The notes: generated by a model from the letters alone, not told the origin. DNA of 64,000 bases from an uncultured candidate division Zixibacteria bacterium (GCA_963806185.1 CAWDXE010000007.1:736001-800000); one strand, 5' to 3'. Numbered from the stretch's first letter, positions 1 to 64,000 are shown. Made by a program: numbers and translations.

Positions 1-1641
1 GGGTCCATCAAAGCGAGCATGAAGGGATGGGTCGATTACTTTGTATCAGCCGACTCCCGTCAGGAAATGCTCATGCATTTCTGCCTGCTGATCCTCGTGG
101 TTGTGCTGATCAAGAATACGTTTCTGTACATTCAGGGATTCTTCATGTCATTCGTGCAGCAGTCGGTCATTCGTGATTTCCGCAACCGACTGTTTGAAAA
201 GTACCAGCGCCTGCCGATTGACTATTTCCACGAGCGGCGCACCGGCCATGTCATGTCGCGCGTGACCAATGACGTCGTGGTTCTCAACGAATCCATCGAT
301 ATCGGTTTCAATCGCCTGATCACCGACTCATTGCAGGTCCTGATCCTGTTCACCTTCCTGATCATCTTAAGTTGGAAATTGACCGCCCTGGCTCTTGTCA
401 TTCTGCCGGCGTTCTTTGGCTTCATTTACTTTGTCGGAAAGAAGCTGCGCAAGTATTCAGCCCGCTCGCAGGAACGGATGGCCGACGTCAACTCTGTCCT
501 CGAAGAGTCGATCGCCAACATGCGAATCGTCAAGGCGTTCTCGATGGAGCCCTTCCAGATCAGCCGGTTTTTGGGCGCTACTCAGCGATATTTCCAATCC
601 CTGCTGCGCATGTCCCGGATCCGTCATCTTGCTACCCCGATCAATGATACTCTGGCGACCATGGCCGGGCTGATTATCTTGTTCTTCGCCGGCGGCAAGA
701 TTATTGCAGGGCAGGGCGAACTCACCGCCGGTGACTTCTTTACGTTTGTACTCGCCATGTTTTCAATGATCGCCCCGGTCAAATCCCTGAGTCAAATTCA
801 TATCAAGCTGCAGGAAGGCATCGCCGCGGCCGAACGAATCTTTGAGGTTGTTGATGCACAGGAGACGATCGCCGATCCCGTCCACCCGGTGGCGCTGAAT
901 CACTTTGCGGACGCTGTCCTCTTTGACCACGTCTCCTTCAGCTACAATCCCAGTGAGCCGGTCCTGAAGGATATCAATTTTGAGATTCGCCGCGGTGAGG
1001 TTATCGCGGTCGTAGGACCTTCCGGCGCGGGGAAGTCGACGCTCCTGGATCTTCTGCCAAGATTCTATGACCCGAAAGAAGGACGAATCCTTGTCGACGG
1101 CCATGATATTCGCACCGTATCCCTTGCCTCATTGCGCGGATTGATGGGTATCGTAACTCAGGAAGTGTACCTGTTCAACGATACCATCTACAACAATATC
1201 GCCTTCGGTATGGAAGGCGTCACGCCCAATAAGGTAGAGGACGCTGCATGCGCGGCCAATGCGCACGGTTTCATTTCGGAATTTGCCGCCGGCTATCATT
1301 CGATGGTGGGCAATCGCGGTGTGATGCTCTCCGGCGGCCAGCGCCAGCGACTGGCCATTGCCCGCGCGCTGTTGCGCAATCCGCAGATACTCATCTTTGA
1401 CGAGGCAACGTCGGCGCTCGACACCGAATCAGAAATGCTCGTCCAGGAGGCCATCGACCGTTTGATGACCAACCGGACGTCGCTCGTCGTGGCCCATCGC
1501 CTCTCCACCGTGAAGCATGCCGACAAGATACTCGTGATTGATCGAGGTCAGATTGTCGAATTTGGCACCCACGACGAACTCATGAGTCGCGCCGGGTTGT
1601 ACCGCAAACTCTATTCTATGCAGTTTCGGGATGCCGTATGA
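1..1641 (+). CDS. msbA: MsbA-like ABC exporter (TMD+NBD), probably 5'-truncated by the window edge
   Basis: TM helices, Walker A GPSGAGKS, signature LSGGQRQR, Walker B ILIFDEATS, H-loop VAHR; sits upstream of LPS glycosyltransferases; frame is open to base 1. Confidence 0.8.
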   Translation, partial: GSIKASMKGWVDYFVSADSRQEMLMHFCLLILVVVLIKNTFLYIQGFFMSFVQQSVIRDFRNRLFEKYQRLPIDYFHERRTGHVMSRVTNDVVVLNESIDIGFNRLITDSLQVLILFTFLIILSWKLTALALVILPAFFGFIYFVGKKLRKYSARSQERMADVNSVLEESIANMRIVKAFSMEPFQISRFLGATQRYFQSLLRMSRIRHLATPINDTLATMAGLIILFFAGGKIIAGQGELTAGDFFTFVLAMFSMIAPVKSLSQIHIKLQEGIAAAERIFEVVDAQETIADPVHPVALNHFADAVLFDHVSFSYNPSEPVLKDINFEIRRGEVIAVVGPSGAGKSTLLDLLPRFYDPKEGRILVDGHDIRTVSLASLRGLMGIVTQEVYLFNDTIYNNIAFGMEGVTPNKVEDAACAANAHGFISEFAAGYHSMVGNRGVMLSGGQRQRLAIARALLRNPQILIFDEATSALDTESEMLVQEAIDRLMTNRTSLVVAHRLSTVKHADKILVIDRGQIVEFGTHDELMSRAGLYRKLYSMQFRDAV

Positions 1642-2774
1642 ACGTCATGTTCCTCGACTCCATCGAGCCGACGGTCTGGGGCGGCATGGAAGAATGGATT
1701 CGCCTCGCTTCCAACGGCCTGGCCAGGTGCGGTCATTCGGTGACTGTCGCGGGGCGCAGAGAATCAGCATTTCTGACTAGAATCGCGCGATCCGTGCCCG
1801 CCGCGCGCCTGCTGCCGCTCGATATCGGCGGCGACTTTCATCCGCGTACCATCGCCGCCATCAAGTCTGAACTGGAGCAAGGGCGGGTCGATCTGCTGGT
1901 GGTGAATTTCAATAAGGATGTTCGCCTCGGTGGTATTGCCGCTCGTTTCGACGGAGCGGTGCGAGTTGTCTGGTCGGTCGGGCTGGATATTACCAGAGAC
2001 AACTGGGCGCACCGGTTCCTGACGCCGAAGTTGATCGACGGTGTCATCACCCCGTCTGAAGCTCTCAAACAACAAATCACTCGAGCTGGATATATCGGCT
2101 CCGACCTCGTGGCGGTGATTCCGATCGGCATTGATGATCTGGCACCCGCCCCGGATCATGGTCATTCCCGACAGACGTTACGGCAACGTTACGGCTTCAA
2201 TGAACACGATCTGGTTGGAGTAACAGTCGGTCGTCTGGTCGAACAAAAGGGACACAAATATCTCATCGAGGCTGTTGCCAAGGCCGACGATCAGCTGAAA
2301 AACGCCCGTTTCCTGATCTTGGGCGACGGTCCGCTGCGGGAGTCGCTTGATCGATTAATGACTGAATTGGGCGTGCGCGATCGGTTTGTCTTTGGCGGTA
2401 TGGTGGACGACGTCGCGTCCCAGTTGCCAATCGCAGATTTCATGGTTCATCCGTCGATCGAGGAACCGTTTGGTATTGCTCTTCTCGAGGGTATGCGCGC
2501 CGGGTTACCCATCATTGCCAGCCGCGTCGGCGGAATTCCCGAGGTGATTGACCAATCCTGCGCCATGCTGGTGCCGGCCAAGGAGCCGTCCGCGCTGGCC
2601 GACGCGCTTACCGACCTTTCCGGCGACGAGTCCAAGCGCCGGCAGATGGGGCAGCAGGGCCAAAGGCGGTTTCAGGAGTTGTTCACGGTCGACAAGTTTG
2701 TCAGTCGATTGGAGCAATATTTGACCGCCATGCTCAAACCGGAACATGACCATGGACAGACTCAAACCACTTGA
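1638..2774 (+). CDS. GT4 family glycosyltransferase
   Basis: GGME N-terminal motif, VGRLVEQKGH, EPFGIALLEGM (EX7E), SRVGGIPE; ATGA overlap with the upstream gene. Confidence 0.9.
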   Translation: MNVMFLDSIEPTVWGGMEEWIRLASNGLARCGHSVTVAGRRESAFLTRIARSVPAARLLPLDIGGDFHPRTIAAIKSELEQGRVDLLVVNFNKDVRLGGIAARFDGAVRVVWSVGLDITRDNWAHRFLTPKLIDGVITPSEALKQQITRAGYIGSDLVAVIPIGIDDLAPAPDHGHSRQTLRQRYGFNEHDLVGVTVGRLVEQKGHKYLIEAVAKADDQLKNARFLILGDGPLRESLDRLMTELGVRDRFVFGGMVDDVASQLPIADFMVHPSIEEPFGIALLEGMRAGLPIIASRVGGIPEVIDQSCAMLVPAKEPSALADALTDLSGDESKRRQMGQQGQRRFQELFTVDKFVSRLEQYLTAMLKPEHDHGQTQTT

Positions 2775-3864
2775 GCACGGCTTCAAAGCCTTTGTGTTTC
2801 GCCTCTTTGCTCCGACCCTTCGACGGGCACAGGGAGAGTTCCATCCGCTCGACGGAACGACCTTGAACAAAGTGCTCTTCCTCCGGCCGGAGAAAATCGG
2901 CGATATGGTCATTTCGTTTCCAGTCTTCGATGCGTTAAGGCACCGTTACCCACACATAAAGCAATCCATCCTTGGCTCGCCACGCAACGTCGCGATCATC
3001 AGAGATGATCCTCGCTTCGATTGCATATTTCTCTATACCAAAAGGTTTTTTCGGGACGTCAGGACGGTCAGGGCTATTCGCCGCGAGAAATTCGACTGCG
3101 TGGTCGACATGATTTGCGACGATTCGGTGACGGCATTGTTCCTGTCTCAACTCTGCGCGCCGGGGAAACCGAGAATCGGCATTGGCAAGGTGAAGTACCG
3201 TGAGTTCTACGATTTCAATTACGACCATCGTAAGGGGAACACCGGGCACATCATCGAGAATACCGCTGCGCTGCTCGAGGCGTTCGGTATCGATAGCAAG
3301 TCCGTGAGCGGGTATGCGCCGCCCTATATCGACGCTGCCGCGCAATGCGCAGCGCATGAATTCATTCGGTCCGTCAGTCGCAACGGTTCCCGGACGATGT
3401 TCGTGGGATACAATTTGTCCGCCGGCTCTCCGACCCGTATCTGGGCAAAAGAAAAATCCGTTGAATTGCTCAAGCGCATACAAGCTGCCTACCCTGAAGC
3501 CGTTATCATTCTGACCACCGCGCCGCCTGATCGCGGTCGCGCAACGGACCTGGCTGAGGCGGTCGGCGGCAATATTCAGTTGTCGCCGCCGGGGCAGTCT
3601 CTCGTGGAGGCGTCGGCCCTGCTCGCACAGTTAAGTGTGCTGATTTCTCCAGACACCGCCCCTGTGCATATCGCCCGATCCTTCCGTGTGCCGGTGGTAG
3701 GACTGTATAGCCGATTTATGAAAAACTTCCTCCTTTGGCGTCCTTACGATCAGGGAGTCGGCGCCGTCGTGTCCGATAATGACGGCAATATTTTCGATAT
3801 CACGGTGGATCAGGTCTTTGAGGCCTTTCAACAAGTTATGAAGCAGCAAAGGCCGGTGAACTGA
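2746..3864 (+). CDS. GT9 family glycosyltransferase (LPS heptosyltransferase-like)
   Basis: KIGDMV, ISPDTAPVHIA, PVVGLY motifs. Confidence 0.9.
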   Translation: MTMDRLKPLEHGFKAFVFRLFAPTLRRAQGEFHPLDGTTLNKVLFLRPEKIGDMVISFPVFDALRHRYPHIKQSILGSPRNVAIIRDDPRFDCIFLYTKRFFRDVRTVRAIRREKFDCVVDMICDDSVTALFLSQLCAPGKPRIGIGKVKYREFYDFNYDHRKGNTGHIIENTAALLEAFGIDSKSVSGYAPPYIDAAAQCAAHEFIRSVSRNGSRTMFVGYNLSAGSPTRIWAKEKSVELLKRIQAAYPEAVIILTTAPPDRGRATDLAEAVGGNIQLSPPGQSLVEASALLAQLSVLISPDTAPVHIARSFRVPVVGLYSRFMKNFLLWRPYDQGVGAVVSDNDGNIFDITVDQVFEAFQQVMKQQRPVN

Positions 3865-4631
3865 TGGCACGGCTGTCGGTGGTCATCATCACCAAGAATG
3901 AGGCGGCCAATCTGGCCCGCTGTCTCTCATCTGTCCGGTTTGCCGACGAAATCATCGTGGTCGACAGTCATTCATCTGATCAAACGGTCGAGATTGCCCG
4001 CTCCCACGGCGCTCTCGTCATTCCCATCGATTGGCCCGGCTTCGGGCCGGCAAAGCAATTGGGCGTTGATCGTGCTATCGGAGAGTGGGTGCTGTCGATC
4101 GATGCAGACGAGGAGCTCTCTTCCGGGCTGGCAGCCGAGATTCAGCAATGCATCGCGTCGCCGTCGACGCATGCCGGCTATGAAATGCCTCGTCGAACAC
4201 AGTTCCTCGGCCGATGGATCGGGCACTGCGGCTGGTACCCGGATCACCTGCTTCGGCTGTTCAAACGAGATCATGGTCGTGTCACCGATGCCAAAGTGCA
4301 CGAACAGATTGTAGTGAACGGTTCAATCGGACGATTCCGAAATGACCTCCTTCACTACAGTTATCCTACGATCGACGTGTATCTTGTAAAATTCGATCGC
4401 TATACCTCCGTCGGAGCCGAAGAAGCGTTTCAACGGGGGAGACGAACCGGCTTGTTTGATTTGACCATTCGACCGATGGTAGCCTTCCTCAAGTTCTATA
4501 TCGCGAAACGCGGCTTTCTTGATGGGTACGAAGGCTTCCTCATTTCGGTCTTCTCGGCCGGCGCCGTTCTGGTCAAATACGCCAAACTGCGCGACCTGCA
4601 ACGCCTCAACAAGCTCGGTGAGTCAGCCTGA
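3864..4631 (+). CDS. GT2 family glycosyltransferase (KdtX/WaaE-like LPS core glucosyltransferase)
   Basis: IITKNEA, VDSHSSD, SIDADE, VHE, LLHYSY, GFLDG motifs. Confidence 0.9.
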   Translation: MARLSVVIITKNEAANLARCLSSVRFADEIIVVDSHSSDQTVEIARSHGALVIPIDWPGFGPAKQLGVDRAIGEWVLSIDADEELSSGLAAEIQQCIASPSTHAGYEMPRRTQFLGRWIGHCGWYPDHLLRLFKRDHGRVTDAKVHEQIVVNGSIGRFRNDLLHYSYPTIDVYLVKFDRYTSVGAEEAFQRGRRTGLFDLTIRPMVAFLKFYIAKRGFLDGYEGFLISVFSAGAVLVKYAKLRDLQRLNKLGESA

Positions 4632-5683
4632 TGACTCGCAAGTTGAGCGTGAACCCCGGCGATCGGTTTCTCATCAGTCGCACCGACCGGCTGGGTGACC
4701 TGATTCTCACCCTGCCTTTGATTGGATCATTGAAGGCGCGCTTCCCAATGGCTGAGATCGATATTCTTGCGTCCAGTTATGCCGCGCCGATCCTGCAGGG
4801 CAATCCCGACATTCGATCCGCAGTACCCATTGAGCCTGCTCGACTCACCGACAAGGCATATTTCCGAGAAGTCGTTCAATTGATCAAAGCACGGAACTAC
4901 CAATTCGCCCTTGCCGTCTATCCGGACAGGCTTGTTGCCCAGTTGCTGAAGGACAGCAGGATTCCTCACCGCATTGGTACGACTGGGCGTCTGCATTCAC
5001 TCAAATTCAATCATCGCCTGTACCATAGCCGCAAGCGAAGTGATCGGCATGAATCGGAATATAATCTCGACTTTCTGCGTTTCTTTGCAGACGGCCCGAC
5101 CGTGTGCCTGCCGTCGATCAAAGTGACTCCAGACGAAATTGCCCGTGCAGGCGGACTACTCAAAGCAAACAGCATCTCAGCGCCATTCGTCGTGCTTCAT
5201 CCCGGCTCAAGCGGCTCGGCGGATGCCTGGCCGGTGGCACGATTCGTCGAGCTGTCCGATATCCTTAGGATGGGTGGGATGCCGTGCGTCTTCACGGGAT
5301 CTGAACCGGAAGGACTGGCGATAGGTGAGATGTTGAGTCGGCGCGATTCAAAAAGTCCATCAGTGACCGGGAAGACCGATCTTCGCACTCTGGCGGCTAT
5401 CTTATCATTGGCCTCGGTCGTCGTGGCAAATTCGACCGGACCTCTGCACCTGGCCGCCGCCGTCGGAACGAAGGTGGTCGGACTCTATCCGCACAAGCGC
5501 GTCATGGCTCCCCGCCGCTGGCGACCGCTGGGCGACGGCCATCGGGTCGTGCAACCGGCGTCTGCTATCTGTCGTTGCACAAAGGGGCAATGCGAGTGTA
5601 TGTTCAGCATATCTGCCCAGACGGTAGCCGAACAGGTACAGGCGATCTGGGCCGAAAATGCGCAGCGAAAGCAGTTGTTATGA
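4631..5683 (+). CDS. GT9 family glycosyltransferase
   Basis: RTDRLGDLILTLP, LHPGS, ANSTGPLHLAAAVG, RWRP. Confidence 0.9.
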   Translation: MTRKLSVNPGDRFLISRTDRLGDLILTLPLIGSLKARFPMAEIDILASSYAAPILQGNPDIRSAVPIEPARLTDKAYFREVVQLIKARNYQFALAVYPDRLVAQLLKDSRIPHRIGTTGRLHSLKFNHRLYHSRKRSDRHESEYNLDFLRFFADGPTVCLPSIKVTPDEIARAGGLLKANSISAPFVVLHPGSSGSADAWPVARFVELSDILRMGGMPCVFTGSEPEGLAIGEMLSRRDSKSPSVTGKTDLRTLAAILSLASVVVANSTGPLHLAAAVGTKVVGLYPHKRVMAPRRWRPLGDGHRVVQPASAICRCTKGQCECMFSISAQTVAEQVQAIWAENAQRKQLL

Positions 5684-7821
5684 ACCTTGCTGAGTTTATC
5701 ATACATATCGAATCCTACAACGCAAACATCGACATCGGACTAGTTCGTCGTGCCTATGAATTCTCGGACAAAGCTCACGCCGGACAACTGCGCTCATCGG
5801 GCGAACCGTATGTTGAACATTGTCTCGAGGTAGCTTTCTTTCTGGCCGGCATGCATATGGATTCGGCCACCATCGCGGCGGGGCTGATTCACGACGTTGT
5901 CGAAGACACCAAATTCACTTTGGAGGACATTCGGCGTGAATTCGGCGATGAAATCGCCGACTTGGTCGACGGTGTCACGAAAATCGGCGCGGTCAAGTTC
6001 ACTTCCTACGAAGAACAGCAGGTGGAGTATTTCCGCAAGATGCTCCTGTCGATGGCCAAAGACATCCGCGTCATCCTGATCAAGCTGGCCGACCGGGTGC
6101 ATAACATGCGTACGCTGGAGCATCTCCCACCCGAAAAACGCAAACGAATCGCGCAGGAGACGCGCGACGTCTACTGCCCGCTGGCTGGCCGCATCGGTAT
6201 TCACAAAGCCAAGATCGAGCTGGAAGATCTTACGCTCAAACATCTCGAACCGGAAATCTACCAGGATCTGGCCCGCATGGTGAAAGAGCGCCGCGATGAA
6301 CGCGAGAAGTACATCGAAGAATGCGTCGGCCCTATAAAGGAAGCGCTGGCGAAGAATGGTATTCTAGCCATTGTCAATGGTCGCGCCAAACACCTCGACT
6401 CGATCTATCGAAAGATCAAGGTCCGCAAGGTGCCGTTCGAACAGATTTTCGACCTGCTGGCCATCCGCGTCATCGTGAACAACGAGCGCGAATGCTACCA
6501 TACTATGGGGATCATTCACGCGATGTGGAAACCTGTCCCTGATCGCTTTCACGACTACATCGCCAATCCGAAGGCAAACGGGTATCGATCATTGCACACC
6601 ACCGTCTTTGGACCGCGAAACAAAATGGTCGAAATCCAGATCCGCACCCACCAGATGCACTATATCGCGGAGAACGGTATCGCCGCTCACTGGCTGTACA
6701 AAGAGGGGCGGCAACAGATGAGCCGCGACGATCGGCAGATGATCTGGCTTCGCGACGTGCTCGAATGGCAAAAGGACATGACCAATCCGTCGGAGTTCAT
6801 CGAGTACCTCAAGATGGATCTGTACTCCGAAGATATCTTCGTCTACACCCCAAATGGCAAGCTGATACATCTTCCCAAGGGCGCCACGCCGCTCGACTTC
6901 GCTTTCCTCGTCCACACGGAGGTCGGCCTCCACTGCGCCGGGGCCAAAATCAACGGTCGGTTGCAGCCGCTCTCCACCCAGATGGCCTCCGGCGATATGG
7001 TTGAGATCATCACCAACCCCGGGCGGACCCCATCGCACGACTGGCTGAAACTGGTCAAAACGTCAAACGCCCGCACGCGCATCAAACGGTGGCTGAAACA
7101 GGCCGGATTCGAGCAATCGGTCCAGCTCGGAAAGCAGATTATCGAGCGCAAGTTGAAGGAACTGCGCGCCGAAATGCCTGACGAAGCTATCCTTCACGGC
7201 TTTGCCGAACAACTGGGAAAGAAGACGGTTGACGAACTTTGGGCCGCCGTCGGTAACGGCTCGATGTCTTCCGGGAAACTCATCTCACTGATTCACGTCG
7301 AAGAAGAAAAGAAGGGGGAAGCCGGTTTCGTCGGCAAAGTCATCGAGCGCATTCGCGGTTCCAAGGGCGTGCGCGTCCAGGGACTGGATAATATGATGTT
7401 CCGCTTTGCCGGTTGCTGCCAGCCGGTGCCGGGCGAGGATATCGCCGGCTTCATCACGCGCGGCCGGGGGGTGACGATCCACCACGCCGATTGCCCTATC
7501 GCCATCGAACTCGCCAATCAGTCGCCCGAACGGAAGATCTCCGTGTCGTGGGATGCCGGCAAGAACCAGTCCTTCGTCGTCCAGTTAGATCTTATCACCG
7601 AGGATCGGAAGAATGTACTTCGTGACATCACCCAGGCCATTGCCGATTCGAACACCAATGTCCGTGGAGCCGAGCTATACGTTACTGATTCCACCGCCAG
7701 CGGCAAGTTCGTCGTCGAGGTGGCCAACCTCTCGCATCTGAACCGCATTATTGACAAAGTGAGAAAAGTGAAGGGCGTAATAAGTGTTACTCGTGCCCGG
7801 CGGGCTGAGGGTGAGGATTAG
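5680..7821 (+). CDS. spoT: Bifunctional (p)ppGpp synthetase/hydrolase (long RSH, Rel/SpoT)
   Basis: HD hydrolase HDVVED, KLADRVHNMRT, synthetase YRSLH and EIQIRT, TGS TPLDFAF, GCCQPVPG, C-terminal ACT; start moved to ATG 5680, which overlaps the upstream TGA. Confidence 0.93.
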   Translation: MNLAEFIIHIESYNANIDIGLVRRAYEFSDKAHAGQLRSSGEPYVEHCLEVAFFLAGMHMDSATIAAGLIHDVVEDTKFTLEDIRREFGDEIADLVDGVTKIGAVKFTSYEEQQVEYFRKMLLSMAKDIRVILIKLADRVHNMRTLEHLPPEKRKRIAQETRDVYCPLAGRIGIHKAKIELEDLTLKHLEPEIYQDLARMVKERRDEREKYIEECVGPIKEALAKNGILAIVNGRAKHLDSIYRKIKVRKVPFEQIFDLLAIRVIVNNERECYHTMGIIHAMWKPVPDRFHDYIANPKANGYRSLHTTVFGPRNKMVEIQIRTHQMHYIAENGIAAHWLYKEGRQQMSRDDRQMIWLRDVLEWQKDMTNPSEFIEYLKMDLYSEDIFVYTPNGKLIHLPKGATPLDFAFLVHTEVGLHCAGAKINGRLQPLSTQMASGDMVEIITNPGRTPSHDWLKLVKTSNARTRIKRWLKQAGFEQSVQLGKQIIERKLKELRAEMPDEAILHGFAEQLGKKTVDELWAAVGNGSMSSGKLISLIHVEEEKKGEAGFVGKVIERIRGSKGVRVQGLDNMMFRFAGCCQPVPGEDIAGFITRGRGVTIHHADCPIAIELANQSPERKISVSWDAGKNQSFVVQLDLITEDRKNVLRDITQAIADSNTNVRGAELYVTDSTASGKFVVEVANLSHLNRIIDKVRKVKGVISVTRARRAEGED

Positions 7822-7822
7822 G

Positions 7823-9478
7823 CTATGCTTCGGGCAGCGCCACCATACGATCAAGTTCACCCGCAACTTCACTCGCCTCAAGCTTGCGTACGGAAATGAC
7901 CAACCGTCGTGCGTCCCCGGCCTCTTTTTCGGCAACGTAGTGATGATCGGCCAGGCGTGCAATCTGGTGTAAGTGAGTAACTACCAGAACTTGATTCCCC
8001 TCGGCCATCTTCTTCAGCTTTCGCGCTACCTCATTAGCCGTGCGTCCACCGATGCCGGTATCCACTTCGTCAAAGGCCAGCAAGCTGAGCGAGCGGTGAC
8101 TGCTCTTCTTCTCTGCCGCTTTCAGCGCGAGGAGGACGCGTGAAATTTCGCCGCCGGAGGCCGTCTTCACCAGAGGCTTAAGCGGTTCGCCCGGATTGGC
8201 GGAAAATAAAAATCGCCCCGACTCCAGGCCGTTAACGGTCGGCTTGACCTTACGACCGTCAATTTCAATGCCGTCGGCCGCGTCCTCGTAAACGAATTCG
8301 CATTCGAACTTGGCTCTGTCGATAGCCAGATCGGCCAGCTCTTTCACCACCAGCTTCTGCAAATAGACGGCTGCTTTCTTTCGTGTGGCGGAGAGGTCAA
8401 CTGCCTTGTCGGTATATTCTGCGCGCAGCTGGTCGTTTTGCCTCTGTAGTTGGTCAATCTGTGCGTCAATGTCAGGGCGGCTCTGCAATTTCAGGGAGAT
8501 GTCGGCCAGCGTCTGAATGGCTGAGGTTTCCGAACCGCCGTATTTCTTCTTGATGGCATAGATCTCGTCTAACCGACTGTTGATTTCCTCGAGGCGCGCT
8601 TGATCGTCCGGAACCGACGCACCGTATTGCTCGATGAACCGACGGAAATCCTCGATGCGAAAATCCAGGTCATTGACCTCGGTGACTTTCGCAGCAAGGG
8701 TCGCATCCACCGCCGCCATCTTCTCCAGCTCCTTGCGGGCCAGCCGAAGGTCGCTGATCACCGATTGCTCCTCGCCGTCGAGAATGTTGCCAATCAGGTC
8801 AGCCGACGTCATAAGCGCCCGGGCGGAATCGAGAATCTTGCGCTCGCGAATGAGTTCCTCTTCTTCGCCCACGCGAAGGCCGGCTTTCTGTAGTTCATCT
8901 TGCTGGAATAAAAGCAGCTCTCGCTCGGAGATGAGCTGGTCGCGCTTGTTGCGAAGGCGGCGAACTTCCGATGCTACGTCCTCCCAACGAACAAACACCT
9001 CGCCAACCAGATCGCGCAATTCGATCAAATTGGCGAACTGGTCCAGAAAGAACAGGTGGTTCTCTTCGTCCATCAGCAGCTGGTTGGCATGCTGACCGAC
9101 GATTTCGGCGAGGGTAGCGGTAATCTCCTTCAATTTGGTCAGCGAACACAGCGTGTTACGCACCCGAATCCTGGAATTACCGTCGCGCGAAATCTCACGC
9201 TGGATACTGATCGCGTCGGCCTCAATAAAATCCCTGAGCGACTTCTTGAAGCTGGCGGGGAAGGCGCTGACATCAAAAGTGGCCGACACAATCGCTTTCT
9301 CGAAGCCGTGGCGAATCTGTTCGCGGTCGGCCCGGTCGCCCAACACCAGCGCCAGCGCCGTTATCAGAACCGATTTCCCCGCCCCGGTCTCGCCCGATAG
9401 TACCGACAACCCCTTGTGAAAGGCCAAAGATGTGTCATCGATCAACGCGACATTCTGTATGTGCAGGTGGGTAAGCAT
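7823..9478 (-). CDS. recN: DNA repair protein RecN
   Basis: GETGAGKS, coiled coil, SANPGEP, ASGGEISR, FDEVDTGIGG, VTHLHQIA. Confidence 0.95.
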   Translation of the reverse strand: MLTHLHIQNVALIDDTSLAFHKGLSVLSGETGAGKSVLITALALVLGDRADREQIRHGFEKAIVSATFDVSAFPASFKKSLRDFIEADAISIQREISRDGNSRIRVRNTLCSLTKLKEITATLAEIVGQHANQLLMDEENHLFFLDQFANLIELRDLVGEVFVRWEDVASEVRRLRNKRDQLISERELLLFQQDELQKAGLRVGEEEELIRERKILDSARALMTSADLIGNILDGEEQSVISDLRLARKELEKMAAVDATLAAKVTEVNDLDFRIEDFRRFIEQYGASVPDDQARLEEINSRLDEIYAIKKKYGGSETSAIQTLADISLKLQSRPDIDAQIDQLQRQNDQLRAEYTDKAVDLSATRKKAAVYLQKLVVKELADLAIDRAKFECEFVYEDAADGIEIDGRKVKPTVNGLESGRFLFSANPGEPLKPLVKTASGGEISRVLLALKAAEKKSSHRSLSLLAFDEVDTGIGGRTANEVARKLKKMAEGNQVLVVTHLHQIARLADHHYVAEKEAGDARRLVISVRKLEASEVAGELDRMVALPEA

Positions 9479-11205
9479 CAGCGTTCGTCCAGTCCGTAGG
9501 CCCGCAATTGCGCGAGCAGTTCGTTCGCTTTCCCCTGGTCGCCATCGGCTTCCGCCTGGGCCATCTCTTTCTGAAGGCGCTCGCGGATCTTCTTCTGGCG
9601 GCGTTCCAGAAAGTCCCTTGTGCGCTCCCGAATCTCTGCCTCGACAGTCTCAGGGTCCCATTCGACCACCGCCAGCTGCGGAATCATCTGCCGCATCTCT
9701 TCATCCTCAAATGTCTCGTAAAGCAGGTGCGGATTCAACGAGCCCATTGATCGAAACTGCGTGATCATCGCACTGTACATCCGGGCCAATTTCTTCGAGT
9801 CAAAATCATCGGGCGATATTTGCTCAAAGACAAATTCAAGAAGGGGGGGGTTGCTGCAGAGAATCGACAAAAACTCGAACTCAAGCTTGTCAAATTTGCG
9901 GGGCTTTGGTGCGGCGGGGGAGGGCTGAGCCGCTCCTACCGGCGGCTCGCGCATAAGCGAACGATCGACTTTGAGCAGGGTCGCCGCCTCCTCCAGAAAG
10001 ACTGCCCGGCGGGTCGGATCGCCGATCTTGCCTGCCAGCGTGGTCAATTCTTTGATCAACTTCTCTCGCCCTATGATGCCGGTGTCGTTGACGTTGATCC
10101 CCTGCAACCGGTAGGGGATGTAACGCAAGGCCGCTGTCTGCAGTTCGTCGATTTTCGCTTTGCCCAGCTCACGCGCGACATTGTCGGGATCCATGCCGGC
10201 GAGCGGGCGCATGACATGAACTTCGAGCCCCGCGTCGTAAAGTGCATCAATGGACCGCAACGCCGCCGCCTGCCCGGCCGAGTCGGCGTCGAAGAACAGG
10301 AAGACATTCTCCGCAAAACGGGCAATCAGCCGTGCCTGCTGTGCCGTAAAAGCTGTTCCCGAGGAGGCCACCACATTCCGAATACCCGCTTGCCAGAGCG
10401 AGATGAAATCAAAGTACCCTTCCACAATCAGCACGGCGTTCAGCGCACGAATGGCGTCGCGCGAAAAGTTTAGTCCATACAGGACGCTCCCCTTCGAGTA
10501 GAGTTTGGTCTCGGGGGAATTGATATACTTGACCTGCTCGCCCTTTTTCAGCGTGCGACCGCCAAAGGCGATTGGCTTCTGGCTCAAATTGAAAATCGGA
10601 ATCATGAGCCGTTCCCGGAAGCGATCTACAAACTTGCCGCTCTTCTCCACGCGAGAGGCAAGCCCAGCCGCTACCAGATCCTCACCGCCGATCCCCTTTC
10701 GCTGCGCGAAATTGACCAGACCCTCCCATGAATCATCAGCCAGGCCAAGTTGAAAATACTCGATGGTCTCGTCGGTCAACTGACGTTTCTGTTTGAGATA
10801 CCCCTCGACTACCGTTCTGTACTGCGATCGTTGGAGCACGCTCCTGAAATACTCAACCGCCACTTGCTGGGCAAAATTCAGCCGTTCCAGATGTTCACGC
10901 TGGACGTCGGTCACTGTCTCGCGAATCTGAATATTCGCCCGCTTGGCCAGGAGCCGAACGACCTCGATAAACGACATCCGCTCGTGCTCCATCAGAAACG
11001 TGAAGACATTGCCTCCCTTGCCGCAGCCGAAACAGTGGTAAATCTGCTTGTCGACATTCACTTTGAACGAGGGTGTTTTCTCCTCGTGAAACGGGCAGAG
11101 CGCCTCAAAATTCCGCCCGCGCCGGCGGAGACGCACGAACTCCCCGACCACTTGACCGATGTCGGTGGCCTGGCGGATCTGTTCGATGGTCTCCTGCGGA
11201 ATCAC
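9478..11205 (-). CDS. dnaG: DNA primase
   Basis: Zn ribbon CPFH...CFGC, FGGR, YINSPET, TOPRIM VEGYFD and FDADSAG; GTG start at 11205 overlaps the mutS2 stop. Confidence 0.95.
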   Translation of the reverse strand: MIPQETIEQIRQATDIGQVVGEFVRLRRRGRNFEALCPFHEEKTPSFKVNVDKQIYHCFGCGKGGNVFTFLMEHERMSFIEVVRLLAKRANIQIRETVTDVQREHLERLNFAQQVAVEYFRSVLQRSQYRTVVEGYLKQKRQLTDETIEYFQLGLADDSWEGLVNFAQRKGIGGEDLVAAGLASRVEKSGKFVDRFRERLMIPIFNLSQKPIAFGGRTLKKGEQVKYINSPETKLYSKGSVLYGLNFSRDAIRALNAVLIVEGYFDFISLWQAGIRNVVASSGTAFTAQQARLIARFAENVFLFFDADSAGQAAALRSIDALYDAGLEVHVMRPLAGMDPDNVARELGKAKIDELQTAALRYIPYRLQGINVNDTGIIGREKLIKELTTLAGKIGDPTRRAVFLEEAATLLKVDRSLMREPPVGAAQPSPAAPKPRKFDKLEFEFLSILCSNPPLLEFVFEQISPDDFDSKKLARMYSAMITQFRSMGSLNPHLLYETFEDEEMRQMIPQLAVVEWDPETVEAEIRERTRDFLERRQKKIRERLQKEMAQAEADGDQGKANELLAQLRAYGLDER

Positions 11206-13580
11206 TCTTTCAGCCTCACAATAGTCACACCCGCACCCCCCTCGTTCCAATCGCCGAGCCGGATCGAATCGACCTCCACATGCTTCTTGAGGAATTCCGT
11301 TAACATACGCCTCAATGTACCCGTCCCTTTGCCGTGAATGACGTAGACTTGCTTGAGACCGGCTACGACCGCCTGGTCAAGAAATTTGTCCAGGGCTTCC
11401 ATCGCTTCTTCGACCGTCATGCCCCGCAAATGGATTTCAGGGGAGACCGTCTGCGCATTGATATTGGGCACGCGACGAGGGACGAAGGCCGGGCCGCCGT
11501 CGGCCACTTTCTCAAGTTGTCGGATCGCCACGACAGTGGTGAAATTACCCAGATTGATGCGCGCCTTGTCACGGCCGACTAATTCGTCAATCTCGCCCAC
11601 CTGGTTCAAATTCATGATTCGAACCCGGTCACCCTTGGCATAGCGCACCGACTTTGCCTTGGGCAGAGAGCGCTCCATCTCTTTCTTATGCTTGCCCACT
11701 TCGGCGTTAGAGGCCTTGAGCACTCGATGCATCGCTTTAACCGATTCTTCGGACGCCTGGCTGGTGCGTATTTCGGCTACCAACCGTTCAGTCTCCCTGC
11801 GGGTGCTCGTGAGAATTTCTTCAGTTTCGGCCAACGCCTTCTGTTTTTCCTCGTCGATTTCACGCTTGAGCTTCTCGGTCGCCTCCCGATAGTAAATCTC
11901 CAGCCGAGAGGCCTCGTCCAGCCGCTCGGTCAAGCGCATCTTATCCTCGCGTACGGTGGACAGTTCGCGTTCGAGCGAGTCAATCAGATTGGACAGCGAT
12001 CGTTCGCCGCTTCCTACCAACGCGACCGCCGCGTCGCACACTTCCTTCGGCATACCCAGTCGTCCGGCGATTTCCACCGCATACGACGAACCCGGTATGC
12101 CCACTTGCAGCCGGTAGGTCGGCGCCAGCGACTCCCGATCGAACTCAAGTGAAGCATTTTCGATCTCAGAGTGATCCAGCGCCAGCGTCTTGAGCTGAGA
12201 GTAGTGGGTAGTCGCCACCAGTCGCGCGCCCTGTTTGACCAGATAAAGTATGACCGCCTCGGCGAGCGCGGCTCCCTCCTTGGGATCGGTCCCGGCGCCA
12301 ATCTCATCAAACAGCACCAGCGCCTCTTTGTCCGCCTCACGAAGAGCGGCGATGATATTCGTCACGTGCGACGAAAAGGTCGAAAGCGACAGTTCAATGG
12401 ACTGCTCGTCGCCAATATCTGCAAACACGCGCGAAAATACGCCGATTTCAGAAAGTTCCGACGCGGGGATCAACAACCCGGACTGAATCATCACCACCAG
12501 CAGCCCGATGGTCTTGAGCACGATCGTCTTGCCGCCCGTGTTTGGTCCGGTGACAAGTATTGCCTGACGGTCACTGTTCAACTCAATGGAGAGGGGGACA
12601 ACGTCCTTGATTTCCTTCAGCTTGAGAATCAACAACGGATGTCGGGCGTCGATGAGTTTCAGCGATGCCGCCCCTTCCAGCTTCGGCATTACCGCTTTCA
12701 CTTGACTGGCGAACACGGCTGACGCATGGAACATGTCGAGCTTGCCGATAAGCCGGGTATTCTCTTCCAGGGCGTCGGCCCGCGCGGAAATCTCCTTGGT
12801 GATTTGTCGCAGGATGCGATCCATTTCCAGCCGCTCTTCCTGGAAGAGGAGGTTGAGACGGTTGTTCATCTCCACCATCTCACGCGGTTCGACATAGAGT
12901 GTCGCGCCCGTCTGGCTCCGGTCGTGGACGATCCCAAAGTCCGGCCGATAGGCGCCGGCCATGACCGGCATCACGAAGCGGCCGTTGCGCTGCGTGACTA
13001 CGTCGTCCTGCCACCCGGCATGCTTCTTCTGACCGGAAATAATCGACTCCATTCGCGAAATGGTCTTCCGCCGGGTATCACCCAGCTCGAAGCGGATCGC
13101 CTTCAGCTTTGGGGAGGCGGAATCCTTGATTTCGCCCGTCTCATCGATCGCCCGCACTATTTCGGCCTTGAGTTCCGGAAACGCGCGGATGCCCTTGAGA
13201 TACGGATCGATGGCGGGAAATCGATCCCGACTGTCCTTGTCATACCCGTGAATTTGAATCGATACATCAACCAGCGCGTTCACCCTCAGCATGTCTTTCG
13301 GCTCCAGGAAGACCCCTTCCACCCGTGAATGAGCCAGCAGGTCGTTCACGTCCTCAAGTCGATAGATAGGGAAGGGGATGCCAAAATTCACGATATCCTT
13401 CATCTGGGCGTTTTCCGCTAACCGCGTGCGGATATCGTCGAGCGACTCAAGCGGGGCAATACGGGTAGCTTCCGCGCTCCCATAGGGAGTCAGGCATTTA
13501 CCCTTGATGAGTGCCACAATCTTGGGGAACTCAAGGGTATCAAGCGTATGGTCAGAAATACGGTATGTCATATCTTCCAA
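11202..13580 (-). CDS. mutS2: Endonuclease MutS2
   Basis: TGPNTGGKT, DIGDEQSI, STFSSH, DEIGAGTDP, C-terminal Smr domain IHGKGTG; start may be ATG 13571. Confidence 0.95.
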   Translation of the reverse strand: MEDMTYRISDHTLDTLEFPKIVALIKGKCLTPYGSAEATRIAPLESLDDIRTRLAENAQMKDIVNFGIPFPIYRLEDVNDLLAHSRVEGVFLEPKDMLRVNALVDVSIQIHGYDKDSRDRFPAIDPYLKGIRAFPELKAEIVRAIDETGEIKDSASPKLKAIRFELGDTRRKTISRMESIISGQKKHAGWQDDVVTQRNGRFVMPVMAGAYRPDFGIVHDRSQTGATLYVEPREMVEMNNRLNLLFQEERLEMDRILRQITKEISARADALEENTRLIGKLDMFHASAVFASQVKAVMPKLEGAASLKLIDARHPLLILKLKEIKDVVPLSIELNSDRQAILVTGPNTGGKTIVLKTIGLLVVMIQSGLLIPASELSEIGVFSRVFADIGDEQSIELSLSTFSSHVTNIIAALREADKEALVLFDEIGAGTDPKEGAALAEAVILYLVKQGARLVATTHYSQLKTLALDHSEIENASLEFDRESLAPTYRLQVGIPGSSYAVEIAGRLGMPKEVCDAAVALVGSGERSLSNLIDSLERELSTVREDKMRLTERLDEASRLEIYYREATEKLKREIDEEKQKALAETEEILTSTRRETERLVAEIRTSQASEESVKAMHRVLKASNAEVGKHKKEMERSLPKAKSVRYAKGDRVRIMNLNQVGEIDELVGRDKARINLGNFTTVVAIRQLEKVADGGPAFVPRRVPNINAQTVSPEIHLRGMTVEEAMEALDKFLDQAVVAGLKQVYVIHGKGTGTLRRMLTEFLKKHVEVDSIRLGDWNEGGAGVTIVRLKE

Positions 13581-13636
13581 TAAAAAAGCCGGTCATCGCC
13601 GGCTTTAATATCTCCTCGAACGGCCCAAAACGCAAA

Positions 13637-14276
13637 TCAGGTTTCGTTGGTGGTGCCGATACTGAAGAACCGGTCCATCTGGTACAGAATGCGGTGGATC
13701 TCTGCCCGATCCTCATCCACCGACCCTCCACTGGTCGTGTTTGTTGGCGCATTGAGCAGGGTGGACTCGACCTTCTGCATAAAGCCGGGGCTGTTGGGAT
13801 GTACAATCGAGGTCTCGTCATACAGGAAGGGGAGCGTCTTGGCCAGGGTTGGGCCGAAAAAGGATGCCTCAAACGCGGTGTAAAATCGCTCCGGCATCGG
13901 CAAGAGAAACAGGATAAACAACAATGCGCCGATTGAAACCCACCCCCGCACAAAACCGACGATTGCCCCGCCGACCTGGTCTCTCTTCCCCTGGCTCTTG
14001 ATGTCGGCTATCTTGTAAAACAACCAGCCGGCTCCCTTGAAAACCCCGTACGAAATCCCCAGCAGCAGCATGAACGCCAGCAATGGCGGCCATTAGTGGA
14101 GTAGCCTCCATCTTGTTTACCAGCATGGCCGCAAACTTGTCCAGGTAGGCTACCGACACCAGCGCGGCCAACAGGAAAAGCACCAGCGCCGACAATTCAC
14201 GCACCAGCCCCTTCTTCGAGCCGATCACCATGGCCGTCAGGAGCAATAAGATCAATACCACGTCGATCCAGTTCAT
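13637..14276 (-). pseudogene. cvpA: CvpA family membrane protein, split by a +1 frameshift near 14081-14083 (pseudogene or sequence error)
   Basis: N-part MNWIDVVLI...KKGLVRE in one frame, C-part DQVGGAIVGFVRG in another; span is 640 nt = 3n+1; conserved position upstream of mutS2. Confidence 0.75.
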
Positions 14277-14335
14277 GCCATACCTCCAAGAGGTGCAAGT
14301 TCCCCGTAACGCCGCGAGTATAGATGTTTTTTAGA

Positions 14336-14783
14336 CTACTTTGCAAGCATTTCTGAAACCAGCCGATTGACCATCTTGCCGTCGGCCTTGCCCTTCACTT
14401 TGGGCATCAGCACCTTCATGACCAGCCCCGCCTTCTGCGGTGAGTCGGCCCCGGTCTCGGCGATTGCCTCTGCAACCAGCACTGCGGACATCAGCTTCAG
14501 ACATTTGCTCGGGAAGGTAAGTGGTGAGAATGGCCAGCTCCGCCGTCTCCTTCTCCACCAGGTCATTGCGACCGGCATTGCGGAACTGATCGATGGAATC
14601 CCGGCGCTTCTTGGCACTGGAACTAAGAACGCCGATGACCACATCGTCGGTCAACGGCGTGCCTTTGTTTATATGCTCGTTCTTGAGGTCAGACTTGAGC
14701 GTCCGAAGAACAGTGACCTTAAACTTGTCACCGCCTTTCATGGCCGCGATTATGTCTTGTTCAAGTTTCTCAACGATCGACAT
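14336..14783 (-). pseudogene. yqeY: GatB/YqeY domain protein, split by a +1 frameshift near 14483 (pseudogene or sequence error)
   Basis: AAMKGGDK...KKRRDSIDQF...YLPEQMSE in one frame, VAEAIAETGA...GKADGKMVN in another; span is 448 nt = 3n+1; follows rpsU with a TGATG overlap. Confidence 0.8.
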
Positions 14784-14983
14784 CAATACTGCTCTTCCAG
14801 CATTCTGTTGCGGCGCGCTTTGCGCTTGGCCGCGGCCAGCTTACGCTTACGGGTTTCCGACGGCTTTTCAAAATGCTGATGCTTCTTGAAATCTGAAAGA
14901 ATTCCCGACTTTTCGCAGAATTTATTGAAACGTCTTAGAGCCTTTTCAAACGATTCGTCATCTCGGACGCGAACTCCGGTCAA
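14783..14983 (-). CDS. rpsU: 30S ribosomal protein S21
   Basis: [16 protein letters not shown], basic C-terminus; TTG start with SD AAGGAGGT. Confidence 0.96.
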
Positions 14984-15038
14984 TTAAATCCACCTCCTTC
15001 ACCGGTGAAAAAAACAAACATGTTCCTCAGTATCGGTC

Positions 15039-15066
15039 AAAATAAGGAATATCCGTGGGTTGTCAA
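15039..15066 (-). promoter_or_regulatory. Putative sigma70 promoter of the rpsU operon
   Basis: TTGACA-N16-TATTTT on the minus strand, about 55 nt upstream of rpsU. Confidence 0.55.
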
Positions 15067-15206
15067 CGTAAAACGGGTTTAATCAATCACATACGCCGGA
15101 AGGCAATCTCTCGGTGGGGGCGACCCGATCGTTCCCACACACAACCCATTGAATAATATATGCTTGAGAGGCTGCTTGAACCTGACACCTTCAGTCTTGC
15201 CGCTCC

Positions 15207-15533
15207 CTACAGATACCGCAGCTGATCCGAAGTCCGATTCGATAGGAAGTGAATATGCACATGGTCCACCTCCTGACCGTACCCATTATTAAATACCAAC
15301 CGAAAGTGATCGGTGATCCCCAGCCGTTCGGCCACCAACTTGGCCGTTTCGGCCATCTCCGCCAGTACTTCGGCCGGGGTTTCATAGAAGTTGCAGTACT
15401 CGGTCTTTGGAATTATCAATAAGTGGATCGTATCTTTGGGCCGGTGATCGGCGATCACGATCATCGTTTCCGACTCGTGGAATATGCGGGCTGGAAGCTC
15501 CCGCCTGACGATGCGGGTGAAAATTGAAGCCAT
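15207..15533 (-). CDS. HIT family nucleotide hydrolase
   Basis: SIFTRIV, HLLIIPK, NNG, histidine triad HVHIH. Confidence 0.92.
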   Translation of the reverse strand: MASIFTRIVRRELPARIFHESETMIVIADHRPKDTIHLLIIPKTEYCNFYETPAEVLAEMAETAKLVAERLGITDHFRLVFNNGYGQEVDHVHIHFLSNRTSDQLRYL

Positions 15534-15592
15534 GGCGGAGTATAGGGGACAGGTTTGTTAGCGGCAATGCCCGATTTGTCTATCCACGCCCC

Positions 15593-15627
15593 TTGCCAAG
15601 CGAAGCAGTTTTGCATAGATTTATAAT
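15593..15627 (+). promoter_or_regulatory. Putative sigma70 promoter of yebC
   Basis: TTGCCA-N17-TAGATT, with an adjacent TATAAT at 15622-15627. Confidence 0.45.
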
Positions 15628-15687
15628 TCGGCCTAAGCCGCATTGAATCTGAAAGTTACTAGTTTTCATTGTTGGAGGGTGTGACCG

Positions 15688-16437
15688 ATGTCTGGTCATT
15701 CAAAATGGGCAACCATCAAGCGGAAAAAAGGAAAACTTGACGCCGAGCGCGGCAAGGTTTTCACTCGGCTAATTAAGGAAATTTCCGTCGCGGCCCGCGA
15801 AGGGGGCGGCGATTCGGAAGGCAATCCCCGCCTTCGCACTGCTATCCTGGCCGCCAAGGCGGCCAACATGCCGGCTGACAACATCAAAAGAGCAATTCTC
15901 AAAGGCACCGGGCAGCTCCCGGGCGTGACCTATGAATCGATGAACTACGAGGGGTACGGCCCCGCCGGCGCTGCCATTTTCATGGAGGTTATGACGGACA
16001 ACAAAAACCGCACGGTCGCTGAGGTCCGACACATTCTGACGAAGTACGGCGGCAATCTCGGCTCGAGCGGCAGTGTCGCCTGGATGTTCGAAAAGAAGGG
16101 CGTCATCACTGTTGAATTGACTGCCGCCGAAGAGACGGCCCTGATGGAAATCGCCATGGACAGCGGCGCCGAAGATTTCTCGGCCGATGTCGGCGCGTAC
16201 GAGATTACCACGCCACCGGCTGATCTGGAATCTGTCCGCACGGCGCTGGAGAAAAAGGGAATCCACATGGTGTCGTCGGAAATTACTATGATTCCCAAGA
16301 ACTCCGTCAAAATCGACAAGGAGAACGACGCCTCGTCGATGCTCAAACTGATGGAATTGCTAGAAGAGCACGATGATATCCAAAAAGTCTATTCCAACTT
16401 CGATATCGACGAATCGATTTTGAACAAACTGGCCTGA
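15688..16437 (+). CDS. yebC: YebC/PmpR (TACO1) family protein
   Basis: MSGHSKWATIKRKK, NPRLR, YEGYGP, TDNKNRT, DDIQKVYSN. Confidence 0.96.
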   Translation: MSGHSKWATIKRKKGKLDAERGKVFTRLIKEISVAAREGGGDSEGNPRLRTAILAAKAANMPADNIKRAILKGTGQLPGVTYESMNYEGYGPAGAAIFMEVMTDNKNRTVAEVRHILTKYGGNLGSSGSVAWMFEKKGVITVELTAAEETALMEIAMDSGAEDFSADVGAYEITTPPADLESVRTALEKKGIHMVSSEITMIPKNSVKIDKENDASSMLKLMELLEEHDDIQKVYSNFDIDESILNKLA

Positions 16438-16491
16438 TCGGCCGGTTGATTGTACCATGGTGAGCCGCGAATACAGTCGGAGAGTTGACTG

Positions 16492-17265
16492 ATGCCTCTC
16501 CCGGCTCGTATTCGCGGTTTCCTTTTTGACCTCGATGGCGTAGTGTACGTTGGCGAAAACGCCATCCCGGGAGCGGGAGAAACCCTCCGTACGTTGAAGA
16601 AACGTGGCCTCCCGTGCCGTTTTACGACCAACACTACCACCATGTCGGTGACAAGCCTCCACCGCAAGTTGGTCGGCATGGACCTGCCAATTGAACGTCA
16701 CGAGCTCTTTACCGTAATCGATGCCGCTCGCTCCTATCTGCATTCGTTAGGCGACCCCCTCTGCCATTTTCTGCTGAGCGACTCTCCGCTTTCGGATTTT
16801 GCCGAATTTCGTCGGTCGGAAACCAAACCAGACATCGTCGTCGTTGGCGACATCGGGAAGCGGTGGACTTACGATCTGATGAATCGAATCTTTGGCATGA
16901 TGATCGACGGTGCGGAATTAGTCGCTTTGCACAAAGGTCGCTATTGGCAGGTGGAGGATGGTCTGCGGATGGACATTGGCGCTTTTGTCGCCGGGCTTGA
17001 GTATACGACCGGGAAGTCTGCCATCGTCATCGGCAAACCGTCAGTCCGGTTCTTCCACCTCGCCCTGGCAGAACTCGCATTGCCATCGGATCAGGTGATC
17101 ATGGTGGGAGATGACATCGTCAACGACATCGACGGTGCTCAGCAAGCGGGCATCTCCGCCGTTTTGGTGCGAACGGGCAAATTCCGAGAGGAACTGGTCG
17201 CCCGCTCCGGTGTGACGCCGGACGCGACCATCGATTCAATCGCCAACTTGATCGCTCTCCTATAA
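16492..17265 (+). CDS. HAD-IIA hydrolase (LHPP-like)
   Basis: DLDGV, TNTT, LVALHKGRYW, GKP, GDDIVND, VRTGKFR. Confidence 0.9.
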   Translation: MPLPARIRGFLFDLDGVVYVGENAIPGAGETLRTLKKRGLPCRFTTNTTTMSVTSLHRKLVGMDLPIERHELFTVIDAARSYLHSLGDPLCHFLLSDSPLSDFAEFRRSETKPDIVVVGDIGKRWTYDLMNRIFGMMIDGAELVALHKGRYWQVEDGLRMDIGAFVAGLEYTTGKSAIVIGKPSVRFFHLALAELALPSDQVIMVGDDIVNDIDGAQQAGISAVLVRTGKFREELVARSGVTPDATIDSIANLIALL

Positions 17266-17311
17266 TTGCATTCACTTTTGTATGACAAATTGTTGCTTCC
17301 CTTGGTGAAGC

Positions 17312-19363
17312 ATGTTAATTCGCCCTATGTCTGCTTGGAATCCATCAAGAATCGGGCGAGTTCTGACATCTATCAGACTGTCTCGACCATTCGTGGCGCT
17401 CCTCGGTTACTATCTGTTCGGGATGCTCCTCTTTTCGCTCGCCCGCCTGCTCTTCGTTGCCACGTTCTCCGATGCCATGTCCAATGTGCCCTTAACTGAA
17501 ATCCTGCTGGCCTGCGCCGTGGGACTCCGCTTTGATCAAGTGGTCGTTCTCTATCTGGCGCTGATTCCTCTGCTCGTACTGCCTTGGCTGCCCTCCGATA
17601 ATTGCTGGGTTCGACGCATTACTGTCGGTTGGTTCACCACCCTATACTCGTTGGCGTTTCTTGTTCTCCTGGTTGACATTCGGTTCTTCAATTATTTCGG
17701 TGCCCACCTGAATTTCCTGGCCCTCGAATACCTACACAGCACCGCCATCGTCTGGCATCTGGTGGTGACCGAACCGAAGTTTGTTCCCTACCTGATCTTG
17801 TGGTTCGCGCTGACGATGATCATCGGCTGGGTCATTAGACTGTATTATATGAAGACGTCTCCGATTCCTTCACGATTCTCCCTTCCCGTACAATGCCTCT
17901 GGATGTTTATCGCCCTTGCGTTGGTAGTTCTTGGGATTCGCGGGCGTACCGATCGTTCCCCAATAGATTGGTCAGTGGCTTACTTCAGTCAGAATCCAAC
18001 CGTAAACCAGTTGGGACTCAACGGGGTCTTCACTCTAACCCGTGCCTTTCTCGAAGAGGGAAGAGACCTCCGCCTCGTCTATCTGCCGGAAAATCGTCGT
18101 TTTCCGCTGATCGATACCCGGTCAGCACTGGACACTGCCCGCACAATGCTCCAAACGATCAACGATACCTTCGCCGTTGCCGACTCAAGCGTCCGTCGAC
18201 TTACCACCTACGCGGCTCCCGGCCTCGCCTATCACCCCAATGTCATCCTCGTGATCATGGAAAGTTGGTCAGGGAGGAATACAGGTGCGCTTGGCTCACG
18301 GCGCGGTCTTACCCCCTGCTTTGATTCGCTCGCCGCGCACGGTATGCTGTTCACGGATTTCTACGCCAACGGTGTGCGCACGAACTACGGACTCTCGGCC
18401 GTGCTCTGCTCGTTTCCGTCGCTGCCGGGGCGACCAATCCTTGGCCGCTATAACGCCAAGCACCCTTTCATAACACTGCCGGAAATCTTTGCAAGTCTCG
18501 GGTACGCCAATGTTTTCGCCTATGGCGGCGATCTGGTCTTCGACAATATGGAAGGGTTCTTCACCACCAAAGGGTACAGTCGGATGCTCGGTGAGCAGTG
18601 GTTCGGCGCTGAGAACGGATTTGCCAAATGGGGCGTCCCCGATCACATCGTCTTCGACCGTCTGACTAGACTCACTGATTCGCTTCCCCGGCCGTTCAAT
18701 CTGACGATCCTGACTCTCTCCAATCATGAACCGTTTGCCCTGCCCGATTCATCGCTGCGCAAATTTCCCGGCAATGACGACACGTCCAGAGTGTTCAACG
18801 CCCAGATTTATGCCGACTTTGCCCTCGGGAAGTTCATCGAGACCATGCGAACTCGACCCGTGTTCGACAGCACGCTGTTCGTCTTTGTGGCCGATCATGC
18901 CCGGATCGATCCCCACTACGATCCAACCAGTGTCCTCAACTTCCACATCCCGCTGCTCCTCTATGGACCTGGGGTGATCGGCAGCGACGGACGACGCATT
19001 GGAAGGGTCGGGGCGCAGGTCGATATTCTGCCTACTCTGCTCGGGTTGATAGGAGTCGAGAAAGTGACGCAGGAGAGCTGGGGGAGAAACCTGCTGGATC
19101 CTTCGCTCACCGACAGCGGTTACGCAACGGTCAGCAACTTCGATCGCATTGCGCTGATTGAAAAGTATCTCGAATATCGAGAGGTATTGGGTGGTCTGTC
19201 ATCGCTCATTGCCTTGCCGTTGGGGCCGGGCAAGCCTGTAGAACTGCGGAGCGTCAACCCTGTTGATTACCTGAGAATGCAGGGACGGCTGCGCTACTTC
19301 ATGCAAGCGGCGGAGCAGTCCGCCACGCCGCTACCTCCGGATCATCACAGCAACCCAAAATGA
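17312..19363 (+). CDS. LTA synthase/MdoB-like membrane sulfatase-family phosphotransferase
   Basis: About 5 N-terminal TM segments, NVILVIMES, catalytic Thr in ANGVRT, TLSNHEPF, VADH, QVDILPT; start codon uncertain. Confidence 0.85.
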   Translation: MLIRPMSAWNPSRIGRVLTSIRLSRPFVALLGYYLFGMLLFSLARLLFVATFSDAMSNVPLTEILLACAVGLRFDQVVVLYLALIPLLVLPWLPSDNCWVRRITVGWFTTLYSLAFLVLLVDIRFFNYFGAHLNFLALEYLHSTAIVWHLVVTEPKFVPYLILWFALTMIIGWVIRLYYMKTSPIPSRFSLPVQCLWMFIALALVVLGIRGRTDRSPIDWSVAYFSQNPTVNQLGLNGVFTLTRAFLEEGRDLRLVYLPENRRFPLIDTRSALDTARTMLQTINDTFAVADSSVRRLTTYAAPGLAYHPNVILVIMESWSGRNTGALGSRRGLTPCFDSLAAHGMLFTDFYANGVRTNYGLSAVLCSFPSLPGRPILGRYNAKHPFITLPEIFASLGYANVFAYGGDLVFDNMEGFFTTKGYSRMLGEQWFGAENGFAKWGVPDHIVFDRLTRLTDSLPRPFNLTILTLSNHEPFALPDSSLRKFPGNDDTSRVFNAQIYADFALGKFIETMRTRPVFDSTLFVFVADHARIDPHYDPTSVLNFHIPLLLYGPGVIGSDGRRIGRVGAQVDILPTLLGLIGVEKVTQESWGRNLLDPSLTDSGYATVSNFDRIALIEKYLEYREVLGGLSSLIALPLGPGKPVELRSVNPVDYLRMQGRLRYFMQAAEQSATPLPPDHHSNPK

Positions 19364-19366
19364 ACG

Positions 19367-19394
19367 GCCGGCAGCCCAGTGACTGCCGACCTAC
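19367..19394 (-). repeat. GTAG-type REP-like palindrome between convergent genes
   Basis: Minus strand reads GTAGGTCGGCAG-loop-CTGCCG; same GTAGGTCG head as the element at 23977-24003. Confidence 0.55.
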
Positions 19395-19419
19395 TCGTAG
19401 CCCGGAGTCGATCGGACGA

Positions 19420-19776
19420 CTATGGCATCGTCGTCTGACGGTTAAACTCTTTGAGCTTCCTCTGCGCCAGTGGATAGTAAATCAGAAATGCGATACCGGC
19501 CATGACGAAGACCAGCCCAAGAATAGCCTCATCCTCAAGGTAGTCCGACCAAATCTGCCCTATCATGGCTGCCAGCCCTATGGCCACCAGCACCATGCCC
19601 CATTTGAGGCTGGAGAGGACATTGTTGAGCGGATTGCCGACCCAGAGATGTTTTGTCCGTTCGTCAACTAACCCGCTGGAGATCAGCCGATTGCGAGTCA
19701 TCGTGTCGGCAATTGTGCGGATAATCGCCACAAATGATCCGAAGACGATTAGGCATATCAGAACATCTTGATCCAT
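19420..19776 (-). CDS. Small 3-TM membrane protein (DUF6249-like), divergent from the ECF sigma
   Basis: SD AGGAGG; TM pattern with LKWGMVLVAIGLA and GIAFLIYY. Confidence 0.7.
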   Translation of the reverse strand: MDQDVLICLIVFGSFVAIIRTIADTMTRNRLISSGLVDERTKHLWVGNPLNNVLSSLKWGMVLVAIGLAAMIGQIWSDYLEDEAILGLVFVMAGIAFLIYYPLAQRKLKEFNRQTTMP

Positions 19777-19812
19777 TGTAACCTCCTAGAGTTTCTCGTC
19801 GATCTACTCCAT

Positions 19813-19880
19813 CTGACCGCTCCCTTCCACCCAATGTTGCACTCTCGCCGTTGCAACTTTTGACGCAGGCTACCCGTCTA
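19813..19880. promoter_or_regulatory. Back-to-back ECF-type promoters
   Basis: Plus strand TGCAAC-N17-CGTCTA (19852-19880); minus strand TGCAAC-N17-GGTCAG (19841-19813). Confidence 0.7.
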
Positions 19881-19899
19881 ATCGGAAAAGGGAACCACT

Positions 19900-20472
19900 G
19901 TGTCAGGTATTGAATTAACCATCGATCGCGTCCTCACCGGCGACCGGGCGGCCTTTGCCGTGATTGTCGAGGGCCATCGACGGCTGGTTTATCAGATTGT
20001 GTCCCGGATGATAGTCGGCGAGACCGATCGCGAAGATCTCTGCCAGGAGGTGTTCGTCAAGGTCTATCAGAATCTGGCCCGCTTTCAGGGTCAGGCCAAA
20101 TTCTCGACCTGGGTCGCCAAAATCACCTGCAATACCTGCCTGCACTTTCTGGAGAAGAAGCGGCCGGAATTGTATGACGATTTGTCTGATGGCGAATCGA
20201 CTATCGAAGATCATGCCGCCGACCTGCCGTCGCCGGCCGACTTCACGCAACAACGCGACATGGCAATCCGCATTAGCGAGGAGATCGACCGCCTGCCGGT
20301 GCACCTGGGCATTGTGGTCACACTCTATCATCTTCACGGCATGGCGTATACCGAGATTTCCGAAATACTCGGACTGCCGGACGGCACGGTCAAGAGCCAT
20401 CTGTTCCGGGGGCGGGAATTGCTGAAAAAGCAAATCCTGGCCAGATTCAATCGGGAGGAATTATGCGCGTAG
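19900..20472 (+). CDS. ECF sigma factor (SigW/RpoE-like)
   Basis: EDLCQEVFVKVY, FSTWV, region 4 YTEISEILGLPDGTVKSHLFRGR; GTG start. Confidence 0.93.
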   Translation: MSGIELTIDRVLTGDRAAFAVIVEGHRRLVYQIVSRMIVGETDREDLCQEVFVKVYQNLARFQGQAKFSTWVAKITCNTCLHFLEKKRPELYDDLSDGESTIEDHAADLPSPADFTQQRDMAIRISEEIDRLPVHLGIVVTLYHLHGMAYTEISEILGLPDGTVKSHLFRGRELLKKQILARFNREELCA

Positions 20473-21002
20473 AACAGGAACATCTCAGCGATACGGATAT
20501 ACAACAACTGCTGGACGATACCTTCGAATCGACGATTGAACATCGACGGCACTTGATGGTCTGCCACCAGTGTCAGGATACCCTGCTCGACTACAAGCTT
20601 CTCACGGCACAATTGGGGATGGTAACGTCCACCGACCAACTCCCGGCGACTTTCACGCAATCGGTAATGAACCGGCTGGCGGAACTCGACGAACAGGCTT
20701 CGGTGCGCAGGAAATGGTATGTCCTGCCGGCCGTGGGATCTATCGTGGCCATGCTGGTCGCCACCGGTATCGCCCTGATCGCTGACTTTCAGCCGCTCTT
20801 GCCGGGAGTGAAGGACCTGTTGATTGCAGGTCTGTCAGCGGAGCTGGCGGCCAAAATCCAACCGACCATCACCGCCGTTCAATCTGCTCTCAAGCCGACC
20901 CAACCGCTTGCGTTTGCCACCGCCGCGGCGCTGGCCTTATCGCTCGTCAGCCTCGTTGAGGCAGCCTTGCTTCGGCCGCTCAAGGCCCGCCTCGGCCGCT
21001 AG
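20463..21002 (+). CDS. Zinc-binding (ZAS) membrane anti-sigma factor
   Basis: HLMVCHQC = HxxxCxxC; two TM segments; overlaps the sigma gene. Confidence 0.85.
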   Translation: MRVEQEHLSDTDIQQLLDDTFESTIEHRRHLMVCHQCQDTLLDYKLLTAQLGMVTSTDQLPATFTQSVMNRLAELDEQASVRRKWYVLPAVGSIVAMLVATGIALIADFQPLLPGVKDLLIAGLSAELAAKIQPTITAVQSALKPTQPLAFATAAALALSLVSLVEAALLRPLKARLGR

Positions 21003-21011
21003 CCTCAATTC

Positions 21012-22421
21012 CTATTGGCACGAGCCGAGCGGAGCGGAGGTGAGGAAGAGAAACCCTATAAGTCGGGTCAAATCGCCGATATCAACATTGCCGTCAAGCG
21101 AACCATCCGTGTTTGCCTCCCCCGTGCAGATTGTTGCTCCCCCCAGAAACAAGAATTGGACCAGCGTTGTCAGGTCGCCCACGTCAATAGACTGATCCGC
21201 CGAATTGTCGACGTTGCCCGTTATACCCTCGCAACACGGACCGCACGAAAACGCCGCTCCGGTTGGGACTATTTTCACCACCGTCCCTGAATTGAGATTG
21301 CAGATATACATCTCGCCGAAATAGTCCTCGCCAAATGACACCAGGTCGTAGTTGTTCCGTCCGATTTGAGCATCCAGGCTTGTCACGTCAGTGACGATGC
21401 CGTTTGTCTGGGTGAGAGCCCAGATCTCACCCGAACAATAGTCACCAAATAAATAGGCACCCTGTAAATCAGGTATCGCGCACCCCCGATAGACATACCC
21501 GCCGGTAATGGAGCAACGGGAGATTTCATGCAGATATTCCCAGATCGGATCGGTCAAGCCGACCAGCGTGTCACACCCGGTCGACGGAGTGTAACAATGG
21601 GTACCCTCTTTGAGTCGCCATCCGAAGTTGGCCCCACCGGTACTCGACGCCGGCTGCCAATCGATCTCTTCCCATTGGCCTTGCCCAACGTCGGCGATGA
21701 GCATATCTCCTGTGAGTCGATCGAAGCTCCACCGCCAGGGGTTGCGCAGCCCCTTCACCCAGATTTCAGGGAGGGGGGAAACCTGACCGAAATATGGATT
21801 CGACGGTGGAATCGAATACCCGCCTGCCGCCGTCGTGTCCGCCTCGATTCGCAGCATCTTGCCCAGCAGCGACAGGGGACTCTGGGCGTAGTTGCTCGGG
21901 TCACCGGCCGAACCACCGTCGCCAAGGCCGATGTACAAATATCCGTCCGGTCCGAACGCCATCATGCCGCCATTATGATTTGATGCCGGCTGAGGTACGG
22001 TGAGGACCAGCTTTTCACTCGACACGTCGGCGCTGTCGGCATTGCCGGTCACGTGAAACCTCGATACGACCGTTCGTCCGTCCGTCTTGGCCGTGTAGTA
22101 GACAAAGAAGATACCGTTGTTCTGGTAGTCCGGATGAAACGTCAGGCCGAGCAACCCTTGCTCATTTCCCGTTGAAAGAACCCCCGTGTGAATGTCGAGA
22201 AAGGATGAATCCAACAAAACACCGCTCTTGACTATCCGGATGTAGCCGGCCTGTTCAATAATGAACAGCCGGGTCGAATCGCCCGGTGCGGCCGTGACGA
22301 AGATCGGCCGGGTCAAGCCTGACGCTATCGGCAGCGTCTTGAGAGAATAGGCGAAAAGTGATTCGCCGGTCAATACGGCCAGAACCACACTAATCAGCAC
22401 AATTACGGTACGACGAAACAT
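21012..22421 (-). CDS. Secreted PQQ-dependent sugar dehydrogenase (GSDH family) with C-terminal dockerin-like tail
   Basis: Signal peptide, EQGLLGLTFHP, NHNGG, FGPDGYLY, GDGG, GLRNPWR, DVGQ, SFGED; tail at 21012-21236. Confidence 0.9.
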   Translation of the reverse strand: MFRRTVIVLISVVLAVLTGESLFAYSLKTLPIASGLTRPIFVTAAPGDSTRLFIIEQAGYIRIVKSGVLLDSSFLDIHTGVLSTGNEQGLLGLTFHPDYQNNGIFFVYYTAKTDGRTVVSRFHVTGNADSADVSSEKLVLTVPQPASNHNGGMMAFGPDGYLYIGLGDGGSAGDPSNYAQSPLSLLGKMLRIEADTTAAGGYSIPPSNPYFGQVSPLPEIWVKGLRNPWRWSFDRLTGDMLIADVGQGQWEEIDWQPASSTGGANFGWRLKEGTHCYTPSTGCDTLVGLTDPIWEYLHEISRCSITGGYVYRGCAIPDLQGAYLFGDYCSGEIWALTQTNGIVTDVTSLDAQIGRNNYDLVSFGEDYFGEMYICNLNSGTVVKIVPTGAAFSCGPCCEGITGNVDNSADQSIDVGDLTTLVQFLFLGGATICTGEANTDGSLDGNVDIGDLTRLIGFLFLTSAPLGSCQ

Positions 22422-22473
22422 GATGCACTCCCGGATGAAGTGGTGGGTACGATAACGGCGGCAACTCGTTGAT

Positions 22474-22502
22474 AATATACTAACTTAGTCCAATTTAGTC
22501 AA
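22474..22502 (-). promoter_or_regulatory. Putative sigma70 promoter of the GSDH gene
   Basis: TTGACT-N17-TATATT on the minus strand. Confidence 0.6.
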
Positions 22503-22716
22503 GCGAAAGCTGCCCGCCTGAACCTCCGATCTTAATCCTTCGATCTTTTTCTTCGTCTCAACGTAGACGATATTTGTATATTATGACGAAGGGCCATTTT
22601 TTGAACCGCGGCTGTCACTGCACTGGCAACCAAATGCGCCTGCGCAAGCCATCGGCGCCGCGAACATGGCTGGACTCCGGCCAACCGGCCGGCCGGCATT
22701 AGGGAGGATATTCGAT

Positions 22717-23538
22717 ATGGACCAACTGACGACAGCCGTTGAACACCATTATGGGACCGGCCGCATCATGCAGAACATCATGGCCGCCATGCAAAACGCC
22801 GGCAAAGACCTGGGGAATCTGACGCTCGATGATCTGGCGCCGGTCGACGAATTTCATATCCGCGGTCGCGAGGGAACCATGGAGTTGGCCGGACTGGTGC
22901 CCCTTAAACCTGGAACTCGCGTGCTCGACGTCGGCTGCGGCATCGGCGGCTCTTCGCGCTATCTGGCGATCACCTACAAGTGCAAGGTGACAGGGGTCGA
23001 TTTAACTCACGAATTTGTACACGTGGCCGCAAAGCTCTCGCACATGATCGGCCTCGACGGTTCCATCGATTACCAGCAGGGCAGTGCTCTCGATTTGCCG
23101 TTTGAGGATAAGTCGTTCGACGTCTCCTGGACGCAGCACGTGCAGATGAACATCGCGGATAAGCACAAATTCTACGCGGAAATGGCTCGCGTGCTGGTAC
23201 CGGGCGGGCGCCTGGTGTTCCACGACATCTTTCGGGGCCCGAGCGGTGATCCCCATTATCCGGTGCCGTGGGCGGATGATCCGTCAATCAGTTCTCTTGT
23301 CACGCCTGATACCGCTCTTGAGATTTGCGCAAATCTCGGTTTGCGGAAACAGGTCTGGGAGGATACCACGCAAAAGTCGCTGGCCTGGATCGAGATGATG
23401 GCCAGTCGGCCGCCCGCACCCGATCGCCCCGGCCTCAACGTCCTCATGGAAGCGGCGACCAAGGTGAAAATGGGGAACATCATACGGAGTCTGAAAGAGA
23501 ACCGCCTCGCCGTCATTCAGGCGGTCTGGCAGAAATAG
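22717..23538 (+). CDS. Class I SAM-dependent methyltransferase
   Basis: DEFHIRG, VLDVGCGIGG, LPFEDKSFD, RVLVPGG; SD GGGAGG before ATG 22717. Confidence 0.9.
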   Translation: MDQLTTAVEHHYGTGRIMQNIMAAMQNAGKDLGNLTLDDLAPVDEFHIRGREGTMELAGLVPLKPGTRVLDVGCGIGGSSRYLAITYKCKVTGVDLTHEFVHVAAKLSHMIGLDGSIDYQQGSALDLPFEDKSFDVSWTQHVQMNIADKHKFYAEMARVLVPGGRLVFHDIFRGPSGDPHYPVPWADDPSISSLVTPDTALEICANLGLRKQVWEDTTQKSLAWIEMMASRPPAPDRPGLNVLMEAATKVKMGNIIRSLKENRLAVIQAVWQK

Positions 23539-23573
23539 TAGCTTTCGGATTACCCGATCTCACCCGCTAGATT

Positions 23574-24057
23574 GTCATTCTGGGCCTCGTCGAGGCCCAG
23601 AATCCATGGGGCGATCATTGCGTCGCTGATGCCGCCTCCCCAATCACATAACTTCGACATCAACGAGTCATCGCGAGGCTCGTCTTCGAGCCGTGGCGAT
23701 CTCTCAGTACATAGGTTCGGGCCTACAGTTAGCGGCTCGACGGCTTTCCATTTTACTCACATAACGCCCAATCATTGTCATCGGGTGAATGCTACCACAT
23801 CTCACGCAAAACGGCTGGCGCACGAGACGTACGCCAGCCACTAGTCATTGTCATGCCGGCGAAAGCTGGTATCCAGAGTAGAATTTGCATACGAATCATG
23901 CTTCGACGGAGTTTATCCTGAGCGAAGCCGAAGGGCTCAGCATGACGCTACGCGATGACGAAGGCCATTGTGTTGAGTCGAAACCGAAGCGGTTTCGACC
24001 TACAGGGGAGACCTGAAAGATCGCCACGGCGCGTTCAGAAACGCGCCTCGGGATGAC
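23574..24057. repeat. Cluster of at least 7 REP-like palindromic elements (GTCAT-headed, GTAG- and GTGG-headed)
   Basis: Hairpins at 23574-23605, 23667-23703, 23813-23841, 23850-23876, 23897-23946, 23977-24003 and 24018-24057; the second and last are inverted copies of each other. Confidence 0.75.
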
Positions 24058-24126
24058 AAGAATTGGGAACCCCATGCCCCCCGTCTTGCGGTGGATCACT
24101 CTTAATCCGATGCACAGAGAGGGAAG

Positions 24127-25617
24127 TCACCAGTGAACTTGGTAACGGTCGAATATCTTCTGTATGCTATCGTCGAACCATTGCCTTCGGTAGGGCCATT
24201 TGGCCAGCAGGTCAATGGTCCGGCGGTTGACGTCCTGGTTGCGATACGAAAGCAGGAGATCTGTCAGTCTCATTACTCCTTCATCGAATCTGATCACTCC
24301 CAGGCGAGTGAGCGCCGGTTCGATGAAGGCTGTGTCTCGCACCCTCTTTGCGATCTCCACGAATTGATAGAACATGTCATTCCCGGCTCTCAAATGATCA
24401 GAGATTAACTCAATGGCGGCAGGGCGGTCAGCTGTGAGAAGCAGATTCATCATCGCATACATGCAGCTGTCGGGACTATCCACGGGATAATTATTGAAAT
24501 TCGCGTTATGGAAGTCCTTCGTCGCTCCTAGTGTCCGCTTTATGGCAGCCAGAGTGCGTTCAGAATGCCTTTCATAAAGCTGGTTCAATATTCTCGGTGT
24601 TACTGAACTGAGTGAATCCCACAACCACCATCTGAGCGAATCGTACAGTGGTGCAGTATTCTGGGACAACGCCTCCCTGACTGATGCGAAGTCCTGTGCG
24701 TCGTACGAAAGAGGTTTCCGCTTATCGACCGCCTGTTCCAGAAATCTCCGTGCTTCCCCGCTTCGATATGCTGCAATGGCCACATGCAGGCTGCCCCAGC
24801 CGCCCTTCAAGCGCGATCGATCGTTCAGTAGGTCCACAAAATCGTTGCGCGCGAACGGATAGAATTGAGCCACCGGAAATTCGGCCACGGCTTTGTAGAT
24901 ATTTTCCCCATGGACGTTGCGAATCGAATCGTCGGCCACAAACGAAAGCATCAACGGAATATCCGCAGAGTCACGATACCTGGCGAGCGGTAACAGCGCA
25001 GAATCGTTCTTCTCTTTAGTCAAAAGCTCCCGGAATCGAGCATGATAGTATGGCAGCGGCTCAGCATCGCGAATCGCAAATCTTCGCGTGTCCAGTCGAT
25101 ACGGACCGAGAATGAGCGCGCTGTCGACCCGGCGTCTCTGTTCGGGTGTGAGGAGATGAACCCCATCGTCGATGTACTTGGTTCTGACCAATCTGACGAA
25201 AAATTCGCCCACCGCGCATTTCCCCGGCCAGAGAACTACATCAGTCTGAATCGTTGCCGTATCGTTTAGATGTTTGAACAGGATATCAACGATATCAGGT
25301 AAGGAATCATAGGCGAGCGCCCGAAACGCATAGCACCGAACTATGCCCTCCGGGTGATCAAGTAGGGTGCGAAGTTCCTCGGTAGTGGCGGTCGAACGGA
25401 GTTCGATGAAGCTGCCATAGGGTTCCGTAGGACGGCCGTTGATTATGGCTCCTCCCCAGTGCATTCTACCGGCCGTGATGAATCGTCGGACGATATCTTG
25501 TGTCTGAGGAGATACCCGGTCGTGTGTGGGGGTAGCGCAACATATTGTCAGCGCCGCCGAAACAACAGTCATCGCCACCAGGACGGCTGAAACGACCCGA
25601 CGAAACTTCCCGCGCAT
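24127..25617 (-). CDS. Hypothetical exported, probably helical-repeat protein
   Basis: 496-aa ORF; signal-like N-terminus ending ALTICC; HEAT-like segment LLDHPEGIVRCYAFRAL. Confidence 0.65.
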   Translation of the reverse strand: MRGKFRRVVSAVLVAMTVVSAALTICCATPTHDRVSPQTQDIVRRFITAGRMHWGGAIINGRPTEPYGSFIELRSTATTEELRTLLDHPEGIVRCYAFRALAYDSLPDIVDILFKHLNDTATIQTDVVLWPGKCAVGEFFVRLVRTKYIDDGVHLLTPEQRRRVDSALILGPYRLDTRRFAIRDAEPLPYYHARFRELLTKEKNDSALLPLARYRDSADIPLMLSFVADDSIRNVHGENIYKAVAEFPVAQFYPFARNDFVDLLNDRSRLKGGWGSLHVAIAAYRSGEARRFLEQAVDKRKPLSYDAQDFASVREALSQNTAPLYDSLRWWLWDSLSSVTPRILNQLYERHSERTLAAIKRTLGATKDFHNANFNNYPVDSPDSCMYAMMNLLLTADRPAAIELISDHLRAGNDMFYQFVEIAKRVRDTAFIEPALTRLGVIRFDEGVMRLTDLLLSYRNQDVNRRTIDLLAKWPYRRQWFDDSIQKIFDRYQVHW

Positions 25618-25618
25618 A

Positions 25619-26269
25619 TCATTTGCCTGTTGGTGGGTACCCCACCGTCAATCCCAGCAAAATCGTCTGCTCCGCGCGGAGTTTCATGATTCCGCCCAGC
25701 TTCACCTTATCCACCGACGCCCGGGTTACACAGGCCAGATTCGCCGCCGCACAATACAAATAGACATTTTGCGAACAATGCCCGGCATCCAGCGCCGCCA
25801 TCAGTAGTTTGTCTCCGCTCTCTCGGGCAAAATCAAACTTGGCCAGGTCCGACACCAGCATGATATTCAGCGGCGCCGTCCCGACATAATCCTGCGTGCC
25901 GGCATCCTTGCGGAAATCACCCGCTTCCACCGGCGTCAACTCATGCTTGGCCGCGTCGTACAGGTAAATGCCTTCCTTGAGAACGGCGTAGACGTCGATA
26001 TCCTGACGGTTCATCGCCGACGGTGCCGTGCGATGCCCGTTTTCGGGCCTGTTGACTCCGTTGGCGCACCAGAGTACGTTGGCCAGATCCTGAAGGCTCA
26101 GCGCCGAGTCGGCAAACTCACGGCTGCTCTTGCGCTCGGCCATCGCCTGCATGAGCGGCTTGTCGTTGGAGAGGGCGGGTTTTGGCAGTGAGATGGCTTG
26201 CAGTGTCTGTGACGCAGCATAACCAGGGAACATCAGCATTAGGCACATGATGACTAAGATGCCTTTCAT
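25619..26269 (-). CDS. SagB/ThcOx-type nitroreductase family protein with signal peptide
   Basis: RKSSREF, LWCANG, RTAPSA, DAGHCSQNVYL, TVGYP; SD CAGGAG before ATG 26269. Confidence 0.88.
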   Translation of the reverse strand: MKGILVIMCLMLMFPGYAASQTLQAISLPKPALSNDKPLMQAMAERKSSREFADSALSLQDLANVLWCANGVNRPENGHRTAPSAMNRQDIDVYAVLKEGIYLYDAAKHELTPVEAGDFRKDAGTQDYVGTAPLNIMLVSDLAKFDFARESGDKLLMAALDAGHCSQNVYLYCAAANLACVTRASVDKVKLGGIMKLRAEQTILLGLTVGYPPTGK

Positions 26270-26310
26270 GGTGATTACTCCTGAATATATCATTTTATAT
26301 TCTTGTCGTG

Positions 26311-27186
26311 TCACTTGATCCACGGATAAGGCTCAGATCCATCGGGTGGGATCGCCCAAAGGCGATAGTCGTAGCTGGTAATTCCCTGTGAGTAGAGGAT
26401 AGTGCCATCAGGCAATTCGCAGGTCACAACAGCAGCACTACCCAAGGAGCCGCTTCCAGTCAGCCTGACCTCGGCCAATGTATCAGGAGCTGCAAAGTCT
26501 CGATCGCACTTTATTAGATACTCTCCCGAGTGCAACAGGATGGTTGAATCGCGGAGCAGTCGAATGCTGCTGGGCCAAAAGCCCGGCGGAACAGTATCGA
26601 GAAGCAGAGTGTCCATTGTCGAGACTTGGATCATGACGATTCGATTAAAGGAAGGATACATAACTTTGTCAAAGCCCGCTGTTGACGGATTGTATGCATC
26701 GCCACTGATCGGCCACCCGTCTCCGGTAAACAGATTCTGTGCATAGATTTGGTTCGCAGGAGCCGTCGCAACGATAAGACTGTCCGTAACACACATTATA
26801 GAGTAGGGTTGAGAGATGGCGAGCAAGGAATCGACCCCAGTGTGCAGCCAGTGGATGCGATTGTAGAAAGAGTAATTATACACCAGAAATGCACCTTCAG
26901 TAGATTGTGAGACCCAGCTCAGATCCTTGCTCCGCAGCACAAGTGTCGGCCGTCCGTGAGTGCCCACCCTGGATCTGTAGATGGCAGAGTTTGAATCGCC
27001 GACAACCGGCGAATTGATTACCAGAAAATAGACGTACTGGGAATCGTACGACAAGACAGGGGATACCTGCCAACCACTGTCGATAGTATAGGAACTGGCG
27101 TGGGGGCCGGTTGACGTCTCGTCGTCCGAACAACCCAACAATATCAGTCCAATCACAATCAAGAACAAAATCAGGGCTCGTTGCAC
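26311..27186 (-). CDS. Hypothetical lipoprotein, possibly a TolB-like beta-propeller
   Basis: Lipobox LLGC; SPVLSYDSQYVYF and LWAIPPDGS resemble PD40 blades. Confidence 0.6.
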   Translation of the reverse strand: MQRALILFLIVIGLILLGCSDDETSTGPHASSYTIDSGWQVSPVLSYDSQYVYFLVINSPVVGDSNSAIYRSRVGTHGRPTLVLRSKDLSWVSQSTEGAFLVYNYSFYNRIHWLHTGVDSLLAISQPYSIMCVTDSLIVATAPANQIYAQNLFTGDGWPISGDAYNPSTAGFDKVMYPSFNRIVMIQVSTMDTLLLDTVPPGFWPSSIRLLRDSTILLHSGEYLIKCDRDFAAPDTLAEVRLTGSGSLGSAAVVTCELPDGTILYSQGITSYDYRLWAIPPDGSEPYPWIK

Positions 27187-27217
27187 TACACCCTCCAGTG
27201 ACCAAGTCCATCGTCTC

Positions 27218-28687
27218 TCACTTCTTCACCGCCCCCGCTTCTTCCACCTTCACCTTGATTCCCGCCAGCTTGCGGGCGATCTCGACCTTCTTCTCAAGTT
27301 CCATATTCCCGCGAATCACCAGCTTCGCGCCGTCGGGCGATCCGCCCCCATGCATGCACCCCGGCACCCCGGCGCCGATCGTGCACCACTCCACCAGTCG
27401 CGCCGCGCGTGCGCGGGTTTCACCGTCGCTGTGGGCCGTCATATACTTGTGAATCAGGTGACCGTACTTCTTGGACTTGAAATCGACGGTCGATGGCATG
27501 CATCCGGTCTCCGCAATCCCACCGGCGATATCCTGTGCCAGTACCGATGTCGCGTAGGGGAGAGTCGCTACATGCACCTTGTTCACGTTCGACAGAAGCT
27601 GATTAGTCAGCCAGGCACCGGATGGATGCTTCTTCCCGCGTGCCGCCGCCGCTATTCCCATGCCATAGGTCGTCTCGTTGTTGACCACCATCTGCGTGAG
27701 CTTGTCGTTGAACACTTTCGCCGACAGGCCGTTGGTGCGGGCAGTCAGAATAGCGCTTCCGATCTTGATATCCCCCTGACCCGCCACACACCCGCCGATC
27801 GCCGCCCGGTACGGAGCGATGAAATTCATCACGGTCGGCATGGCATACTTGAACTCGCCGCACATGAAGACCCGTTCGTTCGGAATAAACACGTCTTCAA
27901 ACAAGAGAAATGACTGCGTGATGCCACCTTCGGTGACCGGATTGTCCCAACTGGCAGTCTCCTCGTCGCGTGTGTCGTTCGGGTGGCGCGTCTCGACAAT
28001 CGTCAACCCCTCGATATCACGCGGTATCACAAACGATATTGCACAATCCGCATCCTGCTCTTTGTAGCCGGAGCCGGGAATGACAAAGATCTCGTTGGCC
28101 GCCGCCACGCCGCATATCATCAGTTTGGCGCCACGCACGACGATACCGTCGGGCCGCTTCTCTTTCAGATGCAGGTAAACGTCTTTGTCCGGCTGTTCCG
28201 ACGGCCCTTTGGTCCGGTCGCCCTTGGCGTCAGTGAGTGCGCCGGCGATCGTGATATCCTCGCTCTGCGCCTTCTTGAGCCAGGTGAGGAACCGCTCATG
28301 ATACTTCGTCCCCAGATCGCGATCCATCTCCCATGTTGTCACGAACATCGAATTGAGCGCACACCAGCCGGCGCATCGGCCGCCGGTGCAGGTGCCGGTG
28401 AGGTGAAACATGAGCCGCTTCATATCGCTGTTGGCAAACATATCTTCCGGCGACTGAATGATCGACAAGTACCGACTGATCGGCTCACCGGTCAGATGCG
28501 ATTTGGTCGTCACCATATCCCGCAGTTCGGGGTCTTGCGCCGCCTTGTAGGTCCAGGCGTGACCCTCGACTGTCCGCTTGGTGGCGGGGTGGACGGTCAC
28601 GTCGGCGATAGGTTGATCGAATTTATGAATATTCGGGCGGAGTTTTTTGAGTGAAGCGATGTACTGGTCGTAGGTGCGGATAGCCAT
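27218..28687 (-). CDS. 4-hydroxybutyryl-CoA dehydratase (AbfD)/HpaB family flavoprotein, divergent active site
   Basis: YIASLKKL, ALTDAKGDR, GIVVRGAK, FEDVFIPNERVFMCGE, DIAGG, MHGGGSP. Confidence 0.85.
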   Translation of the reverse strand: MAIRTYDQYIASLKKLRPNIHKFDQPIADVTVHPATKRTVEGHAWTYKAAQDPELRDMVTTKSHLTGEPISRYLSIIQSPEDMFANSDMKRLMFHLTGTCTGGRCAGWCALNSMFVTTWEMDRDLGTKYHERFLTWLKKAQSEDITIAGALTDAKGDRTKGPSEQPDKDVYLHLKEKRPDGIVVRGAKLMICGVAAANEIFVIPGSGYKEQDADCAISFVIPRDIEGLTIVETRHPNDTRDEETASWDNPVTEGGITQSFLLFEDVFIPNERVFMCGEFKYAMPTVMNFIAPYRAAIGGCVAGQGDIKIGSAILTARTNGLSAKVFNDKLTQMVVNNETTYGMGIAAAARGKKHPSGAWLTNQLLSNVNKVHVATLPYATSVLAQDIAGGIAETGCMPSTVDFKSKKYGHLIHKYMTAHSDGETRARAARLVEWCTIGAGVPGCMHGGGSPDGAKLVIRGNMELEKKVEIARKLAGIKVKVEEAGAVKK

Positions 28688-28698
28688 ATAGCCCTCTT

Positions 28699-28731
28699 AA
28701 AACGACAACGGCCCGGACGTCCAGGCCGTTG
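28699..28731 (-). terminator. Intercistronic hairpin or weak terminator
   Basis: CAACGGCC...GGCCGTTG stem followed by TCGTTTT on the minus strand. Confidence 0.45.
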
Positions 28732-28745
28732 ACCATGCAAATGTG

Positions 28746-29954
28746 TTACAAGTTCTCTTTGAACAGTTTTCCCAGTCTGCGAATACCCTCTTCAATATTG
28801 GCATGGGTCGCATTCGAGAAGTTCAGCCGCAACGTGTTCTCGCCGCCGCCGTTCGGGAAGAATGGCGCGCCTGGCACGTAGGCCACCTTTTGCTCGATTG
28901 CTTTGGGGAACAACGCCTGGGCTGAGGTTTGCTCGGGCAGCGTCACCCAAAGGAACAACCCACCGTTCGGGCATGTCCAGGTGATGCCTTCAGGGAAATA
29001 CTTCTCCATCATCTTAACCATGATGTCGCGTTTCCCGAGATAATCAGCTTTGATCTTCTCTTGATGCGGTTCGAGATACCCCCGCTTGATAAACTCGTAG
29101 ATAAGGAACTGAGTAAACGAGTTGGTGTGCAGATCGGCGCACTGCTTGACTTTTTCGAATTGGCGGATGACGCTCTCCGGGCCGTTCATCCAACCGAGCC
29201 GGAAGCCGGGGGCGACCGTCTTGGAAAACGATCTCAGGGCGATCACTTCATCGCCGCCGTACGACTTGAGTGTGGGAACACGCTCGCCGGCAAACTGAAT
29301 ATCGCCATACGGATTGTCGTCGATAATCGGGATGTCAAATTGAAGCGCCAGATCCACCAGTTGGCGGCGACGTTCGAGCGACATCGTAATCCCCGTCGGA
29401 TTGTGAAAATTGGAGATGCTGTAAATCAGTTTGGGACGGTAGCGGATCAGTTTGGCCTCGACCTGATCGACCAGCATGCCGTTTTTGTCCATCTCTACCG
29501 TGACATACCGCGCCTGGTAGTAGTTGAAGGCCTGCAGAGCTCCGAGGTACGAGGGATTCTCAACTAACACGTAATCGCCCGGATCTATAAACGCACGCGC
29601 AATCAGCTCGATCCCTTGCTGGGCTCCGGCGCAGATCAGGATATTCTCCATGTTTGTCGGCGTGCCTCGCTCCGTGGCTCGCTGGGCGATCAGCGTGCGA
29701 AGCTGCGGAATGCCGCAGGAGAATGAGTACTGCAGGCACTCGGAACCATAAATCTTCAGGACGTCGTTAAGGACTTTCTGCAATTCATCAACGGGAAACA
29801 TTTCCGGGGCCGGAAGGCCGCCGGCGAAAGAAATAATGCCGGGTTGGGACGAGATCTTCAGAATTTCACGAATGATCGAAGTCTCCAGCGAGACCACGTG
29901 CGGAGCGATCCGCCACTTCTCAGGGTGTACTCGCTGGTTAGTGTCGAGCAGCAT
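28746..29954 (-). CDS. PLP-dependent class I aminotransferase (LysN/ARO8-like)
   Basis: ISFAGGLP, GAQQG, NFHNPTG, DNPY, SFSKTVAPGFRLGW, LRLNFS; SD AAAGGA. Confidence 0.92.
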   Translation of the reverse strand: MLLDTNQRVHPEKWRIAPHVVSLETSIIREILKISSQPGIISFAGGLPAPEMFPVDELQKVLNDVLKIYGSECLQYSFSCGIPQLRTLIAQRATERGTPTNMENILICAGAQQGIELIARAFIDPGDYVLVENPSYLGALQAFNYYQARYVTVEMDKNGMLVDQVEAKLIRYRPKLIYSISNFHNPTGITMSLERRRQLVDLALQFDIPIIDDNPYGDIQFAGERVPTLKSYGGDEVIALRSFSKTVAPGFRLGWMNGPESVIRQFEKVKQCADLHTNSFTQFLIYEFIKRGYLEPHQEKIKADYLGKRDIMVKMMEKYFPEGITWTCPNGGLFLWVTLPEQTSAQALFPKAIEQKVAYVPGAPFFPNGGGENTLRLNFSNATHANIEEGIRRLGKLFKENL

Positions 29955-30075
29955 AGCGCTGTCCTTTCTCAATGTCTAAATGGCGAAAACAAACTCTTGC
30001 CTCACTTATGTTGAGCGTCGCCGACAGGGAAGACTCCCGGGTCGCCATGACCCACTACTGTTGTGGCGACACGAT

Positions 30076-30110
30076 ACGTGAAATATATCACAAACGAATG
30101 CAAAAGCCAA
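30076..30110 (-). promoter_or_regulatory. Promoter with an overlapping Rex/CRP-like palindrome
   Basis: Minus strand TTGGCT-N17-TATATT; the -10 lies inside TTGTGA-TATATT-TCACG (30077-30093). Confidence 0.55.
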
Positions 30111-30132
30111 CACATATTGTCGGCTTCGCGCT

Positions 30133-31023
30133 CTAACTTAAAGGTTCGCGACGGTAGATATGTCCTTGACGGACAAGTTCATACAGGACCGATAGATCCT
30201 TCTCCCCGAACCCGAGATGATATGCTTCATTATATAGGAGCGCCGCTCCCGTGCCTGTCCAGCTTTCCTTCCCGATCTCCTGAATCAATTGATAGCACAG
30301 TGTGAGGTCTTTGTGAATTGCTGCCACCGAGAAGTGGGGTGAGAAATCCTCGTTCTGAATCTTCGCGCGCTTCGCATTGAGAACGGCAGAATTGCCGGCG
30401 CCATTGGCGAGTATGTCGAGCACCTGCTCCTTGGGCAGACCGATCGCTTCCCCCAACGACACGGCTTCGGCGAGCGTGGCCATAAAACTCCCCAGTACCA
30501 GATTGTTCACCAGTTTCATCTTCGTAGCCAGCCCTGGGCGCTCAAAGTGGTAGATGGTTTTCGCCAGATGCTTGAGCGCCGGTTCAACCTCTTCGTATAC
30601 CTCACGTCCGCCGCTCGTCAGCATGGTCAATGCCCCCTGCGTGGCCGGCACGACGCTTCCCAACACCGGTGCTTCCAGATACCCGGCGTCGTGTTGGGCA
30701 AACAGCAGATGAAACGCCTGCACCGCCGCGTAATCGTGCGTCGTGCAGTCGACGACAATCTTACCGGCGCAGTCGCCCGCGAGCAGGCCGTCGTCGCTTT
30801 CTGCAACTTCGGCGACCGCTTCGCTATCGAACAGGCAGACAAAGACCACTTCAACTTCATCGAACAGATCCAGCGGCACTTTGGCGACATCTACATCCAG
30901 CCCCTCCGCCTTCTCGGGCGTTCGATTCCAGACGAACACCTTGACTCCCTGCGACAGGAAGCGCTGTACCATGGCGCGCCCAAGATTGCCGAGTCCGACA
31001 AAGCCGACTTGAGAAAGGTCCAT
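30133..31023 (-). CDS. NAD(P)-dependent beta-hydroxyacid dehydrogenase (3-hydroxyisobutyrate dehydrogenase family)
   Basis: GFVGLGNLG, WNRT, EAPVLGS, MKLVNN, FSPHF, KDL; SD AAGGAG before ATG 31023. Confidence 0.9.
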   Translation of the reverse strand: MDLSQVGFVGLGNLGRAMVQRFLSQGVKVFVWNRTPEKAEGLDVDVAKVPLDLFDEVEVVFVCLFDSEAVAEVAESDDGLLAGDCAGKIVVDCTTHDYAAVQAFHLLFAQHDAGYLEAPVLGSVVPATQGALTMLTSGGREVYEEVEPALKHLAKTIYHFERPGLATKMKLVNNLVLGSFMATLAEAVSLGEAIGLPKEQVLDILANGAGNSAVLNAKRAKIQNEDFSPHFSVAAIHKDLTLCYQLIQEIGKESWTGTGAALLYNEAYHLGFGEKDLSVLYELVRQGHIYRREPLS

Positions 31024-31104
31024 CAATACTCCTTTTCGTGGGTAAAGCATCGGGGAAATTGTGACAAAAGGCAAGTGAGGAAAAAAGACGTCGTGATAGA
31101 AGAA

Positions 31105-31136
31105 ATGGCCGGCGCACGTCTCCGTGCCCCGGCCAT
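31105..31136. repeat. Palindromic repeat, homolog of the element at 23813-23841
   Basis: Minus strand GGCCGGGGCACGGAGACGTGCGCCGGCCAT versus GGCTGGCGCACG-AGACGTACGCCAGCCAC. Confidence 0.6.
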
Positions 31137-31179
31137 GCCGAACGTCCCAGTCGAGAGAGCAGGCGAATACCTGCCCAAC

Positions 31180-32247
31180 TCACCGCTTCTTATAGAGCGC
31201 CCTTGCCGCCTTGTGAATCGCCTTCCACCGATTGCGTTCCGCAATCCGCAATAGATGATCCTGCTTGCTGGCAAGGAACCGGAGTTCGCGCTGAAGTTTG
31301 TGAAAACTCTCCAGCCGCGCGGCGTCCAGGCCATCGTCGTCGACCGCCTGTCGCACCGCACACCCCGGTTCTTGCAGGTGTTTACAGTCATTAAACCGGC
31401 AATTCTCCGCCAGAGCCGCGATATCCGAAAACGAATAGTCGAGACTCTCCTCGCCGGCCCAGAGCTGCAATTCCCGCATGCCGGGTGTATCGATCAGCAC
31501 GCCGCCGCCCGGTATCGGTACGAGATGACGCCAGGTCGTCGTGTGGCGGCCACGGCCATCCTCGTTCATCACCTCGCCAACCTTGAGACGCTCTTCTCCA
31601 AGGATGGCGTTAATGACCGTCGACTTGCCTACCCCTGACGATCCCACCAGCGCGACCGTCTGTCCGTCGGCGAAATACTGCCGCACCTCATCGATGCCGG
31701 TACCTTCGCTCGCAATCAACGTGTGCACCGGCACGCCGATGGCCGCCAACTGGATCTCGGCGACCTTCTCATCGACATCATCGCAAAGATCCGCCTTGTT
31801 GAGCAGGACGACCGGTTGCGCACCGCTCTCATACGTGATCGTCAGATAGCGCTCCAGACGATGAACACTGAAATCCCCGTCCAGTCCCATGACCAGAAAA
31901 AGCACATCAATGTTGGCGGCAATTACCTGGACGGTCGTCGTTTGGCCCGCCGACTTCCGCACGAGGCAGCCGCGACGGGGGAGAAGCACGTCGATCGTGG
32001 CCTGATCGCCGTTGTTCTCCGGAATGCGCGCGCCCACCCAGTCGCCGACGGTCGGCAGTTCAAGACGATCGCGGGCGTCGTGGCGCAGCTGTCCCGTAAT
32101 TTGCGCGAAACGCTCGCCCAAAGGTGTAATGATCTGATACCCGGTGCGCTCCTCACGGGAAACACGCGCCGGGCTTAGATCCGGCCGCCCCAACGAGGAG
32201 AGCGGCTCGGCAAAATGGCTGTTCCAGCCTATATGTTCTAACTGCAT
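31180..32247 (-). CDS. rsgA: Ribosome small subunit-dependent GTPase A
   Basis: PTVGDWV, circularly permuted G motifs NKAD, GSSGVGKS, GRHTTT, DTPG; Zn finger CRFNDCKH..EPGC. Confidence 0.95.
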   Translation of the reverse strand: MQLEHIGWNSHFAEPLSSLGRPDLSPARVSREERTGYQIITPLGERFAQITGQLRHDARDRLELPTVGDWVGARIPENNGDQATIDVLLPRRGCLVRKSAGQTTTVQVIAANIDVLFLVMGLDGDFSVHRLERYLTITYESGAQPVVLLNKADLCDDVDEKVAEIQLAAIGVPVHTLIASEGTGIDEVRQYFADGQTVALVGSSGVGKSTVINAILGEERLKVGEVMNEDGRGRHTTTWRHLVPIPGGGVLIDTPGMRELQLWAGEESLDYSFSDIAALAENCRFNDCKHLQEPGCAVRQAVDDDGLDAARLESFHKLQRELRFLASKQDHLLRIAERNRWKAIHKAARALYKKR

Positions 32248-32353
32248 TGCTTTCAGTTTTCCTTATCAATAATATCGTTTCTCGGCATCGTACGTCAATT
32301 ATCAACGTCGACGCACCACCAGTTCCGGCCAAACGGCCTGCAACAATAGTCAT
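32153..32353 (-). other. Candidate leader ORF 2 (MTIVAGRLAGT...), overlapping the rsgA start out of frame
   Basis: AGGAGGAG directly before the ATG; first 16 nt nearly identical to leader ORF 1. Confidence 0.45.
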
Positions 32354-32515
32354 ACTCCTCCTGTATGTGCCGCTCCATGCGGACAGGGCACGGCCAAGGG
32401 GTTAATTACTCAGATTTGTCGGGATTTCCGACAACGCTTGCGTCGCCGGTCGGAGAAACGATTCCTTGAAAAGGAACCGAGAGAGGGCTGGTTAATCGAA
32501 ATCCTTAGACTTCGC

Positions 32516-32566
32516 TCAGCCTGCGACCGGGCGCAAAGAGCCTGTCATTTCTGCAACAATAACCAT
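32516..32566 (-). other. Candidate leader peptide 1 (MVIVAEMTGSLRPVAG, 16 aa)
   Basis: GGAGG 5 nt before ATG 32566; stop TGA at 32516-32518; 3' half complementary to 32438-32452. Confidence 0.5.
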
Positions 32567-32670
32567 TTACGCCTCCGTCAAATAGGGTTTACGGGTTTCA
32601 AATGACTCTGATAGTATCGGCGAATTCCGGCGTTCTGTCAAGCCAAACATCGCGTGCCGCAAGCATGATC

Positions 32671-32705
32671 GTCGGTTGACTGCAGCAGAGCGACCGTTGA
32701 CTGCA
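32671..32705 (+). promoter_or_regulatory. LytTR-type direct repeat
   Basis: GTCGGTTGACTGCA and GACCGTTGACTGCA, exactly 21 bp apart. Confidence 0.7.
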
Positions 32706-32807
32706 TTTCTGCGGCAGGAAATGAATACCACCCGTATGCTGAACACGTGAATGTCCATCACTTCCGCAGTGGCTTGCCCGGAGGGCAGTGGGAAAGGATT
32801 CAGGCAA

Positions 32808-34469
32808 ATGAAAAAACTCATGGTGACAGCGCTCCTGGCCGCTCTTACGGCCGCAACGGGCCGGACGGCGACTATTCACGTCCCGGCCGATCAACCGACT
32901 ATTCAGGCCGGCATCGATGCCGCGGTGAACAATGATACGGTTATCGTCGCGCCGGGAGAGTATTTCGAGAACATCTCCTTTCGCAATAAGACCCTTGTGC
33001 TGGCCAGTGACTATCTGGCGAGCGGCGACGTAAACGACATCCGGACAACCATCATTAATGGCAGCCAGCCAACCTACCCGGACACCGGCAGCGTTGTCAT
33101 CATGCCCGGCGGGCAGACGGGCACTACCCTCCTGGCCGGATTCACCATCACCGGCGGCACTGGGACAATCTGGCGAGATGTCTCCGACAACCTTCTGTAT
33201 CGCGAAGGAGGAGGCATACTCGTCGAAGGCGGTAATCCCAGAATCGAACGGAATATGATCATAGACAACGCGGCTGATTTTTACCCGGGCAACAGCGCCG
33301 GAGGAGGCGCCATTCGCGTTGGCTTCGGTGCGGCGTCACTGGTCGGCAATCTCATCGCCTACAATCGGGGTCGATACGGAGCCGGAGCAGTTTTCTTCTT
33401 CTCGGCCGCGGTCATCAAAAACAACATCTTTTGGAAAAATGCGGGCGGCCAGGACTTCGGTGGCGGTGGCATGTGGCTCGCCAATGGAACCGCCAACGCC
33501 GAAGTGACCAATAACACCATAGTCGCAAATACCTCCACTGGGGCAGGGGGCGGCATACTCGTGCGTGGTCAGACAGCGACCATTTTGAATTGCGTCGTGC
33601 GCGGTAACTCGGGAACTCTTGGTGCCCAAATCCGCCTCGGAACAGGAACGGCCGGCACAGATGTGCTCTATAGTGACGTGCAGGGCGGCTTTGCCGGTAC
33701 CGCCAATTGGGACGCCGATCCGCAATACGCCACTACCAACCTGCTCCTACTGTCAAGCTCTTCGTGCATCGACTCCGGTTGGAGCAGCGCGGCCTACTAC
33801 GACAAAGAAGACCCGGACAACCTCGGCTTCGCGCTTTTTCCGTCCCAAGGTGCTCGCCGTAATGATGTCGGAGCGTACGGCGGTCCCAACGCGCGATCCC
33901 TGCCTCTGTTCACCTCGGCCGAGTTTGGACTCGTTACCGATTCCATTGGCTTTACACCCACCGGGTCAGGCGATACCGCCGGCGCGTGGATTACTTTCTC
34001 GAAAATCTGGTTCGGCCCGGTGAAGATCGACAGCATTCGTTTCAAGCACACTCCGACAAATATTCTCTTTGCCAAGACGACCCTTCCACACACCACCGAT
34101 ATATCGCGCGGCCCCGACTCCGTGCAAATCGGCTGGTCTCCCGTCGCGCTTGGCGAATTGACCGACACGGCGCTGGTGTACCACAATGATTCGACCACCA
34201 TTAGTCCGTTCCAGGTCATCGTCACGGGGCAGACCGTGGGATGTTGTGTGGCCGCAACCGGCAACATCGATTGCGATCCGGGTGACAATGTCGACATCGG
34301 TGATTTGACTTCTCTTATCGACAACCTCTTTGTCACCTTTACGCCCCTCTGCTGCACTCAGGAAGCCAATTGCGACGGCGATCCCGGCGGCAATGTTGAC
34401 ATCGGCGACCTGACCTCCCTGATAGACAATTTGTTCGTGAGCTTTACACCGCTTGCGGGGTGTCAGTGA
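32808..34469 (+). CDS. Secreted parallel beta-helix (pectin lyase-like fold) protein with Ig-like domain and dockerin-like tail
   Basis: Signal peptide, TIHVPADQPTIQAGID, GFTITGG, repeated GGGI..N motifs, RNDVGAYGGP; tail at 34242-34469. Confidence 0.85.
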   Translation: MKKLMVTALLAALTAATGRTATIHVPADQPTIQAGIDAAVNNDTVIVAPGEYFENISFRNKTLVLASDYLASGDVNDIRTTIINGSQPTYPDTGSVVIMPGGQTGTTLLAGFTITGGTGTIWRDVSDNLLYREGGGILVEGGNPRIERNMIIDNAADFYPGNSAGGGAIRVGFGAASLVGNLIAYNRGRYGAGAVFFFSAAVIKNNIFWKNAGGQDFGGGGMWLANGTANAEVTNNTIVANTSTGAGGGILVRGQTATILNCVVRGNSGTLGAQIRLGTGTAGTDVLYSDVQGGFAGTANWDADPQYATTNLLLLSSSSCIDSGWSSAAYYDKEDPDNLGFALFPSQGARRNDVGAYGGPNARSLPLFTSAEFGLVTDSIGFTPTGSGDTAGAWITFSKIWFGPVKIDSIRFKHTPTNILFAKTTLPHTTDISRGPDSVQIGWSPVALGELTDTALVYHNDSTTISPFQVIVTGQTVGCCVAATGNIDCDPGDNVDIGDLTSLIDNLFVTFTPLCCTQEANCDGDPGGNVDIGDLTSLIDNLFVSFTPLAGCQ

Positions 34470-34632
34470 CGAGAAAGAAGAACCCCGCTTAGTATCCTTC
34501 TCAACGCGGCGAACCGGACGGGGACGGCACTTGGCGGCTGCCGAACTCTCTGGTTCGCCGAATTTTATCTCGCAGACCCTGCCGCCATGTTGGCAGGACT
34601 ACGTAAAACGGGTATATTGACGAGAATGAAAC

Positions 34633-35802
34633 ATGCAGGCAGATCACACGATGAATTCAGATGAGCGGGCTCTCGCCTTTATGATGGTCAAAACCACCAA
34701 CACCGAAATCGCCGCGCGCCCTCTGGAACGACGTTGGGTGCGGGCGCTGCTTTTGGTGTTGATCTGGACATTCATTGCCGTCCTCATCGCCTCGCTCAGT
34801 CATCTCCGGATGCTGTATCTGGGGAATGAATCCCATTACTGGAAATGGCTCCTGGATTCTGTCATCGGCTGGAACGCCTGGGCCGCTCTGACTCCGGTCA
34901 TCATTTGGCTCGGTCGCAAGGTAAAGATTGAGCGCGAAGTCTGGCTGTCGCGCGCTCTCTGGCACGTCCCAATGGCCATCGGCATCGTCACTATTCGTGC
35001 CATGTTCGGCATTTTCACGTCCATGGTTGTCATGGGTGAGACGCTGACCATAGCCACTTATCTCGACCAGATGCTTCGCTATCTTATCTGGATGGCGCCG
35101 TGGGATCTGGTCATCTACGGCGGCATTCTCGGTTTCTCCTACGCCATTGAATACCGGAGGCAGCTCCGCGATCGGGAACTGGAGTCGGTACGACTCGAAG
35201 CCGCCTTATCGAAGGCCCAGCTCGATGCCCTGCATGCGCAACTGCAGCCTCATTTCCTGTTTAATACCCTGAATTCCATCTCTGTTCTTATGCAAACCGG
35301 CCGGGTGGACTCGGCCGATCGCATGCTGCGCCACCTCAGTGAGCTGCTTCGCTATGTACTCGCCAAAGGGACATTGCAGGAGGTGACTCTGGACGAGGAA
35401 ATGAAGTTCGTAAATGGTTATCTGGACATCGAACAAGCGCGCTTCGGCGCCCGATTGACCATCAACATTACTATCCCAACCGAACACCTCACTGCCCTGG
35501 TTCCAAGCTTTCTAATCCAGACTCTGGTCGAAAACGCAATCCGTCATGGCGTGGGGCCAAAGTCCGAGCCGGGTACTGTCTCGATACAGGTCAGCCGACG
35601 CGGCGACCGAATGTTGATTGAAGTTGCCGACGACGGGATCGGCATGAAGCAGGATGCCGATTCCAACTCCGGCGTAGGACTGCGCAACGCCCGCGCTCGT
35701 CTCCAGCGACTTTACGGTTCCTCGGCCACTCTCGAAATCAGCCGGCCGGAGGCAGGTGGCACTGTCGTGCGATTGGAATTGCCGTATCGGCGGGAAGAGT
35801 AG
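34633..35802 (+). CDS. LytS-family membrane sensor histidine kinase
   Basis: TM region, AQLQPHFLFNTLNSI, QTLVENAIRHG, DDGIG, GVGL; start uncertain. Confidence 0.93.
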   Translation: MQADHTMNSDERALAFMMVKTTNTEIAARPLERRWVRALLLVLIWTFIAVLIASLSHLRMLYLGNESHYWKWLLDSVIGWNAWAALTPVIIWLGRKVKIEREVWLSRALWHVPMAIGIVTIRAMFGIFTSMVVMGETLTIATYLDQMLRYLIWMAPWDLVIYGGILGFSYAIEYRRQLRDRELESVRLEAALSKAQLDALHAQLQPHFLFNTLNSISVLMQTGRVDSADRMLRHLSELLRYVLAKGTLQEVTLDEEMKFVNGYLDIEQARFGARLTINITIPTEHLTALVPSFLIQTLVENAIRHGVGPKSEPGTVSIQVSRRGDRMLIEVADDGIGMKQDADSNSGVGLRNARARLQRLYGSSATLEISRPEAGGTVVRLELPYRREE

Positions 35803-35807
35803 GCCAG

Positions 35808-36599
35808 ATGCCGGATCGCATCCGCACGCTGATTGTCGACGACGAACCTCTGGCCCGTGACGGCATTCGACACCTGCTCAGCAGTGACGATCGCTTCGAA
35901 ATCATCGGTGAATGTCAGAACGGTAAAGAAGCTGTTGCGACAATTCGCGCCGACAATCCGGCGCTGGTCTTTCTGGACATTCAGATGCCCAGTATGAGTG
36001 GAATGCAGGTGGTCTCCGCCTTGACTCCGCCCAGGCCGCTAATAGTCTTTGTCACCGCATATGATGAATTCGCCGTGCAGGCGTTCGATGTCCACGCCCT
36101 TGATTACTTGCTCAAGCCGGTCGATCCCGATCGGTTCCGCAAAACCCTGGCTCGAATAGCTGGAGCAATTCAGGAAGATCGCATCGGCCAGATCTCCGAC
36201 CGGTTGGAACAACTGGTCGGCAATCTCCAGAAGAGCGGCACCTCGCTGGATTCCAGTTCTCCGTATCTCACGCGCTTCATCATCAAGTCCGCCGGCCTGA
36301 TATACTTTGTTCAGGCCGATGATATCGACTGGATCGAAGCTGCCGACTATTACGTCCGCTTGCACACCGGCAAAAAGAACCACCTGCTGCGGGACTCACT
36401 GAATCGTCTGGAAACCCGCCTCGATCCGAACACTTTCATCCGCATCCATCGATCGACCATCGTCAACCTCAGCCGCGTCAAAGAACTCAAACCGCACTTC
36501 CAGGGCGAGTATATCGTCACGCTCACCGACGGCACCGATCTCAAGTTAAGCCGCACCCACCGCGACAAATTGCAGGCGCTGCTGGGTCAGTCAATCTGA
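35808..36599 (+). CDS. LytTR family response regulator
   Basis: IVDDEPLAR, FLDIQMP, VTAYD, LLKP; LytTR domain FIRIHRSTIVN and LKLSR. Confidence 0.95.
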   Translation: MPDRIRTLIVDDEPLARDGIRHLLSSDDRFEIIGECQNGKEAVATIRADNPALVFLDIQMPSMSGMQVVSALTPPRPLIVFVTAYDEFAVQAFDVHALDYLLKPVDPDRFRKTLARIAGAIQEDRIGQISDRLEQLVGNLQKSGTSLDSSSPYLTRFIIKSAGLIYFVQADDIDWIEAADYYVRLHTGKKNHLLRDSLNRLETRLDPNTFIRIHRSTIVNLSRVKELKPHFQGEYIVTLTDGTDLKLSRTHRDKLQALLGQSI

Positions 36600-36607
36600 C
36601 CGGCGAC

Positions 36608-36662
36608 GCGATTCACTGCAGCCAGAGTAGCCCCTACTGCAAATCAGTAACTCTGTTCTGCA
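36608..36662 (+). promoter_or_regulatory. Three-unit 21-bp-phased repeat (putative LytTR operator)
   Basis: CTGCA at 36616, 36637 and 36658; the first unit CGATTCACTGCA resembles the 32671 box. Confidence 0.6.
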
Positions 36663-36780
36663 CGCGACGTACATTTCCTGAGAACATGTGAGGCTCCCGC
36701 GCTGCCTCGGCCCGATTCGCCCACGATTCGGTCCGTGCCGCGGATAACGTATCAGCGATCATCTCTACCAAGGAGGTTTC

Positions 36781-38688
36781 ATGCGTAATTGGCTGACCGC
36801 CGGGCTCGTCTTAGCCCTGACCACTGCGACCCAGGCCGCCTATTTTACCAAAGTCACCAGCGGCCCGGTAGTGACCGACGGCGGCGATTCGCGCAGCGTT
36901 GATTTCATCGACTACGATAACGACAACGACCTCGACCTGTATATCACCAACGGTCCAAAGCTTGGCGCGGTCAATTTTCTCTACCGCAACAACGGTGACG
37001 GTACCTTCACGAAGGTCACTGGCGACGACGCCGTGACGGTTGCCCTTGCCTATGACGGAGCCACCTTCGGCGATTACGATAACGATGGCGACCTCGACCT
37101 CTTCGTCGCCACATGGTGGGGAAACGTCGATCTGCTCTGTGAGAATAACGGTGACGGAACCTTCACGCGTATCACCAGCGCGCCGGTCGCGACCCTGGCC
37201 GGTCACGGCGAGGCGGGAAGCTGGGCCGACTGGGATAACGACGGTGACCTCGACCTGTATGTCGCCAACTCCGGGGGAGATCTGAAAGATTTCGTCTACA
37301 TCAACGATGGCACGGGCAATTTCGCCCGCATTCTGACCGGACAACTGGCCACCGACACAGATACGAAACGCGTCGGCGCCTGGGGTGACTACGATAATGA
37401 CGGCGATCTGGACCTGTTTATAGCCACAGAATCGGCCAATCCCAACCGACTTTATCAGAACCAGGGCGGCGGCGTATTGACTCAGGTAAACGCGGGAGCC
37501 ATTACCTCAGACAACGCCTTCTGCTTCAGCGGTAGTTGGGGCGACTATGACAACGACGGCGACCTTGACCTGTTTGCCACCTCCGCCGGTTCACAGGCAA
37601 GCAATCTGTTTAATAACCAGGGGAATGGCACATTCATAGAAATTACGAGCGGCGCTCAGGTAACAGATATAGCCAATTGCGTATCGAGTGGCTGGGCCGA
37701 CATTGACAACGACGGCGATCTCGACCTGTTTGTCACCACTGGCTTTGGCAGCCTGACGCAGAAGAACCGGCTGTACATCAATAACGGAGACGGAACATTC
37801 ACGCGGGACATCACTGATCCCACCACTATCGATAACGGCTGGACCTACGGCTGCGCGTTTGGCGACATTGACCGCGACGGCGATCTCGATCTGGCTATTG
37901 CCAAATGCGCGGGTGCGGCTGAGAACAACGGCCTGTTTCTCAATGACGGTAATGCCAACCATTGGCTGGACATCCGCCTTCAGGGAATGGTGAGCAATGC
38001 AAGCGCTATCGGCGCCCGAGTGCGCGTCAAGGCTACGATCAACGGCACTCCGGTCTGGCAGATGCGTGAAATCTCGAGTCAGGACGCTTACTGTAATCAG
38101 AGCGGCCTTTCAGCGCATTTCGGACTGGGCGACGCAACTGCGGTCGATTCAATCATCATGACCTGGCCTTCGGGCATCATCCGAGTTCTCGAGAATGTAC
38201 CGGTCGACCAGTTCCTGGTCGAGGCCGAATGCGTGAGCGATCCCGACGACGACGGCGTTCTCTGCCTCGACAACTGTCCGGCCACGCCGAATCCGGGTCA
38301 GGAAGACGCCGACAACGACGGCATCGGTGATCTCTGTGACGCCTGTCCGAACGACGCCAATAACGACGTCGATGGCGATGGGCTGTGCGCCAACCTCGAC
38401 AACTGCCCCCTCGTCTTCAATCCGGGTCAGGAAGACACCAACAATGACGGCATCGGTAACGCCTGTTGCTGTATCGGCGTCACCGGCAACATTGACTGCG
38501 ATTCCGGTCAGGGTGTTGACATCGGAGATTTGACGACGCTGATTGACAACCTATTCATTACCTTCACCACCTTGTGCTGCGATACTGAAGCTAATACTGA
38601 CGGTCTGGGAGGCGTCGACATTGGCGACCTGACCGCGCTGATCGACAACCTCTTCATCACCTTCACACCGACTGTCGCCTGTCAGTAA
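36781..38688 (+). CDS. Secreted FG-GAP/ASPIC-UnbV (CRTAC1-like) protein with thrombospondin type-3 repeats and dockerin-like tail
   Basis: Seven D-x-D-x-D-x-D-L-D-L blades, AIGARV and HFGLG, two DNCP..NPGQED repeats; tail at 38467-38688; SD AAGGAGG. Confidence 0.9.
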   Translation: MRNWLTAGLVLALTTATQAAYFTKVTSGPVVTDGGDSRSVDFIDYDNDNDLDLYITNGPKLGAVNFLYRNNGDGTFTKVTGDDAVTVALAYDGATFGDYDNDGDLDLFVATWWGNVDLLCENNGDGTFTRITSAPVATLAGHGEAGSWADWDNDGDLDLYVANSGGDLKDFVYINDGTGNFARILTGQLATDTDTKRVGAWGDYDNDGDLDLFIATESANPNRLYQNQGGGVLTQVNAGAITSDNAFCFSGSWGDYDNDGDLDLFATSAGSQASNLFNNQGNGTFIEITSGAQVTDIANCVSSGWADIDNDGDLDLFVTTGFGSLTQKNRLYINNGDGTFTRDITDPTTIDNGWTYGCAFGDIDRDGDLDLAIAKCAGAAENNGLFLNDGNANHWLDIRLQGMVSNASAIGARVRVKATINGTPVWQMREISSQDAYCNQSGLSAHFGLGDATAVDSIIMTWPSGIIRVLENVPVDQFLVEAECVSDPDDDGVLCLDNCPATPNPGQEDADNDGIGDLCDACPNDANNDVDGDGLCANLDNCPLVFNPGQEDTNNDGIGNACCCIGVTGNIDCDSGQGVDIGDLTTLIDNLFITFTTLCCDTEANTDGLGGVDIGDLTALIDNLFITFTPTVACQ

Positions 38689-38710
38689 GCCAATTGTGCA
38701 TTGCAAAGCT

Positions 38711-38746
38711 ATCCACGGCCGTAAGACCGGCCGTGGATGGATTTTT
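38711..38746 (+). terminator. Intrinsic terminator
   Basis: ATCCACGGCCG-taagac-CGGCCGTGGAT followed by GGATTTTT. Confidence 0.7.
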
Positions 38747-38814
38747 CTGATTGCATAAATGGCGCGTTCTATCGTCTATTCCTGTATCAGCGTTTCTCGT
38801 ACAGGAGTGACCTC

Positions 38815-41217
38815 GTGCGCCGCCGTCGATCTCAGCTGTTTACTCTTGCTTGTCTCCTTCTGACCGAAGTCTGGTTGCCCGGGATGCATGCTCTGGCCGA
38901 CTCGACAGACGCCGCGCTTGTTTCCTCCGCCTATCGCACGACCGAGCACAACGTCGGGCGGCTGGCCTTTTCATTAAACAACAATGGCGGCTTTGGCGGC
39001 ATGGCCAGCCTCTCGGGCTATCGGGATTATTTCACCGGCCGTCCGGTCCGCGACGGTGAGTATCCGATCGGCAGCGGACAGTCATTCATCGGTTTTGGCG
39101 GCCTCTGGGTTGGTGCCGTGGTTGGCAATGACACCCTCGTCTCGACCACTTTCAACAGCCCCGCCTATCAGAAGAATGGTCAAAACCAACCGGCGGTGGA
39201 GCTATTTGAGTTTCAACCCGGCGGCGACGGTGAAGAATCTCTGCAGAAGCGATCTACCCTCGCCCACGATTCAGGCGCTGTCTCCCATCAGGACATTCAA
39301 GCTATCTATGCCGATACGTGTACGACTTGTTTTCCGCAAACAATCGACTGGAAAGACAATCGCCCGCATCGACCCTTGGGAGTCGAAGTACGCCAGCAAT
39401 CATACGCGTGGACATATCCATGGGCTGATGCTGTCATCCTGATCGCTTACACCATCAAGAATGTGAGCACCAGCCAGCTTTCCAACCTCTTTGCCGGAAT
39501 CTACGTCGATGGCGACGTGGTCAATCGCGAGTATGCACCGCTTCGATACACCGATGACATGACCGGAATCCGATGGGTGACGACAAACAGTTCCTCGTGC
39601 CTGGCTGGGGATTCTATACTGATAGCGTGGATAGCTGATAACGACGGCGACGATTCTACTTGTGGCGGCATGTACACCCTTCCGCACGCATTAGCCGTTT
39701 CGGTACTGCAGGCTGACGGCGGCGCCGGCCTGCGCAGTTGTAATTGGTGGGTGACCGGAAGCAACGGCGACGATTTCGGCCCGCGCCGTCGCTCCACCGG
39801 CTCTGAACCGTATCGTGACTTCGGCACTGGCAACACCGGTGTCCCCTATGGCGACAAAACCAAATACTATATGCTCAGACACCGTGAATTCGATCACTCT
39901 CAATACTACACCAAAGCAATTGCGACCAACGATTCGCTCTGGTCGTACGTGCCGGATCGGAATCTGGCTTCGCGCGTCACCGTAGGCGGGGATATCCGGG
40001 TGCTCCTGTCAGTCGGCCCCTGGCAACTGGCGCCGGGGGAGGAGGCCTCCTTCGCGGCCGCCTTTATCGGTGGCGAAAGCCTCTTTACGAGTTGCGGCAT
40101 TCCCACCGGCCTGCCCGACCAGCCCGCGGCCTATGTCGCTCGCTTGAACTTCTCCTCGTTGGACGACAACACCGGGATTGCCTCGCGCATACTCGACGTT
40201 CCGGGCGTTGACTCGGATAGCGATGGCTACGCCGGCACCTTCATTGTATGCGATGCTGAGACTACCTGGACCGGCGGTGACGGCCGACCGGATTATCTCG
40301 CCGACGTCCCGCCGGTGCCGCCGATTGTCTCGGCCAATCCCATTGATGGCGGCTTTCGAGTTCGCTGGAACGGCGGTCCGTCGGAATTGCGGCCGGATCC
40401 GATCAGTCGCCGGGCTGATTTTGAAGAGTATCAAGTTTTGCTTGGTGCTGACTCCGCGAGTGAATTTACCGTCATCGCTACCTGGGACCTCGACGATTAC
40501 GTCAAGGAAGTGTGGCATCCGTCGACCGGTTCCTGGTGGTCCGATAATCTACGGTTGAGCGGTGACTCACTCCGTTGTCTGTACGCCCCACAGGGATGTG
40601 CTGACTCCGACTGGGATGCGGCCAGTTTCACGCGCATGTTGCCATTGCACCATCCCCAGTATTCCGATTCAATCTTCGCCTTTGCCCCGATCGGAAGAAA
40701 CGCCAAACTTGGCGAGACTACGGCGATACGAAAGCGATTCCCCGACGCGCCCAGGCCGGCGTATGCACGACCGTCGCTTGTGCCCCCGGAATCGACCCAG
40801 GTGTATCTCACCGATGCCGGTCTGTTCCGGTATTATGAATACGAAATGTACAGAGTCGGTTTGCCGGAAGGCGAGACCTGTTACGTAGCCGTCACGGCGG
40901 CCGACATCGCCTTCCCCGGACTGAATGAGCAACCCCGGGTATCGTCTCCGTCTGCCACCGTCCGCCCAGTGGCCGTTCCAATCCGATTGTGCTGTGCGGA
41001 AACAGTGGGCAACGTCGATTGCGATGAATTCGACGTCACCGACATCGCCGATCTGGCTGCCCTGGTGAATAATTTGTTCGTGGAGTTCTCACCGCCCTGC
41101 TGTTATCGAGAAGCCAATTGTGACGGCATCCCCGGTATTGACATCGGCGATCTGTCTGCGCTGATCAACCATCTCTTTATCTCCGGTGCGCCCCTGCCGA
41201 CCTGCGCTTCGGAGTGA
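38815..41217 (+). CDS. Large secreted protein of unknown function with dockerin-like tail
   Basis: GTG start after CAGGAG, signal-like N-terminus, HNVG..NNGGFG, GLWVGAVVGNDTLVST, QQSYAW; tail at 40990-41217. Confidence 0.75.
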   Translation: MRRRRSQLFTLACLLLTEVWLPGMHALADSTDAALVSSAYRTTEHNVGRLAFSLNNNGGFGGMASLSGYRDYFTGRPVRDGEYPIGSGQSFIGFGGLWVGAVVGNDTLVSTTFNSPAYQKNGQNQPAVELFEFQPGGDGEESLQKRSTLAHDSGAVSHQDIQAIYADTCTTCFPQTIDWKDNRPHRPLGVEVRQQSYAWTYPWADAVILIAYTIKNVSTSQLSNLFAGIYVDGDVVNREYAPLRYTDDMTGIRWVTTNSSSCLAGDSILIAWIADNDGDDSTCGGMYTLPHALAVSVLQADGGAGLRSCNWWVTGSNGDDFGPRRRSTGSEPYRDFGTGNTGVPYGDKTKYYMLRHREFDHSQYYTKAIATNDSLWSYVPDRNLASRVTVGGDIRVLLSVGPWQLAPGEEASFAAAFIGGESLFTSCGIPTGLPDQPAAYVARLNFSSLDDNTGIASRILDVPGVDSDSDGYAGTFIVCDAETTWTGGDGRPDYLADVPPVPPIVSANPIDGGFRVRWNGGPSELRPDPISRRADFEEYQVLLGADSASEFTVIATWDLDDYVKEVWHPSTGSWWSDNLRLSGDSLRCLYAPQGCADSDWDAASFTRMLPLHHPQYSDSIFAFAPIGRNAKLGETTAIRKRFPDAPRPAYARPSLVPPESTQVYLTDAGLFRYYEYEMYRVGLPEGETCYVAVTAADIAFPGLNEQPRVSSPSATVRPVAVPIRLCCAETVGNVDCDEFDVTDIADLAALVNNLFVEFSPPCCYREANCDGIPGIDIGDLSALINHLFISGAPLPTCASE

Positions 41218-41242
41218 TTCCATCTCAACGCCTGCGCGCGCC

Positions 41243-42499
41243 TCAGGTGACCGCAGAGCCGGCACCCATATGGCTCCCGGCAATCCAGGCTGTCGTCCAG
41301 GCGCTTTGGAAATTAAACCCGCCCGTAATGCCGTCAATATCAAGGATCTCGCCGGCGAGATAGAGATGCGGGCAGATTCTGCTCTCCATCGTTCTGAAAT
41401 CTACCTCTTTGAGATTCACACCGCCGCAGGTGACGAATTCTTCTTTAAATTGCCCTTTGCCCGCGACCTGATATTCTCCTGCCTTCAGTTCTTCCAACAA
41501 CGACTCGAGCTGGTCCTTGGTGAGATGTGACCAGATATCGGTCTCGGCAATCCCCGCCCGTTGACACAGCCGTTCCCATAACCGTCGCGGAATGACATCC
41601 GGGTTGTGTCCCAGAATCGGTCGGGTCCCCGATCTTGATCGGTGAGCCTCGACCGCTTTTCGCAGGCGCTCCTCAGAATGGCTCGGTATCCAGTCGATAG
41701 TCAGCGACGCTCGATAATGAGCGTCGTGAAGTTCGCGTGCCGCCCATGCCGAGAGTTTCAACACTGCTGGTCCGCTGAGTCCCCAATGGGTTATCAGCAA
41801 CGGCCCGGACTGTTCGAACGTTTTTCCCTCCACCCGAAGGAACAAGTGCGCCTCAGTTACGCTGATACCCGATAATTCGCTCAGACGCGTGTCGATCACC
41901 TTAAACGTGAATAGCGACGGCACACACGGCACAATCGTGTGCCCCAGATTCTCCGCAAATCGGTGACCTGCAGCCGAACTTCCCGTCGCTAACAAGATGC
42001 CGTGGGCGTCTATCTGACTGCCACTGTGGGTAGATATTCGGAATCGACCCGTCAGCGAGTTGCCTTCGCGTCGTTCGACGGAGGTCACTCGGTCTCCGAC
42101 AATCAACCGGACGCCGGCGTCCTGAACGGCTTTCATGAGACATTCGATAATGGTGACAGAGGAGTCACTCACCGGAAACATGCGGCCGTCAGATTCCGTT
42201 TTCAATCGGATCCCTCGCGCCTCGAACCACTCTACCGTGTCCTTCGGCTGGAACCGGCTGAATGCCCCGCGCAGTTCCCGAAACCCGCGCGGATACCCGC
42301 TTACCAATTCCGCCGGATCGAAACAATGGTGAGTCACATTGCAGCGCCCTCCGCCCGAAATCCGCACCTTGTCAAGCGGCTCGTGCGTCGACTCAATCAG
42401 GACCACCTCGGCTGACGGGTTAACCTCCGCACCCCGTATCGCGCCGAAGAATCCGGCGGCTCCGCCGCCGATGACTGCCATTCGCTTGGTTTCGCTCAC
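41243..42499 (-). CDS. HI0933/YhiN family NAD(P)/FAD-dependent oxidoreductase
   Basis: IGGGAAG, KVRISGGGRCNVT, GRMFP, LITHWGLSGP, VTCGGV, GEILDIDGITGGFNFQ; start moved to GTG 42499. Confidence 0.92.
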   Translation of the reverse strand: MSETKRMAVIGGGAAGFFGAIRGAEVNPSAEVVLIESTHEPLDKVRISGGGRCNVTHHCFDPAELVSGYPRGFRELRGAFSRFQPKDTVEWFEARGIRLKTESDGRMFPVSDSSVTIIECLMKAVQDAGVRLIVGDRVTSVERREGNSLTGRFRISTHSGSQIDAHGILLATGSSAAGHRFAENLGHTIVPCVPSLFTFKVIDTRLSELSGISVTEAHLFLRVEGKTFEQSGPLLITHWGLSGPAVLKLSAWAARELHDAHYRASLTIDWIPSHSEERLRKAVEAHRSRSGTRPILGHNPDVIPRRLWERLCQRAGIAETDIWSHLTKDQLESLLEELKAGEYQVAGKGQFKEEFVTCGGVNLKEVDFRTMESRICPHLYLAGEILDIDGITGGFNFQSAWTTAWIAGSHMGAGSAVT

Positions 42500-42691
42500 G
42501 GCGGCCAATATAGAGCCATTTGGCTCGCCGGGCAAGACATCGTCAATTGCCTGCCTCGGCGCGCTCACACTTTCTGCCGATTCGACTGAAATCAGCCGCT
42601 TGTATTTCGAACTGAAACAGCATATACTGACTTTCAGCAGCCTCAAGACGATCATGTCGCATATCTTCACGCAGCCTCTTCGGGAGTATCT

Positions 42692-45600
42692 ATGGCTGGA
42701 TTCATTTCTCAATCAATCGATCGTGTGAAATCACACCCACGACGCTTCATCTCTTATGTCGCCGCGCTTACCGCTGTGGCGCTCCTCGTATTCGCCACCC
42801 TGACCCTCAGTCTGCCCGATAATGAAATCCGGGTGACGTCGTTTGAGCCTGACGGTCGGGTGGGCATGCAAACCAATATCACCGTCAAGTTCTCCAAAAA
42901 AATGGTCGCGACCGACAGCGTGGATCGCCCCGTTCTCAATCCACCTCTCAAAATCACTCCTCCTATTCCCGGAATCGCACGCTGGATTGAGACCGACGTA
43001 TTGCGGTTCTTTCCCGACGGCTCGCTCCTGCCGGCCACCCGGTACTCGGTCGCCGTGCAATCTGACCGCACTTGGGAGGCCGGTCTGAAAATTGTCAAGC
43101 CCAAGACGTACCAGTTCTTTACCCCCGGCCTCCGTTTTGAAAGCGCCAGCGGCTGGACCGAACCGGTGCCGGATGTCAACGAGTCCGTCCGACTCGTCGC
43201 ACGTCTCGTCTTCAACTACCCGGTGAATCTGAAGGATCTCAGAGACAAACTCACCATTCGAACCGGGGGAAATGCCGCCAAAACTCAGCTCAACTTTGTC
43301 GTCCGACCGACCGACCAGGGCTACCCACCGTCGGATATCTCTACCTCAGCAATGGCTGAAAATCTCACTGCCTCCGATGTACAGGTGTTTAGTGAGTCAA
43401 TTGCCAAGACCAAGTCTGATCAGACGTATGTGCTGAAGATAGATAAGGGCCTGCTCTGCCAGGAGTGCGGCGATGCCACCGCCGATCCCATGACATTGTC
43501 GATTACGATCGATCGTCTCTACCCGCTTGTGATCAATTCGACTCAGAGTTACAGTCAGGGAGAACTGGTCTTCATAGCCGTCGATTTCTCCCAGCAGATC
43601 AGCCCTGAAACGGCCGGCAGCTACGTCTCGATTGAGCCAAAAGTCGATTTCACGACGGAAGTCTCCTGGTCTCGTCTCATTCTTCGCGGTCCATTTCGCC
43701 CGGGAGAAACGTACACGGTCTCAATTGCGAAGGGAATGCCATCCCAACTTAATCACTTGCTCGAAGAGGATTTTTCAACCAGGGTCCTGATCGCCGACCT
43801 CAATCCCTCGGTCAAGTTCACTTCTCATGGCCTCTTCCTACCCAGATCCGGCAACGGCCTGCTGGAGTTAAGCACCATCAACTTGTCGAAGGTTGTCGTC
43901 GAGACTGAACAGGTCTTCGCTAACAATCTCGTTTACTTCCTGCTGACCGGGCGGGGATCGGTATACGGGGGGGATGCCAACTACTACGACACCCGTGCCG
44001 AGCAATTGGGGCGTTCGATCTTCATCAAGGACAAGGAACTGGACGGTGTCCGGAACACACCACTTGCCACGACCGTGGACATCAAGAGCATCATCGCCGA
44101 CACGGCCAAAGGTATCTTTCGCGTCTCCGTTCGCGATAAAGAACAACGCTGGATCGCCGCCAGCCGCTACGTTCTGATCACTGACCTCGGCCTCTCGGTC
44201 CGCATGGCGGATAACTATCTGATGGTCTGGGTCAACTCACTCTCGACCGTCACGCCGACCAGCGGCGTGACCGTTACGCTCTACAGCAAGAACAACCAAC
44301 CGTTGCTCCAGGGAAAAACCGATAGTCGGGGCATTGTCGTCTTCAAAGAGATCGGTCCGCACCTTGCCGGCTTTGAACCGTTCGTCATTACGGCCGAGAA
44401 ACAGGGCGACCTTTCCTACCTCCGTCTCGACGAGTCGCTTATACCGACCAGTGATTTTGACGTTGCCGGACGTCCGCTACTCACCTCCGGTTACGAAGCG
44501 TTCGTGTACGCCGATCGGGGCGTTTACCGGCCCGGTGACACGGCTCACTTTGTGTCTGTGGTGCGCGGCCCGGAAGCAAAACTCCCGCCCGGCTTCCCAT
44601 ACTTGCTGACGGTATTCGATCCCGAGGGGCGGAAGTTTCAGTCATTCAAGATGACCACGGGTGCCGGGATGACTGGTGTCGATTTCGTCATCCCGGATTA
44701 CGTCCCGACCGGCCGCTACGCTGTCGCGGCGACTATTGGCGAGGACTTACAGATTGGTCGAATGGAATTGCTCGTCGAAGATTTCATGCCCGATAAGATT
44801 CGCGTTGACCTTCGCACTCTGAGTTCATCGTATGCCACCGGAGATACGCTGAAAGCTACCGTAAGCGCCAGACTGCTCTTTGGCCCACCCGGAGCCGGAT
44901 ACCAGGTCAAATCCGACATGGTGATTGAATCCCAACCGTTCGAACCAAAGGGCTTCTCGGAGTATACGTTCTCGGCCGACGATCGGACCTTCAACAGAAT
45001 GTCCGTAAATCTCCGCGACACGCTGCTCGATGACTCCGGCCTGCACACGTTCACCTATCAGCTTCCGCCGAAACTGGTCGCACCGTCGGCCCTGAAGGGT
45101 CTGATTTCTGCGACCGTATCGGAATCGGGTGGGCGCGGCGTGAGCGCTTACGCTGAAGTGCTTATCCATCCCTATCCGACCTACCTCGGAATCAAACTTG
45201 CCCGGGACGGCTACACCAAGCCGGGCGAGCCGGTTGTCGCCATGGTGGTCGCCGTGAATTGCGACGGCCAGGCGGTCGACCTCTCCGGCTGCAAGGTCCG
45301 CTTCAACCGCATCGTCTACAACACTCTGCTCAAGCGCGGACAGACCGGCGATTACCAATGGGTCTCGGAGAGAAAAACTCAACCGCTCGATTCCACAGTT
45401 GTCTCAATCACCGGCCTTGGTACCACGGCGACCTTCACACCTGTCGCCTACGGAAGTTATCAAATCACTGCCGAGGATCCGAAGGGTGGGCACCTTTCTG
45501 CCGTCGATCTCTGGGTCTCGGGCTGGGGGTATGCTCCGTGGGCGATGGACCACCCGGATAAGATAGAGTTGGCCCTTGATAAGAAGGAGTATCAGCCCGG

Positions 45601-48175
45601 CGAAAAAGCGATCCTGCAGGTGCGCGCCCCCTTTGGCGGCAAGCTTCTCGTGACGCTGGAAAGGGGAGAGGTGATCGACGTCATCACTCGCGATATGTCC
45701 GAGAATACCGCCGAACTTCAACTACCGGTCAAGAAGGAATATCTCCCCAATATCTACGTCACCGCCGCCGTTGTTCGGCCTGCCGACAGCCTCGAACCCA
45801 ATAAACCGGCGCGCGCCTTCGGTATGGTGCCGCTGGCAGTCTCAACTTCCGCCAAACGCATCGGCATGACTCTGACCGCGCCGGATGTGATCGCACCGCA
45901 CAGCACAATTACCGTCGCGGTACAGCTTGATAGGCCGAGAGCAAGTGACGTGACAGTGGCGGCCGTCGACGCCGGCATTCTGCAACTGACCGAATTCAAG
46001 ACGCCCGACCCGCTCACGTTCTTCTTCGGGAAAAAACAGCCGCATTTCAAACCGTACGATTTGTACTCGTTTCTCTATCCGCACGTCAACCAGGCCACCA
46101 GTCACCTGGCGGCGGGGGATAAGAGCCTTTTCGCGGCAGCTCGTCAGCGGCACCTCAACCCATTCACAGCCAATCGGGTCAAGTCGGTGGCCCTCTGGTC
46201 GGGAGTTCTGCACACCGACAGCGAGGGAAAAACTTCTGCTACGTTCGATATTCCCGAATTCAACGGCAAGCTGGTGGTGATGGCAGTTTCTTCGCAAGGC
46301 GAACTCTTTGGCTCCGCGACCCGCGACATCATCGTACGTGACAACATCGTCCTCCAGGAGAGTTTTCCCCGCTTCATCAGTCCCCGCGACAGCTTCGACG
46401 GCTTGATCACCCTTTTCAACAATACTGGTCAAACCGCCGACATCACGGTGACCGCCACTCCAACCGGCCCCCTCAAACTTGCCGGCCCGGCGTCGCTTAC
46501 TATTCCTGTTGAAAAGGGGCGGGAGGGTCATGCCATTTTCAGATTCAAGGCTGACGATGCACCCGGTACGATCAGCGTCGCCGTGAGCGCCACCGCTGGC
46601 AGCGACAAATCATCTCTCCATCTGGAGATGGCCAACCGTCCGGCCATGCCGTTGGTCACGCAGTACGGGTCGGGAACCGTTATCCCGGGCAAGCCTGCCA
46701 CGTTCGCTCTTCCTTCCGATTGGCTTGCCACCACCGATCAATATGTTCTGCAGACTTCCGGCCTGCCGGCCACAGCCCTGGCCAAACAGGTGCAATATCT
46801 TTTGCAGTATCCGTACGGTTGTGTTGAGCAGACGACATCCCGAGTATTCCCCTTGCTCTATTACAATGATCTGGTCAAAGTGGTCGAACCTGCACTCTTC
46901 GGTGGGCATGGTCACGAGTACTTTGTTCAGCAGGGCATCATCCGCCTCTCGAGCATGATTTTGCCTGATCGCTCGTTTGCCTTCTGGCCCGGTGGAACCT
47001 ACAGCAATTCGTGGTCCACCCTTTACGCCTCGCACTTTCTAACAGAGGCCAGTCGCTCGGGCTTCACCGTCGATAAGAAATTGCTCGGTAACATATACGA
47101 CAACCTGAACAATATCGCACGTGGCCGGCGGACAGATCGGATGACCGACGTTCATCGCGTGTATGCCGCGTACATACTCGCTCAGGCCGGCAAACTCGAC
47201 CAGTCAATCGTCAGCTACTTGAAACGCCTTGATGCCACCAAATTCCTTCCGGATACGCGCTACCAACTTGCCGGAGCGCTCGGTATCAGCGGCAATATGG
47301 CCGAGGCCGTTCGGCTGATCCCGACCGACATTCAGCCCAACCTCTTTGATCCCGAAACCGGCGGCGATTTTGGGTCGGGTGTCCGCTCGGATGCGATCGG
47401 CCTCGATGTCCTTCTCGCGATCAGCCCCGGAAATCCGTCGATCGATGTCCTGGCCGGTTCCCTGCTTCAACGAGCGCAGGCCGGACGGTGGTACTCCACG
47501 CAGGAAAACGCCTTTGCCCTGATGGCCTTGGGCAAGTACTTTAAGACGAAATCAAGTCTCGGTTTCACTGGAACGCTGGCGATCTTCGGCGATAAGACCT
47601 TCACCATCGATTCGACCGGCTTCAGGCTGACTCGCGCTGACTTGGGAGGGAAGAACATCACTGTCTCCGTCCTGAAAGGCGAGGGAACTTGCTACTACTA
47701 CTGGCAGGCTAGCGGCATTCCACGCACCACTGCCGCTCCGGAATTCGATCGCGGCATCCGGGTGCGTCGACAGTATCTTGATGAGGATGCCCTACCGATT
47801 GATCCGGCCAAGGTGAAGCTCGGCGACCGCATCGTATGTCTTGTCACCGCCGAGGCTGTCGACAAGCCCCTCTACAACGTCGTGATAAATGACCTCTTGC
47901 CCGCCGGACTTGAAGTGGAAAATCCCCGGCTAAAGACCACCCCCCGACTCTCCTGGATTCCCAGCGGCGGGATCTCGATCGACTATCAGGATATCCGCGA
48001 CGACCGCATTCTGCTGTTCGCCAATATCTACCCCGGTCAGCCGGTGAAGTTCTACTACAGCCTTCGCGCGATCAGCGCCGGAGAATTCAAGGTGCCGCCG
48101 GTCGCGGCGGAGTGCATGTATAATCCACTCATTGCCGGAAGCGCATCATCAGGCTCGATGACCATCACGCGGTGA
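42692..48175 (+). CDS. Bacterial alpha-2-macroglobulin
   Basis: 1827 aa; ITDLG, DRGVYRPG, EDFMP, thioester motif YPYGCVEQ, STQENAFAL, DLLPAGLE, DIRDDR; followed by pbpC. Confidence 0.95.
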   Translation: MAGFISQSIDRVKSHPRRFISYVAALTAVALLVFATLTLSLPDNEIRVTSFEPDGRVGMQTNITVKFSKKMVATDSVDRPVLNPPLKITPPIPGIARWIETDVLRFFPDGSLLPATRYSVAVQSDRTWEAGLKIVKPKTYQFFTPGLRFESASGWTEPVPDVNESVRLVARLVFNYPVNLKDLRDKLTIRTGGNAAKTQLNFVVRPTDQGYPPSDISTSAMAENLTASDVQVFSESIAKTKSDQTYVLKIDKGLLCQECGDATADPMTLSITIDRLYPLVINSTQSYSQGELVFIAVDFSQQISPETAGSYVSIEPKVDFTTEVSWSRLILRGPFRPGETYTVSIAKGMPSQLNHLLEEDFSTRVLIADLNPSVKFTSHGLFLPRSGNGLLELSTINLSKVVVETEQVFANNLVYFLLTGRGSVYGGDANYYDTRAEQLGRSIFIKDKELDGVRNTPLATTVDIKSIIADTAKGIFRVSVRDKEQRWIAASRYVLITDLGLSVRMADNYLMVWVNSLSTVTPTSGVTVTLYSKNNQPLLQGKTDSRGIVVFKEIGPHLAGFEPFVITAEKQGDLSYLRLDESLIPTSDFDVAGRPLLTSGYEAFVYADRGVYRPGDTAHFVSVVRGPEAKLPPGFPYLLTVFDPEGRKFQSFKMTTGAGMTGVDFVIPDYVPTGRYAVAATIGEDLQIGRMELLVEDFMPDKIRVDLRTLSSSYATGDTLKATVSARLLFGPPGAGYQVKSDMVIESQPFEPKGFSEYTFSADDRTFNRMSVNLRDTLLDDSGLHTFTYQLPPKLVAPSALKGLISATVSESGGRGVSAYAEVLIHPYPTYLGIKLARDGYTKPGEPVVAMVVAVNCDGQAVDLSGCKVRFNRIVYNTLLKRGQTGDYQWVSERKTQPLDSTVVSITGLGTTATFTPVAYGSYQITAEDPKGGHLSAVDLWVSGWGYAPWAMDHPDKIELALDKKEYQPGEKAILQVRAPFGGKLLVTLERGEVIDVITRDMSENTAELQLPVKKEYLPNIYVTAAVVRPADSLEPNKPARAFGMVPLAVSTSAKRIGMTLTAPDVIAPHSTITVAVQLDRPRASDVTVAAVDAGILQLTEFKTPDPLTFFFGKKQPHFKPYDLYSFLYPHVNQATSHLAAGDKSLFAAARQRHLNPFTANRVKSVALWSGVLHTDSEGKTSATFDIPEFNGKLVVMAVSSQGELFGSATRDIIVRDNIVLQESFPRFISPRDSFDGLITLFNNTGQTADITVTATPTGPLKLAGPASLTIPVEKGREGHAIFRFKADDAPGTISVAVSATAGSDKSSLHLEMANRPAMPLVTQYGSGTVIPGKPATFALPSDWLATTDQYVLQTSGLPATALAKQVQYLLQYPYGCVEQTTSRVFPLLYYNDLVKVVEPALFGGHGHEYFVQQGIIRLSSMILPDRSFAFWPGGTYSNSWSTLYASHFLTEASRSGFTVDKKLLGNIYDNLNNIARGRRTDRMTDVHRVYAAYILAQAGKLDQSIVSYLKRLDATKFLPDTRYQLAGALGISGNMAEAVRLIPTDIQPNLFDPETGGDFGSGVRSDAIGLDVLLAISPGNPSIDVLAGSLLQRAQAGRWYSTQENAFALMALGKYFKTKSSLGFTGTLAIFGDKTFTIDSTGFRLTRADLGGKNITVSVLKGEGTCYYYWQASGIPRTTAAPEFDRGIRVRRQYLDEDALPIDPAKVKLGDRIVCLVTAEAVDKPLYNVVINDLLPAGLEVENPRLKTTPRLSWIPSGGISIDYQDIRDDRILLFANIYPGQPVKFYYSLRAISAGEFKVPPVAAECMYNPLIAGSASSGSMTITR

Positions 48176-48185
48176 GGGGGAGATC

Positions 48186-50525
48186 ATGAACACGAAGTCG
48201 ATTCGTGACAAAAGCTCACAACGGCGGCGGCTCCGCCCTCTGCTTGGCGCGCTCATCGCGATTCTTGCGGCCGGAGCGCTCACCAATTGGGTGCTCTTTC
48301 CGTTGCCCAAAGAAAAACTGATCCGCCCGCACGGCGCCTACGTGTACAGTCGCGAGGGTCTGTTGCTGAATTGCTTTACCGCGGAAGATCGTTTCTGGCG
48401 CAAACCGGCGAAGCTGTCAGAAATCTCGCCGCTCCTGATCAAGAGCGTGCTCGCGTGCGAGGACCGATGGTTCTACTATCATCCGGGGTTCAATCCAATC
48501 TCTCTGGTAAGTGCAACCGTCGACAATGTACGGACGGGCAAGTTCGTGCGCGGCGGCTCTACCATCACTATGCAGATCGCGCGGATGATTGAGCCCAAAC
48601 CGCGCACCATTCCCAACAAAGCGCTGGAGATTCTCCGCGCCGTCCAGCTCGAACTAGCCTATTCCAAGTCCGACCTTCTCGAAATTTACTTCAATATTGC
48701 CCCGTATGGTGGCAATATTGAAGGAGTTGGGAGCGCGGCGCACCTCTACTTTGGCAAGGACCCGCTCCACCTTTCACCCTCCGAAGTAGCCATTCTCACC
48801 ACTATCCCGGCCTCTCCCACGAGGTTCCGGCCCGACGCTGATCCAGCCGCCTGCGTCCGACGACGCAATGTCGTGCTCAATCGACTCTGCGCCTCAGGAC
48901 TCATTAGCCGGTCCGACCGCGACGAGGCGATGAAAGAGGACGCTCCCGTCCGTCGCACCGATAGCCCCGTCGCCGCGCCCCACTTCTGTCAGTCGATAAC
49001 ATCGGCGCACTCTTCCGAAGCAGTCATCCGAACAACTCTCGACTACGCCTTGCAGCAGACGTGTGAGAATCTGTCCCTCGGCTACCAATCCATTCTTCGC
49101 GACAAAGGGATCAGCAACTTGGCCCTCGTGGTCATTGATAACCAGTCCGGTGAGCTGCGCGCCATGGTCGGGTCGGCTGACTTCGGCGACCTGCTTCATC
49201 AGGGACAGATCAATGGCGCCCTGGCGCCGAGATCCCCCGGCTCGGCACTCAAACCATTTGTCTACGCTCTCGGCTTCGAGAAGGGGCTCATCTCGCCGGC
49301 CAGGAGAATCGAGGATCTGCCTACCAACTACGCCGGCTATATCCCGGTCAATTACGACGGCGAGTACCACGGCGTCGTGTCGGTGAGCGATGCCTTGATC
49401 CAGTCGCTCAACGTTCCGGCAGTGAACTTGTGTGCCCGCCTTGGCTTGGGTAACGTGTACGATCTCTTCAAGCGTGGCGGAATCACAACTCTGTGTCGAA
49501 AACAATCCGAGTATGGCCTGCCGCTTGTGCTGGGTGCCTGTGAAGTCAATCTGATCGAACTTAGCAACCTGTATGCGACGCTGGCACGGGGCGGACTCTA
49601 CCGCCCCGTACGGATGCTTCAAGCTGACACGTCCGGTCCATCGTTTCGCCTGCTCTCGGAGGCTTCAACGTATCTCGTCTCCGAAATACTCGCCGAACTC
49701 AAACGGCCCGACCTTCCGTCAAGTTGGGAAGCTACAGCCGGCATGCCGCGCGTGGCCTGGAAAACCGGGACGTCGTACGGCCGCAAGGATGCCTGGGCGA
49801 TCGGTTACACGCCGCAGTTCACCGTCGGCGTCTGGGCCGGCAACTTCACGGCCGAGGGCTCCATCGCGATTGTCGGCGCCGAGATCGCCGCGCCACTCAT
49901 GCTCGACATCTTCAATCACCTCGCCACCCTTCAAGGGCAGAACTGGTTCGAAACGCCGCCCTCAATCGATGTCCGGTCAGTTTGCGCTATCAGCGGTATG
50001 CCGGCCGGCGATGCCTGCGATCAGACCCTGTCGGAACAATATATCATCGGCGTTACTCCCGAACAGACCTGCACGGTGCATCGCAAGATTCACGTGGATC
50101 CCAAAACAAGAAACCAGGTTTGTGTGTTTTGTCAGGGAAACGCGCCCGCCGAGGACAGGGTGATCGAGATATGGCCCCCGAAAATCGCCACCTGGCTGTT
50201 GCGTCACGGCATCATCGACTTCGAGCCTCCCCACAATCCGGCCTGCCGGGGTGAAGCCGGGGGAGAAGGCCCGATCATCACCTCACCCGAACCCGGCGCA
50301 GTGTACTTTGTCCAGAACAAAGCGCACCCCGAGTTCCAGAAGATTCTCTTCGAGGCTTCCGCTGCCGCTGATTGTCGTGAAGTACATTGGTTTCTCGACG
50401 GACAGCTCGTTGCGTCAGCGGCGCCCGAATCACGCGTCCTGTACGCCCCACCGACCGGCAACCACAGACTGCTCTGTATTGATGGCAACGGCCGTTCCAG
50501 TGCCGTCTCATTTACCGTACAATAG
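48186..50525 (+). CDS. pbpC: Penicillin-binding protein 1C
   Basis: Transglycosylase EDRWF and GGSTITMQ; transpeptidase SALK, SLN, KTGTS; C-terminal domain; paired with alpha-2-macroglobulin. Confidence 0.95.
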   Translation: MNTKSIRDKSSQRRRLRPLLGALIAILAAGALTNWVLFPLPKEKLIRPHGAYVYSREGLLLNCFTAEDRFWRKPAKLSEISPLLIKSVLACEDRWFYYHPGFNPISLVSATVDNVRTGKFVRGGSTITMQIARMIEPKPRTIPNKALEILRAVQLELAYSKSDLLEIYFNIAPYGGNIEGVGSAAHLYFGKDPLHLSPSEVAILTTIPASPTRFRPDADPAACVRRRNVVLNRLCASGLISRSDRDEAMKEDAPVRRTDSPVAAPHFCQSITSAHSSEAVIRTTLDYALQQTCENLSLGYQSILRDKGISNLALVVIDNQSGELRAMVGSADFGDLLHQGQINGALAPRSPGSALKPFVYALGFEKGLISPARRIEDLPTNYAGYIPVNYDGEYHGVVSVSDALIQSLNVPAVNLCARLGLGNVYDLFKRGGITTLCRKQSEYGLPLVLGACEVNLIELSNLYATLARGGLYRPVRMLQADTSGPSFRLLSEASTYLVSEILAELKRPDLPSSWEATAGMPRVAWKTGTSYGRKDAWAIGYTPQFTVGVWAGNFTAEGSIAIVGAEIAAPLMLDIFNHLATLQGQNWFETPPSIDVRSVCAISGMPAGDACDQTLSEQYIIGVTPEQTCTVHRKIHVDPKTRNQVCVFCQGNAPAEDRVIEIWPPKIATWLLRHGIIDFEPPHNPACRGEAGGEGPIITSPEPGAVYFVQNKAHPEFQKILFEASAAADCREVHWFLDGQLVASAAPESRVLYAPPTGNHRLLCIDGNGRSSAVSFTVQ

Positions 50526-50732
50526 CCCTCGATAGCTCCCCTTTGGAAAGCCACGCGGCCCGCCGGGTTGACCAAACTAGCCCCGCGGGCCGCCGTCTTG
50601 TACTCGGTTTTTTTGAAACTCCTTGTGCCTCTCGCGGCTATAAACATGCCCTTGGAAATCACCACCCCCGGTGGATTTGCCGACGGCCGGACCGGGTCGT
50701 TTCTCCGTCCGACTCGAATCGAAAGCGCAAAT

Positions 50733-52187
50733 ATGAAAGTTGCCGTCAAACTCGTCGCCCTGCTCCTGATGGGCGTCACCCTGGTGCTCACCATCGGCGC
50801 CTATCTCTCAGTCCAGCGCGAACGGGATCTCTTCGTCTCTGATATGGCACAGGACGCCCGCCTGTTCGGGCAGACCGTCATGGAAATCGTGCACCGCGTT
50901 TGGCAGGAAAACGGCGGGCGCCAGGCGGCGTCACTCATTACCGACATCGGGCGCTCTCACGGTCCCATGCACATTCGCTGGGTGTCGCTCGTTGCAGCCA
51001 AACCGGACGCCGTGCCCTCGGTACCGACCGATCAGCTTTCCGGGGTCATGAACGGCGAAAGCCGCAGCCTCCTGTTTGAAAACCCGACCGGCCAGCGTTT
51101 CCTCTTCACCTACATTCCGGTGAATTCTGCCGGCGCCAATACCGAGGCGCTCGAAATCTCGGAAAGCCTCGACCCGATGAGCCAGTACATCCGCACCACC
51201 ATCGTTCGCACGGTGATACTCTCGGCCGTGCTGTTTTTGCTCTCAGCCATTTTCGTCGTCTCGGCTGGGTATCTTATCATAGGTCGCAAGCTGCGGGCCG
51301 TTACTCAGTACGCGCGCACTGTCGGCGGCGGCAACCTCTCAGACCGGCTTGCCATCCGGGGGCACGACGAACTGGCGGAACTCGGCGACGTCATGAACAC
51401 TATGAGCGGCCAACTCCGAGAATCGCAGGAGCAACTGCGCGAGGAAACAAAGGCGCGCATCGCCGCGCTCGTGCAATTGCGGCACGAAGACCGCCTGCGC
51501 ACCGTCGGTCGCCTCGCTTCCGGGTTGGCTCATGAACTCGGCACTCCTCTCAACGTCGTCAGTGGCCGCGCCGGACTCATCGTCGCAGGTGCGTTGGCGG
51601 ACGGCGAGGTCAAGGAAAGCGCCGGCATTATCAAAACCCAGGCCGACCGCATGACAGGACTCATTCGCGATCTGCTGACCTTTGCCCGTAAGGGAGCTGA
51701 CCAGCGAGAACCGCTCGACGTACGGCCCGTTGTACAACAGGCCGTCACCCTCCTGCAGTCACTGGCTGCCAAACAGCGAGTCTCGCTCTCCTTCACCATC
51801 CCTAAAGTGCCGATCACTGCCCGAATCAATCAGTCGCAATTCCAGCAAGTCGTTATCAATCTCGTCACGAATGCCATCCAGGCCGTCCCCGCCGGGGGAG
51901 AGGTGTCCGTTGAATTGATGACCGCATCGCACGCGGACACCTTGAACGGAAACACCTTCAGGGAATTTGTTCAGATCGACGTGGTCGACAACGGCTGTGG
52001 CATCTCCGAGGAACACTTGGCGCAAATATTCGAGCCTTTCTTCACCACTAAAGATGTTGGCGAGGGGACCGGTCTGGGTCTGCCCATCGCCTATGGAATT
52101 GTTCACGAACATGGTGGGTGGATCGATGTTCACAGCGAGCTCGGCCGGGGGAGCCGCTTCACCATTCTATTGCCCAGCGGAGTTTGA
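50733..52187 (+). CDS. HAMP-domain sensor histidine kinase
   Basis: Two TM segments, HAMP DELAEL, LAHELGTPL, NAIQA, DNGCG, FEPFFTTK, GTGLGL. Confidence 0.93.
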   Translation: MKVAVKLVALLLMGVTLVLTIGAYLSVQRERDLFVSDMAQDARLFGQTVMEIVHRVWQENGGRQAASLITDIGRSHGPMHIRWVSLVAAKPDAVPSVPTDQLSGVMNGESRSLLFENPTGQRFLFTYIPVNSAGANTEALEISESLDPMSQYIRTTIVRTVILSAVLFLLSAIFVVSAGYLIIGRKLRAVTQYARTVGGGNLSDRLAIRGHDELAELGDVMNTMSGQLRESQEQLREETKARIAALVQLRHEDRLRTVGRLASGLAHELGTPLNVVSGRAGLIVAGALADGEVKESAGIIKTQADRMTGLIRDLLTFARKGADQREPLDVRPVVQQAVTLLQSLAAKQRVSLSFTIPKVPITARINQSQFQQVVINLVTNAIQAVPAGGEVSVELMTASHADTLNGNTFREFVQIDVVDNGCGISEEHLAQIFEPFFTTKDVGEGTGLGLPIAYGIVHEHGGWIDVHSELGRGSRFTILLPSGV

Positions 52188-52188
52188 T

Positions 52189-53577
52189 ATGAACGGACAC
52201 CTGCTTGTTGTTGATGATGAACCGGAAATGGTCAAGCTGCTTCAATTGGAACTCAAGCACCGCGGCCACACTTCGGCAGTCGCCCTCTCAGTGGCCGAAG
52301 CTCGCGAGCAATTGGCCAAAGCTGATTTCGATCTGGTCCTCACCGACATTCAGATGCCGGGCTTGACCGGCCTTGAACTCTGTCGTGAGCTGCAATGTAC
52401 TCGCCCGGATATTCCCGTCGTGGTACTGACCGGCTTCGGTAGCGTCGAAACTGCCACCTCGGCCATCCGCGCCGGTGCGTACGACTTCGTGACCAAACCG
52501 GTTGACATGGAACTCCTCGCTATCGCCGTCGAACGGGCCATCACCCATCGGCAGATGCAGGAGACGATCCGCCGTCTGCAATCGGTCGGAAGCGAACTTG
52601 GTACCTTCGGCGCCCTTCAGGGAGCCGCACCGGCGATGAAACGTCTCTTCGACACCTTGAGCCGCGTTGCCGTCTCCGACGCTACTGTCCTGATCGCAGG
52701 GGAGAGCGGCTGCGGCAAAGAACTGGCAGCGCGCGCCCTTCACGATCACAGCCGGCGCTCGGCCGCACCCTTTGTCGCCATCAACTGTGCCGCTATGCCC
52801 GAAGCCCTTCTGGAATCCGAACTCTTCGGACACGTGCAAGGCGCGTTCACCGACGCCCGCTCGGCCCGGCGCGGGCTTTTCGCGGCGGCCGATGGTGGCA
52901 CGTTGTTTCTCGACGAAATCGGTGATATGCCGCCGACGCTGCAACCTAAACTGCTTCGAGCACTCGAGAATCGCACCATCCGCCCGGTAGGTGCCGAGTC
53001 CGAGGTTCACATCGACGTTCGCGTGGTGGCCGCCACCAACCGGGACATTGATTCAATGATTGAAGAGGGCAAGTTTCGGGAAGATCTCTACTTTCGTATC
53101 AACGTTGTCCGCGTCGATATCCCGCCGCTGAGAGCCCGTCTCGAAGATCTCGTGCCGCTGGTTACTCATTTCATCGCCCGTTTTGCCGCCCAACACCAGA
53201 AAGACGTCACTGGTATTGCGGATGCCGCCATGTCCAGATTCTATACCTATGAATGGCCGGGCAATGTCCGCGAACTCAAAAACGTGATTGAGCAGGCCGT
53301 TCTTCTGACAGCCCACGACAAAATTCTCGCCACTGATCTCCCCGAACGCATTCAGGAGGCAGTTGCATCACCGATTCTGCCGGAAAACCAGCGCGGGACC
53401 GAACTGCTCCCCATGCACGAGGTCGAACGCCGCCACATCCTCCAGGTGCTGAGCTCCGTCAATGGCAACCGGGGCCAGGCGGCCCGGATTCTTGCCCTCG
53501 ATCGAAAAACCCTCTGGCGAAAACTTCGCCAGTACGGTGTCGTCGATTCTACCAGCGACTCCACGACGGCACTCTAG
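52189..53577 (+). CDS. Sigma54-dependent response regulator (NtrC/AtoC family)
   Basis: REC domain, GESGCGKE, ESELFGH, GAFTDA, FLDEIG, WPGNVREL, Fis-type HTH. Confidence 0.95.
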   Translation: MNGHLLVVDDEPEMVKLLQLELKHRGHTSAVALSVAEAREQLAKADFDLVLTDIQMPGLTGLELCRELQCTRPDIPVVVLTGFGSVETATSAIRAGAYDFVTKPVDMELLAIAVERAITHRQMQETIRRLQSVGSELGTFGALQGAAPAMKRLFDTLSRVAVSDATVLIAGESGCGKELAARALHDHSRRSAAPFVAINCAAMPEALLESELFGHVQGAFTDARSARRGLFAAADGGTLFLDEIGDMPPTLQPKLLRALENRTIRPVGAESEVHIDVRVVAATNRDIDSMIEEGKFREDLYFRINVVRVDIPPLRARLEDLVPLVTHFIARFAAQHQKDVTGIADAAMSRFYTYEWPGNVRELKNVIEQAVLLTAHDKILATDLPERIQEAVASPILPENQRGTELLPMHEVERRHILQVLSSVNGNRGQAARILALDRKTLWRKLRQYGVVDSTSDSTTAL

Positions 53578-53588
53578 CTCACCGCTGT

Positions 53589-53622
53589 TGGGGCAATTTG
53601 TCCCACCGGGTGATTCGCCCCA
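53589..53622. promoter_or_regulatory. Tandem palindromic enhancer (UAS) for the sigma54 activator
   Basis: TGGGGCAATTTGTCCCA followed by CCGGGTGATTCGCCCCA, about 140-170 bp upstream of a -24/-12 site. Confidence 0.6.
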
Positions 53623-53758
53623 AAGAGCTACTTGGCCATATCGGGCTGCGAGTTACACCGCGTGACCATCTATCCATAGATCTTACCTCCGCGAGTCCGG
53701 GGTAAAACTCCACATGCGATGGTCCTCGTAACGTATTGCGCTGCAACACGAATGTGAT

Positions 53759-53774
53759 TGGCACGCCCTCTGCT
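53759..53774 (+). promoter_or_regulatory. Sigma54 (-24/-12) promoter
   Basis: TGGCACGCCCTCTGCT, with GG-N10-GC spacing. Confidence 0.8.
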
Positions 53775-53853
53775 ATATCTCGTCTTGAATTTGATGACGA
53801 AAGAAATCGGCGATGGTCGCACGCGACCACGCACACTAGAAAGGAGTGGTCAC

Positions 53854-54684
53854 ATGAAACAACACCCGATCACCCAAACGGAGACCCGGCGCTCATCGCA
53901 GCCGAAACTCGATCCCGTCACCCGTCGCCCTCGTGTGCTCCTCGCCGAAGATGATTTGGAGATGCGGAATCTCCTGCAGTGGGAGTTTAGCAAGAACGGT
54001 TTCGATGTCATCGAATGCCGGGACGGCTATCAACTCCTCGCCCAGCTTGGCACGCCGCCGCTCGCGGCCAAACCGGAATCCGTCGACCTTATCGTTTCCG
54101 ACATCCGTATGCCCGGCGTCACCGGCTTGGAGATTCTCCAGGCCTTGCAGGAAACCGAGTGGAATCTCCCCATGGTCCTGATCACCGCTTTTGGTGACGA
54201 TCACACTCATCGACTCGCCGATCAATATGGAGCCGCCGCTATGTTTGATAAACCGTTTGAAATCAGCCTGCTCATCAGTCGCGTGCGAGAAGTGCTCGGA
54301 CTCGATAATCCCAACGGAAGCAATTGGGCCACCCCTTCGCGCTCTGATTCACACGCCAACCAGCCCGTCGATGTCGTTTTCAGTCGTCTTCCGCGAATGC
54401 CCGAAATCGAGGCGATTGTCAATGGGGCCTACGCACAGTTGCACCCCTATACCAAGAATATCGTGTATTGCCGAGCCATCGTCGAAGGCTCCCGCCTGCT
54501 GCAAAACGCCGGCGACAAGTACCACATCCAGTTGATGGTCACCTTGCCTGATGAGGTGCTCGTCATTCGTTCCCACATGCGTTTCCTGGGCGACACCGGA
54601 TCGCTGCACGCAGCGATCCGGGACGCTTTCGGCGCCATGCGGGGAAAACTCCGACGGTACTTCGACGGCCGGGACGTCAACTAG
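53854..54684 (+). CDS. Response-regulator receiver fused to a C-terminal HPF/RaiA-like domain
   Basis: REC residues AEDD, VSD, ITAF, DKP; C-terminal VDVVF..IEAIV..IVYCRAIVE..YHIQLMVTLP..LHAAIRDAF; SD AAGGAG. Confidence 0.8.
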   Translation: MKQHPITQTETRRSSQPKLDPVTRRPRVLLAEDDLEMRNLLQWEFSKNGFDVIECRDGYQLLAQLGTPPLAAKPESVDLIVSDIRMPGVTGLEILQALQETEWNLPMVLITAFGDDHTHRLADQYGAAAMFDKPFEISLLISRVREVLGLDNPNGSNWATPSRSDSHANQPVDVVFSRLPRMPEIEAIVNGAYAQLHPYTKNIVYCRAIVEGSRLLQNAGDKYHIQLMVTLPDEVLVIRSHMRFLGDTGSLHAAIRDAFGAMRGKLRRYFDGRDVN

Positions 54685-54745
54685 AAGTCAGACCATTCTA
54701 TATCTGTGCCAACAAACTGGTATACCCAATGAAAAGGAGGACCAC

Positions 54746-55249
54746 ATGACCAGAACACACCTCACCCGGTTAGGAACCCGGCTCGCTGTAGCTGCCCTGC
54801 TCCTCACCATAGCCGTCAATCCCGCCTCGGCTGCGCCCAAGGCCAAGGGACACGAACTGTCAAAACCCAAACCAGCCGCCGATATGAAGATGGTCTCGAA
54901 GGAGGCGGAGAAAGGGATGCTTGATGGTTGGAAATTCACCGGCGACGTGACCACAAACGGCTCGACGCCGATGCAGGACCAACTCTCTTTTGACAAGGGC
55001 AAACTGATGAGTTCGCTCAGCGCCAAAGACGGTTTCTCGGCGATTCCGTATACCGCGGCTGTGAAAGACGGTGTCACCAGCTTCTCAGCCACGTCAACCA
55101 ATGTCAAAGGTGACAAGGTGATGTGGACCGGCACAATCAAAGACGGCCAGCTCGACGCCGCTCTGACCTTGACTCCGAAGGGGCAGGCGGCTGTCACCAA
55201 GACTGAGAAAGCGCACCGTGATACCCCGGTTGCATCACCTCACAACTAA
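54746..55249 (+). CDS. Secreted beta-rich hypothetical protein
   Basis: SD AAGGAGG; signal peptide ending PASA; DQLSFDKGKL, WTGTIKDG. Confidence 0.75.
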   Translation: MTRTHLTRLGTRLAVAALLLTIAVNPASAAPKAKGHELSKPKPAADMKMVSKEAEKGMLDGWKFTGDVTTNGSTPMQDQLSFDKGKLMSSLSAKDGFSAIPYTAAVKDGVTSFSATSTNVKGDKVMWTGTIKDGQLDAALTLTPKGQAAVTKTEKAHRDTPVASPHN

Positions 55250-55282
55250 CAAGTCGTAGAACCGACAACTCCCACCGTAGCA

Positions 55283-55326
55283 AGCCAATTCGCCGGAGAA
55301 GAACTCTCTTCTTCGGCGATTGGCTA
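55283..55326. terminator. Long hairpin between convergent genes
   Basis: AGCCAATTCGCCGGAGAAGA...TCTTCTTCGGCGATTGGCT. Confidence 0.65.
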
Positions 55327-55345
55327 TTCAATCTGGTGGGGGAGA

Positions 55346-55873
55346 CTACTTTCGAGTCAGGCCGAGAATCAACCCGAGCACCAGCGACCAGACTGCAGCC
55401 AGCCCGATCTGATACTCAAGCGGCAAACTAAATGTAATGGTATGAGCCGGTATCCAGAACCAGAGCAATGTCCACCAGGCGGTAGTGAGTCCTTTGAAAC
55501 TCGACTTCCAGGCGATCAGATTGTCTTCCAGCCTGTGGAAAAACATCATCTGGGGGCCGAAAAATACATTTGTCAAAACCGAGACGGCAAACGCCCACCC
55601 CACGCCCGACGAAACCATCTGCGGCAACAACCCGTGATCGGCAAGTTCGCGCGTAAACCCTCGCATCCCGGTAAAACCGTACTTGATGACTATCCCCAGG
55701 AGCGCCCAGGCTGCAACCTTCGCCAACGTTTGCCATGCATTTCCCGGCAAAGCCGCCCGCTTCTGCCGCAGGCTTGCCGAAATCGCCTCTCCAAGTGTTC
55801 CCAATATCCCGAACTGTATTGCCGCTGACAACAGCGCATTCTCTCTGACCCACTGTGCGTACGCTTCAAACAT
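55346..55873 (-). CDS. Mpv17/PMP22 family membrane protein
   Basis: GTLGE, FFGP.MM.FHR, WFWIPAHTITF, WSLVLG. Confidence 0.75.
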   Translation of the reverse strand: MFEAYAQWVRENALLSAAIQFGILGTLGEAISASLRQKRAALPGNAWQTLAKVAAWALLGIVIKYGFTGMRGFTRELADHGLLPQMVSSGVGWAFAVSVLTNVFFGPQMMFFHRLEDNLIAWKSSFKGLTTAWWTLLWFWIPAHTITFSLPLEYQIGLAAVWSLVLGLILGLTRK

Positions 55874-55903
55874 CAATCATCTCCCGGATAACTGCCACCA
55901 CGT

Positions 55904-56497
55904 CTAGTGGCCGGTGGACAGGTAAGTTGAAAGACCGTCCAAAAAGAGTTGCACCGCCAGCGCCACCAGGATCATTCCCATCAGCCGCTCCACCGCCACC
56001 AGACCCCGTTTGGTGAGCAAATCGACGATATATGTCGACGAATACAGCACGATAAACGTTCCCACCCACGCCAGCCCCGCCGCCAGCAGCAATTGCGTCG
56101 ACGAGATAGTGCCGGTGGACGAAAACAACAGCAGCGCGGCCAACAGCGATGGCCCGGAAACCAGTGGCACCGCCAGCGGCACCAACAGCGGTTCGCCATC
56201 CAGTTCCGCATACGCATCTGATTCGTGACGGGGGAAGACCATGCGAATGGCGATCAAGAACAGGATGATGCCGCCAGCCACGCTTACCGACGACCGCTCC
56301 AGGCCCAGAAACGACATCACCAGCTTTCCGGACAGAGTGAACAGCGCAATCACGGCCAGAGCCAGGAGCAACTCGCGCACCAGCACGCGGCGCCGACGCT
56401 CCTCCGGCACTTTCTCGAGCACCGGGAGAAATATCGGGATATTCCCGAACGGATCCATGATGAGGAAAAGCGTGACCGCTATCGAAAGCAATTCCAT
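55904..56497 (-). CDS. MarC (YhgN/NAAT) family membrane protein
   Basis: IMDPFGNIP, GGIILF, VPLAVPLVSGP, ERLMGMIL. Confidence 0.92.
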   Translation of the reverse strand: MELLSIAVTLFLIMDPFGNIPIFLPVLEKVPEERRRRVLVRELLLALAVIALFTLSGKLVMSFLGLERSSVSVAGGIILFLIAIRMVFPRHESDAYAELDGEPLLVPLAVPLVSGPSLLAALLLFSSTGTISSTQLLLAAGLAWVGTFIVLYSSTYIVDLLTKRGLVAVERLMGMILVALAVQLFLDGLSTYLSTGH

Positions 56498-56627
56498 CTG
56501 ATTCCTTCTGCCGAACCGACGGTTGGCGTTCGCGGGCTCTCTGCTTGGCCAACTTGCCTAAGCTAGGTGTTGAGGAGTTAGCGGGCAATTACTGTTTATG
56601 GGTGATTCGTGTGCCGGCTGATTTAGG

Positions 56628-56664
56628 AAAAGAAGAGGCCGGCCCAATGCATGGGTCGGCCTCT
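56628..56664 (-). terminator. Intrinsic terminator of the cytochrome gene
   Basis: AGAGGCCGACCCA-loop-TGGGCCGGCCTCT followed by TCTTTT on the minus strand. Confidence 0.75.
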
Positions 56665-56678
56665 GCAGCTCAGCATGC

Positions 56679-58037
56679 CTACTGACAGGCGGGAAGTGGG
56701 GCGAAGGTGATGAACAGATTGTTGATCAACGCCGTGAGATCACCCACATCGACGCTGTTCGTCGGGTCACCATCGCAATTCGCTTCAGCCTGACAGCACA
56801 GTGGGTCAAAGGTAATGAAGAGATTGTTGATGAGCGCCGTCAGGTCGCCGATATCGACTCCGTCGCCCGCGCTGCAATCAACATTCCCAACTGCGCCAAT
56901 ACAACAGCCGCCGGCATGCAACCCGTGCGGTCCCGCCCCGGTCGGTACCACGCCGTGGCAAACCGCGCACGTATTGAGCGTCCCGGCATGCCCCTGCAAG
57001 GCGATATTCTGCACGTTGTCGCGCGCATTTCCGCTCGGCACAATCGCGTGCGGCTCACCGTGACAAGCACTGCAGAATAATCCGCCATGCCCGCGCGATT
57101 CCCGAAATAGCTTCCCCGGCTCCTCCGCATATGTCGCACCGTGGCAGGACGACGCCCCGCACGACGGTTCCTGCAACCAGGGATTCCGGCCGCTGCTGAT
57201 ACTTTCACCTACCTGAGTCACCGACCCGTGGCACATCTGGCAGGTAAACCCATGTTGGGTTTTCATGACATCGCGCAGACACTGCGTATTCGGTCCGGGG
57301 TGGCACTTGTAACAATCGTTGGTCCGCTCACCGTGCGCCTTGTGAATGGCTTCGGACAAGGAGGGTACGCCCGGCTTGCCCGGCGTCCCCAGTGCATTCG
57401 ATGAATGGCAGATCGCGCAGAGTATCGGCGTCTGCGTCGGATCAAACCCGGCTTCTCCGGCGTGTAGGTCCAGAATTCCCTGGGCGCTTGCGTGGCAGCC
57501 GGAACTGACGCAATTGATTTCATTTGACACCGGTACCACGGGCGGTGCTGTCCCCAACAAATTGCTCGACAAATCGTACGCCTTCAACAAGCCCAGTTGA
57601 AATGGATCCTCGTGCGTCAAGTCGGCGTCGGTGTACGGAGTGACGGGGACGCCACTGATGAAGAAGTGATCGCCCGCCGTCGGTACCATCTCGCCTGATA
57701 ACCCGTGCCCGGTCAGGCCGACATTCGGAGGCAGGTCAACGCCGAATATGGCGTAGTCGTAATCCCAGAAATTGGTTTTCCCGACCGAGTATGTGTTACC
57801 CGGTATTTCATACGTCACATGAACTCCGGTCGTCAGGATAACCGGCAGGTGGGTGGAATCGCCTACCTGTATCACCTGGGCTCGAACATTGTTGTACGGT
57901 GGCAATACGACAAAGGTGGAAAAGTCAAGATTGCTGCAATGCATGCCGAGGTCGTTCCACCCAATGACCACATAGTCGGCGGCAAACAACGGGGAGCATG
58001 CCACCACGAAGATGATTGCCAGGAAAACCCTCTTCAT
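56679..58037 (-). CDS. Secreted multiheme c-type cytochrome with dockerin-like tail
   Basis: Signal peptide, GWNDLGMHC, five CxxCH (CAICH, CYKCH, CQMCH, CSACH, CAVCH) and two CX4CH (CVSSGCH, CGASSCH); tail at 56679-56906. Confidence 0.9.
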   Translation of the reverse strand: MKRVFLAIIFVVACSPLFAADYVVIGWNDLGMHCSNLDFSTFVVLPPYNNVRAQVIQVGDSTHLPVILTTGVHVTYEIPGNTYSVGKTNFWDYDYAIFGVDLPPNVGLTGHGLSGEMVPTAGDHFFISGVPVTPYTDADLTHEDPFQLGLLKAYDLSSNLLGTAPPVVPVSNEINCVSSGCHASAQGILDLHAGEAGFDPTQTPILCAICHSSNALGTPGKPGVPSLSEAIHKAHGERTNDCYKCHPGPNTQCLRDVMKTQHGFTCQMCHGSVTQVGESISSGRNPWLQEPSCGASSCHGATYAEEPGKLFRESRGHGGLFCSACHGEPHAIVPSGNARDNVQNIALQGHAGTLNTCAVCHGVVPTGAGPHGLHAGGCCIGAVGNVDCSAGDGVDIGDLTALINNLFITFDPLCCQAEANCDGDPTNSVDVGDLTALINNLFITFAPLPACQ

Positions 58038-58374
58038 AATATCCTTCTTTCTGCCACGATCGTGCACGGCAGTGCGATGTAGAGCGTGTGACGTTTCACC
58101 GAGACTGATAGTGGTAAAATAGGTCGACAGGGACGAGTTGGCAATGGATTTCCATGACCCTCTTGCTTCCGCCCAGCAAGTTGCGGCGCTCGGCCGACTC
58201 TCCGGCTATTGCCGACACTTGAACTGCCGAGAACCGCGAGGCAAGTCTGCCGGTCGCACCTTCCATCAATTCTCGCCTTGCTGGGATGAGGTATAATGCA
58301 TATATTAGGTCCACGTAGTGTTATATCACGAAACACCCATCTCGGGTCATTAGCGCCCTCGGGATCTTGCGGCC

Positions 58375-59088
58375 ATGTCAACAGAACACGAACTTCGGAA
58401 TTACTGGAATCAGTGGAACGCCAAATACCAGGAAGTCGAACGCCTCGATGCACCATCAATGCGCCGTGGCGCCGAAGTTCTGCGCATCGTCAAAGGTCTC
58501 GGCCTCACCCATCCCGATATCCTCGAGGTTGGCTGCGGGAGTGGCTGGCTGTCAAGGCAGCTTTACGCGCTCGGCCCCGTGACTGCGATCGACATCGCCG
58601 ACGAAGTAATCGGTCGGGCGCAGGCGAGGATACCCGAAGTTGAATTCCTGAGCGGGGACATCACCACGGTCGATCTCGGTCCGCGTGTCTTTGACATTGT
58701 GGTCACTCTGGAAACCATCGGAAATGTCAGAGACCACGCCGGCTTCATTCAGGCCATCGGGCGACTGCTTAAATCCGGGGGATACCTGGTGCTGACGGCA
58801 CAGAACAAGTGGGTCTTCGATCGGCGAAGCGACGTACCTCCCCCGGATCCCGGAGCGATTCGCAATTGGGTGGACATCCCTACCGTGTCCCGCCTTCTCA
58901 AACAGGATTTCTCACTACTCAAGGTGATCACCGTCTTTCCCGCCGGTCATGGCGGGATTCTTAGAATCGTCAACTCCTACAAACTCGACAGCGTAGCCGC
59001 GCGTCTCGGCCTGGATAAGCCGATCACCAGCATCAAAGAACGCCTCGGCCTCGGACAATCAATAGTCCTCCTCGCAAAACGTCGGTAG
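58375..59088 (+). CDS. Class I SAM-dependent methyltransferase
   Basis: ILEVGCGSG, IDIA, FDIVV, LLKSGGYL. Confidence 0.88.
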   Translation: MSTEHELRNYWNQWNAKYQEVERLDAPSMRRGAEVLRIVKGLGLTHPDILEVGCGSGWLSRQLYALGPVTAIDIADEVIGRAQARIPEVEFLSGDITTVDLGPRVFDIVVTLETIGNVRDHAGFIQAIGRLLKSGGYLVLTAQNKWVFDRRSDVPPPDPGAIRNWVDIPTVSRLLKQDFSLLKVITVFPAGHGGILRIVNSYKLDSVAARLGLDKPITSIKERLGLGQSIVLLAKRR

Positions 59089-59212
59089 CGCGTCTCTCCC
59101 GGCCCTGAGTCACTCCGTTATCTGTCGAATTCACAACACCTTGTCGAGATTCAGTCAGGTCATTTTTGCGATGATTTTGTTGTGGAATTGCTTCCTAAAG
59201 CCGATGTTATAG

Positions 59213-60619
59213 ATGAAACACCGGGATTTTGACCATGAAGCAAGGATTGCTTACCCACCTATGAACGGGCTGACTAACAAATCATTCGCGCTTCTAAGTC
59301 CAAGCGGTTGGGGAAATCTGGGCGATGCGGCTATTGTCGATGCGGTAATCGAACAGATTAGATTGCGCTGCCCCGACGCTTCAATTATCGGCCTGACTCT
59401 GAACCCCGACGACACGCTCCGACGCCACAATATCCCCGCCATGACCCTTCGTGGTTTCTCGAGTATCGGGTACGGCAATCGAGAACCAGAACCGTCCGCC
59501 GTCTCGGCTTCCATATCCCAAGCTCTGGACAGACAGGCCGGCTCTGTCCCCAGCTCGACGCGGCTAAACCATCAACGGCGTGGCATGAAATTGCTCCTCG
59601 ATCTCATCACACGCCCCCTTCGCCGACCGCTCTACCCCTTGAAAAAAGAGTTCAAGCATCTGGTCCGCTCCTACCGCCGTCTGAAAAGTATCGACCTTTT
59701 GATCGTCTGCGGCGGGGGACAGCTCGACGACTACTGGGGCGGCGCCTGGGGACACCCCTACGTCCTGTTCCGTTGGGCATTGTTAGCTAAAATGACCAGG
59801 ACGCGCATGGTCATTCTCGGCGTAGGCACCGGGACAATCCAGACCGCTCTGAGCCGATTTTTCATCCGCTGCTCCCTGAGGATGGCCGAATTCCGCTCTT
59901 TTCGTGACGCCGGGTCCCGTGACCTGGTCGAAGCCCCGCGATTGGTAGGCCGCGACATGATCGGCCCCGATCTTGCTTTTGCCCTCAATGTGGATCGCTA
60001 CCTTGCGTCCAAACAGGCATCAAGCTCACTTCATGTTGCCGTGAGCCCGATGTCATATCTCGATCCACGAATCTGGCCGGAAAAAGATGCCGTCGCATAC
60101 GATCGCTACGTAAACCTGCTGGCTGATTTTCTACACTACTTGGTCGAAAACAAGTACCGCGTCTCGCTCTTTGCCACTGACACCGCCGATGAACGCACGA
60201 TTGTTGATGTTCAGAAGGCGCTTTCAGAGAAACACCCGGCGACGGCCGGCGCTGTCACCTCCCCGGAAATCGGCACCGTGTCAGGCCTGATGACTCTTCT
60301 GGGCGGAGTCGATCTAGTTGTTGCCAGTCGCCTGCACGGTGTGCTATTATCCTGCCTGATGGAAACCCCGACCCTGGCCCTATCCTACGATCGCAAAGTC
60401 TCTGCACTCATGCGGGATCTGAACCTCGCCACCTTTTGTGGTGACCTCTCTACCGCCAATCTGTCGGGCGTCATTGCCCTCTTTCAGACGACCGCGGCCA
60501 ATCGCGATCGAATCCGCACTTCGCTGCGTGACGCCGTACCGGCGTGTCGTCGCCAACTCGAGGATCAGTTTGATCGCGTCCTTTGCGCCGTCCGGGTTTC
60601 ACAGAAAGTGGAGGCGTAG
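59213..60619 (+). CDS. Polysaccharide pyruvyl transferase family protein
   Basis: GNLGDAA, GGGQLDD, SFRD..S, PDLAF, ASRLHG, YDRKV; start may be 59261. Confidence 0.9.
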   Translation: MKHRDFDHEARIAYPPMNGLTNKSFALLSPSGWGNLGDAAIVDAVIEQIRLRCPDASIIGLTLNPDDTLRRHNIPAMTLRGFSSIGYGNREPEPSAVSASISQALDRQAGSVPSSTRLNHQRRGMKLLLDLITRPLRRPLYPLKKEFKHLVRSYRRLKSIDLLIVCGGGQLDDYWGGAWGHPYVLFRWALLAKMTRTRMVILGVGTGTIQTALSRFFIRCSLRMAEFRSFRDAGSRDLVEAPRLVGRDMIGPDLAFALNVDRYLASKQASSSLHVAVSPMSYLDPRIWPEKDAVAYDRYVNLLADFLHYLVENKYRVSLFATDTADERTIVDVQKALSEKHPATAGAVTSPEIGTVSGLMTLLGGVDLVVASRLHGVLLSCLMETPTLALSYDRKVSALMRDLNLATFCGDLSTANLSGVIALFQTTAANRDRIRTSLRDAVPACRRQLEDQFDRVLCAVRVSQKVEA

Positions 60620-60622
60620 GGT

Positions 60623-61630
60623 ATGACCGGCCATCCACGCCCACTCGTCAGTTTCGTCACGCCGTTCTACAACACGGCCCAATACCTGGCCGAGTGCATA
60701 GAGAGTGTCTTGGGGCAGACGTATCAGAACTGGGAATACCATCTCGTCAACAATTGCAGTACCGACGGCTCCCAGGAAATTGCTCAGAAATATGCGGCGC
60801 TGGACCCACGTATCAAGCTAACAACCAATGCCGAATTCCTGGACCAGGTGCCGAATTACAACCACGCTCTCCGTCAGGTTTCATCCGCCGCGACCTTTGT
60901 TAAAATGGTTCAGGCCGATGATTGGCTGTTCCCCGACTGCACTGAACGCATGGTCGAACTCGCCCGCACTGACCCGGATATTGCCATCGTCTCCGCCTAC
61001 TCGCTCCGGCACCGATTCATTGGCTGTGTCGGGCTGCCGTATCCCAGCCATGTTACGCCGGGGGAGACGGCCCTCCGCCTGCATCTCATGGAAGGAAAGA
61101 CCGTCGTCGGCACTCCCACCAACGTCCTCTACCGTGCCGATCTGGTTCGGGCGCGGACGACCTTTTTCGACGAAAAGAGCATGCTCGAGGATTTGGAGAT
61201 TTGTTACGAACTGCTCATAGGGCGCAAGCTTGGCTTCGTTCATCAGGTATTGACCTATCTGCGCGAAGACAATCCCTCCATCTCGGTCGGACTACTGGCG
61301 TACAACCCCTGGCCCCTGCATAGACTCATTCTGCTCCGCAAATACGGTCCTCGTCTCCTTGACGAACAGGAATACGCCGGCTGCCTGGAGCGGGTCGAAT
61401 CCGATTATCTCAAATTTCTTGGCTATGCCAAATTGGTCGGCCGTCCGAAACAGTTCTGGGACTACCAACGGGAGGGTTTTGCGGAAATGGGACAAACACT
61501 CCCCACCGGCCGACTCTGGCGCGAGGCCTTCGGCGCCGCACTGGATGTTGTTGCAAATCCCAAGCTGACCTGGGATCGATACCAAAACCGCCGCACGCGC
61601 GCTGCCCGGCAGGCGGGAAGGGCACTATGA
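60623..61630 (+). CDS. GT2 family glycosyltransferase
   Basis: TPFYN, VNNCSTDGS, QADD. Confidence 0.9.
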   Translation: MTGHPRPLVSFVTPFYNTAQYLAECIESVLGQTYQNWEYHLVNNCSTDGSQEIAQKYAALDPRIKLTTNAEFLDQVPNYNHALRQVSSAATFVKMVQADDWLFPDCTERMVELARTDPDIAIVSAYSLRHRFIGCVGLPYPSHVTPGETALRLHLMEGKTVVGTPTNVLYRADLVRARTTFFDEKSMLEDLEICYELLIGRKLGFVHQVLTYLREDNPSISVGLLAYNPWPLHRLILLRKYGPRLLDEQEYAGCLERVESDYLKFLGYAKLVGRPKQFWDYQREGFAEMGQTLPTGRLWREAFGAALDVVANPKLTWDRYQNRRTRAARQAGRAL

Positions 61631-62412
61631 TCGAAGCGATCCGCGAACTCTACCGCTATCGTGAACTTCTTTATATGTTCACCTGGCGGCAAATTCAGAT
61701 CAAGTACAAGCAGTCGGTCATGGGTTTGCTCTGGGCCTTTCTCATGCCCATCATCATTGTCTTTGCCGGCGTGCTGGTCAAATTGGCCTTTGCCACTATG
61801 TCGCAACGTCCTTTCAACACGCTTGAAATCGCAACCGTCGCCGTCAAAGCCGTCCCTTGGGCCTTCTTCGTCTCGTCGATTCGCTTCGCCTCCCAAAGCC
61901 TGATCGCCAACACCAATCTGGTCACCAAGATCTACTTCCCGCGCGAGATCTGCCCGCTCGCCGTTTCCCTGTCGCAGATGGTCGATTTCGCCGCCGCCGG
62001 CTCGCTGCTCGTCATCGGCCTGCTCTTTTTGCAGGTCGGCATCAGCGTCCATCTGCTCCTGGTGCCCGTGTACATCCTCCTGCTCTTCCTGTTTACCTCC
62101 GGGCTAGGGATTATTCTTTCGGCGGCCTCGCTGTTTTTTCGCGACGTGAAGTATATCGTGGAAGTCATCCTGACCTTTGCCATCTTCTTCACACCGGTGT
62201 TTTACGAGCCGACCATCTTCGGCCCCAAAGGCCAGTGGCTGCTGCTTAATCCTGTGGCGCCGATACTTGAAGGTCTGAATGACGTCGTCGTCATGCACCG
62301 AATGCCCGATATGAACTGGTTTGCCTACAGCGCCGCCGTTTCAATTCTATTGGCTCTGTTTTCACTCCGCTATTTCAAACGGCTTGAACCGGCCTTCGCC
62401 GAGAGCATTTAA
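61627..62412 (+). CDS. wzm: Polysaccharide ABC exporter permease
   Basis: KYKQSVMGLLW, KIYFP, FRDV, TPVFY, LNP. Confidence 0.92.
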   Translation: MIEAIRELYRYRELLYMFTWRQIQIKYKQSVMGLLWAFLMPIIIVFAGVLVKLAFATMSQRPFNTLEIATVAVKAVPWAFFVSSIRFASQSLIANTNLVTKIYFPREICPLAVSLSQMVDFAAAGSLLVIGLLFLQVGISVHLLLVPVYILLLFLFTSGLGIILSAASLFFRDVKYIVEVILTFAIFFTPVFYEPTIFGPKGQWLLLNPVAPILEGLNDVVVMHRMPDMNWFAYSAAVSILLALFSLRYFKRLEPAFAESI

Positions 62413-62421
62413 GGGAATCCC

Positions 62422-63630
62422 ATGGCCGATACCGCCCTCAGACTCGATCATGTTCACAAGAAATTCCGCCGTGGAGAGATGTACAACTCACTGCGCGACC
62501 TGATTCCCGCCATGACCGGACGATTTCTCAGACGATTCGGGAGCGAAAAACTGGAGCGTCAGGAATTCTGGGCACTCAAGGATGTCACGTTTCAGGTCGC
62601 CAAGGGCGAAGCCGTGGGCATCATCGGCTCCAACGGCGCCGGCAAGAGCACCATGCTCAAACTGTTGAGCGGAATTATGAAACCGACCTCCGGTGCGATC
62701 ACCGTCAACGGCAAACTCTCCGCCTTGATTGAGGTCGGCGCCGGCTTCCATCCCGACCTGACCGGCCGGGAGAATATCTTTCTCAACGGTGTCATCCTCG
62801 GCATGACCCGAAACGACATCAAACGCAAGTTCGACCAGATCGTGGAATTCTCCGGACTGGCCGAATTTATCGACACACCGGTCAAGCGTTACTCCTCCGG
62901 CATGTTCGCCCGCCTCGGCTTTTCGGTCGCGGCCCATGTTGACCCGGACATTCTCATTGTCGATGAAGTGCTCAGTGTCGGTGACTATGTCTTCCAGAAG
63001 AAATGCATTGAACGGATGAACGAAGTGCTTCACGACGGAACGACCGTCATCTTTGTCTCACACAATCTGCGCGCCGTCACCGACCTTTGCCATCGCTGCG
63101 TCTTGCTCGATCACGGCTCCGTTCTCTCTATCGGGCCGACCGCTGACATCGTCCGTAATTATATGTCTCTCGTGTCGGAAAATCGCGGCGACCAAAGCGA
63201 CAAGCCGGTACGAATCACCCGGCTGGATATCCGCAGTGAGGCCGGTCCGTCCGTGACCTTTAGTGCCGGGCAACGGGCCTGGGTGGACATTGAGCTGACT
63301 GCCACCCGACCGGTTGAGAAAATCGCCGTCGTACTGGAATTGCAGGACAACAGCTTCTACGAAATCTTCAATACCTCATCCGAACGGTTAGGCATTCCAC
63401 CCCTCTCTCTCAAAGCCGGGGAAACCTTCACCTGCACCTTCGCATTGCAGCTTCATTTGTCCGCCGGTACTTTTCATCTCGGCGCCGCGCTTTACCGGTA
63501 TGATATCCAGAAAGCCTTCGATAGCTGGTCCAGTTCGACGACCATATTCGTCAAATCGCCTATTGACGTCCGCGGCGCGGCGAACTTGTACCCGACCGTG
63601 ACCATGAATCGCAAGTCCGAAGTAAAATGA
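62422..63630 (+). CDS. wzt: Polysaccharide ABC exporter ATPase with C-terminal carbohydrate-binding extension
   Basis: FWALKDV, GSNGAGKS, GFHPDLTGREN, YSSGM, DEVLSVGD; about 150-aa beta-rich C-terminal domain. Confidence 0.93.
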   Translation: MADTALRLDHVHKKFRRGEMYNSLRDLIPAMTGRFLRRFGSEKLERQEFWALKDVTFQVAKGEAVGIIGSNGAGKSTMLKLLSGIMKPTSGAITVNGKLSALIEVGAGFHPDLTGRENIFLNGVILGMTRNDIKRKFDQIVEFSGLAEFIDTPVKRYSSGMFARLGFSVAAHVDPDILIVDEVLSVGDYVFQKKCIERMNEVLHDGTTVIFVSHNLRAVTDLCHRCVLLDHGSVLSIGPTADIVRNYMSLVSENRGDQSDKPVRITRLDIRSEAGPSVTFSAGQRAWVDIELTATRPVEKIAVVLELQDNSFYEIFNTSSERLGIPPLSLKAGETFTCTFALQLHLSAGTFHLGAALYRYDIQKAFDSWSSSTTIFVKSPIDVRGAANLYPTVTMNRKSEVK

Positions 63631-63645
63631 CGGGTGTCACATACT

Positions 63646-64000
63646 ATGCCTGCCAATCCCTTCATCGATCCTTCACCCGCTCTTGATGTCTCGATCATCA
63701 TCTGCTCGCGCAACCGGTGCGCAAGCCTTTTGGGTGTGATACAGGCGATGTATGAGCAAAAGGGAACTGACACTCTGGCGTGGGAATTGATCGTCGTCGA
63801 CGACGCTTCAACCGATGCCACCCGGAAGACCGTTGAAGATTGGATTGCCGATGGACACCCCCAGACCCGCTACTTGTTCGAGCCGACTATCGGCCAGGCC
63901 TTCGCCATGAATCGGGGCACAGTTAATGCAAAAGGGAAGTTGCTCATATTTACCGATGATGATGTCGTTCTGGACAGCCGGTGGCTGGTCAGTCATCTGT
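63646..64000 (+). CDS. GT2 family glycosyltransferase, truncated by the window end
   Basis: Read by hand: VSIIICSRNR, ELIVVDDASTD, IFTDDD; absent from the ORF track because there is no stop in the window. Confidence 0.85.
   Translation, partial: MPANPFIDPSPALDVSIIICSRNRCASLLGVIQAMYEQKGTDTLAWELIVVDDASTDATRKTVEDWIADGHPQTRYLFEPTIGQAFAMNRGTVNAKGKLLIFTDDDVVLDSRWLVSHL

Follow-up and report, generated by a model that had tools for sequence, protein, structure and literature searches.

The window analysed here, a stretch of 64,000 nucleotides from the genome of an uncultured Zixibacteria bacterium, contains five genes whose products begin with a Sec signal peptide, as read by eye on all five N-termini, and end in the same cysteine-rich module (Table 1). 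Each module forms the last ~75 residues of its own open reading frame (ORF), and the five copies align with 27 invariant columns and 49–71% identity to the first (21012–21236), bearing out the observation of the first-pass annotation that one C-terminal module is shared by five signal-peptide proteins. On unrelated cargos, such similarity goes far beyond chance.

Table 1. Tails, cargo genes and adaptor. Positions are those of the window, except for the adaptor, which is given by genome, contig and position.
Feature	Position	Strand	Basis
Cargo 1: signal peptide, GSDH/HHIP-like propeller, dockerin; 469 aa	21012..22421	-	PF07995, E 7.7e-37
Cys-rich dockerin tail of cargo 1 (GSDH-family beta-propeller protein)	21012..21236	-	translation, alignment; family fold
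Cargo 2: signal peptide, right-handed beta-helix, dockerin; 572 aa	32751..34469	+	PF13229
Cys-rich dockerin tail of cargo 2 (copy used for folding)	34242..34469	+	AlphaFold model
Cargo 3: signal peptide, FG-GAP propeller, ASPIC/UnbV, TSP3, dockerin; 635 aa	36781..38688	+	Pfam
Cys-rich dockerin tail of cargo 3	38467..38688	+	translation, alignment
Cargo 4: protein without named family, dockerin; 826 aa	38737..41217	+	
Cys-rich dockerin tail of cargo 4	40990..41217	+	translation, alignment
Cargo 5: signal peptide, multiheme cytochrome c, dockerin; 452 aa	56679..58037	-	cytochrome c7-like (Pfam)
Cys-rich dockerin tail of cargo 5	56679..56906	-	translation
Adaptor: signal peptide, cohesin, T9SS CTD	G000:C7:884798-885637		

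The call of cargo 1 as a PQQ sugar dehydrogenase stays putative: PF07995 passes, but TIGR03606, whose cutoff is 435, scores just 45 bits, and among PDB sequences the propeller of Hedgehog-interacting protein (HHIP; E 3e-40) matches best, ahead of sGDH and Asd; the best bacterial dehydrogenase in the PDB matches at E 1e-16. Translation and upstream sequence make the ATG at 32808 the likely start of cargo 2, and cargo 4 possibly starts at the GTG at 38815. Pfam, NCBIfam and PDB sequence searches gave no match for cargo 4, whose look-alikes in the atlas are unnamed clusters from Zixibacteria, Bacteroidota and Fidelibacterota. Cargo 5 has five CxxCH heme motifs and two with longer spacing. None of the five proteins matches the C-terminal Por_Secre_tail models (TIGR04183/PF18962), and no cohesin was found among the window ORFs, as had been remarked before.

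The identity of the tail as a dockerin rests on its predicted fold and its atlas neighbours, because at E ≤ 0.01 Pfam calls no Dockerin_1 (PF00404) on any of the window's five proteins; one window tail reaches 19 bits, under the cutoff, and the whole genome has 28 matching places at that threshold. The AlphaFold (AF2) model of the cargo 2 tail (pLDDT 94) has the duplicated calcium-binding loop and helix (F-hand) fold, with two long helices (residues 22–34 and 57–69) and a short middle one (42–45). In a comparison with the PDB, made by Foldseek only for the tail and by Foldseek and VIA for the adaptor described below, dockerin chains fill the 19 best-listed rows for the tail (best row: TM 0.82, rmsd 1.9, probability 1.00), with the weak E-values of a short query (0.08 for the best). 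The atlas neighbours point to PF00404 at 0.94, and a tail profile run against PDB sequences gave a single weak match (4fl4_A, E 1.7). The predicted fold thus agrees with the dockerin-like architecture first read from the sequence, and the tail is a predicted dockerin with a fold that is not CTD-like. The Asp/Asn loop residues are conserved, and the tail would bind two Ca2+ and form disulfides. Within one tail the two helices are 84% identical; this near-identity suggests dual binding, as described for cellulosomal dockerins in the passages of PMC8063739 on which we draw.

In the whole genome, which is 82% complete and has some frameshifted genes, the module occurs on 93 ORFs, lying within 15 residues of the C-terminus in 87 of them and at internal or N-terminal positions in the other six. 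A crude signal-peptide rule passes 71/90 carriers versus 231/740 other long ORFs; the first of our two rules passed 40% of control ORFs and the second 31%, and both show enrichment only. The emphasis on redox enzymes as cargo does not hold for the genome as a whole: among the 84 non-window carriers scanned there are 14 peptidases and 45 proteins without a cargo Pfam, and canonical CxxCH occurs in only two of the 93 carriers. As far as their domains tell, the cargo is mostly peptidases, adhesin-like proteins and unknown proteins, redox cargo being rare. Carrier domains include PKD, FG-GAP, lectin, TSP3, lamin-tail and the peptidase families M6, M12, M43, M64 and S8, and the largest carrier is a 3,037-aa Ig/cadherin-repeat protein. 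Glycoside hydrolase (GH) families are absent from the Pfam hits shown for the 84 carriers (E ≤ 1e-5, best five per protein) and from those of the five window proteins. The genome also encodes 43–45 type A CTD proteins, which are outnumbered about two to one by dockerin-tailed proteins, and for 25 of the carriers some region recurs in a protein of the same genome that bears a CTD.

About 20 ORFs carry cohesin-like domains, with at most two per ORF in this incomplete and partly frameshifted genome, and many of these matches lie within long multidomain proteins. One small protein, which we call the adaptor, stands out. Its residues 25–177 match type I cohesins (VIA, 5nrm_A: Z 14.4, rmsd 2.4, 134 aligned), cohesins occupy the top 47 rows of the structure search and the domain has the nine-stranded jelly-roll of the cohesin fold, while PF00963 scores 22.3 bits, slightly under its cutoff. 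Its C-terminus matches TIGR04183 with 48.6 bits (cutoff 23) and ends in a conserved lysine, so that the protein, with its signal peptide and C-terminal CTD, has the make-up of a T9SS type A substrate. The plug-in system proposed from the window, where no partner is found, thus gains a candidate partner elsewhere in the genome, in cohesin domains fused to T9SS CTDs. The adaptor, a single-copy cohesin-CTD gene without any other domain, is kept across the phylum, with matches in 54/55 family genomes and 137/151 phylum genomes; four genomes missed by the query carry divergent small cohesin-CTD genes, and family-level absence of the adaptor thus reflects query sensitivity. A profile search of the genome's contigs with the adaptor alignment was swamped by CTD matches. 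The expectation that genomes lacking an adaptor hit would have only CTD-backed dockerins failed: of 30 dockerins sampled, 15 lay at the C-terminus and six had a CTD after them. In one family (f7), a good adaptor goes together with just 6–14 dockerin hits, a point against pairing of the two. A further protein, the solo cohesin (C1:385498), consists of a signal peptide and a cohesin without a CTD and is conserved in 22/30 genomes.

Co-divergence and co-absence bear on the pairing of tail and adaptor. Across 32 genera, similarity to this genome is correlated between tail and adaptor (Spearman 0.50, p 0.003; genomes G140 and G145 omitted for a missing DnaG or adaptor value, and related genera not independent), and neither tracks DnaG; without the genera g5, g30 and g23 the correlation is weaker (rho 0.35, p 0.06). 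The adaptor alignment omits G120, from which no intact ORF was recovered. In the divergent g5 and g30 (one genome each), the CTD-less cohesin shows no drop in identity (59–60% versus 60–65%). Lineage-specific changes in the g5 adaptor are not enriched on the binding-face strands (7/37 versus 7/35), which were assigned by analogy with inward and outward residues pooled. Dockerin hits are missing from two of 44 genomes, and the same two are those without cohesin hits among ten tested; both retain SprA. From fold, co-occurrence and co-divergence, we infer that the tail likely pairs with the adaptor cohesin; the true partners could instead lie among the ~20 other cohesin-like ORFs. The tail might also have no cohesin partner at all, being a shuffled cap stabilised by Ca2+ and disulfides, or a self-associating module, with the cohesin-like domains as Ig-like spacers; the many cohesin-like matches inside long multidomain proteins fit this, and a recent founder copy could explain the similarity of tails within a genome. 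We consider it highly improbable, given the joint absence of dockerins and cohesins from two genomes, the phylum-wide retention of a single-copy cohesin-CTD gene that has no further domain and the conservation of tail amino acids while synonymous sites are near saturation (0.38 versus 0.315 expected). The latter points to protein-level constraint. Recent DNA-level gene conversion as a general cause of tail similarity was likewise considered and is not supported, a few paralogue pairs excepted.

The cytochrome of the window offers a view of how tails change on a constant cargo. Near full-length orthologues occur in 27/150 other phylum genomes, with 71–82% identity across genomes and no synteny of neighbouring genes in 24 related loci (tblastn). 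In 24 genomes (G144 omitted for a stop codon inside the match), identity of the body is 78% among members of one family and 76% across families, against 52% and 37% for the tail, and in 8/8 genomes the cytochrome tail is nearest to the other tails of its own genome. Each lineage appears to use a helix signature of its own, in the manner of a lock and key. Among the 120 closest cytochrome homologues, 117 end in a dockerin, two carry a T9SS CTD at the same position and one has neither. Through this replacement the suggestion that the module is a C-terminal secretion signal keeps only indirect support, although its predicted fold is that of a dockerin.

All together, these observations make it probable that Zixibacteria possess a non-cellulosomal cohesin-dockerin display system coupled to the T9SS, in which about ninety secreted proteins, otherwise signal-less, would be displayed on the cell surface by a tail that docks, likely in a Ca2+-dependent manner, on cohesins of T9SS substrates, most likely on the small adaptor. 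SprA, PorV and PorU are encoded in the genome (NCBIfam scores and cutoffs: TIGR04189, 543/200; NF033707, 654/420; NF033709, 206 and 233/90), and SprA is present in 44/44 genomes tested. The GldM/PorM motor (PF12081) was found in none of five genomes in a search that had no positive control, so this T9SS may be atypical. Sec would carry the cargo into the periplasm, in line with its signal peptides; there the tail would fold, take up its two Ca2+, form its disulfides and bind the adaptor cohesin.

Heme attachment and disulfide formation require the periplasm only, and tailed proteins might simply stay there, tethered by CTD-less cohesin proteins such as the solo cohesin. The cargo argues against this, as it comprises the 3,037-aa repeat protein, the PKD, FG-GAP and lectin carriers and the five peptidase families, several of which share regions with CTD-bearing proteins, and we regard such tethering as very unlikely. 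In the favoured model of surface display, the cargo would most likely ride the adaptor through SprA across the outer membrane as a passenger. This is the weakest step, and we hold passenger export to be somewhat doubtful: the SprA pore of ~7 nm is wide enough for folded proteins, according to the passages of PMC12398890 used here, but one literature search, with passages of one review, found no precedent for T9SS passenger export, and the largest carriers may be too big to pass in this way.

The size of these carriers, hard to move through SprA as complexes, fits a variant that shares the docking step and differs in the export step alone, the cargo leaving by another route, such as the second pilus-type secretin system acting like a T2SS, and binding surface cohesins afterwards, as in cellulosomes. 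Two secretin loci are present in the genome, and PilB/GspE-, PilC/GspF- and pilin-like genes accompany one of them; yet both secretins score higher as PilQ than as GspD, no GspD passes its cutoff, and in two of the 120 cytochrome homologues a CTD stands in place of the tail, which leaves this route unlikely. The tail could also be an export signal read by a recycling cohesin-type receptor, for instance the solo cohesin, which would pass the cargo on to the translocon without lasting display. Its C-terminal position, its swaps with CTDs and the conservation of the solo cohesin are consistent with this reading, but N-terminal and internal copies exist, the SprA, PorU and PorV ORFs have no cohesin-like match, and in g5 and g30 it is the cohesin-CTD adaptor that has co-diverged, not the solo cohesin; a pure export signal is thus decidedly unlikely. 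Returning to display through the adaptor, PorU would cut off the adaptor CTD and anchor the adaptor to the surface, by analogy with Bacteroidota, and larger proteins with cohesin, dockerin and CTD would provide branching scaffolds.

For Cloacimonadota and Planctomycetes the concept has already been put forward on in silico grounds, and as the general idea is in print the surprise is limited. Candidatus Stygibacter (Cloacimonadota) has a putative cellulosome-like complex inferred from genomes only (Williams et al. 2021, PMC8542988); in the passages of that paper considered here, its dockerin enzymes are S8 and C25 peptidases, GH18 and GH57, and it resembles Zixibacteria in being an uncultured diderm with signal-peptide enzymes bearing C-terminal dockerins and a cohesin protein ending in a CTD. 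The same passages make no mention of how dockerin cargo crosses the outer membrane. They describe a single scaffoldin of 3,755 aa that carries tandem cohesins together with CBMs, a handful of enzymes and one genus. By contrast, this Zixibacteria genome has about 90 carriers, and many relatives have dozens; most adaptors hold a single cohesin, the tail is cysteine-rich, its helix signatures are lineage-specific, a cytochrome is among the cargo, and the Pfam hits shown include no glycoside hydrolase. The hypothetical 'Planctosome' of Nemodlikiaceae (Planctomycetes), as far as the passages of PMC6461901 go, is a cohesin-dockerin peptidase display, likewise non-cellulosomal and diderm, with adaptors having both modules and with the TSP3 and lamin-tail domains seen in Zixibacteria carriers, but its proposed anchor is the lamin-tail domain rather than a T9SS CTD.

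Clostridial type I cohesin-dockerin pairs (PDB 4fl4, 5nrk/5nrm, 4dh2, 2ccl) share both folds, the duplicated loop-helix, near-symmetric helices and the use of a C-terminal tag on diverse cargo, but are 10–25% identical in sequence and differ from the Zixibacteria tails, which have 4–7 conserved cysteines; unlike in clostridial cellulosomes, there is an outer membrane to cross and the cargo is not cellulolytic. Among the genome's ORFs, no multivalent scaffoldin was found that joins tandem cohesins to a cellulose-binding CBM, and the Pfam hits shown include no dockerin-bearing plant-cell-wall glycoside hydrolase. Type A sorting of Bacteroidota (passages of PMC12398890) is matched in SprA, PorV-family, PorU and type A CTD proteins, and not in the helical dockerin tail or its numerical excess over CTDs; GldM was not found in the five genomes searched. 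Our literature search, which covered openly available articles under this spelling of the phylum name, found nothing on Zixibacteria with dockerin, cohesin or T9SS, and the cellulosome survey PMC11557425 does not contain 'Zixi' in its main text.

If right, the model would explain the surface display of much of the secretome in an abundant uncultured phylum and would mean that a whole diderm phylum has put the plug-and-socket pair of the cellulosome to another use, with proteases, adhesins and a cytochrome as its cargo. The adaptor is one small soluble candidate partner, with natural lineage variants available for specificity, and orthogonal, possibly disulfide-stabilised pairs would be of use in building designer enzyme scaffolds. 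Passenger export, if true, would be a new mode for the T9SS. Rather tentatively, Zixibacteria may have handed most of their T9SS targeting over to a cohesin-dockerin code, with one adaptor capturing dockerin-tagged periplasmic proteins for passage through SprA and anchoring by PorU, and with the dockerin as a swappable, lineage-specific surrogate signal for ~90 proteins, including a surface cytochrome.

All five tails reported in the first-pass annotation lie where it had placed them, each terminating its ORF, and 27 columns of their alignment are invariant, at 49–71% identity; apart from the tail, nothing is common to the five cargos, namely a GSDH-family propeller, a beta-helix protein, an FG-GAP/ASPIC/TSP3 protein, an unnamed 826-aa protein and a multiheme cytochrome (cargos 1–5). 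Named homologues of the window proteins are from Zixibacteria, some bearing the NCBI name of ‘dockerin type I’ proteins. Pfam did not call the dockerin family on the five proteins, and a PDB sequence search with the tail gave a single weak dockerin-bearing match (E 1.7). The dockerin reading is upheld by the predicted fold: the AlphaFold2 model (56 sequences, pLDDT 94) has a helix-short helix-helix layout, and dockerin chains occupy all 19 of the best-listed Foldseek rows, the best with TM up to 0.82, rmsd of 1.7–1.9 and, given so short a domain, weak E-values (0.08). Atlas neighbours are Zixibacteria PF00404 clusters and an unnamed Planctomycetota cluster. The two helices of one tail are 84% identical; for cellulosomal dockerins, such symmetry is taken to suggest dual binding, and specificity is assigned to positions 10 and 11 (PMC8063739). 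Four cysteines are near-invariant in 57 aligned Cys-type tails (present in 57, 57, 55 and 57), and two further ones, which occur both together in 42, neither in 13 and singly in 2 (p 4e-11), suggest by this joint presence or absence an optional disulfide.

The five-tail HMM matches 91 of 38,906 six-frame ORFs of the 3.65-Mb assembly (completeness 82%), and 93 after iteration. The module lies within 15 residues of the C-terminus in 87 of the 93 carriers and has the Cys-rich CC-x-GN start in 59. A crude signal-peptide rule is passed by 71/90 carriers, 32/42 proteins with a C-terminal T9SS sorting domain (CTD) and 231/740 other long ORFs, and several of the carriers failing it are 5'-truncated, probably through frameshifts. 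Across the phylum, the tail profile matches 118 of 151 genomes (55/55 in the family), and PF00404 has matches in 42 of 44 selected genomes, with a maximum of 105. The emphasis initially placed on redox cargo mirrors the window and does not extend to the genome, where CxxCH occurs in only 2 of the 93 carriers; the PQQ sugar dehydrogenase name given to cargo 1 is provisional. When the 84 carriers of at least 150 aa outside the window were scanned with Pfam (a 1,631-aa scaffold separately), 14 proved to be peptidases (S8 six times, M6 twice, and M1, M12, M28, M43, M64 and C10), others had propellers, Ig/PKD/fn3, lectin, TSP3, lamin-tail or CAP domains, and 45 had no cargo Pfam at E<=1e-5; no glycoside hydrolase is among the matches listed for these 84.

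In the search for cohesin partners proposed along with the tails, PF00963 matched six places in the genome, three of them above cutoff. An iterated profile finds 16 solid ORFs and a broader one 23–26, some weak, in four classes: cohesin-CTD, cohesin-dockerin-X-CTD, cohesin with terminal dockerin, and a single lone cohesin. PF18962 detects 43 CTD-like tails, and the outer-membrane translocon SprA, PorU and two PorV-family proteins score above curated cutoffs; a search of five genomes, which had no positive control, detected no GldM. With the first profile, the tail is on just 1 of 45 strong CTD ORFs, and the broader profile adds a divergent internal dockerin on five more. The simplest cohesin protein, hereafter the adaptor, comprises a signal peptide, a cohesin and a CTD, and nothing else. 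Its N-domain compares with type I cohesins at Z 14.4 and rmsd 2.4, an orthologue of about 260–365 aa is found in 54/55 family genomes, and the adaptor query matches 137/151 phylum genomes, the weakest of which may be other cohesins.

Features of the window and genome (C, contigs; window, C7:736001-800000; L, extracted loci)
Location	Strand	Feature
Window 19900-21002	+	ECF-type sigma factor, probable anti-sigma membrane protein; end 10 bases from cargo 1 stop
Window 34633-36599	+	LytS-type kinase, LytTR regulator; between cargo genes 2 and 3
Window 42692-50525	+	Bacterial alpha-2-macroglobulin, then penicillin-binding protein with BiPBP_C domain
Window 59213-63630	+	Polysaccharide pyruvyl transferase, GT2, Wzm/Wzt-type ABC transporter; surface glycan locus
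C7:811787-816682 (L008:2788-7683)	+	1,631-aa subtilase, then dockerin-cohesin-dockerin-cohesin-dockerin-dockerin-CTD, plus TSP3 repeats; 12 kb beyond window end; only ORF with Cys-rich tail and CTD together
C7:884798-885637		Adaptor
C1:385498-386205 (L010:3499-4206)	+	Solo cohesin: signal peptide, cohesin-like domain, no CTD; kept in 22/30 genomes, mostly single copy
L010:5355-6134	-	PEP-CTERM protein
C4:246618-255993 (L017:2619-11994)		T9SS cluster: PorU, 868-aa protein with two PorV-like regions, M6-like inactive metalloprotease
C7:619805-621230; C6:188629-194002		Cohesin genes split over frames: apparent cohesin-cohesin-CTD, two cohesin-dockerin-X-CTD
C7:886346-887239; C7:699042-701000; C7:703444-705318; C6:144096-146417		Cys-rich module directly after signal peptide, not terminal; one with lamin-tail domain, gene convergent to adaptor gene
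C7:39156-41983; C4:47580-48158; C4:490923-491702		Very small carriers (about 165–220 aa): one short unnamed domain plus tail

The frame splits are likely assembly errors, judging from the intact ~710-aa versions of the cohesin-dockerin-X-CTD genes in relatives. In families f9 and f14 (genomes G085, G067, G119, G080; loci L092, L095, L093, L104, L105), a cohesin-cohesin-dockerin-X-CTD gene has a tandem array of two or three small cohesin-CTD genes upstream, and the helix signature of the terminal dockerins differs. Within the window, the LytS-type kinase/LytTR pair may regulate cargo genes 2 and 3, and alpha-2-macroglobulin with the penicillin-binding protein is a known gene pair. The PEP-CTERM protein gives the genome what appears to be a third C-terminal sorting system. 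A T2SS-like role is possible for the second of its two secretin loci, both of which look more like type IV pilus systems than like GspD.

Several comparisons bear on the pairing of tail and adaptor. Two of ten tested genomes (G066 and G090) have neither PF00404 nor PF00963 matches and retain SprA; the remaining eight have both. Of the 150 other genomes, 27 have near full-length orthologues of the cytochrome, and a dockerin-type tail ends all 24 sequences recovered (25 loci, the window's own included). Identity of the cytochrome body is 78% within families and 76% between them, that of its tail 52% and 37%, and the tail of the window's own cytochrome is 67% identical to tails of unrelated proteins from the same genome; with 1–20 comparison tails per genome, picked by score, the cytochrome tail was nearest to its own genome's other tails in 8/8 genomes. 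Four-fold sites among this genome's tails, at 0.38 against 0.315 expected, are barely above expectation, so that the likeness lies mainly at the protein level. Similarity to this genome is correlated between tail and adaptor (rho 0.52 over 53 genomes; 0.50, p 0.003, over 32 genera), and neither tracks DnaG; on removal of genera g5, g30 and g23 the correlation is 0.35 (p 0.06). In g5, the adaptor's cohesin falls to 40–47% while its CTD remains at 62–64%, and the solo cohesin, unlike that of the adaptor, does not drop. A dockerin is present in 117 of the cytochrome's 120 nearest homologues (terminal in 115); of the other three, two have a CTD in its place on a body 72–74% identical, and one has neither. 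A strand-face test was null. The prediction that adaptor-less genomes would have no free terminal dockerins failed, and divergent adaptors were later seen in four of those seemingly adaptor-less genomes; family f7 has the adaptor and few dockerins.

We consider it fairly probable that tailed cargo docks on T9SS-exported cohesins, whichever the route. As the cargo lacks a CTD and passes, like the adaptor, through the periplasm, the likeliest route, put forward tentatively, is capture followed by passenger export: the tail, presumably a Ca2+-binding and disulfide-bearing module, would be caught by the adaptor within the periplasm, and the cargo would then be exported as a passenger, cross the outer membrane and be anchored by PorU. 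For Bacteroidota, SprA is described as admitting folded proteins and PorU as exchanging the CTD for A-LPS (PMC12398890). More speculatively, the glycan locus of the window could provide a PorU acceptor.

Such a system works like cellulosome-type docking, yet is not a cellulosome. A CTD-bearing cohesin scaffold with dockerin enzymes in Ca. Stygibacter (PMC8542988) and a peptidase ‘planctosome’ in Planctomycetes (PMC6461901) have been proposed, and in the open literature we found no paper linking Zixibacteria with dockerin, cohesin or T9SS. To these, the present window adds an intact and conserved monovalent adaptor, a genome-specific tail code, the co-divergence of tail and adaptor, and the swap of dockerin for CTD on the cytochrome.
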